Below are positions 1 through 43,890 of a stretch of 43,890 nt of DNA, piece by piece (positions within the stretch are counted from its first letter, which is position 1; the number at the start of each line of letters is the position of its first letter). The translations under genes and the position numbers were made by a program. The stretch is taken from the IMG/VR virus record IMGVR_UViG_2821013286_000001, positions 64,001-107,890 of that record; one strand, written 5' to 3'. The stretch comes from a virus. Its lineage: Duplodnaviria; Heunggongvirae; Uroviricota; Caudoviricetes. The notes under the pieces were generated by a model. That model had not been told where the DNA came from, ran no database searches, and worked only from the letters and a program-made list of their open reading frames with translations.

Positions 1-2
1 CA

Positions 3-401
3 GGCGCACAGCGCACCGCAGAGCGTGCGGAAGAGCTTGCCAAGGAGTATGTGCCGGAAGACACCGGTTTGCTGAAGGAATCTATTCGCATCGAGCGTAT
101 CGGCGACCGTCCGTCAAGGCGCGGATACCGGCTGATTGTCGGCAGTGACGACCTTATGTCGAACCCGAAATATCCTCAAAAGATGATCAAGACATCCGAC
201 TACGCGCGTCTTGTCCATGAGGACTACTGGAGCAGCGTTGCAATCCTTCCAGGCATGATTACCGCAGCCAAGATCAACACGTATGGCCCCGCACGCGTTA
301 CCGAAGGCTTCCTGCGCCATGCAATGAAGGATGCCGTCGATGAATTTGAAAAGAATTTCAATATCCAGATTGATAAAGCGAGGCTGAAGTTCAACTCATG
401 A
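3..401 (+). CDS. HK97 gp10-like head-tail/neck protein (5'-truncated by window edge)
   Basis: Frame is open from base 3 (GAQRTAERAEELAKEYVPEDTGLLKESI), matching the gp10-family 'A...P.dTG.L..SI' pattern; sits directly before tail terminator and tube genes. Confidence 0.65.
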   Translation, partial: GAQRTAERAEELAKEYVPEDTGLLKESIRIERIGDRPSRRGYRLIVGSDDLMSNPKYPQKMIKTSDYARLVHEDYWSSVAILPGMITAAKINTYGPARVTEGFLRHAMKDAVDEFEKNFNIQIDKARLKFNS

Positions 402-802
402 TTATGGACATACTTGGTGAGAAGCTGGAAAAGGCTGGCCTTGGCGTTCGCGCCAAATCCATTTTCCATCATCAGTTTCCAGCCGATATTACAGTCGGCA
501 CCTTCTTTCGTTATCCGCTTACCGGCATTTCGGTCGATCCTTATATTCCAAACTGGCATAAGGTTCGCTGTCAGGTCATCGTTCGTCACACATCGGTAGC
601 AGAAGGCGAGAAGATGGCTGATGCCGTTTCGCGCACTCTAACCACGCAGGCAGAAGAGGTATTTCCGGCGACCGCTGACAGTCCTGAGATCAGACTTGTC
701 AGGTTCTTTCCGGATTCACTTCCAGTCCGTTTTCCAAGACTTGAAGGCAATAGTATCGAGTGGTCGATGCACTTCGACGCCGTTTTCTCAGTCGATAGGT
801 GA
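398..802 (+). CDS. Tail terminator / tail completion-like protein
   Basis: 134 aa, ATGA overlap with upstream gene, position between gp10-like and tail tube genes. Confidence 0.55.
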   Translation: MIMDILGEKLEKAGLGVRAKSIFHHQFPADITVGTFFRYPLTGISVDPYIPNWHKVRCQVIVRHTSVAEGEKMADAVSRTLTTQAEEVFPATADSPEIRLVRFFPDSLPVRFPRLEGNSIEWSMHFDAVFSVDR

Positions 803-838
803 TTAGGCTTTTCAGTTCGTTGCTTATCTGCTATTGTA

Positions 839-852
839 TATAAATATTTATA
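839..852. promoter_or_regulatory. Palindromic operator-like motif TATAAATATTTATA
   Basis: Perfect 14-bp palindrome with core TAAAYRTTTA, 44 nt before the tail tube ATG. Confidence 0.7.
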
Positions 853-896
853 CACATTTTCATTTGACAGCTGTTGTGAATAAGGAATTTTGAATT

Positions 897-1718
897 ATGG
901 CTTCGAGTACCAAGAACGTTAAGCTCGGCGCGTGCCGGGTTTATTACGATGGCCGAGACCTTGGTTTCACCAAGGGCGGTGTCGAGTTTGAAGTAACCAC
1001 CAATACCCACGATGTGACCGTCGATCAGCTTGGCGAAACTCCGATTTCGTCCCTGATTACTGGCCGTACCGCAACCGTATCCGTGCCTATGGCAGAAACC
1101 ACGCTGGAGAACCTCGTGGCCGTTATGCCTGGCTCCGTTCTCGTTTCGGACGGCTCCAAGTCCACCGGCAAGATCACCTTTGCTGGCGAAGTCGCCGATG
1201 GCGATACCGTCAAGATTGGCGATGCCGTATTCACGTTCCGCGATGTTGCCACTGGCCTTTACGAAGTGCCCGTCGCTGATGACGCTGCTGAAGTGGCTGC
1301 GTTCTTCGTTGAGACCGCTTCGGAAGCAGGCGTACCGTACAGCTTCGATGCTGTTGCTGGCGTCGTGACCGTGACCGCCAAGCTCACCGGCTCGGAATAC
1401 AACACCGCTATCGCTGTTACGGGCACCAACATCACCGCCGATCCTGTCGCTGGCGGCGTGGCCGCTACCAAGGCTCGCGTTGAAGTCAGCTCCGGCGTGA
1501 ACATCAACCTCCTGGACGTTGCTCGTCCGCTGCGCCTCGTGCCGATCGGCACCACTGGCGGCGAAGATCTGCTGATCCATCGTGCCGGTACGCCTGGCGC
1601 TATTCAGTTCGCCTATCAGTCGGACACGGAGCGCGTCTTCCAGGCATCGTTCAGTGCCTTCGCTACTGAAGATGGCCGACTGTTTGACCTCGGCGACCAG
1701 ACCGTGAAGGCGGCCTAA
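897..1718 (+). CDS. Major tail tube protein with internal inserted domain
   Basis: N-terminal 'VKLGACRVYYDGRDLGFTKGGVEFEVTT...VDQLGETP' and C-terminal 'FAYQSDTERVFQASF' are siphovirus tube-like; followed by hairpin and chaperone genes. Confidence 0.8.
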   Translation: MASSTKNVKLGACRVYYDGRDLGFTKGGVEFEVTTNTHDVTVDQLGETPISSLITGRTATVSVPMAETTLENLVAVMPGSVLVSDGSKSTGKITFAGEVADGDTVKIGDAVFTFRDVATGLYEVPVADDAAEVAAFFVETASEAGVPYSFDAVAGVVTVTAKLTGSEYNTAIAVTGTNITADPVAGGVAATKARVEVSSGVNINLLDVARPLRLVPIGTTGGEDLLIHRAGTPGAIQFAYQSDTERVFQASFSAFATEDGRLFDLGDQTVKAA

Positions 1719-1726
1719 TCCAACAA

Positions 1727-1762
1727 AAGGTCAGGGCTTACGTCCTGACCTTCCATTTTTTC
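1727..1762 (+). terminator. Hairpin/terminator after tail tube gene
   Basis: AAGGTCAGG (1727-1735) / CCTGACCTT (1744-1752) 9-bp stem followed by CCATTTTTT. Confidence 0.6.
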
Positions 1763-1792
1763 ATCCAGATATATTCATCGAAAGAATTTGCA

Positions 1793-2164
1793 ATGGCAAA
1801 GCAGTCCAAAGAACTCGTCTTTGATGTTGATGACGCAATCAACACCTCGTTCCCGAACATTCGGGTAAAGATCAAGGACAAGGAGCACCAGCTTCTGGAA
1901 GCGACTGTCGGCAGCTTCATTGAAAACGTCCGCGACATGGAAGCTCTCCGTCGCACGTCGGACATTGTGGAAGAGCTGGAAATCCTCATGCGCATCATCA
2001 TCCGCGCATTTCCAACAATCAAGCGCGAAGACCTATCGCCACTCACTCTTACGCAGCTCAATGAACTCGCCAACTTTGGTCGTCGTGCGAACGAAGAAAT
2101 CACGGACGAGGATCTAGAGGGGGATGGCGCTGCCGAGCCGGGAAAGCTGCAAGCGGCAGAATAA
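1793..2164 (+). CDS. Tail assembly chaperone (lambda gpG analogue)
   Basis: 123 aa between tube and tape measure genes; ends with G-GGA-AAG slippery heptamer. Confidence 0.8.
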   Translation: MAKQSKELVFDVDDAINTSFPNIRVKIKDKEHQLLEATVGSFIENVRDMEALRRTSDIVEELEILMRIIIRAFPTIKREDLSPLTLTQLNELANFGRRANEEITDEDLEGDGAAEPGKLQAAE

Positions 2165-2499
2165 AATACATCGATCTGACGTTTTATCTCTGCCGCGTAG
2201 CTAAAGAATACGGAATTCGCATCGCTGAAATTCTTCAGATGCCAGTTCCAATGTTCTGGCTGCACAACCGAACCATAGATCGCCTGCGCGCTGAAGAGGA
2301 TCTTAGACAGATCCAGGTGCTGGCGGCAGTAACCAGTAAGGACAGCTACGATTCTGTAGTTGAGCGACTTACAAAGTTCCTAGGCCGGACGGTCGAGTTT
2401 GATGAGGCGGATAAATACGAGCTTGTCATCGATCCTAAAACCGGAAGGGACGTTACCTTTGATCATGAAGGGCTGAAAGCGCTCAAGGACTCTCTGTGA
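2140..2499 (+). CDS. Frameshift-accessed chaperone extension (lambda gpT analogue; G-T fusion 1793..2499)
   Basis: -1 frame from GGGAAAG (2140-2146) is stop-free and continuous with ORF 2239..2499 (GKAASGRIKYIDLTFYLCRVAKEYGIRIAEILQMPVPMFW...). Confidence 0.85.
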   Translation, partial: GKAASGRIKYIDLTFYLCRVAKEYGIRIAEILQMPVPMFWLHNRTIDRLRAEEDLRQIQVLAAVTSKDSYDSVVERLTKFLGRTVEFDEADKYELVIDPKTGRDVTFDHEGLKALKDSL

Positions 2500-2523
2500 A
2501 GCTCTCGCACGCCCTGAATTATA

Positions 2524-2537
2524 AATAAATATTTATT
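2524..2537. promoter_or_regulatory. Palindromic operator-like motif AATAAATATTTATT
   Basis: Perfect palindrome 14-17 nt before the tape measure start. Confidence 0.7.
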
Positions 2538-2551
2538 GTCTTTTAGGGCGT

Positions 2552-5500
2552 GTGATGTCTGATTTTGATATTAAACTTGTAGTCGATAACACCGAGGTCA
2601 ATCAGGGCCTCAAAGACGCCGCACGCGCAATCAACCAATTCACGAGCGTTGCGGACAAAGCGGCCAACAAGCTCGACGGCATCGCAAAGTCCGGCGAACG
2701 CGCCGAGAAGAGCCTCAAGGGCATGACATGGGCTTCGGGAGGTTTTCTCTCGAACATGCGTGATCTTTCCATCGTTCTGACGACGGCGACATATGCGCTC
2801 AATACGATGCGCGGCGCTACGCAGGGTTGGGTTACGCACATTGTGCAGGCGAATGCCGAAATGGAGCGTCTGACTTATCTCCTGTCAAGCATGTCCAAGG
2901 GGCCGAACCCTTTCAAGGAAGCAGGCGAGCAGCTTCAATATATGCGCGACCTGGCTAAACAGGTTCCGTTCTCGCTCAACGCGATTTCCAACAGCTATGT
3001 TAAGTTCAAGGCTGCCGGCCTCGATCCCGCAAACGGCTCGCTCAATTCGATGCTCGACGCTATCTCGGCGTTCGGCGGCTCGGACGAACAGCTTAATCGT
3101 ATCACCGTCGCTTTGACCCAGATGCAGGGTAAAGGCGTGATCTCGATGGAAGAATTGCGCCAACAGCTCGGCGAGCATCTGCCGACCGCAATGCAAGTTA
3201 TGGCGCGGTCCATGAACACGACCGTTGGCAACCTGACCAAACAGATTTCAACTGGCATGGTCGAGTCCAATTCAGCATTGAAGGCATTCTTCGCTGAACT
3301 GCGCATGACCTATGGCGGAACGTCCATTCAGATGATGAAGACGTTCAACGGTCAAATTTCCCAGATGAAGACCAATTTCACGCAATTGGTTACGACCGGC
3401 CAGAACAAGGCGTTTTTCGAAGACCTGAAGTCATCCATGCAGGACATGAACCGCTTCCTTCAGGGTGATGTCGCCAAGCAGTTCGCGGATCAGGTCGGAA
3501 GCGGTCTCAGTTCTGCGCTCGGCGTCGTCAAGGGTCTCGTATCCGCTACGTGGGAATGGCGCGACACGATTATCAATATCGGCGCGGCACTGGCAACGAT
3601 CGGCGCGCTGAAGATCTTCGGCGGCATTGCGAATTCTGTACGCGACATGGCCTCGACCTTTGCGACCTCTGTGCGCGGCATGAATTCCGGCGCGAAAGAG
3701 ATGGTTGCCGGCCTGACCCTTTTTGCGCAGTCGCTGGCAGAATCCAAAGACCGCATGACCGGCCTCACACTGGCAGGCGCCGGTGTGCGTCGCATGTTTA
3801 CGTCAGTGCTATCTGGGGTCCTTGCAGCTGCGCCAGTCTGGGGAGCTGTTGGTCTCGCACTCATGGAGCTTTGGGGCTATCTCGATCTGACCGGCGAGAA
3901 GTTCAAGAAGGCCAAAGACGACGCTGTTCGATATGGCGCGGAAACGCTCGAAGAACTGGCGAAGCTTCAAAAGAAGAATGACAAGGAAATTACTCGTCTC
4001 CAGCGTGAGCGAGATACCGTTATTTTCAGCATGCCTGGTCTCTCCAAGGACAAGGTGGATGAGATCTATGCCGACTATGAAAAGCGGATCGACGAGGCAC
4101 GCAAGAAGAACGAGAAGTTCGCGCAGGAGTCCACGGAAGCCACAAATGTTCGGCTTCAGAAGGAGGCAGCCAAGTCTGCCGAGGATGAATTCAGCAATCG
4201 CACGTTCCAGCGCACCAAGCAGTACGAGGCCGAAGTAACGGCGCTCAAGGCAAAGTTCGATCAGGAAGTTCAGATCGCTCAGGCTGCCGGAACGAATATT
4301 GAAAAGGTTGAAAAGGCACACTTCGCGGAAATCGATAAGGTCCGCGATAAGTTCTACGATCAGCAACTTGCTGATCTGGATCGAACGATTGCCCAAACCA
4401 AGGATAAGCTGAAGACAGCTGCACAGGGCACGGAAGCCGAGGCTCTGCTTCAGGGTCAGGTCGCTGGCCTCATTAAGCTTCAGGGTCAGATACTAGACGA
4501 GAAGCAGACGAAGCGTGAGATCAGGCTCAATTCGTCCACCTCCGACAGTAAGAATATCAGCAAGGTCCAGACGCAGATCAAAAATATCCGTCGTGAGGTT
4601 TCAGGTCTCACGCAGGATATCGACGGCACCTTTAATGGCTTCCATCAGCTGATCCAGTCGATTGAAGATGAAAAGTTCGGCAATCTGACCGCAGCTGGCG
4701 ATGAACTGAAGGAGCAGCTCGGCACGCTTGTCGCTATGACTGCTCAGTACGACGCCTTGAAGCAGGTGCGTTCCGGCTATCAGAGTGCCGTGCGCGACAT
4801 CGACTCCACTTACCGTCGCATGCGCAAGCAGATGCAGGAATGGCGTCGTGAAAGTGGCGACGAAGCTCAGCCGCTCACGAAGGCTGACGAGATCGAGCAG
4901 AATATCAGGGACGGCCAGTACAAGGGTCTTGGCATTGATGCCGAGCGTGTGAAGGCTGAACTGCGCGTAACGCTCGCCGGCCTCGAAGCCAATGCAAAGA
5001 TGGCTGATCTTGTTGGTCTCGCTTACCAGAAGAATGCATTTGGCTCCGATAGTCAGAACGCAATTCAGACCACTGGCGAGCAAATCGATCAGGTCAACCA
5101 GAAACTGACTACGATGCAGGGGCTGCTGTCAGGCGCGAGCTTTGCGAACCTGGCACTTCCTGCCGGTGTAAGCGGTCTTAGCCTGTCTGGCCTGCCTGCT
5201 TATACGAGCATGAAAGGCTCGACTGGCAATCCGTTCCTGGATCTCGTGGCCGGCAAGGAAAGCGGCGGCGATTACAACCGCTCGCTTGATAATGGCTATT
5301 GGATCGGCGGCGAAAAGAACCTGTCAGCGATGTCGCTCCGTCAGGTTCGCGAACTACAGCGCATGATGATCGCCAATCCTGCCAACCGTGCGAAATACGG
5401 TAACGGCAAGGGTTCGTCGGCCATGGGTCGCTACCAGATTGTCGGCAGTACGCTCGATGGTTTGATGCGCGAAATGGGACTGTCCGGCGATGAACTGTTC

Positions 5501-7207
5501 AGTCCTGAAATGCAGGATCGCATGGCTCTGACGCTCGCCAAGCGTCGCGGCGCAAACGTGTCCAATCTCCGTGACGAATGGGAAGGCTTGAAGCACGTCG
5601 ATCCGCAGCAAATCCTTGCGGCATATGGTCAGGCATTCAACGGTCCTACGCGCGCAAATGCTGAATTACTGAAGCCGATCTCTCCGATCGCTGCTCCGAA
5701 GCTTGATGTCAGTGGCGCTGTAGATGGCATCACCAAGGGTTTTGATGAGCACGTCAAGAACGCGACAGCGGATCTTGAGAAGCAGCTCACGGATCTGCGG
5801 AAGTTCGAGGTGGATCAGTACCTTCCAGCCGAGCAGAAGTCGATCTTCAACAAATACAAAAACCGCTACACGTCCGAGGTTGAGGAAGCCGTCCGGCAGG
5901 GCAAGGGCTTCGGCAAGTTCGAGTCCGAGCTTGAGGGTGCGCGCGCCGACAAGTCGAGCGATATCGCGAAGCTTAGTGCCGAGGATTTCCAGAAGCTCGT
6001 CGCAGAGGCCAAGCGTCTCGATGAGGAAATGAAGAACGTTCAGGGCACGCAGAAGCTCAACCGCGACATGACGCGGGAAACGCTGGCTGCGGAGAAAGAG
6101 CGCATCAAGATCAATCAGAAGATCGAGGAGCTGAACAGGAAGATCAAAAATCCGCTCGCTATGACGGATAGCAGCGCGGTCCAGAACATCAAGACGCAGT
6201 ACGACGAAATTCTGGGACGGATTGAAGAGGTCTACGGCAAGCAGAGCGAGCAGTACAAGCAGTTCCTGAGTGAGCGCGATGGCGCTTTGAAGGGGCAGCA
6301 TCAGGTCGAACTTCTGGAAGAGCAGGTTCAGCAGAAAAAGCTCACCGAGGAGTACCGCAAAACCCAGATGACGAAGACGCAGCTCGCCAATTACGAGTTG
6401 CAGCAGGCTATGAAGGCTGCGGATGAGCGGCTGGCTTACTACAAGTCGCTTGGCTATTCCGAAATCGATGCAACCAAAATGGTCGAAGAGGAAAAGGCTC
6501 GCCTTCGTGCGCAGTACAATTCGTCAAACGATCAGGTGTCGAAGACCTTCCAGCAGTGGTCGGACTTGCAGGGGAACGTGCAGGACAAGATTGACGGCTG
6601 GATGAATTCGGCCGCCGATGGTCTGACTGGCCTCATTACTGGCACTGGCGATCTCAAGAGCGCAATCGACGGCATGATCAAGGATGTCGTCAATATGTCG
6701 CTCAAGTGGGCGATGTCTCAGATGTTCCAGAAAGGTGGCGGCTCTGTTCCGGGTGCGAGCGGTAATGGCGGCGCGAAAAGCCTTCTTAGCCTTTTCTCCA
6801 AGGGCAAAGCGACAGCACATACCGGTGGTTCGATCAATCCAGGCCGTGGCATGCGCAAGAACGTCAGCGCTCTGGCCTTCGCAGGCGCTCCACGTTTCCA
6901 CGGCGGTGGTGTGATCGGCAAGGAAGGTCTGCTGCCAAGCGAAGTCCCTCTGATTGGTAAAAAGGGTGAGGTCGTCTTCACGCCTGGTCAGGTTGATGCG
7001 CTTTCGCAGGGCATCGATGGCTCCAAGACGACGAATGTCATCAGCCCAACGATCAACGTGAACGCGAGCGGCGGCACACACGAACAGAATTCCGACCTCG
7101 CAAAGCAGGTCAGCAAGGAAGTTGAAAAGTCTATCTCCGGCCTGGTTGCGAAAGAGATTTCCAAGCAGCAGCGACCGGGAAACATGATTGGAAGGAGGTT
7201 CGCATGA
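2552..7207 (+). CDS. Tail tape measure protein with internal lysozyme-like domain
   Basis: 1551 aa, helical Ala/Lys/Gln-rich; TMP motif 'QMQGKGVISMEELRQQLGEHLP'; internal 'KESGGDY...AMGRYQIVGSTL...FSPEMQD'; lambda-H-like C-terminus 'FHGGGVIG...SEVPLIGKKGEVVFT'. Confidence 0.92.
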   Translation: MMSDFDIKLVVDNTEVNQGLKDAARAINQFTSVADKAANKLDGIAKSGERAEKSLKGMTWASGGFLSNMRDLSIVLTTATYALNTMRGATQGWVTHIVQANAEMERLTYLLSSMSKGPNPFKEAGEQLQYMRDLAKQVPFSLNAISNSYVKFKAAGLDPANGSLNSMLDAISAFGGSDEQLNRITVALTQMQGKGVISMEELRQQLGEHLPTAMQVMARSMNTTVGNLTKQISTGMVESNSALKAFFAELRMTYGGTSIQMMKTFNGQISQMKTNFTQLVTTGQNKAFFEDLKSSMQDMNRFLQGDVAKQFADQVGSGLSSALGVVKGLVSATWEWRDTIINIGAALATIGALKIFGGIANSVRDMASTFATSVRGMNSGAKEMVAGLTLFAQSLAESKDRMTGLTLAGAGVRRMFTSVLSGVLAAAPVWGAVGLALMELWGYLDLTGEKFKKAKDDAVRYGAETLEELAKLQKKNDKEITRLQRERDTVIFSMPGLSKDKVDEIYADYEKRIDEARKKNEKFAQESTEATNVRLQKEAAKSAEDEFSNRTFQRTKQYEAEVTALKAKFDQEVQIAQAAGTNIEKVEKAHFAEIDKVRDKFYDQQLADLDRTIAQTKDKLKTAAQGTEAEALLQGQVAGLIKLQGQILDEKQTKREIRLNSSTSDSKNISKVQTQIKNIRREVSGLTQDIDGTFNGFHQLIQSIEDEKFGNLTAAGDELKEQLGTLVAMTAQYDALKQVRSGYQSAVRDIDSTYRRMRKQMQEWRRESGDEAQPLTKADEIEQNIRDGQYKGLGIDAERVKAELRVTLAGLEANAKMADLVGLAYQKNAFGSDSQNAIQTTGEQIDQVNQKLTTMQGLLSGASFANLALPAGVSGLSLSGLPAYTSMKGSTGNPFLDLVAGKESGGDYNRSLDNGYWIGGEKNLSAMSLRQVRELQRMMIANPANRAKYGNGKGSSAMGRYQIVGSTLDGLMREMGLSGDELFSPEMQDRMALTLAKRRGANVSNLRDEWEGLKHVDPQQILAAYGQAFNGPTRANAELLKPISPIAAPKLDVSGAVDGITKGFDEHVKNATADLEKQLTDLRKFEVDQYLPAEQKSIFNKYKNRYTSEVEEAVRQGKGFGKFESELEGARADKSSDIAKLSAEDFQKLVAEAKRLDEEMKNVQGTQKLNRDMTRETLAAEKERIKINQKIEELNRKIKNPLAMTDSSAVQNIKTQYDEILGRIEEVYGKQSEQYKQFLSERDGALKGQHQVELLEEQVQQKKLTEEYRKTQMTKTQLANYELQQAMKAADERLAYYKSLGYSEIDATKMVEEEKARLRAQYNSSNDQVSKTFQQWSDLQGNVQDKIDGWMNSAADGLTGLITGTGDLKSAIDGMIKDVVNMSLKWAMSQMFQKGGGSVPGASGNGGAKSLLSLFSKGKATAHTGGSINPGRGMRKNVSALAFAGAPRFHGGGVIGKEGLLPSEVPLIGKKGEVVFTPGQVDALSQGIDGSKTTNVISPTINVNASGGTHEQNSDLAKQVSKEVEKSISGLVAKEISKQQRPGNMIGRRFA

Positions 7208-7557
7208 GCCTGTTCACGTTCGATCCGCCTATTGGTCCGTCGCCTGGCGTCGGCCATGGCCGCGAGGTCAAGTTGCTGGAAGCTGAATTTGGCGAGGGCT
7301 ACTCTCAGTCAACGCCAAAGGGCTTGAACCATATTCGCAAGTCGCTCGATCTGAAATGGGAAGCGCTGACATTGAGCCAGCGCGACGAAATCGAGGACTT
7401 TCTTATTGATCATAAGGGAAATACGCCATTCTACTACAGGCCATATGGTGAGCGCTTCGCTCTCAAATGGACATGCAAGGAGTGGAGCAGCACGCCTGAC
7501 GGTGGCGTCTGGGTATTCTCGGCAACTTTCGTACAGTCCTTTACGCTCGAAACGTAG
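7204..7557 (+). CDS. Distal tail protein (lambda gpM-like)
   Basis: 'FGEGYSQSTPKGLN', 'IEDFLIDHKGNTPFYY', 'SATFVQSF'; follows the TMP. Confidence 0.85.
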   Translation: MSLFTFDPPIGPSPGVGHGREVKLLEAEFGEGYSQSTPKGLNHIRKSLDLKWEALTLSQRDEIEDFLIDHKGNTPFYYRPYGERFALKWTCKEWSSTPDGGVWVFSATFVQSFTLET

Positions 7558-7560
7558 TCG

Positions 7561-7588
7561 TTGATTTATGTAAATGTTTATTTATAAT
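7561..7588 (+). promoter_or_regulatory. Sigma70-like promoter TTGATT-N16-TATAAT with operator-like motif TGTAAATGTTTATT (7569-7582) in its spacer
   Basis: Hexamers at 7561-7566 and 7583-7588 read directly; core TAAATGTTTA lies between them. Confidence 0.6.
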
Positions 7589-7615
7589 GGCTCCTATATT
7601 TGGAGCCATTATTTT

Positions 7616-8329
7616 ATGTCTAATGCGACTATTCAGAGCGAAGCGCAAAGTCTTGCGCCGAGCGGCATCATTTCATTGTTTCAGTTGGATGCGACGCGCT
7701 ACGGCGGTCCTGTTATTCGCTTTACGCAGGGTAACAAGGTCGGCGAAGTCGTCAAATTTGCCGGCAATGAGTATCAGCCGATTGATGTCGAATTCACTGG
7801 ATTGGAAACGTCAGGGCAGGGCGCTCTGCCGACGCCAACCATTCGGCTCGCCAACACTGACGGCGTTCCTCAGTCCATGGTCAACACCTATGGCGACATG
7901 ACCGGCTGTCCGCTCTACCGCATTCGCACGCATACACGCTTTCTGGATGACATGCCGGACGCAGACCCGACCGCGACCTATCCGGTCGATATTTTCCGGC
8001 TTGAGCGTAAGGCTATCGAGAACAGCCAGTTCATCGAGTGGGAGCTTTCGGCGTCTATCGATCAGGAAGGCAAGATGCTGCCTGGCCGTACGATCATCAA
8101 GGAAACCTGTCTGTGGCGCTACCGGTACTTCAACAAGTCCACCGGCAAGTTCGACTACTCCAAGGCTCAGTGCCCATTCGCCGGAAACAAGTATTTCGAC
8201 ATCAATGACCAGCCCGTCGCAAGCCCTGCGGATGACGTGCCTTCGCGCCGTCTCAACTGCTGCAAGGTTCGCTTCGGTGAGTCCGAGCCGCTTCCTTTTG
8301 GCGGCTTTCCTGGCGTTCAGCGAGTTTGA
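7616..8329 (+). CDS. Minor tail protein L (lambda gpL-like)
   Basis: ATG at 7616 with GGAG RBS; 'LFQLDATRYGG', 'GALPTPTIRL', 'RTHTRFLD', 'WELSASID', Cys-rich end 'FGGFPG'. Confidence 0.88.
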   Translation: MSNATIQSEAQSLAPSGIISLFQLDATRYGGPVIRFTQGNKVGEVVKFAGNEYQPIDVEFTGLETSGQGALPTPTIRLANTDGVPQSMVNTYGDMTGCPLYRIRTHTRFLDDMPDADPTATYPVDIFRLERKAIENSQFIEWELSASIDQEGKMLPGRTIIKETCLWRYRYFNKSTGKFDYSKAQCPFAGNKYFDINDQPVASPADDVPSRRLNCCKVRFGESEPLPFGGFPGVQRV

Positions 8330-9126
8330 TTATGACCAGTGTATTTTCCAAGAAGATTATTGAGCAGGCACGCGCACATGCACGTGAAGCCTATCCTGAA
8401 GAGAGCTGCGGACTTGTCGCTCGTGGCGTCTACGTGCGCTGCGATAACGTTGCGGCTGATCCCGCTACGCATGAGCCTGATAACAAGGACTGCGGCTGTC
8501 GGCTCTGCGCATTCATTATTGCGTCCGATTGTTTGAGTAAACATTTATACACTTTGGAAGGCGTGATTCATTCTCACCCCGATGGCCGGCCATGGCCTTC
8601 GAAGGCAGATATGATTTCGCAGATCCAGACCGATGTTCCATGGATGATTATGCCGCTCGATGCGGAGCTTGATTTGCCGCCTGTAATTTGGGGCGGCGAT
8701 ATCGAGCCTGTAATTGGTCGTGAATTCGTTCATGGCGTGACCGACTGCATGAGCCTCATTCGTGATGTCTTTCGTCTGGGCAAGGACGCTCTTGCTGAAC
8801 AGCACATTGAAGACTGGCCTTACGATCCGATCGATTTCAAGGACTGCGCACGTGAAGACGAATGGTGGCTTCACGGCGAGAGCCTCTACGAAGAAAACTG
8901 GAAGAAGTGGGGCTTTGAGAAGATTGCCGAGAGCGAAGTACGCTCCGGTGACGTGTTCATTGCCAAGATCCGCTCAAATGTTCCTAACCATGGCGGCGTC
9001 ATGGTCGGCGATGACACGATCCTTCATCACCTTCCAAACCGTCTCTCGCGCCGTGAGCCTGCGGGCATCTGGGCGCGCAATGCCTACCAGTGGTTCCGTT
9101 ATGTAGGAGACAGCTCCGATGCGTAA
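8326..9126 (+). CDS. Tail tip assembly protein K (JAB/MPN + NlpC/P60)
   Basis: 'YPEESCGLV', 'HSHPDG..PSKAD' JAB motif; 'GVTDCMSLIRD' and 'NHGGV..ILHH' NlpC/P60 motifs. Confidence 0.9.
   Translation: MIMTSVFSKKIIEQARAHAREAYPEESCGLVARGVYVRCDNVAADPATHEPDNKDCGCRLCAFIIASDCLSKHLYTLEGVIHSHPDGRPWPSKADMISQIQTDVPWMIMPLDAELDLPPVIWGGDIEPVIGREFVHGVTDCMSLIRDVFRLGKDALAEQHIEDWPYDPIDFKDCAREDEWWLHGESLYEENWKKWGFEKIAESEVRSGDVFIAKIRSNVPNHGGVMVGDDTILHHLPNRLSRREPAGIWARNAYQWFRYVGDSSDA
8536..8549. promoter_or_regulatory. Operator-like motif AGTAAACATTTATA inside gpK CDS
   Basis: Exact core TAAACATTTA followed by TACAC, as in the copy at 839. Confidence 0.5.
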
Positions 9127-9763
9127 CGTGATCCTTTATGGCTCGCTCGCCAAGAAATACGGCAAGAAGTTCCGTCTCGAAGTGAATACGGCTGCTGAGG
9201 CCGTACGTGCGCTTGGCGCAAATTTCCCTGAGTTCCTCAACGACATCCGTTCCGGCCAGTGGCACGTCGTGCGCGGCGATCACCTCGATCGCGGCGTCGA
9301 TCTCGATATCGACCAGTATGCCGGCCTTAGCCTTGGTTCGAAAGATATTCACTTCGCACCTGTCGTTGCAGGCTCGAAGCGCAGCGGCATCCTGAAGATC
9401 CTGCTTGGCGTCACCATGATCGCGACCGGCTTTGCGTTCGGTCTCGGCGCTGTCGGCGGTCTGTCGGCACAGGTTGCCGGTGGCGCGCTCGGCGGTCTGA
9501 CCTATGGCAATCTCGCAATCATGGGCACGATCATGACGCTCGGCGGTATCTCGCAGATGCTTTCGCCTGAGAAGAAGGACGAGGACGACGAAACCAAGTC
9601 CTACATCATGAATGGCCCCGGCAATACGTCTTCGCAAGGCGTTCCTGTCCCGCTCGTTTATGGCGAGTGCCTGACTGGTGGCGTGCTGATCTCTGGCGGC
9701 GTTGACATTGTTCAGGTCGCGGCCAGCGGTGGCGGCGGCAAACTCGGTGGTGGCAAGAAATGA
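9119..9763 (+). CDS. Tail assembly protein I (lambda gpI-like)
   Basis: 'LYGSLAKKYG..FRLEVNTAAEAVRAL', hydrophobic Gly-rich middle, 'GNTSSQGVPVPLVYGE'. Confidence 0.88.
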   Translation: MRNVILYGSLAKKYGKKFRLEVNTAAEAVRALGANFPEFLNDIRSGQWHVVRGDHLDRGVDLDIDQYAGLSLGSKDIHFAPVVAGSKRSGILKILLGVTMIATGFAFGLGAVGGLSAQVAGGALGGLTYGNLAIMGTIMTLGGISQMLSPEKKDEDDETKSYIMNGPGNTSSQGVPVPLVYGECLTGGVLISGGVDIVQVAASGGGGKLGGGKK

Positions 9764-12700
9764 AGCACATCACTGATTTCGAGCGCGTTTTCAATAACTC
9801 GGTTCCTCTGGTCTTTGGTCGCGGCGGCGGCAAGAGCGCAGGGAAAAACGACGAGAATACGCTGGCGTCCAAAACCACAGCGCGGATGATCGAGGTCATC
9901 AGTGAAGGTCCAATTGTCGGCCTGATTGACGGCAAGAAGTCTGTCTATCTCGACAAGACGCCGATCATGTCCGAAACGGACTACGAGAACTTCAGGAACG
10001 TCATTCTTGAAGAACATAAAGGCTACCCAGACGAAACCGCGTTCGTCGGCCATCCGGCTATTGAAGCCACGACGACGGTGGAAACCCAGGTCACAGTTAA
10101 GAACGGCCCTGTTGGTCGCACGATCAATGATCCGAACGTCAACGCTGTTCGCGTCATCATCAAGCATCCTGCGCTTGTGGAGCAGTCCGATAAGGGTGAG
10201 CTGAAGCGCACCTCTGTCAAATATGCCATCGACTACCGCACCTATAACGGTCAGTGGCAAGAAGCCGTTCTCTACGAAGAGAAGAAGCAGAAGACCCTAT
10301 CCGCGTTTCAGCGCGCACACCGCATCGATCTGCCCTCAACTGGCTCACCTTGGGATATTCGCGTTCGTCGCATCACGGCGGACAGTGAAAAGGACAACGT
10401 TCAAAACGATGTCTACTTCGACTCCTTCGTGACGCTGATCGAAGGCAAGTTCATCTATCCGCACACCGCAGCCATTGCGATGGAAGTGAACGCCGAAGAT
10501 CTCGGCTCTAGCCTTCCGTCACGTTTCTACAAAGTCCGCGGTCGCATCATTTCGGTGCCAAGCAACTATTATCCTGACGAACGCAAGTACGTCGGCGTTT
10601 GGGACGGCACATTTAAGCAGGAATGGACGAACAATCCTGCTTGGGTTTTCTACGATCTCATCACGCATGACCGTTATGGTCTTGGCGAATACATCACTCC
10701 GTCCATTGCTGACAAATGGTCCCTCTACACCATTGCGCAGTATTGCGATCAGCTCGTTCCGTCAGGCTTCCGCGACGTGAATGGCAACGATGTTATGGAG
10801 CCGCGTTTCACGTTCAATGGCGTGATCAATTCGCGTGAAGAAGCATTTTACGTCCTGCAGTCGATCACCAAGGCGTGGCGCGGCATGGCTTATTGGGCAA
10901 TCGGTCAGGTTTTCGCCACCGGCGATATGCCTTCTGATCCCGTTAAGCTTGTCTCATCTGCCAACGTCATCAATGGCGAATTCGAATATCAGTCCACTGC
11001 ACTCAAGGCTCGTCATTCCGCGATCCTGGTTAAATGGAACAATCCGGACAATTTCTATGAGCCGGAGGTTGAGGCTGTTGTCGATAGCCGTCTGGTTCAC
11101 GAGTATAACTGGCGCGAAAAGTCTCTCACGCTTGAGGGTTGCACTTCGCGCGGTCTCGCGCATCGCTACGGCAAATGGATTATCGATAGCGAGCAGCACG
11201 AGACGGAAACGATCAGCTACGCTGCGTCGTGGGATCATGCTGACGTTCGGCCAGGCGATATCATCGCAGTGTCCGACCCACACAAGGCGAAGATCCGAGC
11301 AGCAGGCCGCTTTGTTGATGTAAGCGGCACGCGCGCCGAGCTGGATGCTCCTTTTGACGCGACCGAAGGCGCTGGCTACACGCTAATGGCAACGGCTCCG
11401 TCTGGAAAGATCGAGTCACGCGCAATTTCGTATTTCGAAGCGCCTAATGTCGCCATTCTCAAGACGGCCTTCAACGAACAGATCGCGCCAAATGCGATGT
11501 GGACGATCACCGGTACGGATATCACACCGCGCACCTACCGCATCATCACGGTATCGGAGGAAGAAGAGAACATCTTCCGTGTCACGGCGCTGGAGCACGA
11601 TCCGCAGAAATATGATCGCGTAGAAAAGGGCATCGTTTTCGAGCCGCTGCCGTACAAGCGCGACGATAACGAAGTTTCCCCACCGACAAACCTTTATTGC
11701 CGTGAAGTGGGCTATATTTCGAACGGCACGTCCATCCATAATTTGAACCTGTCGTGGACGCCGCCGCAGAACACACTGACGCGTGGCTATTATGTCGTTG
11801 CCGATACGCCAGAGGGCACTCGCCTAACTCTTGGATACACCGACGAGACAGCCATTGACCTGATCAATTCCACTGGCGGCCAATATACGTTCTATGTCCA
11901 GACGGTGAACTTTGCTGGCCTTCTGTCGCCTCCTGCAACGCTCGATTTCTGGGCTGCCGGTGCTGAAGGCTTTGCGCGGCCTGTCGTCAAGAACCTTCAG
12001 CTGGTTGAAAATCCGAACTCGACGGAATTCAAATCGCGTGATCTCGCTGTTCAGTGGGAAAATCGCTGGCCGTCGTCCAATGACCCAACTGCTGAGAGCG
12101 GCACGGCAACAGAACTCTATTCGCCTTACTACCTGAACAACCGCGTGCGCCTGTATCGCGGTGACGACAACACGCTCCTGCGTGAAGTCTATGTCACGGA
12201 TTCCCGCTTCACCTATTCATTCCAGGCGAACGAGAACGACAATATTGCAAAGGGACGCGCAGGCGCTACGCGCTCGATCCGTGTTGAAGTTGTCTGCAAC
12301 GACACAATCGGTCGGACTTCGAACGCTGCATCCGTTACGTTCCGCAACCCGCCACCGGAAGCCTTGTCGCCAGTACCTTATGTCTGGGCGAATGAAATCT
12401 GGCTGAGCTACACGCGCCCAAAGGACGACGACTTTGTTGGCGCCTTGATGTGGATCGAGGAAGCTCCTGGCTACAAGCCTGAGCAGGTTGCTCCGAAATA
12501 TGATGGCACGAACAATCCGCAGATTTTCAAGCTGGATTATGAATCCGCCTATTTCGTCCGCATTGCTGGTTACGACACGTTCGGCAAGAGCGAACTGAAC
12601 TATTCCTCGGAAATACCGGTCACGACGCTGACGGACGGCGCAGATGTCGATCCGCCAAAGACGCCGACCGGCCTGAAGGTCACATCTGCGCTCGTAAATG

Positions 12701-14805
12701 GCCGCGCTCGGATGACGGTTACGTGGAATGCGAATAGTGAAGCTGACATGGCTGACTACGATCTTCAGATCGCAGAAGGCGCAGGCTCGTTCGTTTCATT
12801 CCTTATTACCGGCACGTCATGGGAAGGCGATGTGCTGCCTGGCGTCACCTATAAGGTCCGTATTCGCGCTCGCGATAGAAATGCCAACGCGTCTCCGACG
12901 ACCGAGACGATCACGCATGTCGCCGTTAAGGATACGACGCCTCCGGCTCCCGTCACCGATCCGAAGGTCGCAGCAGGTTTGAATTCGATCTGGCTCAACT
13001 GGATCAATCCGACTGACGATGACCTGGATCATATCGAGATTTGGGAGCATACGGCTAATGACCTGTCGAAAGCAACGATGGTTGGCGTTACCGCTGGCAC
13101 TTCGTTCTCTCGCTCTGGCCTGGCTTACGATACCACGCGCTATTATTGGCTGATCGCAGTTGACACCTCCGGCAACAAGGCCGCTGCGTCGTCTGCTGTC
13201 AGCGGCACTACCGCACAGTTGCCAGACGTGAAGCGTGTGACGACGGTTGGGCTTACCCTGAAGCCGAACACGCCTTCGCTGAATAAGGTTTCGTGGGGCG
13301 CGTTTACTGTCTCGACGGCAGTTCCAGGCGCAGACCCACTAACTGAAGCTGTAGCTGCCGGTTCTGCCACCTACACGACTGCGGACGTTTACCTGTATTA
13401 CGTGGAGGGCACTGGCGAACTGCGCTCGACCACATCCGTCGCGACCATGTTCAAGCAATACGGTCATCCGATCGCTGTTTATCGTGGCGGTAAAGATGCG
13501 GAGCTTGCTACCGGCAAGGCAATGGTGAATGGCAATGACATCATTGCTGGAACCATTGGCGCGCAGCAGTTGATTGCTGATCAGGCTATCATCACCGGCA
13601 CTGCTCAGATCGGCAAAGCCGTGATTGAAACGGCTCACATCAAGGAGATCGACGCTCAGGTTATCAAGTCTGGCAGTGTCCTTTCCGATACGATTGGTAT
13701 TGGCACAGACGCGGAAACACTGAAATCGCTTGCTGAGAAGGCGAACGATCCCGCCTCGCAGGTCAATAAAGGTTCGACTATTATTCAGCCTGGCAAAATC
13801 CAGATCAAGGGGAGCACATCCCTTTCGAGCTGGATTAATGGCGGCGACAGCACCGAGATTAATGGCGGCGCGATAGCTGCCGGTACAATCCGAGCTGTTT
13901 CGATGCAGATTGGTCAGCGCGGCATCACCATTGATGGCATCACATTCGAGCATAACAGCCCGTCGGCAAATCGTGTGTCATGGACTGCCGGTACTATTTC
14001 CTATGTTGCTGACAATGGTTCGAACAAGACCGTTGCTATTTCAGCGAGCAATGCCGCATGGACTGCCGGTACGCTGTGGCTCTATTGGGTCAAGGACGCA
14101 ACTACAATTAGCGTCACGACAGACTTCAACGTCGCCAATAAGAACAATACGGTAGTTCTGGCTTCCTATAAAGGCACCGTGTTCCTGTTTGCCGCTTATG
14201 GCCGTACCATCGTGGACGGCGGCCAGCTGAAGACGGACAGCATCGAAACTCGTCATCTGAAAGCTGGCGCGGTTACGGCTCAGGCGATCAGTGTCACTAG
14301 TCTCGGAGCTATCTCGGCAAACCTTGGCGCAGTTGACATCGATCTGGCGCGTGTGCGCTACGGTCAGCTCGATGCCGCATATATCAAGGATCTGACGGTT
14401 GACTCGATCAAGATTAAGAATGGCGCTGTAACGGCTCAAGCGGTTTCTGCTTATGCTGATGAAGTGGAACTGACCGGAAATCCGGGTACTTGGTACGACA
14501 TGATTTCTGTGGGCGTTTCCAATACCGTTCAGTTTCCTATCATTGTCGGCGGTGTAATGACTGTCGTTCACAAGAGCGGCGCTCCGGCGCAATACCGACT
14601 TCTTCGCAACGGCGTAGTTCTGGATACTTGGGATGCGGTAACGACGCTCACCAATACGACGCATATTCCTCATCCAATCCACTTCATCGATGACACAGCA
14701 CCGGTCGGATGGATCACGTACACACTTCAGCTTAATCGCCTCATGCCAAACACGGCGGTTCGAACAGGATATCGTCGCCTCACAGCCATGGTTTTCAAGA
14801 AATGA
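9760..14805 (+). CDS. Central tail fibre / host specificity protein J with FN3-like repeats
   Basis: 1681 aa; 'SEGPIVGL', 'WTNNPAWVFYDL', 'EPRFTFNGVI', 'GCTSRGLAHRYGKW'; FN3-like 'PPKTPTGLKV', 'DTTPPAPVT'. Confidence 0.92.
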   Translation: MKHITDFERVFNNSVPLVFGRGGGKSAGKNDENTLASKTTARMIEVISEGPIVGLIDGKKSVYLDKTPIMSETDYENFRNVILEEHKGYPDETAFVGHPAIEATTTVETQVTVKNGPVGRTINDPNVNAVRVIIKHPALVEQSDKGELKRTSVKYAIDYRTYNGQWQEAVLYEEKKQKTLSAFQRAHRIDLPSTGSPWDIRVRRITADSEKDNVQNDVYFDSFVTLIEGKFIYPHTAAIAMEVNAEDLGSSLPSRFYKVRGRIISVPSNYYPDERKYVGVWDGTFKQEWTNNPAWVFYDLITHDRYGLGEYITPSIADKWSLYTIAQYCDQLVPSGFRDVNGNDVMEPRFTFNGVINSREEAFYVLQSITKAWRGMAYWAIGQVFATGDMPSDPVKLVSSANVINGEFEYQSTALKARHSAILVKWNNPDNFYEPEVEAVVDSRLVHEYNWREKSLTLEGCTSRGLAHRYGKWIIDSEQHETETISYAASWDHADVRPGDIIAVSDPHKAKIRAAGRFVDVSGTRAELDAPFDATEGAGYTLMATAPSGKIESRAISYFEAPNVAILKTAFNEQIAPNAMWTITGTDITPRTYRIITVSEEEENIFRVTALEHDPQKYDRVEKGIVFEPLPYKRDDNEVSPPTNLYCREVGYISNGTSIHNLNLSWTPPQNTLTRGYYVVADTPEGTRLTLGYTDETAIDLINSTGGQYTFYVQTVNFAGLLSPPATLDFWAAGAEGFARPVVKNLQLVENPNSTEFKSRDLAVQWENRWPSSNDPTAESGTATELYSPYYLNNRVRLYRGDDNTLLREVYVTDSRFTYSFQANENDNIAKGRAGATRSIRVEVVCNDTIGRTSNAASVTFRNPPPEALSPVPYVWANEIWLSYTRPKDDDFVGALMWIEEAPGYKPEQVAPKYDGTNNPQIFKLDYESAYFVRIAGYDTFGKSELNYSSEIPVTTLTDGADVDPPKTPTGLKVTSALVNGRARMTVTWNANSEADMADYDLQIAEGAGSFVSFLITGTSWEGDVLPGVTYKVRIRARDRNANASPTTETITHVAVKDTTPPAPVTDPKVAAGLNSIWLNWINPTDDDLDHIEIWEHTANDLSKATMVGVTAGTSFSRSGLAYDTTRYYWLIAVDTSGNKAAASSAVSGTTAQLPDVKRVTTVGLTLKPNTPSLNKVSWGAFTVSTAVPGADPLTEAVAAGSATYTTADVYLYYVEGTGELRSTTSVATMFKQYGHPIAVYRGGKDAELATGKAMVNGNDIIAGTIGAQQLIADQAIITGTAQIGKAVIETAHIKEIDAQVIKSGSVLSDTIGIGTDAETLKSLAEKANDPASQVNKGSTIIQPGKIQIKGSTSLSSWINGGDSTEINGGAIAAGTIRAVSMQIGQRGITIDGITFEHNSPSANRVSWTAGTISYVADNGSNKTVAISASNAAWTAGTLWLYWVKDATTISVTTDFNVANKNNTVVLASYKGTVFLFAAYGRTIVDGGQLKTDSIETRHLKAGAVTAQAISVTSLGAISANLGAVDIDLARVRYGQLDAAYIKDLTVDSIKIKNGAVTAQAVSAYADEVELTGNPGTWYDMISVGVSNTVQFPIIVGGVMTVVHKSGAPAQYRLLRNGVVLDTWDAVTTLTNTTHIPHPIHFIDDTAPVGWITYTLQLNRLMPNTAVRTGYRRLTAMVFKK

Positions 14806-15233
14806 TCAATGCTCTACATATCGATTTCGACGCAACGACAGGCCAGATCATCCGATGGGGTGTCTGGCAAGTCGATGATTTCCAGAAACTCCCAATGGTT
14901 GCAGCCAAATGTGAGCGTGCGATTTTTGAAGTTGAGCCAGGCGAAGCTTATGACCTGTCAAACTGCTACATCGACCTGAATTCAAATCCGGTGAAACTGA
15001 AGAATCTTAAATCGTTCGATGCACCTGGCCGGATTGAATTGAAGATCGGCGAGACGGTTGAAATCGCCGACCTTCCGGCTGGCGCTACCGTCGAGCTAAA
15101 CGGAGTTATTCAAGAGATCGCAGGAAGCGCGTTGACGCTCGAAGGTGAAATGGAAGCGTCGTATGTGCTTCAGCTGAAGGCTCCGACATACAAGACGCGA
15201 ATTGTGGAAGTGGTGGTGCAAAATGCTGCTTAA
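14802..15233 (+). CDS. Hypothetical tail-associated protein
   Basis: 143 aa, ATGA-coupled to J. Confidence 0.55.
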   Translation: MINALHIDFDATTGQIIRWGVWQVDDFQKLPMVAAKCERAIFEVEPGEAYDLSNCYIDLNSNPVKLKNLKSFDAPGRIELKIGETVEIADLPAGATVELNGVIQEIAGSALTLEGEMEASYVLQLKAPTYKTRIVEVVVQNAA

Positions 15234-15621
15234 ATTGAAAATAGACCTAGCTCCGCTGAAGAGCAGTGCACGTCAGCGGATCGACACGTACGCTGAGGCG
15301 TTGCGCGGTCGCTTTATCACTTTGGGGGCAGGGCAGTCTCACGTCTATGCAGAGAAGGAAAGGCAGGCAGAACTTGTTTCGGCAGATGCTCATATCAATC
15401 CTGCTGTCGTTCCATATATTCAGACAGAAGCGGAGCTTTATGGCGTTTCGCTACTCGACGCGGCCACCGCTGTCCTGATTAAAGCTAACGAGTGGCGCAA
15501 CGTCTCTCCGATTATTGAATCAGGCCGTCTTGCTGCAAAAGAAGCAATCGGCGTTGCTATATCACCCAAAGAGATTGAGCAGTTAGAGGGGGATTTTCGC
15601 CAGTTCTGCGAGACATTTTAG
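15223..15621 (+). CDS. Putative tail-fibre accessory/assembly protein
   Basis: ATG at 15223 overlapping the previous gene; 'RQRIDTYAEALRGRFITLGAGQSHVYAEKERQA' resembles small helical proteins found after phage fibres. Confidence 0.5.
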   Translation: MLLKLKIDLAPLKSSARQRIDTYAEALRGRFITLGAGQSHVYAEKERQAELVSADAHINPAVVPYIQTEAELYGVSLLDAATAVLIKANEWRNVSPIIESGRLAAKEAIGVAISPKEIEQLEGDFRQFCETF

Positions 15622-15684
15622 AAACACTGTTAGGGGCAACTAACGCCTGACTGATTGAAAAATGGACTTTTGTTAGCTCTCATG

Positions 15685-15704
15685 GTATATAAACATTTAT
15701 ATAC
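15685..15704. promoter_or_regulatory. Operator-like motif, extended palindrome GTATATAAA-CA-TTTATATAC
   Basis: 9-bp perfect arms, just upstream of the AGGAG RBS of the first lysis-region gene. Confidence 0.7.
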
Positions 15705-15721
15705 TTTAGGAGTTTTCAAGC

Positions 15722-16057
15722 ATGTCTGCGCCCACGAAAGAGGCAGGATTTTCTGTCACACAGTCCCGTATTGCTTTCGTTCTGTCGTTGGTGACAGTAA
15801 TCGGCATTCTCTATTCAGTTATCGGCGCTTACTACGATGTCCGCAACGACGCTAAAGTCGCTCGCACGGAGGCGCAAGAGGCCAAACAGCAGGCATCTGC
15901 GTTTATGGATGCCTCCAACAAGAATAACGAAAAGCTCGTTCAGCAGATTCAGTCCCTAAGCGAGACAATCAACAATCTGGCACTCACATTGCGAGAAGTT
16001 CAGACCTTGCAGCGCGCCGATCAGTCCGGCGCTCGCTTTGAGCGCAAGTTTCAGTAA
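15722..16057 (+). CDS. Single-TM coiled-coil membrane protein at head of lysis cassette (holin/antiholin candidate)
   Basis: 'IAFVLSLVTVIGILYSVIGAY' TM segment then coiled coil; AGGAG RBS; directly upstream of endolysin. Confidence 0.5.
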   Translation: MSAPTKEAGFSVTQSRIAFVLSLVTVIGILYSVIGAYYDVRNDAKVARTEAQEAKQQASAFMDASNKNNEKLVQQIQSLSETINNLALTLREVQTLQRADQSGARFERKFQ

Positions 16058-16069
16058 AGGTTTATTTAT

Positions 16070-16594
16070 ATGTCTTTTATATCCCCGAATCTTCTTCCAG
16101 CCGCTCCGATGAAGCGGATCATTGTGCACTGGACTGCCGGCTCATACACCGCTTCGGCGCTGGACAAGGAGCATTATCATTTTGTGGTTGATGGCGACGG
16201 TCGCGTACATGCCGGTTTACACCGCGTCAGTGCGAACGTGGCTCCGCTGCGCGAAGGCAGGTATGCAGCGCACACTCTTTCCTGCAACACCGGCAGCATC
16301 GGCGTCTCAGTCGCTTGCATGGCTGGCGCTGTCGAAGCCCCGTTCAATGGCGGAAAATTCCCACTGAAACAGGGTCAGTTCGAGCGCCTGGCTGATGTCG
16401 TCGCCGAACTGTGCGCCGCGTACAAAATCCCCGTATCACGTGAAACCGTGCTTTCGCACGCCGAAGTACAGCAGACGCTTGGTATCAAGCAGCGCGGCAA
16501 GTGGGACATCGCGGTCCTTCCATTTGACCGCAGTGTCGTAGGTGCACGCGCTGTTGGCGACAAGCTGCGTGAAATGGTGAAGGCTCGACTCTGA
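16070..16594 (+). CDS. Endolysin, N-acetylmuramoyl-L-alanine amidase (Amidase_2-like)
   Basis: 'RIIVHWTAG', 'HYHFVVDGDG', 'AAHTLSCNTGSIGVS', 'LSHAEV', 'GKWD'. Confidence 0.88.
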   Translation: MSFISPNLLPAAPMKRIIVHWTAGSYTASALDKEHYHFVVDGDGRVHAGLHRVSANVAPLREGRYAAHTLSCNTGSIGVSVACMAGAVEAPFNGGKFPLKQGQFERLADVVAELCAAYKIPVSRETVLSHAEVQQTLGIKQRGKWDIAVLPFDRSVVGARAVGDKLREMVKARL

Positions 16595-16845
16595 TGAAAA
16601 AGACCTCCCCATCCAAAAGCTCGCGAAAGTTCTCCAAATGGCTGTTGGTGATCAACGTGTCTCTGGCTTGGGGAGCTGTCTACATGTCGATCTTTTATTC
16701 TCAGGCGGAAGCTGTGACGGCTGCCGCTCTGGGACTGATCGGTCTGCTCTACACCGGCTATGTGGGCGTAGGTCATCTGGACTTCCGCAAAGTGCTCGAA
16801 ATGCAGATCAAGTCCATTTTCAAGGGGCCAGGCGATGTTGAATAA
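16594..16845 (+). CDS. Holin-like protein (two TM helices)
   Basis: 83 aa; basic N-terminus 'KSSRKFSKWL', two hydrophobic stretches; between endolysin and spanins. Confidence 0.65.
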   Translation: MKKTSPSKSSRKFSKWLLVINVSLAWGAVYMSIFYSQAEAVTAAALGLIGLLYTGYVGVGHLDFRKVLEMQIKSIFKGPGDVE

Positions 16846-17167
16846 TCTGAAGCTTATTGGCTACGCAGTTGCAGTCATTATCGCCGGTCTCACCATCTGG
16901 AAAATTTACAGCGTCATTTACGATCACGGCTACGATGCCGGCACCGCTGTGAAACAAGCAGAAATCGACCGTACAGTCGCGGTTAACAATGAAGCGATAT
17001 CTCTCGCTCAAAAGCACGCGGACGCGCTCACAGAGCAGCTGCGCCAGAAAGAGATCATCTTCAACAATCAATTGCAGGAGCTAATGCATGAAGCTGATGC
17101 AGATCCTGACGCTTCCGTTTGCGGCATTGGCTCTGCAAGCGTGCGTCGCCTCAACGCCATCCGCTAA
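16835..17167 (+). CDS. Inner-membrane spanin (Rz-like)
   Basis: N-terminal TM 'LIGYAVAVIIAGLTIW', then helical periplasmic segment. Confidence 0.7.
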   Translation: MLNNLKLIGYAVAVIIAGLTIWKIYSVIYDHGYDAGTAVKQAEIDRTVAVNNEAISLAQKHADALTEQLRQKEIIFNNQLQELMHEADADPDASVCGIGSASVRRLNAIR

Positions 17168-17369
17168 GGCGCCGATCAATCTTCCTTCCGTCGATTCCAG
17201 GCTTACCGAGTGTAAGCAGCCGGTTTTGTTACCAGAGCGGCCACTAACTCAGGCCGAAACTGAAAAGTTTTGGGCAGCCGACCGCGACGAACTTCGGATG
17301 TGTGGAGAGCGCGTAAAGTCGTCCGCAGAGTATTATAAAAATCTCCGCAACAGTCTGAATCCAATCTAG
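17088..17369 (+). CDS. Outer-membrane lipoprotein spanin (Rz1-like), overlapping Rz
   Basis: Signal peptide with lipobox-like 'ALQAC', Pro-rich 'PINLPSVD..LTECKQPVLLP'; +1 overlap with the Rz-like gene. Confidence 0.72.
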   Translation: MKLMQILTLPFAALALQACVASTPSAKAPINLPSVDSRLTECKQPVLLPERPLTQAETEKFWAADRDELRMCGERVKSSAEYYKNLRNSLNPI

Positions 17370-17374
17370 GACGC

Positions 17375-17455
17375 GTTTCAAAGCCGAGCGATGTATATAA
17401 TATATTAATCTAGATTATTAGAATTATATTAATATGCGTCTCGCGGCTCTGAAAC
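17375..17455. repeat. ~80-bp imperfect inverted repeat with central TAATCTAGATTA palindrome
   Basis: GTTTCA/TGAAAC, AGCCG/CGGCT, AATATA/TATATT arms; perfect 12-bp palindrome at 17406-17417. Confidence 0.6.
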
Positions 17456-17456
17456 C

Positions 17457-17500
17457 TTGATCCGGTTACGTCCTCAGTGTATTCTGTGTAAATATTTATA
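17457..17500 (+). promoter_or_regulatory. Sigma70-like promoter TTGATC-N17-TATTCT with operator-like motif TGTAAATATTTATA (17487-17500) over the predicted start site
   Basis: Hexamers at 17457-17462 and 17480-17485; motif core exact. Confidence 0.62.
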
Positions 17501-17530
17501 CAATTTTTCAAGCACGTCCGGTTTTTCAGA

Positions 17531-17881
17531 ATGTCCTTTAAGCAGTATCTTCAGGCGAAAGCCATTCATACCGGTACGGAGTGGCGGCTGAGTTTCATCG
17601 TCACAACGTCCGGTTCTGCGCCATTTCCTGCATCTGGAAAGTTTCGCGCTCAGTTTCGCGACAAGCCAGACGGCAAAGTGCTCGCGGACCTGACAACCGC
17701 CAATGGCGGCATTGTTCGTATCAACGACAATTCAATCAATCTCGTGCTGCCAAGTTCCGCATCAAAGGCTTGGCACGTCGATAGCGTAGTCACGGATATC
17801 GTTCGCACCGACCTGACCAATCCCGTTCACCTCGGTTTCACGCTGAAGATCCCGGTTCGTCGCTCGATCACGCAGGTTTAA
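17531..17881 (+). CDS. Small tail-fibre-associated protein
   Basis: 116 aa beta-rich ('FRAQFRDKPDGKVLADLTTANGGIVR'), directly before the side fibre. Confidence 0.5.
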   Translation: MSFKQYLQAKAIHTGTEWRLSFIVTTSGSAPFPASGKFRAQFRDKPDGKVLADLTTANGGIVRINDNSINLVLPSSASKAWHVDSVVTDIVRTDLTNPVHLGFTLKIPVRRSITQV

Positions 17882-17885
17882 TAAA

Positions 17886-20800
17886 ATGGCTGATGAAGTA
17901 GAAATTTTTTATAACGACAAGATCGAAGTCACGACGACTGGCTCGAATGAAGTTCGCGTCAAGCTGACCGAGCAGGGTCCACTTGGGCCAACTGGCCCTA
18001 TGGGTAGCGTTACGCCGGAATTGACCGCGCTGAAGAACCAGGCTGCGGCTTCTGCAAGCGCTGCCGCCGCCTCAGAAGGTAAGGCTAAAACTTCCGAGAC
18101 TAATGCCAAGGCATCCGAAACCAATGCGAAGGCGTCGGAGACGGCTGCGGCCAGCTCAAAAACGGCTGCAAAGGTCTCCGAGACGAATGCGGCCAATTCT
18201 CAGACAGCCGCTGCTGCCGCTGCTGCTGCGGCAAAGACATCGGAAACCAGCTCCAAAACATCGGAGACCAACTCGAAGGCGTCGGAGACGGCTGCAAAGA
18301 CATCGGAGACCAATTCCAAGGCTTCCGAGACGAGTGCGTATTCCTCTGCAAGTTCCGCGAAAACCTCGGAAACAAACGCGCGCGCATCACAAACCGCTGC
18401 CGCAAACTCTCAGGCAGCCGCCAAGCTGTCAGAGACGAACGCCAAAGTCAGTGAAAACGCTGCTGCCGGAAGTGCTAGCGCTGCGCTGGCCTCCCAGAAT
18501 GCCGCTGGCACTTCCGAGACCAAAGCAAAGGCAAGTGAAACGGCGGCTAAAGCATCTGAGGTTGCGGCGAAAACATCGGAAACAAATTCCAAGGCTTCTG
18601 AAGATTCCGCTTTGAGTGCAAAAATCAATGCATCAGAGTCGGCGAAGGCCGCTAAAGCATCTGAGGAAGCCTCTAAGCTCTCGGAGATCGCAGCCGACAA
18701 CTCCCAGAGCGAAGCTGCTGCGAGCGCTGCGGCTGCCAAGACTTCAGAAACGGCTGCAAAGCTGTCAGAGGTTAATGCAGGCGCGTCTGAGCTGAATGCA
18801 AAAGCTTCGGAAACGGCAAGCGGCGTCTCAAATCTTGAAGCACAGAACGCCAAGACCGACGCAGAAGCTGCTCAGCAAGCCTCTGAATTGGCGCGCGACG
18901 ATGCTCAGGAAGCAAAAGCCTCTGCACGTGCTTCTCTAACCCAGGCTGAAGCCGCGCGTGATGCCGCACAGACTGCTGAGAGCAATGCGGAAGCGGCCGC
19001 AGTTGACGCTACTCAGTCACGTGTTTCCGCTGCCGCTTCAGCCGAAGCTGCTGCTGCATCTGCTGCCGAAGCAAGCAAATTTGATCCAGCTGTATTCCCG
19101 ACAAAGGCTAATAATGGCTCTGACTTCGCCGATCCTAATCTGGTTCGCGAGAACATCGGCGCACAGATCAAGCTTGATACCGTCACGCAAGTAGATGCTG
19201 AAGCCGGTACGAGCACCGAAGAGCGAATTTGGACTCCGCTGCGTGTGAAGCAGGCAATTGCTGCGCTTGCTGCAGCCGTTGTGCATCGACACAATGTGTC
19301 TGACATTGATGGGCTTCAGGATATTCTCGATGGTCTCCTGGTCAACACGGTCTTCACTGGCGTACCAACCGTACCGACGCCAGAAGCCGGCGACCGGTCC
19401 CTTCAGATCGCAAATACAGAATATGTTCGTCTGGCGCTGGATGAGCTGGTTGGCGCTGCGCCAGGCACGCTTGATACACTTCAAGAGATTGCTCAGGCGC
19501 TTGGTGACGATCCTAACTTTGCGGCGACGATAACTCAGAACTTGGCTGGTAAATCGGACATCGGGCACAAGCACACTGTTGCCGAGATTACCGATCTGTC
19601 AGACGCGCTTGCGCCGCTTGCTCCAAAGGCGTCGCCGGCATTCGAGGGCGCTCCAACTGCGCCGACGCAGGACCATGCCGACAACTCAACAAAGCTGGCT
19701 ACAACTGCTCACGTCAAGGAAGCGATTGCCAATTCCGGCCTTTCGACAGAAGGCCACAAGCATGCAATTGCTGACGTGACCGGTCTTCAGGATGCCTTGG
19801 ATGGAAAGTCGGACAGCGGACATAAACACGAAATCGCGGATGTTAATGGTCTCAATGCGGCGCTGAATGCAAAAGCGCCACTCGCTTCACCAGCTTTGAC
19901 AGGAACTCCAACTGCGCCAACGCAGGCAGTCGGAGACAATTCCACGCGACTGGCAACGACCGGCTTTGTGAAGACTGCTGTTGAAAATGGTGTCGCTGGA
20001 AAGGCTGACGCCAGCCATACGCATGCGGTCGCAGATGTTTCCGGCCTTCAGACAGCTCTCGATGGTAAGGCAGCACTTGCGTCTCCGACGTTCTCTGGCG
20101 CTCCAAAAGTGCCTACGGCTGCTGCTGGAACCAACACCACGCAGGCTGCAAGTACCGCATTTGTTATGGCGGCGATTGCCGGCTTCAGTACGACGTGGGA
20201 AATCAAAGACGTAAACGGCCTTCAGGCCGCGCTCAATTCAAAACTGCCCTTGTCTGGCGGTAGCGTGAACGGAACTGTTAGTGCATCGTTGACGCATCGC
20301 GACGGCGGTGGCTACTTCAACATCGGATCGTATAGCACAGCCACTTACGGCTCAGGCTATGGCCGGGTGTGGTATAACGCAAATGGCAACGCGATAACTT
20401 TCCAGTCCGGTTCGGACAGCACGGCTCGCACCGCGTTGATTGCTGGCGCTGGAGATTTCTCTGGCACCATTATCGGCAGGACGAGCGACGCGTTTCGCCT
20501 TCAGAACGGCGGCAATGCCGTAATTCAACGCAAAGATGGCTCCACGTTCTATTTCCTCATTTCGGATACCGAAACAGGAAGCTGGAACGCTTTGCGTCCG
20601 TTTTATTTCAACTTGTCATCAGGCCGCGTCACGATCGGCAACGGCCTTACCGTCAATGGTGGCATCGCTTCATCTTCGAACATATCCGTAGGCGGTGCTG
20701 AACTACAAACGAATGGCAATATCGTAGGCTCGATCTGGAACAATATCGGTGCGGGAGACGCCTATACGGCCATTGTGAACCGCATCGAAAGCCGCTGCCA

Positions 20801-21125
20801 AGCTTGGGCTGTTCAGGAGTCTAACCGGAAGGCCCGTAAAGGCGCTTCGTGGGATCAGTGGAACTTCACTTCACATGATCAACGTGCGCAGAACGGAACA
20901 GGCGAGAATATTTACTTCACGGCCAAGGTGTCGGGTGGCAATGCAGGCGTCTATCTCCAAATTAGCCCAGATAATAACACTTTCTGGACGGTGGGAGAGC
21001 CGGCTTATGTCCCTAATGTTGGTTACATCCCTCAGTATTCCGCTGGATGCCTGCCCCCAGGGTGGTGGATGCGAATTATTCGCACAACCGGTCAATACAA
21101 CGCAAACGTAATTCTGGTTTGGTGA
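17886..21125 (+). CDS. Side tail fibre protein
   Basis: 1079 aa; lambda-Stf-like 'AKTSETNAKASETAA' repeats; repeated 'HxHxIADVxGLQxALDxK' and 'ASPxxTGxPTAPT..DNST..ATT' modules; 'APGTLDTLQEIAQALGDDPNFA'. Confidence 0.9.
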   Translation: MADEVEIFYNDKIEVTTTGSNEVRVKLTEQGPLGPTGPMGSVTPELTALKNQAAASASAAAASEGKAKTSETNAKASETNAKASETAAASSKTAAKVSETNAANSQTAAAAAAAAAKTSETSSKTSETNSKASETAAKTSETNSKASETSAYSSASSAKTSETNARASQTAAANSQAAAKLSETNAKVSENAAAGSASAALASQNAAGTSETKAKASETAAKASEVAAKTSETNSKASEDSALSAKINASESAKAAKASEEASKLSEIAADNSQSEAAASAAAAKTSETAAKLSEVNAGASELNAKASETASGVSNLEAQNAKTDAEAAQQASELARDDAQEAKASARASLTQAEAARDAAQTAESNAEAAAVDATQSRVSAAASAEAAAASAAEASKFDPAVFPTKANNGSDFADPNLVRENIGAQIKLDTVTQVDAEAGTSTEERIWTPLRVKQAIAALAAAVVHRHNVSDIDGLQDILDGLLVNTVFTGVPTVPTPEAGDRSLQIANTEYVRLALDELVGAAPGTLDTLQEIAQALGDDPNFAATITQNLAGKSDIGHKHTVAEITDLSDALAPLAPKASPAFEGAPTAPTQDHADNSTKLATTAHVKEAIANSGLSTEGHKHAIADVTGLQDALDGKSDSGHKHEIADVNGLNAALNAKAPLASPALTGTPTAPTQAVGDNSTRLATTGFVKTAVENGVAGKADASHTHAVADVSGLQTALDGKAALASPTFSGAPKVPTAAAGTNTTQAASTAFVMAAIAGFSTTWEIKDVNGLQAALNSKLPLSGGSVNGTVSASLTHRDGGGYFNIGSYSTATYGSGYGRVWYNANGNAITFQSGSDSTARTALIAGAGDFSGTIIGRTSDAFRLQNGGNAVIQRKDGSTFYFLISDTETGSWNALRPFYFNLSSGRVTIGNGLTVNGGIASSSNISVGGAELQTNGNIVGSIWNNIGAGDAYTAIVNRIESRCQAWAVQESNRKARKGASWDQWNFTSHDQRAQNGTGENIYFTAKVSGGNAGVYLQISPDNNTFWTVGEPAYVPNVGYIPQYSAGCLPPGWWMRIIRTTGQYNANVILVW

Positions 21126-21128
21126 TCT

Positions 21129-21587
21129 ATGTCTGATCGAATTTTTACTACTTTTTGGATTTACTCGGAAAGCATGGGCGCCTTTGCGCGCCTTTGCTCT
21201 GCTGATGACGCACTCGCTGAGTTGGAGTTGGATGCTCGCTTTATTCCGAGCAAGCCTGATGGCGACTACCATTTTGATCCGAGTCAGAACGAATGGATAC
21301 TGAACCCCACTTACGAACCGACCATCGAAGAAAAACGGGCGATGATGCCGCCAGTAACTAAGCGTCAGCTCCGGCTGACACTGGTGCGTAATGGCATTTC
21401 ACTCGCGCAGGTGGAAGCAGCCATTGCTTCTATGCCTGACGGCCTGCCAAAGCAGGAAGCCGAGATTGAATGGCAGGACGCTTCTGAATTTGGCCGCCTG
21501 CATCCAACACTTCTTTTGGTCGCGGAGGCGCTCGGCCTCTCGGCAGAAAAGGTCGATCAAATGTGGGATGAGGCAGTTTCTGCGTAA
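21129..21587 (+). CDS. Tail fibre-associated/assembly protein
   Basis: 'VTKRQLRLTL..EAEIEWQDASEFGRLHP..LGLSAEKVDQMW', a pattern typical of small genes after proteobacterial phage fibres. Confidence 0.6.
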   Translation: MSDRIFTTFWIYSESMGAFARLCSADDALAELELDARFIPSKPDGDYHFDPSQNEWILNPTYEPTIEEKRAMMPPVTKRQLRLTLVRNGISLAQVEAAIASMPDGLPKQEAEIEWQDASEFGRLHPTLLLVAEALGLSAEKVDQMWDEAVSA

Positions 21588-21598
21588 AACCCGATGTG

Positions 21599-21612
21599 AA
21601 TAAACGTTTACA
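21599..21612. promoter_or_regulatory. Operator-like motif AATAAACGTTTACA
   Basis: Exact core upstream of phoH at the structural-to-replication boundary. Confidence 0.7.
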
Positions 21613-21661
21613 TACATGCATTTTGATTCTATGGTCGAAATACATCACACTTAAACTGGAT

Positions 21662-22495
21662 ATGCAGATGTCATCGAAGAACCGCGCCGCCACTCGTCAA
21701 GCTCGTCAAGATGGAAAAAAGGCACGCAAAACCAACCAGAATATGAAATTGGTTATCGCTGCGGAGCAGCATCCGAACAAGCTTCCGCGTCCTCGCAATA
21801 GAGATATCGTGAAGCCACTTACCGATTCACAGCGTGCATACGACGCTGCATTCAAATCCAGTGATATCATATTTGGGACTGGACCGGCTGGCACTGGCAA
21901 GACTTGGTTCGCGACTATGCGCGCCGCTGAAGCATTCGACGCCGAACAGATCGAAAAGATCGTCATTACGCGTCCAGCAGTCGAGGCAGGAGAGACACTC
22001 GGCTTTCTTCCTGGTGAACTGGAAGAGAAATATGAGCCGTACATACGTCCAGTTCGTGACGCTCTTGAAGAGAAATTCGGTTCCGGCTTTCTCGAATATC
22101 TGCTGAAGACTGGAAAGATCGAAGCGCGACCGCTCGGTCTGCTGCGCGGCTCAACGTTCAAGGACTGTTGGGTTATTCTCGATGAAGCTCAGAACGTCAC
22201 GCCGTCGCAAATGCAGATGTTTCTCACGCGAATTGGCGACAACTGCAAGATGATCATCAACGGCGACATCAAGCAGAAGGACGTTCCGGGAATGTCTGGT
22301 CTTGAACACGCGATGAAAACGCTTCGCCGCGTCAACGGCGTTACTACAGTCGAATTCTCGCGTGAGGATATTGTGCGTTCAGGCATCTGCCGCGACATCG
22401 TAATGGCCTATGATGAAGCGCCTCGTCCCGTCGCGAATTCCCAGGGTCCGGTTCCAATTCAAAACATTGCATTTTTAAATCGAGCAGCCGTTTAA
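21662..22495 (+). CDS. phoH: PhoH-family ATPase
   Basis: 'FGTGPAGTGKT', 'ITRPAVEAGETLGFLPG', 'LRGSTF', 'ILDEAQN', 'GDIKQKD', 'DIVRS'; start at 21662 or 21668. Confidence 0.95.
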   Translation: MQMSSKNRAATRQARQDGKKARKTNQNMKLVIAAEQHPNKLPRPRNRDIVKPLTDSQRAYDAAFKSSDIIFGTGPAGTGKTWFATMRAAEAFDAEQIEKIVITRPAVEAGETLGFLPGELEEKYEPYIRPVRDALEEKFGSGFLEYLLKTGKIEARPLGLLRGSTFKDCWVILDEAQNVTPSQMQMFLTRIGDNCKMIINGDIKQKDVPGMSGLEHAMKTLRRVNGVTTVEFSREDIVRSGICRDIVMAYDEAPRPVANSQGPVPIQNIAFLNRAAV

Positions 22496-22553
22496 ACTAC
22501 CCGCGCGCTCACAGCTTACAATAAATATAAGAGCGCGATTTAGGACTGACACA

Positions 22554-23300
22554 ATGGAATATACTGATTATATCAAGCTCGCCATTAGTGGTGGGCTTGA
22601 TAATCCAGATCGTTTACAGCACGACGACATTATTCAACGCTATATCAAGCCAGCTTTTGTTAAGCTGGAGCCGGACTTATTCCGCACGAAATGGTTTGAT
22701 TACCGCTTCCTGACGCCGTTTCAGGCGACTATGCTTTATACTGCCTATTTCGAACCGATCTATGCGGAGCAGGTGGAGCGTTACAAGAACACAGCGCAAG
22801 CGGCATATCGCAGGCCAATTACGCTCGCGAAGATCCAGGATGAAATTCTGAAGCCTGAACCTGCGACGAAAGCTAAGTCTAACTTCTCGGCGCTCAATCG
22901 GGGCAGGGCGGTTGCCGATGCTCTCGGTATTCCATACGATTTCTTCATTCGTGCGAGTTTCGATGTTCGTATGAGGGCGTGGCAGAACGGTCAACTTCCG
23001 CGTCCGCACCATCTTTATCATGAAAACTTCGTGCCGCGCGTGGTTGCTGAGTGGGACAAGCATCGCAGCCAAATACGCATGCATGCCGTGCATCCCGCTT
23101 ACAGACCGGAGAATTTCGCAGAACTGGCAGCACAAACCGATTACAGGCAATTCCTGCTCGACCAAGGACATTTGCAGCTCATTTCTAACGAGCGGATGCA
23201 GCAATACGTCTATGATGGCGAGATAACCCAGGAACAGTACGACGAATTTATCGAGGAGCGGATACGACGCGTGCGTAACCCGTCAACCGACGACGAATAA
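22554..23300 (+). CDS. Hypothetical protein upstream of helicase
   Basis: 248 aa, AGGA RBS; 'FRTKWFDYRFLTPFQAT'; no recognised function. Confidence 0.65.
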   Translation: MEYTDYIKLAISGGLDNPDRLQHDDIIQRYIKPAFVKLEPDLFRTKWFDYRFLTPFQATMLYTAYFEPIYAEQVERYKNTAQAAYRRPITLAKIQDEILKPEPATKAKSNFSALNRGRAVADALGIPYDFFIRASFDVRMRAWQNGQLPRPHHLYHENFVPRVVAEWDKHRSQIRMHAVHPAYRPENFAELAAQTDYRQFLLDQGHLQLISNERMQQYVYDGEITQEQYDEFIEERIRRVRNPSTDDE

Positions 23301-23326
23301 CAGATTTTCGCTTGCACTGTAATGTG

Positions 23327-23340
23327 TATAAATATTTACA
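23327..23340. promoter_or_regulatory. Operator-like motif TATAAATATTTACA
   Basis: Exact core, 14 nt before the helicase ATG. Confidence 0.7.
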
Positions 23341-23354
23341 TAGGATATTAGGCA

Positions 23355-24704
23355 ATGACAGCAGATGTTGCAGAGGTTGAAGCGGACCTCCCAGAAGCCA
23401 AATTCGAATTTGACGAAGAATTTCAGGATAAGATCGTTCACACCTTCCTGACTGAGCCGAAGTTTGCGCGACAGATCGCGGACGTTTTAGAGCCGGAATA
23501 TTTCACCAAGGAGTCGAACGCCACGCTCGTATCGCTCACGCGTGAGTACGTGCGGACCTACAAGTCCACACCAGATGCACCTGTTATGGGCACTCTGGTC
23601 GTTGATGCGTTCAAAGATGGCCGCATTCGCAAGGATTTGCTGATTGACGTTCGCAATGCGATTGCAACGGCATTCAAGACGCCGGTCAAGGGAGCGGAGT
23701 TTATTGCGGAGAAGGTTTCAACCTTTGCACGTGACAAGGCCGTCGAGCGCGCAATCATCAAATCAGTCGGACTTCATGAGAAGGGTGAATACGCCAAGAT
23801 CGCAGACTTGATGCGAGAAGCGATCAATGTCGGCAATCTCGATGATGGCGAGACTTACGACTATTTCGCCGAGGTCGAGAACCGGACGCAGGTTCGTAAA
23901 GCAATCGCAACTGGCGCGATCACACGCGATGGCGTTTCGTCAGGCGTCTCAGAGATCGATGCGCTGCTATATCACTATGGCTGGGGCAGGCGAGAGCTGT
24001 CGTGTCTCATGGGGCCGTCCAAGAGCGGTAAATCTGCTCTCCTTGGCACGTTCGCAAAGAACGCGTCTCTTCTTGGATACAACGTTCTCTATGTCTCGCT
24101 CGAAGTCGATAAGACGATCATTTCCGATCGTATCGACGCGGACCTGTCCGACACGATCATTCGAGATCTTCATGTTCACGCTGATGACGTAGCGGCGGCC
24201 ATTAAAGTCGCACAGGCAAAAGCCGGTCGTTTCCTCATGCGCGATTTCGGTCCTGGCACTTTGAAAGTGTCGATGCTGCGGACCATGATTGAGAAGCTCA
24301 TCGCCGACGGCGTTCAGCTCGACATGGTTGTAGTTGACTATGCCGACATCATGGCTGGCGAGGAACGCGGCGCGAGCCTGCAGGATCAGCTCCGTCAGAT
24401 TTACATCGATCTGCGCGCACTGGCGTTTGAATTCAATATCGCCGTACTGACTGCAACACAGACGAACCGCGAAGGCGCCAAGCAGACTACTGCGCGCGCC
24501 ACGGACGTAGGCGATGACTGGAATAAGACGCGTACGGTTGACGTTCTGATTGGCATCAACACAACCGAGGCAGAACGACAGATAGGCGAGTCCCGTCTGG
24601 TCTGGTTGATGTCTCGTAATACGGCCTCCGGCGTTTCAGTCACGATCCAGCAGGAACGGCAGAAGATGCGCTTCCTCAAGAAAGTTCTGAAGGTGGAAAG
24701 CTGA
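23355..24704 (+). CDS. dnaB: Replicative DnaB/T4 gp41-like helicase
   Basis: Walker A 'GPSKSGKS', 'YVSLE', 'VVDYADIM', 'TATQTNR'. Confidence 0.88.
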   Translation: MTADVAEVEADLPEAKFEFDEEFQDKIVHTFLTEPKFARQIADVLEPEYFTKESNATLVSLTREYVRTYKSTPDAPVMGTLVVDAFKDGRIRKDLLIDVRNAIATAFKTPVKGAEFIAEKVSTFARDKAVERAIIKSVGLHEKGEYAKIADLMREAINVGNLDDGETYDYFAEVENRTQVRKAIATGAITRDGVSSGVSEIDALLYHYGWGRRELSCLMGPSKSGKSALLGTFAKNASLLGYNVLYVSLEVDKTIISDRIDADLSDTIIRDLHVHADDVAAAIKVAQAKAGRFLMRDFGPGTLKVSMLRTMIEKLIADGVQLDMVVVDYADIMAGEERGASLQDQLRQIYIDLRALAFEFNIAVLTATQTNREGAKQTTARATDVGDDWNKTRTVDVLIGINTTEAERQIGESRLVWLMSRNTASGVSVTIQQERQKMRFLKKVLKVES

Positions 24705-25789
24705 TGAGCGATCTGTCATTCCGCGAGCTATCAGACGAGCTGGATTTCGCATTTTTCCTCGATACAGAGGGCATTCAGTACAAGGAGACGTTTGGTTCAT
24801 CTGGCGAGCAGTTCAATATTCGCGAGTGTCCAGAATGCGGCGGTGACAAGTGGAAGGTCTATGTCGGGGTCGATAGCGGCCTCGGCAACTGCTTCAAATG
24901 TGAAGCGCGCTTTAACAAGCTCACGTTCATGAAGGCGTATTACGACCTGAAGGATTGGAGCCAGGTGCGTTTCAAATGCGAGGAGATTCTGAGAACGCAG
25001 GGCTGGCGTCCAAAGCGCAAGGCAAAGGAGGTGAAGTACGAAATCCCAGATGTCGTGCTACCGCTCTCAATGGCTCTGCCGACGCCGGCAGGTGAAACGC
25101 TCCAATATCTGGCTGATCGCGGCATATCGAACGAGATCACCGCTCAGTTTGGGCTTCGCTATTCACAGCATGGACTCTGGTTCTATGTGAATGATGAAGG
25201 AAAGCGAGTGCCGCAGAACTTCTCGGAACGATTGATCATTCCTGTGTTTGACCTCGATGCCACACTGAAGACCTTTCAGGGGCGAGATTTACGCGGCACG
25301 TCTGACCGTAAATATCTCTTTCCGATGCGTCTTCCAGGAACCGGCAAGTATCTGCTGAACGGTCACAATGCCATTGCGTCGCCGCATGTCATCATAGGCG
25401 AAGGCGCATTCGATGTTATGGCGATCCAGTCAGCACTGAAGCTCGATCCGTCTTATGAGCACGTGACACCGGTCGGAACCTTCGGAAAGCACCTGTCGTA
25501 CGGAAACACGGAATGCGACGACCAGATTGGGCGACTGAATGTTCTTCGGCAGCACGGCTTGAGAACTGTGACGATCATGTGGGATGGCGAAGTGTCGGCA
25601 CTCGAAGCCGCTTTGAAAACCGCAGCGATCATTACAGGCTTAGGATTAGAAGCACGTGTTTCATTCCTGCCACGCGACAAAGATCCAAACGAAATACCGC
25701 CAGAAGAAGTTCTGAAGGCGTTCACCACGGCAATCACTTGGTCGCCAATCGTTGATGTAAAGCTGAAGATGAGGAACCCGTATCGATAG
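24704..25789 (+). CDS. dnaG: DNA primase (Zn finger + TOPRIM)
   Basis: 'CPECGG...GNCFKC', 'YLADRGIS', 'QGR..KYLFP', 'IIGEGAFD', 'MWDGE', 'KDPNE'. Confidence 0.88.
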   Translation: MSDLSFRELSDELDFAFFLDTEGIQYKETFGSSGEQFNIRECPECGGDKWKVYVGVDSGLGNCFKCEARFNKLTFMKAYYDLKDWSQVRFKCEEILRTQGWRPKRKAKEVKYEIPDVVLPLSMALPTPAGETLQYLADRGISNEITAQFGLRYSQHGLWFYVNDEGKRVPQNFSERLIIPVFDLDATLKTFQGRDLRGTSDRKYLFPMRLPGTGKYLLNGHNAIASPHVIIGEGAFDVMAIQSALKLDPSYEHVTPVGTFGKHLSYGNTECDDQIGRLNVLRQHGLRTVTIMWDGEVSALEAALKTAAIITGLGLEARVSFLPRDKDPNEIPPEEVLKAFTTAITWSPIVDVKLKMRNPYR

Positions 25790-25840
25790 TAAACGGTCCA
25801 ATTAAATGCCGTCAAATGACGAACTATAATCACAAATAAC

Positions 25841-25854
25841 AATAAATATTTACA
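25841..25854. promoter_or_regulatory. Operator-like motif AATAAATATTTACA, 10 nt downstream of a TATAAT
   Basis: TATAAT at 25825-25830; motif 17 nt before ATG 25872. Confidence 0.7.
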
Positions 25855-25871
25855 CAAGAATAGAGGTAGTC

Positions 25872-26534
25872 ATGAATTTGGGCGAGGTAAAGCTCCAGAT
25901 TTCAAGCATGGTGAGAGAGTACCGAAATCAGGATCTCGTCTTGCGTCATGTGCAGGGTCCGGCAAACAGCGCATTGCTTTTCGCGTTCATGGACAATGCA
26001 CCCAAGACATACGGCTCGCAATACGCAGCCATTTTCGAAGACAAGGAAAAGGTCACAGCCGGAAAAACGCTTGAGATCCTTGCACTGCCAAAAGCCTACT
26101 CATCGGTTTTTCACGCACTATGCGGCTGGAGCAAGCTGATTTTCCGTCAGGCAGGATACTCTGGCCTTCCGAGCTTATACGAAGATGGCCTCGTCGAGTT
26201 TCTTCAAAAAGAGCGCGAAAACGGCTTCGATATCGATCCGCGACTGATCAAGTTCCTGGTTCTCGGCGACGTGATCAGCCGGGAAGACACGATCTATATG
26301 CAAGGCAAGTACCTTGAGCATGCCAGCAGAACTTTGAAACTTCTGCATGGCGCCATGAATGAAATCTCCAATCCGGTCATCACGAAATTTGATGATTACG
26401 CGCGCATTGTCCGGTCGGACTACGCGCAGATCAAGGACGAGATACGCGATCGGGAAGCCAGAATACGCCAGGCCGAAGAGACTAAGCGAATGGCGGAAAT
26501 TTACAAAGACAATGAATATTTTGGGATGTTTTAA
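25872..26534 (+). CDS. Hypothetical protein (C-terminal 'YFGMF')
   Basis: 220 aa, GAGG RBS. Confidence 0.65.
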   Translation: MNLGEVKLQISSMVREYRNQDLVLRHVQGPANSALLFAFMDNAPKTYGSQYAAIFEDKEKVTAGKTLEILALPKAYSSVFHALCGWSKLIFRQAGYSGLPSLYEDGLVEFLQKERENGFDIDPRLIKFLVLGDVISREDTIYMQGKYLEHASRTLKLLHGAMNEISNPVITKFDDYARIVRSDYAQIKDEIRDREARIRQAEETKRMAEIYKDNEYFGMF

Positions 26535-27196
26535 TGCTTTTTGATGAATATAAGTATTGCGTGGCCTCAGAACTTCCGACTGACGCTATTCAGCGGTTTC
26601 CAAATAAATATAAGAAACACTTTCGAGAAGTTCATAACGCGTTCAAGCAACGCGGAACGGATATCAATCACGAGATTAGTCTGTTTGGACTAACGGTATC
26701 TTTTGTTTATTACCAGACCTATCGGAACAGTCTGCTTGATGTTTACGTCACAGTGCCGGCAGGTTTACCGATTGTTCTACACTCATGCTGCCGCCTTACA
26801 AAGTGGCGTGGCGATCTGATCAAGCGCAGCAATGAATTCGCAAAAGGCGCACTAAGTGCCGTTCCGCCAAGGGACGCACTGCACTGGATCAACACGTTTG
26901 TTGAGGCCGGTCTTTATGCGCGGAAAGCAGGCGGTCGCTGCGTACGATCGGAAATGGAATTTAAGCAAACGCAGCTTGCCGATCCTTTTGTCGCTGAAGA
27001 AGCAATGCGGTTGCTGTCGAAATTCATCGTTATGTACGGATATCCAGAGCAATGGAAAAAAGAAGTCGAAGGTTTCGACATCAACCCTAATGCTGAATGG
27101 TATTATCCGCACAATCATCATGAAAAAACTAAAATAGAAATGGTTTACGAGGCGCCTGACGACATTCGTCACTTGCCTGAATTCGGTATTTTCTAA
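26534..27196 (+). CDS. Hypothetical protein (C-terminal 'EFGIF')
   Basis: 220 aa, TAATG-coupled to the previous gene. Confidence 0.6.
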   Translation: MLFDEYKYCVASELPTDAIQRFPNKYKKHFREVHNAFKQRGTDINHEISLFGLTVSFVYYQTYRNSLLDVYVTVPAGLPIVLHSCCRLTKWRGDLIKRSNEFAKGALSAVPPRDALHWINTFVEAGLYARKAGGRCVRSEMEFKQTQLADPFVAEEAMRLLSKFIVMYGYPEQWKKEVEGFDINPNAEWYYPHNHHEKTKIEMVYEAPDDIRHLPEFGIF

Positions 27197-27266
27197 CTCC
27201 AGTTCTTACCCAACGACTGTTCTATTAAAAATAATAACAACATCACAAGAAACATCAGGAACAACA

Positions 27267-27818
27267 ATGAGATATCTTACCCTCGACACAGAGCGGAACA
27301 AGTTTCGCTTCGTTTGTCCCATTTTCAACGCCGAAACCTCCATGGCGGCATGTGTGCTGCTTCGCAATATGTCCATGGGCGGGAAGCCTGGCGGTAAACG
27401 TCGAGGCTGCCAAGCATGCATTATGTCAAGCAAGTGTCCTGCAGCAGCTATCGTCTCTCGGATTATCTACGGCAAAGAAGTGCCTGATGATTACGGTTCT
27501 GACACCCCGGTTAAGGGTAAGCTTCGTCAGGGAGTGCTGAAGCGCATCCATCGTACGATTGTTCAGGAAAAGCACATGACCGCGTGCGGGATCTCAGATG
27601 TCGAACGTCAGCTTATTGCAACAGCCAACGACCGTATCGCGAAGATGCTCGAAACAGCCCCGCCGGACAGCAACGAGGCCGCTCCAAGACAATCAGTCTC
27701 TGCGCGATCGACCTCGAAGCCACGGAAGGCTCCAGCTGTAAAGAAAACCACCAATGAGGTCGTTATGAATGCCGCAATGACCGGCGACATGACAGCCGCT
27801 ATTAATGCAGAGGCTTAA
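27267..27818 (+). CDS. Cys-rich hypothetical protein (possible Zn binding)
   Basis: 'CPIF...C...RRGCQACIMSSKCP'; A-rich leader with AGGA. Confidence 0.6.
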   Translation: MRYLTLDTERNKFRFVCPIFNAETSMAACVLLRNMSMGGKPGGKRRGCQACIMSSKCPAAAIVSRIIYGKEVPDDYGSDTPVKGKLRQGVLKRIHRTIVQEKHMTACGISDVERQLIATANDRIAKMLETAPPDSNEAAPRQSVSARSTSKPRKAPAVKKTTNEVVMNAAMTGDMTAAINAEA

Positions 27819-27820
27819 TT

Positions 27821-29299
27821 ATGCTGAATAATATTGACGAAGATATTTCCGTACATGCGCTCCTGGTCGAGCTGCGCGCCACAAACGCGCGTGCTGAAAA
27901 GGAAGAGATCATCAGACAGATGCTGGACATCGATCTTGGCCGCAAGGTGCTGTATCACGCATCCTCGCCGACGATCACTTACGGCATCGATCCGCGCAAG
28001 ATCGACATTTCAGACACTGATGGCCGCCGAACTATGCGTTTCCGCTGGCCGCTCGTCGTAAAGTTCCTCGATGCGTTGGCGACACGCGAGTTGTCCGGTA
28101 AGGCGGCAGAAGCTGAAGTCAGCAATATGCTTGGTACATTCCGAGACGAGGGCAGGGAACTACTCTACTCGGTTCTGCGAAAGGATCTGCGTGCCGGTAT
28201 TGGTATCAGCCTGATCAATTCGGTCGAGCCTGGCTTCATTCCGGAATTCAAGGTGATGCGTGCAAAGCCTTATGAGGCGCACCGCATCGAGGGTAAAAAG
28301 TGCTATGCGGAGTGGAAGCTCGACGGACAGCGAACTACATTCCTATGTCATGAAGGCAATGGCGGCTTTTACACCAGATCCGGCAAGCTCGTTCCGGCAC
28401 TCTCTCACGCAATCGCACCTGTGCTAATGGTCGCGCGGAATCTGGCGGCAACGATACCGGATATTCTCGGCAAGCCAGAATCTCTGTCGTTTGCTATCGA
28501 CAGCGAAGCGATCATGGGTCTGTTCTCGGAGACCGGCAAGCTTCGTCGTAAAGGCAAACAGGCTGAAGCCTGTGAGCTGCACGTTTTCGAAGTGCTATCC
28601 TATGACGAGTTCATGGGCGTCACCAAATCGCCGGACTATTCTGTTCGTCGCAAGCGCGTCGAGGAGTTCGTTCGCGCCGGCTGGAAATTACTTGAAGGAA
28701 ATCAGGCAAATCTCTTGCAAATGACGCCGCGCTTTCCAGTCAAGGATGATGCAGAGATCCAGGCTCTCTTTGAAAAGGCGCGCAACACGACACTGGCGTC
28801 TTATCTGGCTCGCGGCGACGACGAGCTGGAGCAGAAACTGCTTTTGACGACAATCGATAAGCACACCGGCGAGCCGCAGGTGCTCGAAGGTCTGATCGTG
28901 AAAACGGAAGAGGGCATCTATGAGCCACGACAGTCGTTTTCATGGTTGAAGCTCAAGCCAGAGGAAACGCTCGATCTTCGTGTGATCGGCGCGTATCCAG
29001 GTGAGCCGGAGACGAAATACGAACACTGCCTCGGTGGCATTATTGTCGATCACAATGGTGTGGCGGTGAATGTCGGCGGCGGGATCTCCGATAAGGAACG
29101 AGAAGAAATCTGGCAGGACTATATCGCGGACAAAAACGCGATGAATGATCGGTTCCTGACCGTTGAAGAATTCGTTGGTGGACGACTAATCGGCCGGCTC
29201 GCAGAAATCGAGTTTTCCGAAGTCACTCCTGACGGATCGCTGCGCCATCCGCGTTTCATTCGCTTCCGCGATGATAAAGATGGCGAGGTTGCGGACTAA
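27821..29299 (+). CDS. lig: ATP-dependent DNA ligase
   Basis: KxDG 'EWKLDGQR', 'EGLIVK', 'WLKLKP', OB-fold end 'GSLRHPRFIRFRDDK'. Confidence 0.93.
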   Translation: MLNNIDEDISVHALLVELRATNARAEKEEIIRQMLDIDLGRKVLYHASSPTITYGIDPRKIDISDTDGRRTMRFRWPLVVKFLDALATRELSGKAAEAEVSNMLGTFRDEGRELLYSVLRKDLRAGIGISLINSVEPGFIPEFKVMRAKPYEAHRIEGKKCYAEWKLDGQRTTFLCHEGNGGFYTRSGKLVPALSHAIAPVLMVARNLAATIPDILGKPESLSFAIDSEAIMGLFSETGKLRRKGKQAEACELHVFEVLSYDEFMGVTKSPDYSVRRKRVEEFVRAGWKLLEGNQANLLQMTPRFPVKDDAEIQALFEKARNTTLASYLARGDDELEQKLLLTTIDKHTGEPQVLEGLIVKTEEGIYEPRQSFSWLKLKPEETLDLRVIGAYPGEPETKYEHCLGGIIVDHNGVAVNVGGGISDKEREEIWQDYIADKNAMNDRFLTVEEFVGGRLIGRLAEIEFSEVTPDGSLRHPRFIRFRDDKDGEVAD

Positions 29300-29395
29300 C
29301 TATCTGCAATCGTTGACTTGCCGACAGTGCAGTGCCATATCATGTGTGTACTGCATTGCTTCGGCGGTGTTGTTACCTAATGTTTTTGTGAAATT

Positions 29396-29419
29396 GCTCC
29401 CCTTTTGGGGAGCCTTTTT
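29396..29419 (+). terminator. Rho-independent terminator between convergent ligase and repC
   Basis: GCTCCCC-TTTT-GGGGAGC followed by CTTTTT. Confidence 0.75.
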
Positions 29420-30501
29420 CATTCACGCCTCCGCATCTTGCGCAGCTCAGCGCTCAAATCGAAGCGACCTTCAGCCGTCATTCGCGCCAATGTCCGGAAA
29501 TAACCGCCAAAATTCTGGATCTGTTTTGTGCCAGGTTTCGGCCGCGCCTGCATTTGCACTGTGTAGAAGAACAATTTCGCCGCAAAAACAGCACCAATCT
29601 TCTCGCGCGCCTCATCCCAGGCAGCTTCACTCAATCCACACATGCCGCGCAGCTGGACGACGCGTCCCACCAGTTCGTTCTCGGTTGTTACGGGACCAGT
29701 TACGTCAGCAGCGTCTGCACAAGTCTCCACGCATTCCCGTAAGCTCGGTTCCGCCGTCAGCTTTTCCTCAAAAGCCTGCTCACAAAAATTGAAATCGTTG
29801 TTGTTATCTATGTGGCGGCAAACCGTGCCGTCAGAGGCGGTAATTCTTTCTTCTATCTGAAGCCTTAGATCGTGCCATTCAGGCAAGATATCCACAGGGT
29901 CCGCAAAGACGCGTCTCGACGGCGTTTTGCGATTGAGTGCCGCAAGTGCATTTGTCAGGTCGCTAACGTCTGAGCCTGTTTCGAGCAGCACAACCAGTCC
30001 ATCATTGATGAATTTACGGCAGAGCGTGATCTCGTCGTAAGCCTGAGCTACGCCACGCCGAACCTCGTTGATCAGATAAGATTGGTTATGGAACTCTGTG
30101 CGCTGTTGCCACATTGGAGCTAGGTCAAACCCATAGGCACGAATGATGTTTCCGGATGGATCGAACTGCGCAAAGCGTTTGCCGTTCGGTGAGCGCACAG
30201 CAGCAATGACGTTGGCTTCGCACAATGCTGCAAGCGCAAGCCGCACCGAGCGCTCCGACAGGCCGGTAGCGTCAACGAGATATTCATTGGAAGGCCAAAC
30301 GATGGCACGTTCCTCGCACAGCTTGTTGCCGTAACAGGCAGTTAGCTCTTTGAGAACTTGACGTGCCGGTGCAGACAAAGCGAGCGCCTTGCCAGCAATC
30401 GTCGCGACTTTGAGGAGTTCAGAGCGCGTGATTGGCTCCGACAATGACTCATATTCGAAGGCAACGTCAGGCCGTCGCCAGGACCGTAAAATCCTCGCCA
30501 T
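29419..30501 (-). CDS. repC: repABC-family replication initiator RepC (no adjacent repA/repB)
   Basis: 'IVWPSNEYL', 'SERSVRLALAALCEANVI..RSPNGKRF', 'AYGFDLAPM', C-terminal 'IQNFGGYFRTL...GRFDL' match RP-C and RP-C_C motifs; likely start ATG 30501 (alternatives 30540/30549). Confidence 0.9.
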   Translation of the reverse strand: MARILRSWRRPDVAFEYESLSEPITRSELLKVATIAGKALALSAPARQVLKELTACYGNKLCEERAIVWPSNEYLVDATGLSERSVRLALAALCEANVIAAVRSPNGKRFAQFDPSGNIIRAYGFDLAPMWQQRTEFHNQSYLINEVRRGVAQAYDEITLCRKFINDGLVVLLETGSDVSDLTNALAALNRKTPSRRVFADPVDILPEWHDLRLQIEERITASDGTVCRHIDNNNDFNFCEQAFEEKLTAEPSLRECVETCADAADVTGPVTTENELVGRVVQLRGMCGLSEAAWDEAREKIGAVFAAKLFFYTVQMQARPKPGTKQIQNFGGYFRTLARMTAEGRFDLSAELRKMRRRE

Positions 30502-30512
30502 AAGGTAAGTCC

Positions 30513-30529
30513 TTGTGTCAAAGACACAA
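30513..30529 (-). promoter_or_regulatory. Stem-loop in repC leader (S-element-like)
   Basis: TTGTGTC-AAA-GACACAA perfect 7-bp stem, 11 nt upstream of ATG 30501. Confidence 0.5.
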
Positions 30530-30555
30530 AAGCTCTCCATCGCCAACAAAGCTTG

Positions 30556-30584
30556 TTGACGTGATTCGCGGACTACCCTATAAA
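30556..30584 (+). promoter_or_regulatory. ctRNA promoter TTGACG-N17-TATAAA containing a GANTC site
   Basis: Hexamers at 30556-30561 and 30579-30584; TTGAC-GTGATTCG resembles, from recall, the conserved repABC ctRNA promoter; GATTC at 30563-30567. Confidence 0.78.
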
Positions 30585-30589
30585 GGAGA

Positions 30590-30676
30590 TGCCTTTAAAC
30601 GAGAGCGAACTTGTTGTTTGGGCAGTCCATATGGATTTCAAAGACCTGGAGCGCCAACTTCAGGTCTTTTGCTTTT
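30590..30676 (+). ncRNA. Counter-transcribed antisense RNA (repABC ctRNA/RepE-like), ~85 nt
   Basis: Promoter above plus terminator; antisense to the repC leader; 5' end inferred. Confidence 0.72.
30640..30676 (+). terminator. ctRNA terminator
   Basis: 12-bp stem AAAGACCTGGAG / CTTCAGGTCTTT (one G-U), loop CGCCAA, then TGCTTTT. Confidence 0.75.
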
Positions 30677-30890
30677 ATGCCGTTTTCTTTTCAGTTTCCG
30701 TAGCGGTTAATTCCTCAATCAGTGATTTCAACGCCTCACCCCTGCCGGACAAGTTCCGAGCGCGTCTGACTTCATCCAATTTTTCTTTTGTGTCTGCATC
30801 GACCCAAAAGCTCAGCTGGACGAGATTGTTCTGTTCAGCGCGGACACGGTACTTACGCTTGTACTCACGCCAGGGAGTTGCGGTACTCAT
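30675..30890 (-). CDS. Small ribbon-helix-helix (CopG-like) protein upstream of repC
   Basis: 71 aa from ATG 30890 with GGAG RBS; 'VQLSFWVDADTKEKLDEVRRARNLSGRGEALKSLIEE' fits the beta-helix-helix pattern. Confidence 0.6.
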   Translation of the reverse strand: MSTATPWREYKRKYRVRAEQNNLVQLSFWVDADTKEKLDEVRRARNLSGRGEALKSLIEELTATETEKKTA

Positions 30891-30922
30891 CTGTTTCACA
30901 CTCCGTAAACCATAAGTGCATC

Positions 30923-30970
30923 TAGTCCAAACCACGATTCTCGTGATTCTGCCAAGCACATTTTGGACTA
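30923..30970. repeat. 9-bp inverted repeat TAGTCCAAA/TTTGGACTA enclosing CACGA-TTC-TCGTG and two GANTC sites
   Basis: Arms 30923-30931 and 30962-30970; GATTC at 30936-30940 and 30945-30949. Confidence 0.6.
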
Positions 30971-31031
30971 TTCACGTTTTTCGCTTAATTCTGGATTTTC
31001 TCCTTAAATAAGCCGTTATTCAAAAAAGTAG

Positions 31032-31045
31032 GGTAAAGATTTACA
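31032..31045. promoter_or_regulatory. Variant operator-like motif GGTAAAGATTTACA
   Basis: One mismatch to the core, in the divergent AT-rich control region. Confidence 0.45.
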
Positions 31046-31097
31046 AGATAATTATCCGTAAGTATTTGATTTTCCGTATTTAACATTCTGTGATGAA

Positions 31098-31133
31098 AAT
31101 AAATATTGACATTATTCGCTCTCATCCTATGTT
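31098..31133 (+). promoter_or_regulatory. Putative repressor promoter TTGACA-N16-TATGTT overlapped by variant motif AATAAATATTGACA
   Basis: TTGACA 31106-31111 forms the right end of the motif; TATGTT at 31128-31133. Confidence 0.55.
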
Positions 31134-31248
31134 CGCGAATAACAAAAATATAAAAGCCACGGCACACCCGACACGCTCGTACTTATAAGCTCATTAATCA
31201 ATCAAGAGATTGAGAATTGTAATGCGAGAGGAATAAATGAGGTAAATT

Positions 31249-31665
31249 ATGGTAAGTGGGACGCAACAGGGCGTTAAGGAGTTTTCTAGGTTTTTAAGCC
31301 AGGCTCTGGATAACGTATCGAACAAATATTCGCAGCAGGAAATCGGGTACGCTCTCGGCTGGACATCGCCGAGTATCCTATCCACCTTGAAGGCTGGTCG
31401 AGCAAAAGTTCCACTCGATAAAATCGCACCGCTCTCACGCTATCTTGGCGTAGATCGTTCGCGTCTGTTTCGAATGGCTCTCGCTCAGTATTATGAAGGC
31501 GAAGCTCTGGCAAACATCGCCGAGTGCCTCAATGAGTTGCCGGATGACGAGGAAAAGCTTCTTCGCAAGTACCGGTTGCTGAAGGATAAGGCCGGCGCCT
31601 CCTCCAAGGTTGATCTTGACGAGGTGTTGAATGCTCTCGCTGAGTCCAAAGAAGCCTCTGTATAA
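31249..31665 (+). CDS. XRE/Cro-C1 HTH transcriptional regulator (candidate repressor)
   Basis: 'YSQQEIGYALGWTSPSILSTLKAGRAKVPLDKIAPLSRYLGVD'; GAGG RBS; divergent from RHH-repC; followed by hairpins. Confidence 0.82.
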   Translation: MVSGTQQGVKEFSRFLSQALDNVSNKYSQQEIGYALGWTSPSILSTLKAGRAKVPLDKIAPLSRYLGVDRSRLFRMALAQYYEGEALANIAECLNELPDDEEKLLRKYRLLKDKAGASSKVDLDEVLNALAESKEASV

Positions 31666-31670
31666 CTGAC

Positions 31671-31740
31671 ACTGGCTATTGCCTACCGAGTTCGGTAGGC
31701 ACTGCCGGTTTATACCCAACTGCTATGTTGGGTATTTTAT
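31671..31740 (+). terminator. Tandem hairpins/terminator after XRE gene
   Basis: TGCCTACCG/CGGTAGGCA stem (31680-31701) and ATACCCAAC/GTTGGGTAT (31712-31735) followed by TTTAT. Confidence 0.7.
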
Positions 31741-31754
31741 TCCTCTCTAATGTG

Positions 31755-31768
31755 AATAAATATTTACA
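31755..31768. promoter_or_regulatory. Operator-like motif AATAAATATTTACA
   Basis: Identical to the 25841 copy, including the following CAA. Confidence 0.7.
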
Positions 31769-31797
31769 CAACCCAAGAAAGTTCTGGAGTACATCCG

Positions 31798-32004
31798 ATG
31801 AGAGAGCAGCATTCCTCCGTCCTCGCACGTAACGAAAGCATTCTGTCTGCCGAACAGGCGTTTGCTGTCCTGGATGGAATGGCGGATCAACGCGAACTGC
31901 ATATCAATGGGGGAACGATATACGCGGGGCAACATTCAGAGTTCGGCAGGATCAGGCTGATCCTGACAAACACAGGTGATGGGGTAATGATACAGTCCAA
32001 TTGA
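31798..32004 (+). CDS. Small hypothetical protein
   Basis: 68 aa, GGAG RBS, downstream of a motif copy. Confidence 0.5.
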   Translation: MREQHSSVLARNESILSAEQAFAVLDGMADQRELHINGGTIYAGQHSEFGRIRLILTNTGDGVMIQSN

Positions 32005-32038
32005 TAGCCACGACGTTCTTTGTTTAACTTCAAATATC

Positions 32039-32052
32039 AATAAACATTCATA
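32039..32052. promoter_or_regulatory. Variant operator-like motif AATAAACATTCATA
   Basis: One mismatch; 17 nt before ATG 32070. Confidence 0.55.
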
Positions 32053-32069
32053 CAATACGAGGTAACAGA

Positions 32070-34202
32070 ATGAACATCCACACGTCAGCCGGTGCGCTCA
32101 ACGAACTGAAGGAGGTTATTCAGAAGGTCGTTCCGCTGATCGTCGGTAAGGGAATTCGAGTGACACAGCGCGGCTCCCAAGCTTTCGTGCAAATTGACCC
32201 GAAGACGCGGAAGCCGGAATTCGTGAACATTCCGAACGTTTCAGACAACGCTTCTCCTGATTTTATTGCGGCATTGAACGGCTTCATTGATCACGAATGC
32301 GCTCACATACTCTTTTCCGACTTTGATGTTTATGGTGGCTCGCTCGATCGTGCGGCCGAAACTGGCGGACTGCTGCCGATGCTCCACAATATCGTTGAAG
32401 ATACGATGATCGAGCGGCTAATGGTCGAACAGTTTCCTGGCTCTGCAAAGAACCTGTCCGAGCTTCGCAAGCGTTACCTTCTCAATATCACTGCACAGGC
32501 ACTGAAAACGACCAGCTCGCCGGAAGAAGCATTCCGGTGCCTGGCCGTGCCAATGGTTCGCGCACTGGCTGGTAACAGCGAAATGCGCGACTTCATGGAC
32601 GCTGGCAAGCATTGGGATAATCCCGTCGTGAAGTACATCATGGACACGCTTTCCAAGAAGTCCATGCAGCTGATTGCCAAGGCGCGCGATTCCAAACAGA
32701 CGCTGGCTGTTGCCGAGGAGCTTTACAAGCTGCTCAAGCCAAATGAACCCAAGCCGCCGCAGGAAAGCGACGAGGAAGGTGAAGGCTCTGGAGCGTCCTC
32801 ACCTGCACCGAAAGGCGCAGAAGGTAAAAAAGGAAAGGGTGAGAAAGGCGAGGCTGACAGCGAAGCTTCCGCAGGCGGCGGTTCGAAAGATGAAGACGGT
32901 GAGGAAGAATCTGATGGCAAGGGTTCCTCTGGAGGCGCACCTAGCGATGGCGAGGAAGAAGGTGAAGCAGAGGGCGACGAAAACGACGATGCTGATGAGG
33001 ATTCCTCTGACGCGGCGGAAGGTGATGCCGAAGATGAAGATGAAAGCGACGGCGATGGCGACAGCGAAGATCCGTCCGATGGTGAAAAAGGCGCTACTGG
33101 CGGCTCTCCTTCGAAGTCCAACTTCTTCGACGCCGATAATAGCGGTGAACGTGATACGGATAATACCGGCGTAGGATCTGGCGCGTCCTCTGAGACGATG
33201 TTTGATTTTGACGAGAACTCGCTTGATGGCGTTGATTTCAGCGAAACGCTCGCTAACGAGATCGAGAAAGAGGCAGTCGAAATGATGAATGCCTCTGACT
33301 ACAACGTCTACACCACGGAGTTTGACCAAATCGAACCGCCAAAGGTTCCAAGCGATTATCGCGAGAAGGAATCCGCACGCGACATGTCGGCGATGGACGA
33401 ACAAACATCACAAATGACGGGCCGGATGTCCAAGGACATTGAGCGCGTTATGGCTTCTCGGTCCTACAACATTCGCATACCTGGCTACCGCAAAGGCAAG
33501 CTTCACACGTCCTCGCTGCATCGCGTCGTACAAGGCGATATGCGCGTTTTCACGCAGAAGCAGGAAAAGGTGTCGACGGAAACGGCAGTCTCCTTGCTGA
33601 TCGATAATTCCGGCTCGATGGGCGGCGCGAAGATGCGCCTTGCAATGCTCTCTGGCTACGCTCTGTCGCGAACGCTGGATCGTTTGAAAATTGCGCATGA
33701 AGTGCTCGGCTTCACGACTGGCGGATGGGGCGGTCATCGCATTCCGCAGGACGTTCTGCAGGCAATGTATGAGGAAGCACGTACGTCAGGCATTCAGTAT
33801 GACCGCGACTTTCCGCTCGCGATGCCGATCTACAAGTCCTTTGCCGAACGGCTCGATACGACCGTCAAGGAGCGCATTGCGTTCGCCATGAACAAACAAA
33901 AAGGTCTCAACGGCAACATTGACGGCGAATGTGTGCGTATTGCGGCTAACCGGCTGCATCAGCGCATGGAAAAGCGCAAGGTTATGCTCGTTCTGTCCGA
34001 TGGTTGGCCGGCTGGCAGCTCGCGGTCAGGTCCGCACCTGAAAACGACCGTTGAACAGGTCACAAAGGAAGGTATCGACTGCGTGGGTATCGGTATTATG
34101 GATAAGTCGGTTTCAGCCTACTATCCAAACCATACGGTTCTCAACAATATCGAGGACCTTCCCGGTCAGGTAATGAACGAATTGAAGAAGATCCTCCTTT
34201 GA
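32070..34202 (+). CDS. cobT: CobT-like protein: HExxH N-terminus, acidic linker, C-terminal vWA
   Basis: 'GFIDHECAHILF..HNIVEDTMIE'; long D/E/G/S linker; MIDAS 'LIDNSGSMGG', 'EVLGFTT', 'LVLSDGWP'. Confidence 0.8.
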   Translation: MNIHTSAGALNELKEVIQKVVPLIVGKGIRVTQRGSQAFVQIDPKTRKPEFVNIPNVSDNASPDFIAALNGFIDHECAHILFSDFDVYGGSLDRAAETGGLLPMLHNIVEDTMIERLMVEQFPGSAKNLSELRKRYLLNITAQALKTTSSPEEAFRCLAVPMVRALAGNSEMRDFMDAGKHWDNPVVKYIMDTLSKKSMQLIAKARDSKQTLAVAEELYKLLKPNEPKPPQESDEEGEGSGASSPAPKGAEGKKGKGEKGEADSEASAGGGSKDEDGEEESDGKGSSGGAPSDGEEEGEAEGDENDDADEDSSDAAEGDAEDEDESDGDGDSEDPSDGEKGATGGSPSKSNFFDADNSGERDTDNTGVGSGASSETMFDFDENSLDGVDFSETLANEIEKEAVEMMNASDYNVYTTEFDQIEPPKVPSDYREKESARDMSAMDEQTSQMTGRMSKDIERVMASRSYNIRIPGYRKGKLHTSSLHRVVQGDMRVFTQKQEKVSTETAVSLLIDNSGSMGGAKMRLAMLSGYALSRTLDRLKIAHEVLGFTTGGWGGHRIPQDVLQAMYEEARTSGIQYDRDFPLAMPIYKSFAERLDTTVKERIAFAMNKQKGLNGNIDGECVRIAANRLHQRMEKRKVMLVLSDGWPAGSSRSGPHLKTTVEQVTKEGIDCVGIGIMDKSVSAYYPNHTVLNNIEDLPGQVMNELKKILL

Positions 34203-34235
34203 GGGTCTTCAGGCTTGCATTTATCCAGAAATGTA

Positions 34236-34249
34236 AATAAACGTTTATA
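34236..34249. promoter_or_regulatory. Operator-like motif AATAAACGTTTATA
   Basis: Exact core; TTGCAT at 34215 would put a -10 inside the motif. Confidence 0.7.
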
Positions 34250-34329
34250 TATCCAGTAGCTACCCACGTAGCACTCGATTATAAATAATCATCAACAAAA
34301 ACAATGACTTTCACAAAAACGAGGTAATA

Positions 34330-35571
34330 ATGAGCGCGGTAGCGGAACAACTTCCTACAATCAACGACAAAATCAAGTGCATGATCGACGGCGCAATGGT
34401 GCATTCCGTTGCGCGCCATATCACCGACAATTATGCGGCTGAATGGAGCATCGAGCGCTACCAGAAGGAATTTCCAGATGAGCCGCTTTTCTCGCCGTTT
34501 GCGATGAACCGCGCAAAGGCTTTGAAGGAAAAGCAGGCAGCCGAAAAGAAGCAGGAAGTCGTGCAGGAAGAGACGACCAAGGCTGTTGTGGCCGGAGCTT
34601 CGCAAAAAGGCGTGCTGATCGGCTCTAAGCTGAAGATGGATCGTCGTCCGCTGCATGAAGTCTTCGAGCTTCCGGACAGCGACGCCGTTCGCAACTCGCA
34701 TGGTCATCCAATACTGACGCCGACGTTTACCGGACATGATGACGTTCACAAGCTCTACCTTCCCGCTGTCGATACGGACTATGTGTTCAATATCGACCTG
34801 ATGAAGAAGGTCATCATGGGTTTGATCCTCAATATGCCGACCTTGCTTTGGGGATATCACGGCACAGGCAAAACGACCGTCATTTCGCAGGTAGCGGCTC
34901 GCACTGGTCGTCCAACCATGCGTGTGCAGCATACAATGAACATGCAGGAGTCGGACGTGCTCGGTCAGTACACGGTTCAGGACGGCGCAACCGTGTTCGA
35001 ACTTGGACCGTTGCCGCTCGCCATGATCAACGGTTGGGTTTATATCGCCGACGAATACGATTTCGCGATGCCTGCGGTTACTGCGCTCTATCAGCCGGTT
35101 CTCGAAGGCGAAGCGCTGATCATCAAGGACGCGCCAATTCATCTGCGCAAAATCGTGCCGCACGAGAATTTCCGTTTCTTTGCGACCGGCAACACGAACG
35201 GCATTGGCGACGAAACCGGTCTCTATCAAGGGACCAATATGCAGAACGCGGCAAATTACTCTCGCTTCCAGATCACCGAGGAAGTGAAGTACATGGACAA
35301 GAAGATCGAGCAGGCGATTGTTCGTTCGAAGTCCAAGGTTGACGAAAAGACGGCTGAAAAGCTCGTTCGTTTCGCAGGCAACATTCGTGAGGCTTTTGGC
35401 AATCAGAAGCTCTCTTCCACCATGTCGCCGCGTGAAGTGATCTCCGCTGCAAAGCTTGGTCTAGCGATCGGTGCCGACTGGCACGGCGGTTTGCGCCTGG
35501 CATTCATCAATCGTCTGAGCCGTGTTGACCAGAAGGCAGCAAATGACTTTGCACAGCGCATCTTTGCCTAG
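34330..35571 (+). CDS. cobS: CobS-like MoxR-family AAA+ ATPase
   Basis: 'LWGYHGTGKTT', 'YIADEYD', 'FRFFATGNTNG..YQGTNMQNAANYSRF', 'SPRE'. Confidence 0.85.
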   Translation: MSAVAEQLPTINDKIKCMIDGAMVHSVARHITDNYAAEWSIERYQKEFPDEPLFSPFAMNRAKALKEKQAAEKKQEVVQEETTKAVVAGASQKGVLIGSKLKMDRRPLHEVFELPDSDAVRNSHGHPILTPTFTGHDDVHKLYLPAVDTDYVFNIDLMKKVIMGLILNMPTLLWGYHGTGKTTVISQVAARTGRPTMRVQHTMNMQESDVLGQYTVQDGATVFELGPLPLAMINGWVYIADEYDFAMPAVTALYQPVLEGEALIIKDAPIHLRKIVPHENFRFFATGNTNGIGDETGLYQGTNMQNAANYSRFQITEEVKYMDKKIEQAIVRSKSKVDEKTAEKLVRFAGNIREAFGNQKLSSTMSPREVISAAKLGLAIGADWHGGLRLAFINRLSRVDQKAANDFAQRIFA

Positions 35572-36193
35572 CCGTAATCCTCTCGAAAGCGAAGCGCAGA
35601 TCAAGCGCTTCGCATGGAAGGTTCTGCGTCGGTTTCGCGGCGCAGGTCACGCCTCACTCACGCATGACGATCTCGTGCAGGAGCTTTGGGTTGCGTGGGT
35701 TAAGGCAAATCAGAGCTTCGACGGTCAGTATGGCGTGCCGTTTGCGGCGTATCTCCATCGCGTGATGCAAAATCATATCAATGACTTTGCCTCCAAGGAG
35801 ATCACACAGCGGCACAGCGAGGTAATTGCTGTTTCGCTCGACAAGCCAATGAGCGAGGACGGCGGTTCCATCGGTGAAATCATTCCTGACACTCAAGATG
35901 GTCAGGATGTCGAATTAGAACAGCGCAATAGCCTTGAGGCCGTTCTCAAGGCGCTGTCAGGTCCGGCGCAGGCATTTGTCTCGATGATGATTGATCCACC
36001 TGAAGAGGTTCAGATGGAACTGCGAATGATCGAGGCGCGCAATAGCTATGCATCTTCCCGAAAGATCGCTGGCGCGCTTCCAACGATGCTTTCCGAGCGA
36101 ATTGTTTTCGATCTGCTTTGTATCGAGAGCCGCGCGCAACGTGAAGGCATTCTCCACGAAATTGAATGTACGATAGGAGCAATCCACCAATGA
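35543..36193 (+). CDS. Phage sigma70-like factor
   Basis: Region-2-like 'HDDLVQELWVAWVKANQSFDGQYGVPFAAYLHRVMQNHI' and region-3.2-like 'VSLDKPMSEDGGSIGEIIPD'; C-terminal region 4 not clearly recognisable. Confidence 0.65.
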   Translation: MTLHSASLPSRNPLESEAQIKRFAWKVLRRFRGAGHASLTHDDLVQELWVAWVKANQSFDGQYGVPFAAYLHRVMQNHINDFASKEITQRHSEVIAVSLDKPMSEDGGSIGEIIPDTQDGQDVELEQRNSLEAVLKALSGPAQAFVSMMIDPPEEVQMELRMIEARNSYASSRKIAGALPTMLSERIVFDLLCIESRAQREGILHEIECTIGAIHQ

Positions 36194-36657
36194 CACCGAA
36201 TTTCGTTCCAGGCTGTTACGGTTCTGCGCTGGCTTATCGCTCGAAGGATCTTGTCTGCCGGCAATGTCCGCTTTCCGAGCGCTGCGGTTTGTTGAGCGAA
36301 CAGAACAAGGCAGCCTTGCGAGCGAAATATGGTGTCAAAGCCAAGCCTGTTTCCCCAACTGATCAGAAGGTTGCCAAGGTTGTCGGTGCGCTACGGAAGC
36401 TGAACCTGAATATTCGCTCGAAGCTGGTTAAATATGAAAATCCGTTCGCGACTACCCAACCTGCTCTCTTCTTCATGACGGAAATCATGATCGAGCTGCA
36501 CAAGCTCAAGAAGCCTGCAACCGAGAAGTGGCTTGCAGCTGCTGTCAGTCAGAAGATGCAGTCCGATCAAAAGGGTGCAATCCACATTCTTTGCAAGGCG
36601 TTTGAAGAGCTTGGTTTGCTCGCCAGGTCCGAAAACTCTATTTACCTGGAGATATAG
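36190..36657 (+). CDS. Hypothetical protein with Cys cluster
   Basis: 'PGCYG...CRQCPLSERC'; ATGA-coupled to the sigma-like gene. Confidence 0.6.
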   Translation: MTPNFVPGCYGSALAYRSKDLVCRQCPLSERCGLLSEQNKAALRAKYGVKAKPVSPTDQKVAKVVGALRKLNLNIRSKLVKYENPFATTQPALFFMTEIMIELHKLKKPATEKWLAAAVSQKMQSDQKGAIHILCKAFEELGLLARSENSIYLEI

Positions 36658-36670
36658 ATAAATGTTTACA
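36657..36670. promoter_or_regulatory. Operator-like motif GATAAATGTTTACA overlapping ATG 36662
   Basis: Exact core TAAATGTTTA. Confidence 0.6.
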
Positions 36671-36886
36671 TATAGCTTTTATGCCGTCGCGAAGACACCG
36701 ACCGAGAATGGGTACGTCGATAGTTCGCTAACCGCCAAGCTGAAACATACGCCACCCACCTACGCCGACCTTCAGGCATGGCAGGACTACACGAAGAAGT
36801 ACATCGAGGAACAGGGCAGCAAAGTGACTGGAACACCCATCATCACTTTCTTCGCACGAATTGCAGAAGCACAGAGGACCGATTGA
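36662..36886 (+). CDS. Small hypothetical protein
   Basis: 74 aa, GGAG RBS, fills the gap before dnaE. Confidence 0.55.
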   Translation: MFTYSFYAVAKTPTENGYVDSSLTAKLKHTPPTYADLQAWQDYTKKYIEEQGSKVTGTPIITFFARIAEAQRTD

Positions 36887-36887
36887 T

Positions 36888-39800
36888 ATGGAAACCATAC
36901 TTGCGGCACGTTCCGAATTCTCGCTTGGCGAAGCAATTCTCGATACTGGCTACATCATCGATCAGGCAAAAGCGCTGAACATGACCTGTGCGGCTTTGAC
37001 TGACACGATGACGATCTCCGGCATGGTCGATTTTACGAATAAAGCGGTCAAGGAAGAGATCAAGCCAATTATCGGTGTTCGGTTGCGTTTGACCGAGGAA
37101 CCGCTCTGGCGACCCGCTTCTGGTCAAAAGAAGAAGCATATGCCGCGCACCTACTTCCTGAGCGCTTATGCGCGCACAGAAGAAGGCATGAAGCTGCTTT
37201 ATCGTGTGCTGACGGCGGCAAACAGTGAGCCAAGGTTCTATTACGAAGCCAAATACGGCATCGACGAGTTTATCACGGACCTCACCAACTGCAACAACGG
37301 CGACTTGGCGATTGTTTACGACACCATGAACTCGCTGCTGGAGCATCCAAAGCTTGCAGACATCGCTGAACGCATCAAAGCCAGTGGCTGTGAAGCGATC
37401 TATGCGCCATTTGCAGCGGTTGCGACCCCTTACTTTGCGCGCATCACCGAAAAGGCGATGGATCTTGTTGAGAAAGGTTTCGCAGAACCGCTCGCAGTCC
37501 GCGCATCCCTCTACGCGACTGGCGAAGCAGACGCAAAAGACGCGATGCTTGGCGTTGTTGGCAATCAAAAGATCTCCAGCGGCATGTTCAAACTGCCGCA
37601 TCAGAGAAATATGCACGTCATGTCGGAAGCGGAGTTCGCGCGCGAGCTGCTGGAAACAGCAAAGCTTTTGAAGGCGTCCGGTCGCGCAACGCTGACCGCA
37701 CACATGAAGACGGCTATCGCCAATACGGACGTATTTCCGACACTGATCACCTATCAGTGGGAGCAGAAGGCCCCTTCCCTTCCAAAGCTGGCGCCAAACG
37801 AGTTCGCGGCGGTCGCAGCCGAATGCAAGAAAGGCTGGACCGAGCGCTTCTCAACGGACGTTTTTGGTCACAAGCCTGGTCCGGATGAATTGCGCGATGT
37901 CTATATGCCGCGCCTGAAGTATGAGCTGGATACGCTCAAGCGTCTGGACTTTTGCGGCTACTTCTTGCTCGTGCAGAATATCGTTCAACACGCAAAGTCC
38001 AGCGGCATCATGGTTGGCCCAGGTCGCGGTTCTGTTGGCGGCAGCCTGGTTGCTTATCTGATGGGCATCACCGATTGCGATCCTATTCGCTTCGGACTGA
38101 TGTTTGAGCGCTTCATCAATCCTGAGCGTATCGATCTTCCCGACGCCGATCTTGATTTCATGGCAACGCGGCGTCACGAGATTTTCGAATATCTCTATAA
38201 GCGATTTGGCGACGATTATGTTGCTGGCGTGTCGAACTATGGCGCGCTTCTCAGTCCGTCTGCGATCCGATCCGTTGCGAAGCTGTTCCAGCTGCCAGAA
38301 CGTGAGTTCGAAGTCTCGAAAATGGTGCCCAAGAAGCACGGCCAGCCAGTGTCGCTTGAGGAAGCTACCGAGGAAGTCCCGGAAATCAAAACCTACGCCG
38401 ATGCAAATCCCGTCGTCTGGGGCTTTACCAAGACTTTGGAAGGCAAGATGCGCAGTTATGGTCAGCACGCCGCAGGCATGATCGTCGCTGGCGAACCGTT
38501 GATCAATCGCGCCGTGCTCGAAAAGCGCACGAACGGCCAGGTTGTGAATTGGGACAAGCGTATCGTTGAAAGCCAAGGTCTGGTGAAGATGGATATTCTT
38601 GGTCTCTCCACGCTCGATCTGATTTCGCTCACGCTCAACTATATCCGCGAAAATTACCCGTCAGTGCCTGATATTTATTCAATTCCGCTAGATGACGAGA
38701 AGGTTTTGGCGAATTTCGCAGAAGGCAACACGGTTGGCGTGTTCCAGTTCGAAAGTCCTGGCATGCGAAATCTGCTGCGCAATTGCGCCAAGGGCGGCAC
38801 GATCACCTTTGAAGATATCACAGCCGCGACCGCCCTTTATCGTCCTGGTCCGATGGACTCCGGCATGATGGACAACTTTGTAAAGCGTAAGCAAGGAGCG
38901 GAAAGCGTTTCATACGATCATCCTCTTATGGAGCCAATCCTGAATGAGACGCTTGGCGTTATCATCTATCAGGAACAGGTTATGCGCATTTCACAGGTGA
39001 TCTGCGGCTATTCCGGTGCTGACGCCGACAAGCTTCGCAAGATCATGGGTAAGAAAGAACCTGCTGAAATGGCCAAGCAGAAGGAAAAATTCGTTCAAGG
39101 TGCGATTGATACGGTTGGCGCTGCTGAAAAGTGGGCTGACCAGCTATTCGATAATATTGCGAAGTTCGCCGGTTACGGCTTCAACAAAAGCCACTCGATC
39201 GAATATACGCTGATCTCCTATCAGTCGATGTACCTGAAGACATACTATCCGACCGAGTTCTATGCAGCGGCGCTGTCAATTCTCGATGAAGACAAGCTTA
39301 TTGGCATCGTGCGTGACGCTTCGCGTGCCGGGATCGATGTCGTCGTGCCGGATATCAATGAATCCACAAACCGCTTCGAGATCCTGAATGCGCGTAAGCT
39401 CCTTATGCCATTCAATCGCATCAAGGGTATTTCTGAAAAGACAGGCGACGCAATTCTGACGGCGAGAGCTGCTGGCAAATTCACGTCGATCACAGACTTC
39501 CTCGATCGTGTTGAGAAAAGGCGCTGTAACGCAAAGCATCAGGATCTATTGAACAAGGTCGGCGCTTATTGCTCCATCGATCCCGCTTCTATTCCTGTCA
39601 ATGATCCGAGCCGCATTCTCGATCAATATGAACTGCTGCCGGGATTGGTAACAAAGGCTGTGCCTATCAACCGGTCCTTCAGCAATGACAAGGCGACGCG
39701 CGAGATCGTTACGGACGTAGTGAATAACTATCACGCTGCGCATGGCGCGACTTCTGCCAACCCAGACGGCCTGCCAGTCAAGCCGATCTTTGGCAAACAT

Positions 39801-40250
39801 GCAGCTTTCATGATCGTCACTGATGCACCGCATTCGGAGGATGAAAAGGCAGGTCAGCTTGGCAATGCCAAAAGCTCGTCCGCCCTTTGGGATGCTCTCG
39901 ACATTAATGGGTTGAAGAAGAACGACATCTATTGGACTTCCGTCGTGAAGCGTCCAAAGACTGGCAAGTTCCTCAACCCCGAAGAAGTTGCGCTCTATTC
40001 GCCGTATCTCGATCAGGAAATCGAATATACCGGCACTCCTGTTGTTGTCGCTTGCGGATCTGCCGCAATCCGTCACTTCGATCCGGAATTCAAAGGTCGC
40101 GCATCCGAGCGAGCCGGTGAAATTTTCTATGACAAGAAACGCGACTTGAACGTCGTGATTGGCTTCAATCCAGGTGAGATTTATTTCGATCCTGACAAAC
40201 TCGATCTACTGGTGAATACAATCACCGTGGCACTGGATCTCGTCGGTTAG
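36888..40250 (+). CDS. dnaE: DNA polymerase III alpha subunit (C-family) with C-terminal UDG-like domain
   Basis: 'GPGRGSVGGSLVAYLMGITD', 'FERFINPERIDLPDADLDF', 'KMDILGL', 'VFQFES', 'FAGYGFNKSHS'; start ATG 36888 after GAGG. Confidence 0.96.
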   Translation: METILAARSEFSLGEAILDTGYIIDQAKALNMTCAALTDTMTISGMVDFTNKAVKEEIKPIIGVRLRLTEEPLWRPASGQKKKHMPRTYFLSAYARTEEGMKLLYRVLTAANSEPRFYYEAKYGIDEFITDLTNCNNGDLAIVYDTMNSLLEHPKLADIAERIKASGCEAIYAPFAAVATPYFARITEKAMDLVEKGFAEPLAVRASLYATGEADAKDAMLGVVGNQKISSGMFKLPHQRNMHVMSEAEFARELLETAKLLKASGRATLTAHMKTAIANTDVFPTLITYQWEQKAPSLPKLAPNEFAAVAAECKKGWTERFSTDVFGHKPGPDELRDVYMPRLKYELDTLKRLDFCGYFLLVQNIVQHAKSSGIMVGPGRGSVGGSLVAYLMGITDCDPIRFGLMFERFINPERIDLPDADLDFMATRRHEIFEYLYKRFGDDYVAGVSNYGALLSPSAIRSVAKLFQLPEREFEVSKMVPKKHGQPVSLEEATEEVPEIKTYADANPVVWGFTKTLEGKMRSYGQHAAGMIVAGEPLINRAVLEKRTNGQVVNWDKRIVESQGLVKMDILGLSTLDLISLTLNYIRENYPSVPDIYSIPLDDEKVLANFAEGNTVGVFQFESPGMRNLLRNCAKGGTITFEDITAATALYRPGPMDSGMMDNFVKRKQGAESVSYDHPLMEPILNETLGVIIYQEQVMRISQVICGYSGADADKLRKIMGKKEPAEMAKQKEKFVQGAIDTVGAAEKWADQLFDNIAKFAGYGFNKSHSIEYTLISYQSMYLKTYYPTEFYAAALSILDEDKLIGIVRDASRAGIDVVVPDINESTNRFEILNARKLLMPFNRIKGISEKTGDAILTARAAGKFTSITDFLDRVEKRRCNAKHQDLLNKVGAYCSIDPASIPVNDPSRILDQYELLPGLVTKAVPINRSFSNDKATREIVTDVVNNYHAAHGATSANPDGLPVKPIFGKHAAFMIVTDAPHSEDEKAGQLGNAKSSSALWDALDINGLKKNDIYWTSVVKRPKTGKFLNPEEVALYSPYLDQEIEYTGTPVVVACGSAAIRHFDPEFKGRASERAGEIFYDKKRDLNVVIGFNPGEIYFDPDKLDLLVNTITVALDLVG

Positions 40251-40316
40251 AAACTATTCTAACCCTCTGACCGACGCGATATTTTAATCAAGAGCTACTT
40301 TTCAAAGGTTTAAATA

Positions 40317-40835
40317 ATGTCCAACACTACTTCAACTCTTAATATCACAGTTTTGGACTTCATCGACGCAAAACAATTAAAGGAGGATCTAGCCTTTTCA
40401 ACGAATGATCTTACGTCTGCCATGATGGCGCAGTCGAGCATGTTCGCACATTATGGCGAACTCGCAGCGGATGCTTCTTATCAGGTAGACAAGCTCGAAA
40501 TGGCACTGAAGACAACGGAGTCAGCTGTCTACAAGGCTATTCGGGATGATTACGTCAAAAAGGGCGATAAGGTAACAGAAGGACAACTCACCAATCTCGT
40601 CGCCTCTCATGATCACGTTAAGGCGATCAAGCTGGCACTGAACAAAGCGGTTCGCGTGGAAAACATCTGCAAGAATGCAGTGGAAGCCTTCCGGCAACGG
40701 CGCGACATGCTCATCCAGTGTGGCTCGACCATGCGTGAAGAAATGAAGGGCGAGGTCTACATTCGCGGTAGGCAGAACGCGGAAGAGAGCGTTCAAAATC
40801 TGGAGAAAACCCTATTGAGCAATATGAATCGATAG
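40317..40835 (+). CDS. UvsY-like recombination mediator (tentative)
   Basis: All-helical 172 aa; 'NAVEAFRQRRDMLIQ' resembles the UvsY C-terminal helix; lies upstream of gp32-like SSB and RecA. Confidence 0.5.
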   Translation: MSNTTSTLNITVLDFIDAKQLKEDLAFSTNDLTSAMMAQSSMFAHYGELAADASYQVDKLEMALKTTESAVYKAIRDDYVKKGDKVTEGQLTNLVASHDHVKAIKLALNKAVRVENICKNAVEAFRQRRDMLIQCGSTMREEMKGEVYIRGRQNAEESVQNLEKTLLSNMNR

Positions 40836-40867
40836 GCGAAATCCACTTGCTTTTAACCCCGAATATC

Positions 40868-40881
40868 AATAAACATTTATA
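40868..40881. promoter_or_regulatory. Operator-like motif AATAAACATTTATA
   Basis: Exact core; TTGCTT at 40847 has the same 21-nt offset as at 34215. Confidence 0.7.
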
Positions 40882-41047
40882 TACATGTCGAGCGGTTTTA
40901 GAACCGTTCCTGCTCTAACCCACTCTCAAGCTCGGTATGTATATTTCAGAACATAGATATCTAGGAACCTAAGTTTCTATGTTCAAAGAAGCATTACGCA
41001 ACAGGCATTTAGCCAATCGCAAAGAGCATTAAGCAAAGGAAAATATT

Positions 41048-42004
41048 ATGAGCGCATTGTTGGCACTTATCTCGAAGGCAAAGCAGAAATACTCGTCCGC
41101 AGACGACGCTTTGCGACCCAAGGATGGCAAGAACACCTATCGTATTCTTGCACCCACGAAGGAACAGGCTGAGTGGGTCGGTCCCGATGGTGAGTTCTGG
41201 CAGGACGTTGGCGTGCACTGGATCAAGGCTGATCTGAACGGCAAGCCGCTTGCAGTTGTCGGTGACGCTTCGGTTTGCTTCGGCCAACTTAATCCCCTCG
41301 ACGCAATCATCGAAAAGGCTGTTAGCCAGTCGATCGGTGAAGAAGACAAGAAGCTTGCTGAAAGCTGGCGCTCGCAGAAGCGTATCCTTCTGAACGTTCT
41401 CGACCGTTCGGACAAGAACGCTGAAAATCCGCAGGTTCTCGAAGTGACGCGCACGACTTGGGCGAGCATTCTCGAACAGGCTCAGACGTTCGCGCAGGCC
41501 GGCTTCAACATCTTCGATCAGGCGATGGGTCTCGATATCAATATCGTCAAGACCGGCAAGAACCTGAATACGAAGTACGATGTGTCCATCACGCCGCTCA
41601 TGCCTGGTCAGTCGCCTGTACCGGTGTCGGATGAAGTTATGTCGAAGTGCGTGGATCTGCCGAATTGGGTCCGCAACAAATACTTCAAGGGTGAAGAAGA
41701 CAAGGCAGCAGCTCTGATCGCTCAGACTGCCGGTATTGCTCTTCCTGGCGGCGCACCTGCTGTCACAGCTCGCACTCCGACCGCAGCACTGACTTCCGGC
41801 GCAGCTGTCGCTGAAGGAGCACAGGTTGCGGCAATGACCGCTGCTCCGGCAGCTGTTGCAGCCGCAGCTCCTGCCGCAACGGCAGCAGCAGTTGAAGAAG
41901 CCGTTGTCGTTGAGGCTGCAACCGCAGGCACCGCGACTGTCGCAACGGAAGATCCAGACCAGGCTCTGGCCGAGCTGGATGCTCTGCTTAACGGCCAACT
42001 CTAA
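41048..42004 (+). CDS. T4 gp32-like single-stranded DNA-binding protein
   Basis: 'GKNTYRIL', 'GVHWIK', 'GLDINIVKTGKNLNTKYDVS'; Ala-rich linker and acidic amphipathic tail 'EDPDQALAELDALLNGQL'. Confidence 0.7.
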   Translation: MSALLALISKAKQKYSSADDALRPKDGKNTYRILAPTKEQAEWVGPDGEFWQDVGVHWIKADLNGKPLAVVGDASVCFGQLNPLDAIIEKAVSQSIGEEDKKLAESWRSQKRILLNVLDRSDKNAENPQVLEVTRTTWASILEQAQTFAQAGFNIFDQAMGLDINIVKTGKNLNTKYDVSITPLMPGQSPVPVSDEVMSKCVDLPNWVRNKYFKGEEDKAAALIAQTAGIALPGGAPAVTARTPTAALTSGAAVAEGAQVAAMTAAPAAVAAAAPAATAAAVEEAVVVEAATAGTATVATEDPDQALAELDALLNGQL

Positions 42005-42049
42005 GAACAGTCGGGAGCGTCGCGAATGGCGCTCCCACTTGGAGGCTCT

Positions 42050-43003
42050 ATGTCAAAGCGGATCATGCTGATCGACGGCAACAACATCGGTCATCAAGCC
42101 AACAACATGCCAAAGCTGGCAGTCGGCAATCAAGAAACCCAGGCGATTTACGGCTATCTCAAAATCCTTCGCTCGCTCGTTCAGAAGTTTCCCAATACCA
42201 GCATGGTCGTCCTTTGGGACGGCATCGGTTGGCGCAAATCGATCTTTAACGAGTACAAGGAAAACCGTAAGCGCGCGGAGACGAAGAACGACCTGAAAAT
42301 TCAAGAACGAAAGAGAGCTTACGCAACGCAGCGTCCTTTTATCCAGCAGGCAACCAAGCACCTCGGCATTACCCAGATGGTAGCAACCAATATGGAAGCC
42401 GACGACCTGGCTGCAATTCTGACGAACCGGTACAAGGCGCAAGACACAAGCATTCTTCTCGTAACTGGCGATCAGGACTGGCTTCAGCTTGTCGATCGGA
42501 ACGTCATGTGGCGCGACCAGATTAACAATCAGTCCGTCACGCCTTCAAACTTCGAAGAAAAGACAGGCGTCAAAACCGTCCGTCAGTTCGTTGAAAAGAA
42601 GGCACTCACTGGAGACACCGGCGACAACGTTCCACCAACCGGTGGCATCGGCGAGAAATATGCGAATGAGTTTTTCGCGTCTTACGGATCATTTCGCGAA
42701 TTTGCGCAGATGGTGACGCTGGAGAAGTCCATCGATCCCGCTTCGCTACCGAAACGCTATCGCGACCTGATCGACAATGAGGACAAGATTTTCAAATTCA
42801 TGCGCAATTTGAAACTTGTAGATCTCAATACGTCCGCGCGACCGAAGCCGGAAGGTCTTCTGAATATAGCCGCGCCAATATCGATTGAAGGGTTTCAGGC
42901 GTTTTGTGAGGAGTTTCTGTTCAACACGATCCTCAAAGACATTCACGCCTGGCTCGCACCATTTCCCACTTATCAGCGCTCACTCATGAGCGCGGCAGCT
43001 TGA
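42050..43003 (+). CDS. 5'-3' exonuclease / flap endonuclease (T4 RNase H, T5 D15-like)
   Basis: 'LIDGNN', 'VLWDG', 'EYKENR', 'EADD', 'TGDQDW.QL', 'GDTGDNVPPTGGIGEKYA'; ATG 42050 after GGAGG. Confidence 0.9.
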   Translation: MSKRIMLIDGNNIGHQANNMPKLAVGNQETQAIYGYLKILRSLVQKFPNTSMVVLWDGIGWRKSIFNEYKENRKRAETKNDLKIQERKRAYATQRPFIQQATKHLGITQMVATNMEADDLAAILTNRYKAQDTSILLVTGDQDWLQLVDRNVMWRDQINNQSVTPSNFEEKTGVKTVRQFVEKKALTGDTGDNVPPTGGIGEKYANEFFASYGSFREFAQMVTLEKSIDPASLPKRYRDLIDNEDKIFKFMRNLKLVDLNTSARPKPEGLLNIAAPISIEGFQAFCEEFLFNTILKDIHAWLAPFPTYQRSLMSAAA

Positions 43004-43014
43004 GAGATTTTATT

Positions 43015-43890
43015 ATGTCTTCACCCGATGAAATTGCAAAAGCCCTCGCAGGTGTTATTGGCGAGAATGACCCAGAAAGCACCGTCACGCAGTATCTCGA
43101 TACTGGATATGTCGAACTGAATAACGTGCTTTCGGCTCGTTTTGACGGCGGCTTCCCAGTCGGCCGTATCGTTGAAATGGCCGGCCCACCGTCTGCCGGT
43201 AAAACCGCGCTTGCAACGCGTGCAATGGCGGCGGCACAGAAGATGGGCGGCATTGCCGCCTTCAAAGACCACGAACGCTCGTTCTCGCTCCAGTTGGCGC
43301 CAAATCTCGGCCTCGATACCAGTGCCGGTCGGTTCATTTTCAAGAAGCCGGTGACGTTCGAACAGTCCATCGACAATACGCACAAGATCCTTGATACGAT
43401 CCGCTCCAAGAAGCTGATCGATATCACTGCTCCGATCTGCATTGTCTTTGATAGTCTCGCATCAATGGTGCCGCAGTCAGTTCTGATCGACGCCAAGGGC
43501 AAGGAGCGTGACGCTTCGAGCCGCAACATGAACGACAATACAGCTCTGGCTCGTGCGACTTCGGCTCATATGCCGACGCTGGCGATGATCGCGGAAGAAT
43601 ACAATGCGAGCCTTATCTTCCTGAACCAAGTGCGCACCAAGATCGGCGTCATGTATGGTGATCCGCGTACGACGCCAGGCGGCGATGCTCCGAAGTTCTA
43701 TGCTTCAACTCGCATCATGCTTGGCGCTAAACAGATCAAGGACAAGACAGGCATCGTTCTCGGTCAGGAAGTCACGGCGAACATTATCAAAAATAAGGTG
43801 TCGCGACCGTTCGGCTCGGCTCAGTGGCGCTTCATGTATAATGCGGACGGCACCGGTCGTTTCGATTTTGAGCGCTCCACTGTCGATTAT
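43015..43890 (+). CDS. recA: RecA/UvsX-like recombinase (3'-truncated by window edge)
   Basis: My translation gives 'GGFPVGRIVEMAGPPSAGKT', 'VFDSLASM', 'FLNQVRTKIGVMYGDPRTTPGGDAPKFYASTRI', 'KNKVSRPF'; absent from the ORF track because it runs off the window. Confidence 0.95.
   Translation, partial: MSSPDEIAKALAGVIGENDPESTVTQYLDTGYVELNNVLSARFDGGFPVGRIVEMAGPPSAGKTALATRAMAAAQKMGGIAAFKDHERSFSLQLAPNLGLDTSAGRFIFKKPVTFEQSIDNTHKILDTIRSKKLIDITAPICIVFDSLASMVPQSVLIDAKGKERDASSRNMNDNTALARATSAHMPTLAMIAEEYNASLIFLNQVRTKIGVMYGDPRTTPGGDAPKFYASTRIMLGAKQIKDKTGIVLGQEVTANIIKNKVSRPFGSAQWRFMYNADGTGRFDFERSTVDY

Follow-up and report, generated by a model that had tools for sequence, protein, structure and literature searches.

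In P1, which persists as a ~100-kb plasmid prophage, the C1 repressor acts at many scattered operators that lie before unrelated operons. L5 carries stoperators, asymmetric 13-bp sites that occur ~20-30 or more times in intergenic gaps and at which monomeric gp71 blocks elongation. Lineage variants of the site define immunity groups, and a study of Cluster A phages reportedly describes co-evolution of repressor and site (PMC6550527). Soil rhizobia and clinical Enterobacteriaceae commonly carry phage-plasmids of the RHEph10/pLM21S1 and SSU5 types, whose silencing in the plasmid state is essentially undescribed. Here we report a genome-wide set of palindromic sites in a phage-plasmid of the RepC type. 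On the evidence of sequence comparison, we moderately favor the view that these dyads are dispersed operators of one dimeric phage repressor, most likely an XRE-like protein whose gene (31249-31665) adjoins the repC replicon.

We analyzed a stretch of 43,890 nucleotides (the window), which spans positions 64001-107890 of a viral record 107,890 bp long. Judged by its genes, the genome belongs to the group of RepC-type plasmid-like prophages, which are siphovirus-type and 105-125 kb long. A tblastn comparison of all genes with the relative G001 and with Rhizobium phage V1VFA-S showed synteny of the tail, lysis, helicase-primase, ligase, RepC, CobT-CobS-sigma-DnaE and ParA blocks. RHEph10, pLM21S1 and V1VFA-S match this genome in gene order and share its RepC, ParA, CobST, sigma and DnaE modules (PMC4447125; PMC12509600). 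Relatives have been found as plasmids in isolates, namely pLM21S1 (PMC4447125) and pRlX6 (PMC12509600), and Methylobacterium and Pararhizobium plasmids are also among them. Our comparison set comprised E. coli pLF82, the Rhizobium phages RHEph10 and V1VFA-S, and 48 contigs from IMG/VR; the comparison across relatives covered the 21-kb region around cobS. All relatives were reached through proteins only, and megablast of a 7-kb piece of the window gave no match among phage records. Both descriptions of the group deal with gene content only, the dyad network being mentioned neither in the text of PMC12509600 nor under the terms searched in PMC4447125, and a literature search found it described nowhere.

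The core TAAAYRTTTA occurs 13 times in the window, where dinucleotide-preserving shuffles gave a mean of 0.02 and a maximum of 1. The whole genome holds 27 exact cores and no match to the reversed control pattern. A 22-column matrix, applied at a threshold of 12 bits (at which shuffles give 0-1 matches), adds ~12 near-consensus sites genome-wide, bringing the total to ~39 copies (Table 1). Each of the 13 exact cores sits where an earlier note on this DNA had placed it. A 14-mer search allowing up to one mismatch in the window returned these 13 sites and two of the one-mismatch copies that the note had added, at 31098 and 32039. Its third, at 31032, is unsupported: it differs from the 14-mer at two positions, was not returned by this search and falls short of 12 bits in the matrix. 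Directly 5' of the endolysin gene, a near-consensus copy (16053-16066) had been overlooked, and the G+C content of the window, put earlier at ~55%, is 52.7%.

Table 1. Dyads and regulatory or replication genes of the window (positions within the window)
Feature	Position	Strand	Description
Dyad unit	837..854	+	exact core; TTATCT box at -22..-17; orientation +6.2; before Ig-domain/major-tail-like gene 897-1718
Dyad	2522..2539	+	exact core; before tape-measure gene 2552-7207; start codon +22 from centre
Dyad	7567..7584	.	exact core; before minor tail gene; orientation score -7.0, favouring the reverse strand; strong hairpin from +12
Dyad, sole intragenic	8534..8551	.	exact core; in minor tail gene 8326-9126, ~codons 70-74
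Dyad	15686..15703	+	exact core; before 111-aa gene (15722) at head of lysis block
Near-consensus dyad	16051..16068	.	matrix 18.8 (+) and 21.7 (-) bits; just before endolysin gene 16070-16594
Dyad	17485..17502	+	exact core; before 116-aa gene and 1079-aa tail fibre gene 17886-21125
Dyad	21597..21614	+	exact core; before PhoH-like gene
Dyad	23325..23342	+	exact core; before DnaB-type helicase gene (23355); start codon +22
Dyad	25839..25856	+	exact core; before 220-aa gene (25872); start codon +25
RepC plasmid replication initiator	29419..30549	-	RP-C and RP-C_C domains
RHH (CopG-like) gene heading repC operon	30675..30890	-	RHH_1; family alignment
Weak dyad	31096..31113	+	one mismatch, 17.7 bits; overlaps TTGACA -35 of best sigma70-like promoter before XRE-like gene
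XRE/Cro-cI-type HTH protein, 138 aa, candidate repressor	31249..31665	+	phrog_8/phrog_2967 transcriptional regulator
Dyad	31753..31770	+	exact core; 3' of terminator after XRE-like gene, before 68-aa gene (31798)
Near-consensus dyad	32037..32054	+	22.7 bits; before CobT-like gene (32070); orthologous dyad in V1VFA-S
Dyad	34234..34251	+	exact core; before cobS-sigma operon
Phage sigma-70-family factor	35522..36193	+	Sigma70_r2 E 1.4e-10; phrog_351; itself 3' of a dyad
Dyad	36655..36672	+	exact core; before small ORF and DnaE-type polymerase gene
Dyad	40866..40883	+	exact core; before gp32-like SSB gene (41048); hairpin from +16

Exact sites mostly fall between genes: 21 of the 27 lie entirely outside longest-ORF calls (coding fraction 0.88), five overlap such calls only at doubtful 5' ends, and one, at 8536, is truly intragenic. 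The minor-tail gene that holds the latter matches phrog_30 over residues 7-261 and aligns with its G001 orthologue across 261 aa. A dyad is present in 22 of the 62 intergenic gaps of at least 40 bp in the genome. The distance of 14-55 nt to a start codon, previously given for most copies, is true for 8 of the 13 in the window. Our gene assignments agree with the earlier view that dyads precede tail, lysis, fibre, replication and recombination units alike.

The element was first taken to be 14 bp long. Its real extent is 18-26 bp: an 18-bp dyad, TRWATAA-AYRT-TTATWYA, with weaker symmetry reaching ±13. Two 7-bp half-sites are placed 11 bp apart (a 7-N4-7 design), and in the information profile of the 27 sites the mirror positions are -9/+9, -8/+8, -6/+6 and -5..-2/+2..+5, around a YR centre. 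Variable mirror positions are independent between the arms, with Watson-Crick pairs observed as often as expected. Such independence is what a protein dimer on duplex DNA would produce, and it excludes a hairpin; a hairpin function in RNA or DNA was rejected on this lack of covariation and because right-arm variants in G001 break pairing.

Each dyad forms part of a larger, promoter-like unit. A TTRnCC box lies upstream at -22..-17, at a fixed distance from the dyad (T at -21 in 22 of 27 sites), the right arm contributes a TA-containing -10-like hexamer, and the unit is directional in a leave-one-out orientation test (23/27). This fixed, oriented arrangement contradicts the variable register relative to promoter hexamers that had been proposed before. 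At several sites the start codon is as near as +17 to +25, counted from the centre of the dyad, leaving no room for the geometry of an upstream activator; together with the fixed box, this would place the dyad over the core promoter or the start site. At ~8 sites a hairpin begins at +12 to +16. A pure promoter element would show the directionality, the fixed box and the hairpins equally, which counts against a repressor reading.

Syntenic relatives carry the same 7-N4-7 dyads at orthologous positions with other half-sites, and the design is kept in most of the 48 contigs. The half-site is TAACTAA in G001, TAAGTAA in V1VFA-S, TCAGTMA with an ATAT centre in RHEph10, and TAAGTCA or TCAGTCA in other relatives; the position before the helicase gene, for instance, bears a lineage-specific dyad in V1VFA-S and G001 too. 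Twofold symmetry is thus retained, with changed sequence, in at least four lineages. Together with the independence of the arms, this supports the earlier suggestion that the dyad is read by a dimeric phage regulator, as far as sequence can tell. The dyad class tracks the XRE-like gene and the sigma gene, not the RHH-RepC module, which has been exchanged with the dyad class kept in L059 and L047 compared with RHEph10 and in L029 compared with V1VFA-S. Since RHH swaps together with RepC, independently of dyad class, we rejected the RHH protein as the dyad binder. The identities of the XRE-like protein and of the sigma factor move together, with no informative discordant pair among 39 relatives; because the two diverge in step, covariation does not separate them among the alphaproteobacterial relatives.

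A single XRE-like homologue is found at the same position in 39 relatives, and its recognition helix differs between dyad classes. The protein has a weak Pfam match to HTH_31, under the gathering score. Its AF2 model has a pLDDT of 83.6, with residues 10-90 at ≥90, and its Foldseek neighbours (C.BclI, C.AhdI, ClgR, HigA, P22 c2 and lambda cI) are nearly all XRE-type. The model superposes on C.BclI and C.AhdI over the N-terminal ~80 residues, with TM 0.72-0.75 on the target and a Foldseek E of only ~3e-3; nothing in the PDB was matched at E ≤0.001, and the fold call is one of consistent weaker matches. A PDB profile search likewise gave weak matches to 3bs3 and C.BclI. In the model, the N-terminal domain thus has the predicted five-helix HTH of the XRE/Cro-cI type. 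The candidate would share this ~80-residue fold with C.BclI, C.AhdI, P22 c2, lambda cI and ClgR, and half-sites about one helical turn apart fit a dimer of this kind, but those regulators, which recognize palindromes as dimers, act at one or few clustered operators. C-terminal residues ~84-137 have no match, and the protein is without an S24 self-cleavage domain. The best sigma70-like promoter, TTGACA-N16-TATGTT, precedes the gene at 31106-31133. Weak dyads lie over the promoter region of the XRE-like gene in three lineages (here, V1VFA-S and G001), and the one in the window is likely autoregulatory. No simple recognition code relates helix to site: this idea was rejected, as pLF82 and V1VFA-S share the TAAGTA half-site and their recognition helices differ.

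We further investigated pLF82, the SSU5-like phage-plasmid also called Cyrano of E. coli LF82. It contains 12 dyads of the form TAAGTA-N6-TACTTA, against one match of the control. Five of the 12 lie within the 39-kb locus examined, all in short intergenic gaps and three of them 14-45 nt 5' of a start codon. CYRAN_45, annotated as the putative repressor (PMC9928086), is a full-length homologue of the XRE-like protein (hmmsearch 1e-20) and occupies the corresponding position, beside the cobT-cobS-dnaE block. In lysogenic cultures it is transcribed ~10-fold over the prophage background, at which cobT and cobS remain (PMC9928086); our literature search found no operator described for it. pLF82 differs from the present genome in having an IncFIB RepA replicon and an integrase instead of RHH-RepC, in its divergently oriented regulator gene and in its fewer dyads. 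It also has no sigma gene: a search with Sigma70_r2 and the sigma factor of the present genome at E up to 1 found none, with control genomes responding. The earlier choice of the XRE gene at 31249 as the best candidate binder gains from these comparisons, since the dyads appear uncoupled from RHH-RepC, pLF82 keeps dyads and an XRE homologue without a sigma gene, and that homologue is expressed in lysogens.

The unit could instead be a promoter for host RNA polymerase carrying the phage sigma factor, with the dyad as a -10 or extended -10 block, TTRnCC as the -35 and no repressor at all. This would account for the directional unit with its fixed upstream box and for the placement of sites before nearly all middle- and late-type operons; hairpins from +12 to +16 would fit 5' stem-loops of transcripts starting right after the dyad, and sigma identity follows the dyad class no less closely than does the XRE-like protein. 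We nevertheless consider it rather unlikely. Sigma factors read asymmetric elements, and here twofold symmetry extends over at least 18 bp. The sigma gene is itself behind a dyad. A two-block promoter-like motif separate from the dyads, tCCC-N11-GCTATAA, is present in V1VFA-S and RHEph10, where it lies 2, 9-10 or 30 nt upstream of some dyads; as it also occurs without dyads, promoter and dyad are separable, and it has no counterpart in the present genome. Finally, pLF82 retains dyads and an XRE homologue without a sigma gene, which bears out the earlier ranking of the sigma alternative behind the XRE protein. pLF82 is distant (35% identity in the HTH region), and the argument against sigma rests on it. 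Promoters of a phage RNA polymerase were rejected, there being no RNA polymerase gene among the large ORFs. Another dimeric phage protein may bind the dyads as operators or roadblocks, perhaps to time the lytic cycle rather than to maintain lysogeny. Candidates for such a protein are the 163-aa protein encoded after sigma, either of two ParB-N proteins and a small unannotated protein. The dyads between tail genes and the intragenic one do resemble elongation roadblocks, many small genes are unannotated, and the comparison covered only the 21 kb around cobS. We regard this as unlikely. Within the conserved control region, only the XRE-like gene is recognizable as encoding a sequence-specific HTH regulator of the dimer type. 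Weak dyads lie at its promoter, its homologue is the gene expressed in a related lysogen, and no alternative candidate is known to occur in pLF82 as well.

Plasmid maintenance offers a different role for the sites, as centromere-like or replication sites for ParG-like, ParB-like, RHH or RepC proteins. N15 has dispersed palindromic centromeres, the present phage-plasmid is of the RepC/ParA/ParG type, and two dyads flank its parA-parG operon. Such a role is very improbable with ~39 copies nearly all directly before genes and oriented with them, with RHH-RepC swapping while the dyad class stays unchanged, and with the same dyad type in pLF82 under an IncFIB RepA replicon. AT-rich sites with a flexible YR centre also recall those of DNA-bending host proteins, and the phage might exploit a global regulator or nucleoid protein of its host. 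We give this explanation hardly any weight: phages of one host genus, V1VFA-S and RHEph10, differ in their dyads, and 201 genomes from the order of a Rhizobiales-type MAG (an order that may not be the host's) have mostly 0-7 cores each, usually fewer than matches to the reversed control, against 27 in 108 kb here. A scan of the genome contigs for the XRE-like protein gave only four distant MAG matches, among them the MAG that defined this order.

If the dyads are operators of the XRE-like repressor, their fixed place in a directional promoter-like unit would put them on the core promoter and start site in front of most operons. Initiation would be blocked there by a bound dimer, which could instead serve as a roadblock where dyads lie within the tail operon. 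The genes for structural proteins, lysis, replication, recombination and the sigma factor would be silenced together, with the genome maintained as a RepC/ParA plasmid, and the weak dyad over the -35 of the repressor gene's own promoter would provide autoregulation. We infer binding by the XRE-like protein, its dimerization, repression and the position of the transcription start. Direct repression of every late operon, including between tail genes, would be unusual and weighs against a repressor, as does a dyad upstream of parA (50281 of the genome), a gene needed in the plasmid lysogen.

Such a system resembles that of P1 in having a single repressor with dispersed operators and no lambda-type single switch. 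It differs in that P1 operators are asymmetric 17-bp sites, C1 is not an XRE protein and the late operons of P1 are controlled through an activator, whereas here the sites are dyads, some 39 of them, and also lie directly before structural and lysis genes. With L5 and the Cluster A phages it shares sites across early and late operons, orientation with transcription and lineage-specific variants; it is set apart by dyads of 18 bp that keep a fixed register within promoter-like units. Many copies (27 exact and ~12 near) lie before or within lytic operons, and 23 of the 27 are oriented with transcription. They are not asymmetric operators of a C1- or gp71-family monomer, the sites being dyads and the candidate XRE-type by PHROG, profile and fold. 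The system would work like those of P1 and L5 without being a member of their family.

The wider picture is one we hold tentatively, at a little short of even confidence. Silencing by a single conserved XRE-like repressor, bound to dozens of 7-N4-7 dyads on nearly every operon's promoter, may extend to a whole supergroup of phage-plasmids that ranges from the RepC-type elements of Rhizobiales to the SSU5-like ones of Enterobacteriaceae. Immunity groups would be set by one to three substitutions in the half-site together with corresponding changes in the recognition helix. In the present genome, promoter and operator would form a portable cassette with the operator built in at a fixed register, the two spreading and evolving as one unit. 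If true, this would add a third, dyad/XRE-type form of whole-genome silencing by dispersed operators to those of P1 and L5. A testable model of lysogeny would follow from one repressor with palindromic operators across the genome, the half-sites would serve as a sequence marker to sort elements into immunity groups and predict superinfection exclusion, and the units would offer compact co-regulated promoter-operator cassettes for alphaproteobacteria. Among the individual sites, the dyad before the cobS-sigma operon (34234) has a recognizable orthologue in at least 30 relatives.

The genome is that of a siphovirus-type phage-plasmid and belongs to the RHEph10/pLM21S1/V1VFA-S group, whose members exist as plasmids in isolates (PMC12509600; PMC4447125); Methylobacterium and Pararhizobium plasmids are also among the members known in isolates. 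The window covers bases 64001-107890 of the 107,890-bp IMG/VR record, which is a circular assembly, since its ends overlap by 95 bp. Within the window, structural and lysis genes (tail, tape-measure, J-like, endolysin, tail-fibre) are accompanied by replication and control genes (DnaB helicase, primase, ligase, RepC, CobT/CobS, a sigma-70-family factor, DnaE) and by genes for a gp32-like protein, an exonuclease and RecA. The rest of the genome encodes a ParA/ParG-like pair, a helicase, ParB-N proteins, ribonucleotide reductase, ThyX and RtcB, and no phage RNA polymerase gene was found among the large ORFs. The DnaE-type polymerase (window 36861-40250) has a uracil-DNA-glycosylase-superfamily domain at its C-terminal end (residues 979-1089), a fusion also present in the RHEph10 annotation.

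The earlier note had proposed a 14-bp palindromic operator in front of most operons. All 13 copies of the core TAAAYRTTTA that it listed are exact, with 0.02 expected from shuffles, and a 14-mer search allowing one mismatch confirmed its copies at 31098 and 32039. The copy claimed at 31032 has two mismatches, was not recovered by this search and scores <12 bits in a 22-column matrix, while a near-consensus copy directly before the endolysin gene (16053-16066) had been overlooked. The whole genome holds 27 exact cores, compared with 0 matches to the reversed control pattern, and about 12 further sites at 18-27 bits in the 22-column matrix. Most exact cores (21/27) have no overlap with longest-ORF calls, and another five reach only into 5' ends of such calls that are doubtful. 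The remaining one, at 8536 (dyad 8534-8551), is truly intragenic, at about codons 70-74 of a conserved minor tail gene, so not all sites can be promoters for downstream gene starts. Beyond the window, genome positions 27000-48000 contain small, poorly conserved genes, only one exact dyad and five near-consensus dyads (30924, 31002, 37697, 47197, 47482), a pair of which is separated by just 78 bp. Among 201 genomes from the order of a Rhizobiales-type MAG, which may not be the true host's order, per-genome counts of the core are mostly 0-7 and in most cases below those of the reversed control, compared with 27 copies in 0.108 Mb here; in this background, therefore, the motif is not equally common, the outcome that the earlier note had named as speaking against its proposal.

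We aligned the 27 exact sites on the dyad centre. Symmetry reaches T-9/A+9 and, more weakly, ±13, and the dyad is best written as two 7-bp half-sites with four bases between, TRWATAA-AYRT-TTATWYA. The centre is a pyrimidine-purine step in all sites, with all four combinations occurring. Since the variable mirror positions ±1, ±6, ±7 and ±8 vary independently of one another in these sites, there is no selection for a hairpin, and this function was ruled out for the dyad. The symmetry is of the kind that a protein dimer would read on duplex DNA. The unit is also directional: A+7 is present in 22 of the 27 sites against 9 for its mirror T-7, T-11 occurs in 24, and an upstream box TTRnCC occupies -22 to -17 (T-21 in 22/27). 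In a leave-one-out orientation test, the + orientation scored better at 23 of the 27 sites; the four reversed sites include the dyad upstream of the minus-strand gene parA. Because the unit is directional and the box stands at a constant distance, the idea that the sites vary in register relative to sigma70-like hexamers fails; these hexamers are chance matches, a promoter scan yielding no more than shuffles.

Within the right arm, TTTAYA stands 17 bp and TAYAYA 19 bp from the TTRnCC box; in alphaproteobacteria, -10 hexamers usually lack a final T (PMC8407463). The nearest start codons are at +17, +22, +22 and +25 from the dyad centre, so transcription would have to begin within the dyad or immediately past it. 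Nine sites are followed by a strong downstream hairpin, which in eight starts at +12 to +16; several hairpins precede T-runs and some are terminator-like. These structures may form the 5' stem-loops of transcripts that begin there, or they may be terminators acting only on read-through. After the major capsid gene, a dyad is followed by a terminator-like hairpin, an order kept in the closest complete relative, G001 (88091).

Representative coordinates of hairpins, two-block motifs and pLF82 dyads
Feature	Positions	Strand	Score
Downstream hairpins	window 7581-7603, 34247-34270, 40884-40903; genome 61933-61955, 20964-20979, 26676-26700		z -2.3 or lower
Two-block motif	L016 (V1VFA-S 60001-110000), e.g. 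25688, 36617, 40755, 47219; L018 (RHEph10), e.g. 30540, 45260		
pLF82 dyads	NC_011917.1, e.g. 23449, 26971, 30405, 39253, 64973		

Relatives carry dyads of their own sequence. G001 (112 kb, sigma 51-53% identical) has 0 copies of the core TAAAYRTTTA and 37 of TAACTAA, about 12 of them within perfect TAACTAA-N4-TTAGTTA dyads in similar kinds of location. Its left half-site is thus far better conserved than the right, and tandem extra half-sites (TTAGTTAGTTA) are also present, together hinting at asymmetric or higher-order binding. The dyad is TAAGTAA-N4-TTACTTA in the Rhizobium phage V1VFA-S, with 16 clusters counted over 50 kb and about as many over the remaining half, and TCAGTMA-ATAT-TKAYTGA in RHEph10. 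Nearly all of 48 IMG/VR relatives gathered through CobS contain the generic pattern T.A.T.A-N4-T.A.T.A, for which we estimate a chance expectation well below 1 copy per locus. Orthologous positions (before the helicase gene, cobT and nrdB, and after the XRE-like gene) hold a dyad in the lineage's own sequence, and at least 30 relatives have a recognisable counterpart of the one before cobS. A stretch of 50 kb of V1VFA-S contains 14 copies of a two-block motif, tCCC-N11/12-GCTATAA (GCTATT in RHEph10). In both phages, some copies precede a dyad by 2, 9-10 or 30 nt and others have no dyad, showing that promoter-like and dyad elements are separable there. The motif may represent promoters read by the phage sigma or by host sigma70; its tCCC-N11-GCTATAA form has no counterpart in the window's genome.

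In every relative, RepC (-), RHH (-) and XRE-like (+) genes form a module some 3 kb upstream of cobS. The XRE-like proteins can be aligned from end to end and differ in the recognition helix, whose types follow the dyad classes: NMITMLK with TTACTTA, N[IV]ISMFK with TGACTTG and SNMVTMIK with the ATAT-centred class, the window's protein having SPSILSTLK. Some relatives have swapped RHH and RepC as one unit while retaining the XRE-like protein, sigma and dyad class, which excludes RHH as the dyad binder. Two IMG/VR loci (L059 and L047) are 74-75% identical to RHEph10 in xre, 82% in sigma, 25% in rhh and 40% in repC, and another (L029) is 69%, 70%, 18% and 42% identical to V1VFA-S in the same genes. 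As the identities of the XRE-like protein and sigma rise and fall together, the module comparison cannot separate these two. In an AF2 model of the window's XRE-like protein (pLDDT 83.6), the solved folds closest to the N-terminal domain, at a weak Foldseek E of ~3e-3, are C.BclI, C.AhdI, ClgR, P22 c2 and lambda cI, XRE/Cro-cI proteins that bind palindromes as dimers. The best sigma70-like promoter preceding the XRE-like gene has its TTGACA hexamer overlapped by a weak dyad (31096-31113), and analogous weak dyads precede this gene in V1VFA-S and G001; their position at its promoter region suggests autoregulation.

The syntenic E. coli SSU5-like phage-plasmid pLF82 (NC_011917.1) encodes a full-length XRE homologue (hmmsearch 1e-20) and carries 12 TAAGTA-N6-TACTTA dyads dispersed over 108 kb, compared with 1 for the control. 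The five in the examined 39-kb locus are all in short intergenic gaps, and three are followed by a start codon 14-45 nt further on. Neither protein nor Pfam searches, to which control genomes responded, found a sigma gene in pLF82. Its XRE homologue, CYRAN_45, is annotated as a putative repressor and is transcribed ~10-fold above prophage background in lysogenic cultures, with the neighbouring cobT and cobS at background (PMC9928086). The first 39 kb also hold three copies of another palindrome, AAACAAnTTGTTTtcTTA.

Altogether, we consider it probable that an XRE-like dimer acting on the dyads silences nearly all operons in plasmid lysogeny. A dimer would occupy each dyad and occlude the -10/start region of the promoter-like unit, or, at sites within the tail operon, obstruct elongation instead. 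Nearly all operons, including that of the sigma gene, would be shut off, and the protein would control its own gene through the weak dyad. That the dyad unit is a sigma-specific promoter element is unlikely: the XRE gene at 31249, already the earlier note's candidate, is favoured because the twofold symmetry is conserved, because V1VFA-S and RHEph10 have a promoter-like motif separable from the dyad, and because pLF82 has dyads and an XRE homologue without a sigma gene. Two points count against silencing by the XRE-like protein, namely the dyad upstream of parA and the origin of the main anti-sigma argument in a distant relative, pLF82. There is a small chance that the dyads serve another dimeric phage factor; a role as partition or replication sites is very improbable, and we would hardly expect them to be sites of a host factor.

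Such a system would work like the dispersed operators of P1 C1 and the L5 stoperators. Unlike in these families, the sites are dyads and the candidate regulator is an XRE-type protein, so it is a member of neither. Papers on the RHEph10/pLM21S1/V1VFA-S group cover only gene content (PMC12509600; PMC4447125); dyads are not mentioned in the full text of the former or found by a term search of the latter, and literature searches yielded no account of the network.

The RHH protein itself fits a CopG-like local role. Where cobS is 78-84% identical (L029, L047, L059), rhh (18-25%) and repC (40-42%; both within window 29419-30890) diverge, which points to modular replacement of the replicon together with its putative CopG-like regulator. 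The RHH/XRE intergenic region of G001 (L010 12180-12215) contains another AT-rich inverted repeat, AAATAATT..AATTATTT, which is distinct from the dyad and may be the RHH operator.

Follow-up and report, generated by a model that had tools for sequence, protein, structure and literature searches.

The locus examined here raises the question of what a RepC replication initiator, preceded by a small gene and by neither repA nor repB, is doing in a tailed-phage genome. The window (the whole stretch of DNA that was analysed, 43,890 nucleotides) corresponds to C1:64001-107890 of a 107,890-bp virus record, i.e. its last 41%, so the sequence-only reading of it as a complete tailed-phage genome does not hold: the terminase (genome 56854-58125), portal (genome 58193-59806) and ribonucleotide reductase genes lie upstream of the window, and a ParA-ParG pair is outside it as well. 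The dnaE, recA, phoH, cobS/cobT, ligase and exonuclease genes listed by that reading are all found in the window, which encodes DnaB, a primase, a ligase, CobT, CobS, a sigma factor, DnaE and a gp32-like SSB, together with a 5'-3' exonuclease, RecA, PhoH and a tail fibre. We consider it probable that the RHH-repC unit serves a phage-plasmid of the pLM21S1/RHEph10 lineage as its plasmid-mode replicon, in the form of a self-contained 'repC-family' cassette, and we infer that plasmid maintenance is the likely function of the cassette in this element. The unit lies in a slot between the ligase and CobT genes (positions refer to the window unless marked as genome):

27821-29299, plus strand: ATP-dependent DNA ligase (Pfam DNA_ligase_A_M, OB_2 and A_C), left border of the slot, convergent with repC
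29396-29413: GC-rich hairpin between ligase and repC, a putative terminator
29419-30501, minus strand: repC, replication initiator of 360 aa (RP-C, RP-C_C and NCBIfam NF040974), with AAGGA 8 nt before the ATG at 30501
30675-30890, minus strand: RHH (CopG-type) gene, 71 aa, first of the repC operon (RHH_1 and profile match; annotation of relatives)
30891-31248: A+T-rich divergent control region (GC 0.28-0.38)
31249-31665, plus strand: XRE/Cro-CI-type HTH regulator, 138 aa, divergent from the repC operon (HTH_3 in homologues)
32070-34202, plus strand: CobT-like VWA protein (CobT_C, 3e-35), right border of the slot

As noticed from the sequence, the RHH-repC pair is the only substantial minus-strand unit and is convergent with the ligase gene; the minus-strand ORFs at 41009-41998 and 42984-43538 are shadows of the plus-strand gp32-like and RecA genes and are not genes. 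The RepC identity is borne out by profile searches, in which the N-terminal Pfam domain RP-C scores 109.4 bits (E 2.3e-31; gathering score 24.4) and the C-terminal RP-C_C scores 40.9 bits (E 2.5e-10; gathering score 32.6), both passing, and NCBIfam NF040974 (RepABC_RepC) scores 151.1 bits, passing its equivalog cut-off of 150 by only 1 bit. The repC ORF spans 29419-30549, and its likeliest start is the ATG at 30501 (the 360-aa form is P0001 in the protein database). Neither repA, repB nor an integrase is found within the window, as had been claimed.

The place usually taken by repA and repB before repC is occupied by the small RHH gene, and here too the first impression of a CopG-like gene stands. 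Its RHH_1 match is narrow (20.7 against a cut-off of 20.5), 5/8 homologues match RHH_1, a profile of the protein matches the RHH domain of NikR (E 2e-4), and the annotations of pLM21S1 and pRlX6 call the counterpart gene an RHH protein. The ORF spans 30675-30959, and the 71-aa product is favoured because of the lengths in relatives and the GGAG that precedes the ATG at 30890. The protein is the probable autorepressor of the repC operon. The control region in front of it contains GANTC sites at 30936 and 30945, a 9-bp inverted repeat (30923-30931 / 30962-30970), two one-mismatch copies (31034 and 31100) of a palindromic operator that occurs genome-wide, and a plus-strand promoter-like site (31106-31133). 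On its other side, the 138-aa XRE regulator (HTH_3 is matched by 8/9 of its homologues, best E 4.8e-7) keeps its position in all relatives and is a candidate repressor of the lysogeny/plasmid state.

Between the RHH gene and repC we predict an antisense RNA of ~85 nt, with the following elements:

30510-30529, minus strand: leader hairpin with 7-bp arms, read from the sequence; its 3' arm overlaps the repC Shine-Dalgarno
30556-30584, plus strand: promoter-like site of the antisense RNA (TTGACG, 17 nt, TATAAA), with a GANTC (30563-30567) in the spacer
30591-30678, plus strand: predicted ~85-nt antisense (counter-transcribed) RNA, with a 12-bp hairpin (30640-30669) and a U-run

The predicted RNA folds with an MFE of -32.1 kcal/mol (z -4.1), and its terminator is found on the plus strand only. 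An equivalent antisense-strand hairpin with U-run is present in 15/16 lineage members and the TTGAC-N17 arrangement upstream of the hairpin in 14/16 relatives; these regions were compared by per-sequence folding and scans, as a MAFFT alignment put the hairpins out of register. The ctRNA module first proposed beside RepC is retained as a prediction (promoter and terminator in 15/16 members). Searches of the window against Rfam at gathering thresholds gave no match, and at E values up to 10 the region 29300-31300 gave no ctRNA family and only three chance-level matches. The leader hairpin may act in the RNA-mediated control.

The motif GANTC (CcrM) is avoided nearly five-fold in the window (50 observed versus 239 expected), yet four sites cluster within 30446-30949, and a GANTC is found at the antisense promoter in 15/19 sequences. 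The presence of sites at this promoter and before the RHH gene, despite the avoidance in the genome, suggests a link to the cell cycle of the host like that of repABC replicons, in which the repE promoters carry GANTC sites with CcrM/GcrA control (PMC11514494). A separate observation concerns the motif CGAATCAC, which is of interest for its GANTC core and is not enriched across the window (21 matches versus 55 expected at one mismatch). A long operon free of GG and CC was looked for as well and is not present; the longest such run measures 110 bp.

For the origin, p42d offers a guide: its oriV lies inside repC, and an A+T region at nt 450-850 of the gene is required for replication (PMC3155836). 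The corresponding feature here is a modest one:

29782-29871 (nt 631-720 of the gene): A+T-rich dip in repC, candidate oriV (GC 0.42 versus 0.54 for the gene)

In 8/10 of the RepC genes compared, a dip lies at the corresponding relative position, and no GANTC site falls within 29782-29871. By analogy with p42d, the origin may lie within repC at this dip.

The next point is whether this type of element had already been described. Lineage members (pLM21S1, RHEph10, RHph_X66/N1_10, B1VFA, V1VFA-S and pRlX6) are of ~108-122 kb and share the RHH-repC cassette between ligase and CobT, the same ParA, the absence of an integrase, cobT/cobS, their own sigma factor and DnaE. Collinear homologues of 65-72 of the 153 ORFs are found in pLM21S1, RHEph10 and the Shinella plasmid (tblastn). 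Megablast of 24 kb of the window gave a single match among phages (286 bp in DnaE, to RHph_Y2_11) and none among plasmids; the relatives are visible only at the protein level. The single RepC protein used as query in viral contigs found no related locus; the TerL query recovered relatives. Compared with the named members, RepC is 37-45% and TerL about 65-71% identical, GC is 52.4% versus 59-60% in the pLM21S1/RHEph10 lineage, and there are no tRNA genes in this element versus 2-3 in the relatives (PMC12509600). By these sequence comparisons, the element is a distant new member of the pLM21S1/RHEph10 phage-plasmid lineage, of siphophage type and ~107.8 kb; its GC content hints at a host whose GC is below that of Rhizobium. 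The sequence-only reading had left open whether such an element was already described: this member is new, and the RepC-bearing lineage has been in print since 2015 (PMC4447125, PMC12509600), with pLM21S1 and RHEph10 published under the name 'plasmid-like prophages' and ascribed a RepC-like replication system (PMC4447125, 2015; PMC5537653, 2017) and B1VFA/V1VFA-S described with parA, parB and repC (PMC12509600, 2025). Since the phage belongs to an already published plasmid-living family, it counts as a new, distant member of that family, not as a novel kind of element. The idea that a tailed phage can persist as a plasmid driven by RepC has likewise been in print since 2015, and no long-standing question is opened; what the element contributes is a divergent member of lower GC in a rhizobial-type phage-plasmid family that has been little studied. 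The predicted antisense RNA and the CcrM sites are not remarked on in the three descriptions of the lineage consulted (PMC4447125, PMC5537653, PMC12509600).

Across the lineage the gene order is DnaB, primase and, further on, ligase, then the leftward RHH-repC, then rightward HTH, a small ORF, CobT, CobS, sigma and DnaE. Besides RHEph10 and B1VFA, three Logan contigs show this order, as do four circular plasmids that belong to complete bacterial genomes (Shinella, 117,457 bp; Pararhizobium, 115,652 bp; R. beringeri pRlX6, 119,417 bp; Sinorhizobium pLM21S1, 117,539 bp). The ligase gene has an identical position in all relatives, and the position of the CobT gene is kept even in relatives without RepC. 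These data bear on the idea, contained in the earlier words 'captured RepC', that an SSU5/pHCM2-type phage-plasmid recently took up RepC and its RNA from a repABC plasmid of its host, as a passenger or a newly adopted replicon specific to this genome. In other settings RepC is a typical protein of alphaproteobacterial plasmids, with 1995 matching records in PLSDB; the unit sits on the minority strand, and CobS shares 48% identity with its SSU5 counterpart across 66% of the protein (36% with that of Klebsiella phage ST13-OXA48phi12.3 over its full length). However, slot and orientation are constant in every relative examined, down to 37% RepC identity, and all eight phage-plasmid RepCs fall in one 25-row clade (SH-aLRT 99; the tree leaves out the pRmeGR4a RepC), so RepC is not a recent capture. 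In the tree, a separate subclade unites this RepC with those of two uncultured Logan relatives (58% and 45-47%) whose gene order is the same. Further points against the idea are that RP-C presence follows TerL similarity (9/9 near-complete IMG/VR relatives at a TerL identity of 64% or more, 0/11 at 60% or less) and that the GC of repC (0.54) matches that of the genome (0.524). We regard recent capture as very improbable; on these comparisons the RepC cassette is ancestral in the lineage, and RepC may go back to a single ancient acquisition.

The relation to SSU5 also needs restating. SSU5/pHCM2-type and Acinetobacter 'AB' phage-plasmids are likewise about 100-110 kb, siphophage-type, and carry cobS/cobT, dnaE, phoH and ligase, but they use different initiators, and RepC occurs only in the sublineage whose TerL identity is 64% or more. 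SSU5 is absent among the TerL records listed, and Pfeifer et al. (2021) assigned RHEph10 to the fringe of the Acinetobacter 'AB' community rather than to the SSU5 group, and excluded it from the curated AB group (PMC7969092). The proposal of an alphaproteobacterial lineage of the SSU5/pHCM2 type was right in that a tailed-phage lineage has a RepC replicon and has members that are circular plasmids, but the kinship with SSU5 is only distant.

With repABC replicons (R. etli p42d, Ti plasmids, A. tumefaciens Ch2) the locus shares a RepC with both Pfam domains, an upstream antisense RNA (predicted here), an A+T-rich region in repC where p42d has its origin, and GANTC at the antisense and operon promoters (PMC3155836; PMC11514494). 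It is not a repABC operon, as a 71-aa RHH gene precedes repC, there is no repA or repB, and the ParA-ParG pair is of type Ib and unlinked. Moreover, the predicted RNA is ~85 nt versus 55-59 nt in repABC and has no Rfam ctRNA match, and RepC has 360 aa versus about 400-440 aa, canonical-length RepCs aligning with it in two pieces and with lower scores. The repC-family replicons (pRmeGR4a; repC2 of pSmeLPU88b) also have repC without repA/repB and an antisense RNA just upstream (PMC10194956), that RNA being a prediction in our element. RepC-only replicons with an antisense RNA are already known (PMC10194956). The published repC-family modules are reported to be always accompanied by repABC on the same plasmid (PMC10194956), whereas here RepC is the sole plasmid-type initiator found, on a phage backbone.

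Inspection of the full record found a pair of partition genes:

Genome 49543-50184, minus strand: ParA, the only one in the record, type Ib, 213 aa, 44 kb from repC and outside the window
Genome 49283-49546, minus strand: ParG, paired with ParA

ParA is 44-52% identical in 5/5 records tested, and the next gene passes the Pfam ParG cut-off; two ParB_N proteins (genome 52073-53496) are unlinked to repC. In the same inspection, suggested from the sequence, the ends of the 107,890-bp record overlap by 95 bp, and no tyrosine or serine recombinase, integrase or resolvase is found above cut-off in the whole 107.9 kb. Because no recombinase reached its cut-off, we reject an integrated prophage. Together with the option of a mis-assembled phage/plasmid chimera, likewise with repC as a passenger, this explanation has in its favour that IMG/VR classes some relatives as 'provirus'; it is extremely improbable given, in addition, that the end overlap fits a circular assembly and that both cassette junctions are kept across independent assemblies as well as in phage isolates and finished plasmids.

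The phage might instead be strictly virulent, with RepC as a lytic origin-binding initiator that loads DnaB, primase and DnaE, and with the partition and regulator genes serving otherwise, e.g. in genome positioning during infection. The position of repC within the replication gene block would suit this, as would the isolation of RHEph10, the RHph phages, B1VFA and V1VFA-S as plaque formers (PMC12509600). pLM21S1 is maintained as a plasmid, and its induction by mitomycin C failed (PMC4447125); infectivity and the plasmid state are therefore known from different members and from none for both. We nevertheless judge a strictly virulent life improbable. The four circular plasmids are syntenic with the element, and TerL relatives, known by TerL alone, are on ~96-114-kb contigs in six draft genomes. 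The ParA-ParG pair and the XRE repressor are conserved, a copy-limiting antisense RNA (as predicted) and CcrM sites fit poorly with runaway lytic replication, and the slot in relatives holds alternative plasmid initiators and dimer-resolution recombinases. The plasmid state is observed for the four relatives with finished plasmid records; for this particular element we infer it.

For the plasmid-mode replicon, the preferred reading, the following working is proposed. The RHH gene and repC would be transcribed leftward from the A+T-rich region 30891-31248, and RepC would act in cis, starting replication from an origin within repC itself, at the A+T-rich dip 29782-29871. Two controls would keep RepC scarce: the RHH protein, which would repress its own operon and hence take the regulatory place of RepA/RepB, and the plus-strand ~85-nt antisense RNA (30591-30678), which would pair with the RHH-repC spacer of the mRNA. 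The GANTC sites may tie the replicon to the cell cycle of its host, in the manner of repABC; the ParA-ParG pair 44 kb away would give segregation in trans; and the phage DnaB/primase/DnaE set would do the bulk lytic replication. That separate set had been pointed out from the sequence, and its genes are present, the lytic role being as then proposed. This offers a testable replicon anatomy: a putative origin in repC, a predicted antisense RNA, CcrM sites, and a slot with varying plasmid initiators.

The variation of the slot is seen in two RepC-less relatives, one with an RPA-family initiator and a tyrosine recombinase and the other with ParA and a recombinase in the same place. Contigs of ~110 kb from Acinetobacter, Massilia and Magnetospirillum carry TerL relatives, and the IMG/VR copy of the Magnetospirillum contig is without RP-C. 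The RHH-antisense-repC cassette is also found alone on the large Rhizobium plasmids pRlX1 and pRL9b2, whose RepCs nest inside the phage-plasmid clade, and the antisense RNA is predicted in the solo cassette of pRlX1 too. We tentatively propose, at slightly short of even chances, that a supergroup of ~110-kb phage-plasmids of Alpha-, Beta- and Gammaproteobacteria has a fixed 'replicon socket' in the ligase-CobT gap, and that the cassette of RHH gene, antisense RNA and RepC, together with its CcrM sites, came into this socket once in one alphaproteobacterial branch, diverged with the backbone, and later escaped to found the solo 'repC-family' replicons on large rhizobial plasmids. If this is true, the window extends the RepC branch to a lower-GC host group.

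Using profile searches, we found the product of the leftward repC gene to match both RP-C (2.3e-31, 109.4 bits) and RP-C_C (2.5e-10), and to pass the cut-off of the NCBIfam RepABC_RepC equivalog by a margin of one bit (151.1 versus 150), so the RepC call made from sequence alone holds. The ribbon-helix-helix (RHH) gene called upstream of repC also stands: its 71-aa protein scores 20.7 against a cut-off of 20.5 for RHH_1, which is matched by 5 of 8 homologues, and a profile of eight homologues matches the NikR ribbon-helix-helix domain (E 2e-4). The two genes form the only real minus-strand unit in the window, convergent to the ATP-dependent ligase gene; the other long minus-strand ORFs were rejected as shadows of plus-strand genes. 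The features of the locus are as follows (window positions, unless marked as genome positions, i.e. those of the whole 107,890-bp record).

27821-29299, plus strand: ATP-dependent ligase gene, convergent neighbour of repC
29419-30549, minus strand: repC ORF; favoured product 29419-30501, 360 aa (AAGGA 8 nt before the ATG at 30501, and the database copy of this RepC, P0001)
30556-30584, plus strand: antisense promoter-like site (TTGACG, 17 nt, TATAAA), between the RHH stop codon and repC
30640-30669 plus tail, plus strand: 12-bp hairpin and U-run, terminator of the predicted antisense RNA
ATG 30890, minus strand: start of the RHH gene, upstream of repC (71-aa protein, RHH_1 match)
31249-31665, divergent from the RHH gene: HTH gene (138 aa, XRE/Cro-CI-type regulator)

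The terminator is oriented for the plus strand only, and no plus-strand gene ends there. The predicted RNA of about 85 nt (folding energy -32.1 kcal/mol, z -4.1) matches no Rfam ctRNA model, and its arrangement is conserved in the pLM21S1/RHEph10 lineage, a published phage-plasmid family of rhizobial hosts. All seven members first examined have TTGAC-N17 with a -10-like hexamer and a predicted RNA of 75–111 nt ending in a 12–15-bp hairpin and U-run, the stem sequences being different; among nine further IMG/VR relatives the hairpin is found in eight, seven of these with the upstream TTGAC-N17 site (in total, hairpin in 15/16 and promoter-like site in 14/16 lineage members). In the mechanism proposed here, the predicted antisense RNA would be transcribed and the RHH protein would repress its own operon.

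GANTC, the CcrM target, is depleted nearly five-fold (50 versus 239 expected in the window, 137 versus 597 in the genome), and four sites are clustered within 30446-30949, the repC control region, including one in the antisense promoter spacer and two just upstream of the RHH gene. The predicted antisense promoter has a GANTC site in 15 of the 19 lineage sequences. In Agrobacterium, GANTC sites cluster at the promoters of repABC operons and of repE and at origins, and RepC is under CcrM/GcrA control (PMC11514494). Within repC, GC content reaches its minimum at nt 631-720 (0.42 versus 0.54), and 8 of the 10 RepC genes compared dip at the corresponding place. In p42d, replication requires an A+T region at nt 450-850 of repC, and RepC alone is sufficient (PMC3155836); the dip is a candidate origin.

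HTH_3 is matched by 8 of 9 homologues of the 138-aa regulator. A palindromic core, TAAAYRTTTA, occurs in 17 copies at up to one mismatch in the window (2.35 expected), mostly before operons:

841, 2526, 7571, 8538, 15690, 17489, 21601, 23329, 25843, 31757, 34238, 36659, 40870: TAAAYRTTTA
16055, 31034, 31100, 32041: one-mismatch copies

The A+T-rich region between the divergent RHH and HTH genes holds two imperfect copies of this recurrent operator, one of which overlaps the -35 of the promoter-like site of the HTH gene.

By tblastn, RepC matches ten Rhizobium phages at about 40% identity (RHEph10, RHph_N1_10/N1_15/N2_6, X66, Y2_11, B1VFA and V1VFA-S among them), and its best PLSDB matches include four circular, non-mobilizable plasmids of 115–119 kb (Rhizobium beringeri pRlX6, Sinorhizobium pLM21S1, a Shinella zoogloeoides plasmid and Pararhizobium qamdonense p5). 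Gene order is identical in these phages and plasmids: DnaB, primase, (WGR), ..., ligase and the leftward RHH-repC pair, followed by rightward HTH, small ORF, CobT, CobS, sigma and DnaE genes; Logan contigs with RepCs 58%, 45–47% and about 35–38% identical share this order. Across the genome, collinear tblastn matches (30–70% identity) to 65–72 of the 153 ORFs occur in pLM21S1, RHEph10 and the Shinella plasmid, whose GC content is 59–60% as compared to 52.4% here. We infer that this element, too, can exist as a plasmid. Of the plasmid copies, pRlX6 is the closest to phage B1VFA; its repC annotation consists of two CDS that overlap (L012:5751-6897, local coordinates), and CobT, ligase and DnaB also look fragmented, which could mean that the plasmid-prophage is decaying or that the sequence contains a series of frameshift errors.

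The element is a distant, additional member of an already described kind of phage-plasmid, because a 2015 study presented pLM21S1 as a plasmid-like prophage (PMC4447125), RHEph10 and pLM21S1 were listed by Pfeifer et al. 2021 (PMC7969092), B1VFA and V1VFA-S, 93–94.5% identical to pRlX6, were announced in 2025 as possible prophage-plasmids that carry parA, parB and repC (PMC12509600), and repC-only replicons under antisense RNA are the established 'repC family' (PMC10194956). Of the kinship with SSU5/pHCM2-like phage-plasmids that had been proposed, only a remote link remains, the CobS of SSU5 being 48% identical over two thirds of the protein.

A tree was built from 101 RepC sequences: that of the window, 10 whose gene context was known, and 90 representatives of the clusters returned by an exhaustive phmmer search. 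The eight phage-plasmid RepCs all belong to a single clade of 25 rows (SH-aLRT 99), where the window RepC groups with two Logan relatives (support 95); the ligase/CobT context is also seen in two further clade members, including the most basal row. Among 20 near-complete IMG/VR relatives found by TerL, RP-C is present in all nine whose TerL is at least 64% identical and absent from all 11 whose TerL identity is 60% or less. Two RepC-less relatives carry other plasmid functions in the slot between ligase and CobT (local coordinates):

L146:2415-4884 (112.8-kb IMG/VR contig), minus strand: RPA-family initiator (PF10134, 2e-74), tyrosine recombinase and HTH protein
L147:3918-6626, minus strand: ParA and tyrosine recombinase

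The sequence-only reading had RepC as captured; a recent capture does not agree with one RepC clade, a shared slot and RP-C tracking TerL identity. Given the tree, the TerL/RP-C pattern and these slot contents, the cassette has been co-inherited within this branch and is old, and the slot, where the supergroup keeps exchangeable plasmid genes, appears to be a site at which plasmid modules are swapped. The slot pattern gives good, if indirect, support to a plasmid role of RepC. Two solo RepCs of large Rhizobium plasmids nest within the phage-plasmid clade, one in R. beringeri pRlX1 (L140:4583-6071) accompanied by an RHH gene and by the antisense promoter and hairpin seen here, the other in R. 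leguminosarum pRL9b2 (L142:4914-6065) with repC alone. Both loci are surrounded by ordinary plasmid genes on conjugative plasmids of 257–318 kb, and the nesting points to transfer between such large plasmids and phage-plasmids.

The window had been taken for a complete genome; it covers bases 64001-107890 of the 107,890-bp record and thus 41% of it, with the terminase, portal and ribonucleotide reductase genes upstream. Inspection of the full contig showed ends overlapping by 95 bp, no tyrosine or serine recombinase reaching cut-off anywhere in the genome, and a partition pair outside the window:

genome 49283-50184, minus strand, upstream of the window: ParA-ParG type Ib partition pair

ParA (213 aa; CbiA 28.9 bits, cut-off 25.4) is 44–52% identical in all five records tested, and its gene overlaps that of an 87-aa protein passing the Pfam ParG cut-off. 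Also outside the window, at genome 52073-53496, two neighbouring ParB_N-domain proteins of 252 and 222 aa adjoin a DEAD/ResIII helicase and are kept in relatives at 48–60% identity; they are probably not RepB-like partition proteins, since they are unlinked to ParA or repC. ARAGORN found no tRNA genes in the whole genome, whereas B1VFA, V1VFA-S and pLM21S1 have 2–3 (PMC12509600; PMC4447125).

A 175-aa ORF (1738-2265, minus strand), which overlaps a 123-aa plus-strand ORF, has no match in Pfam nor, by tblastn, in any of the three relatives compared, and is a candidate gene only. The set of genes flanking the unit is confirmed: DnaB, primase, ligase, CobT, CobS, sigma factor, DnaE, gp32-like SSB, exonuclease, RecA, PhoH and tail fibre. 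The phage DnaE (36861-40250) has a C-terminal uracil-DNA-glycosylase-superfamily domain. In the relative with 58% RepC identity (L008:1-4294), DnaE is called as two genes with a 306-aa ORF between them, and Hint/intein matches are found in the N-terminal piece.
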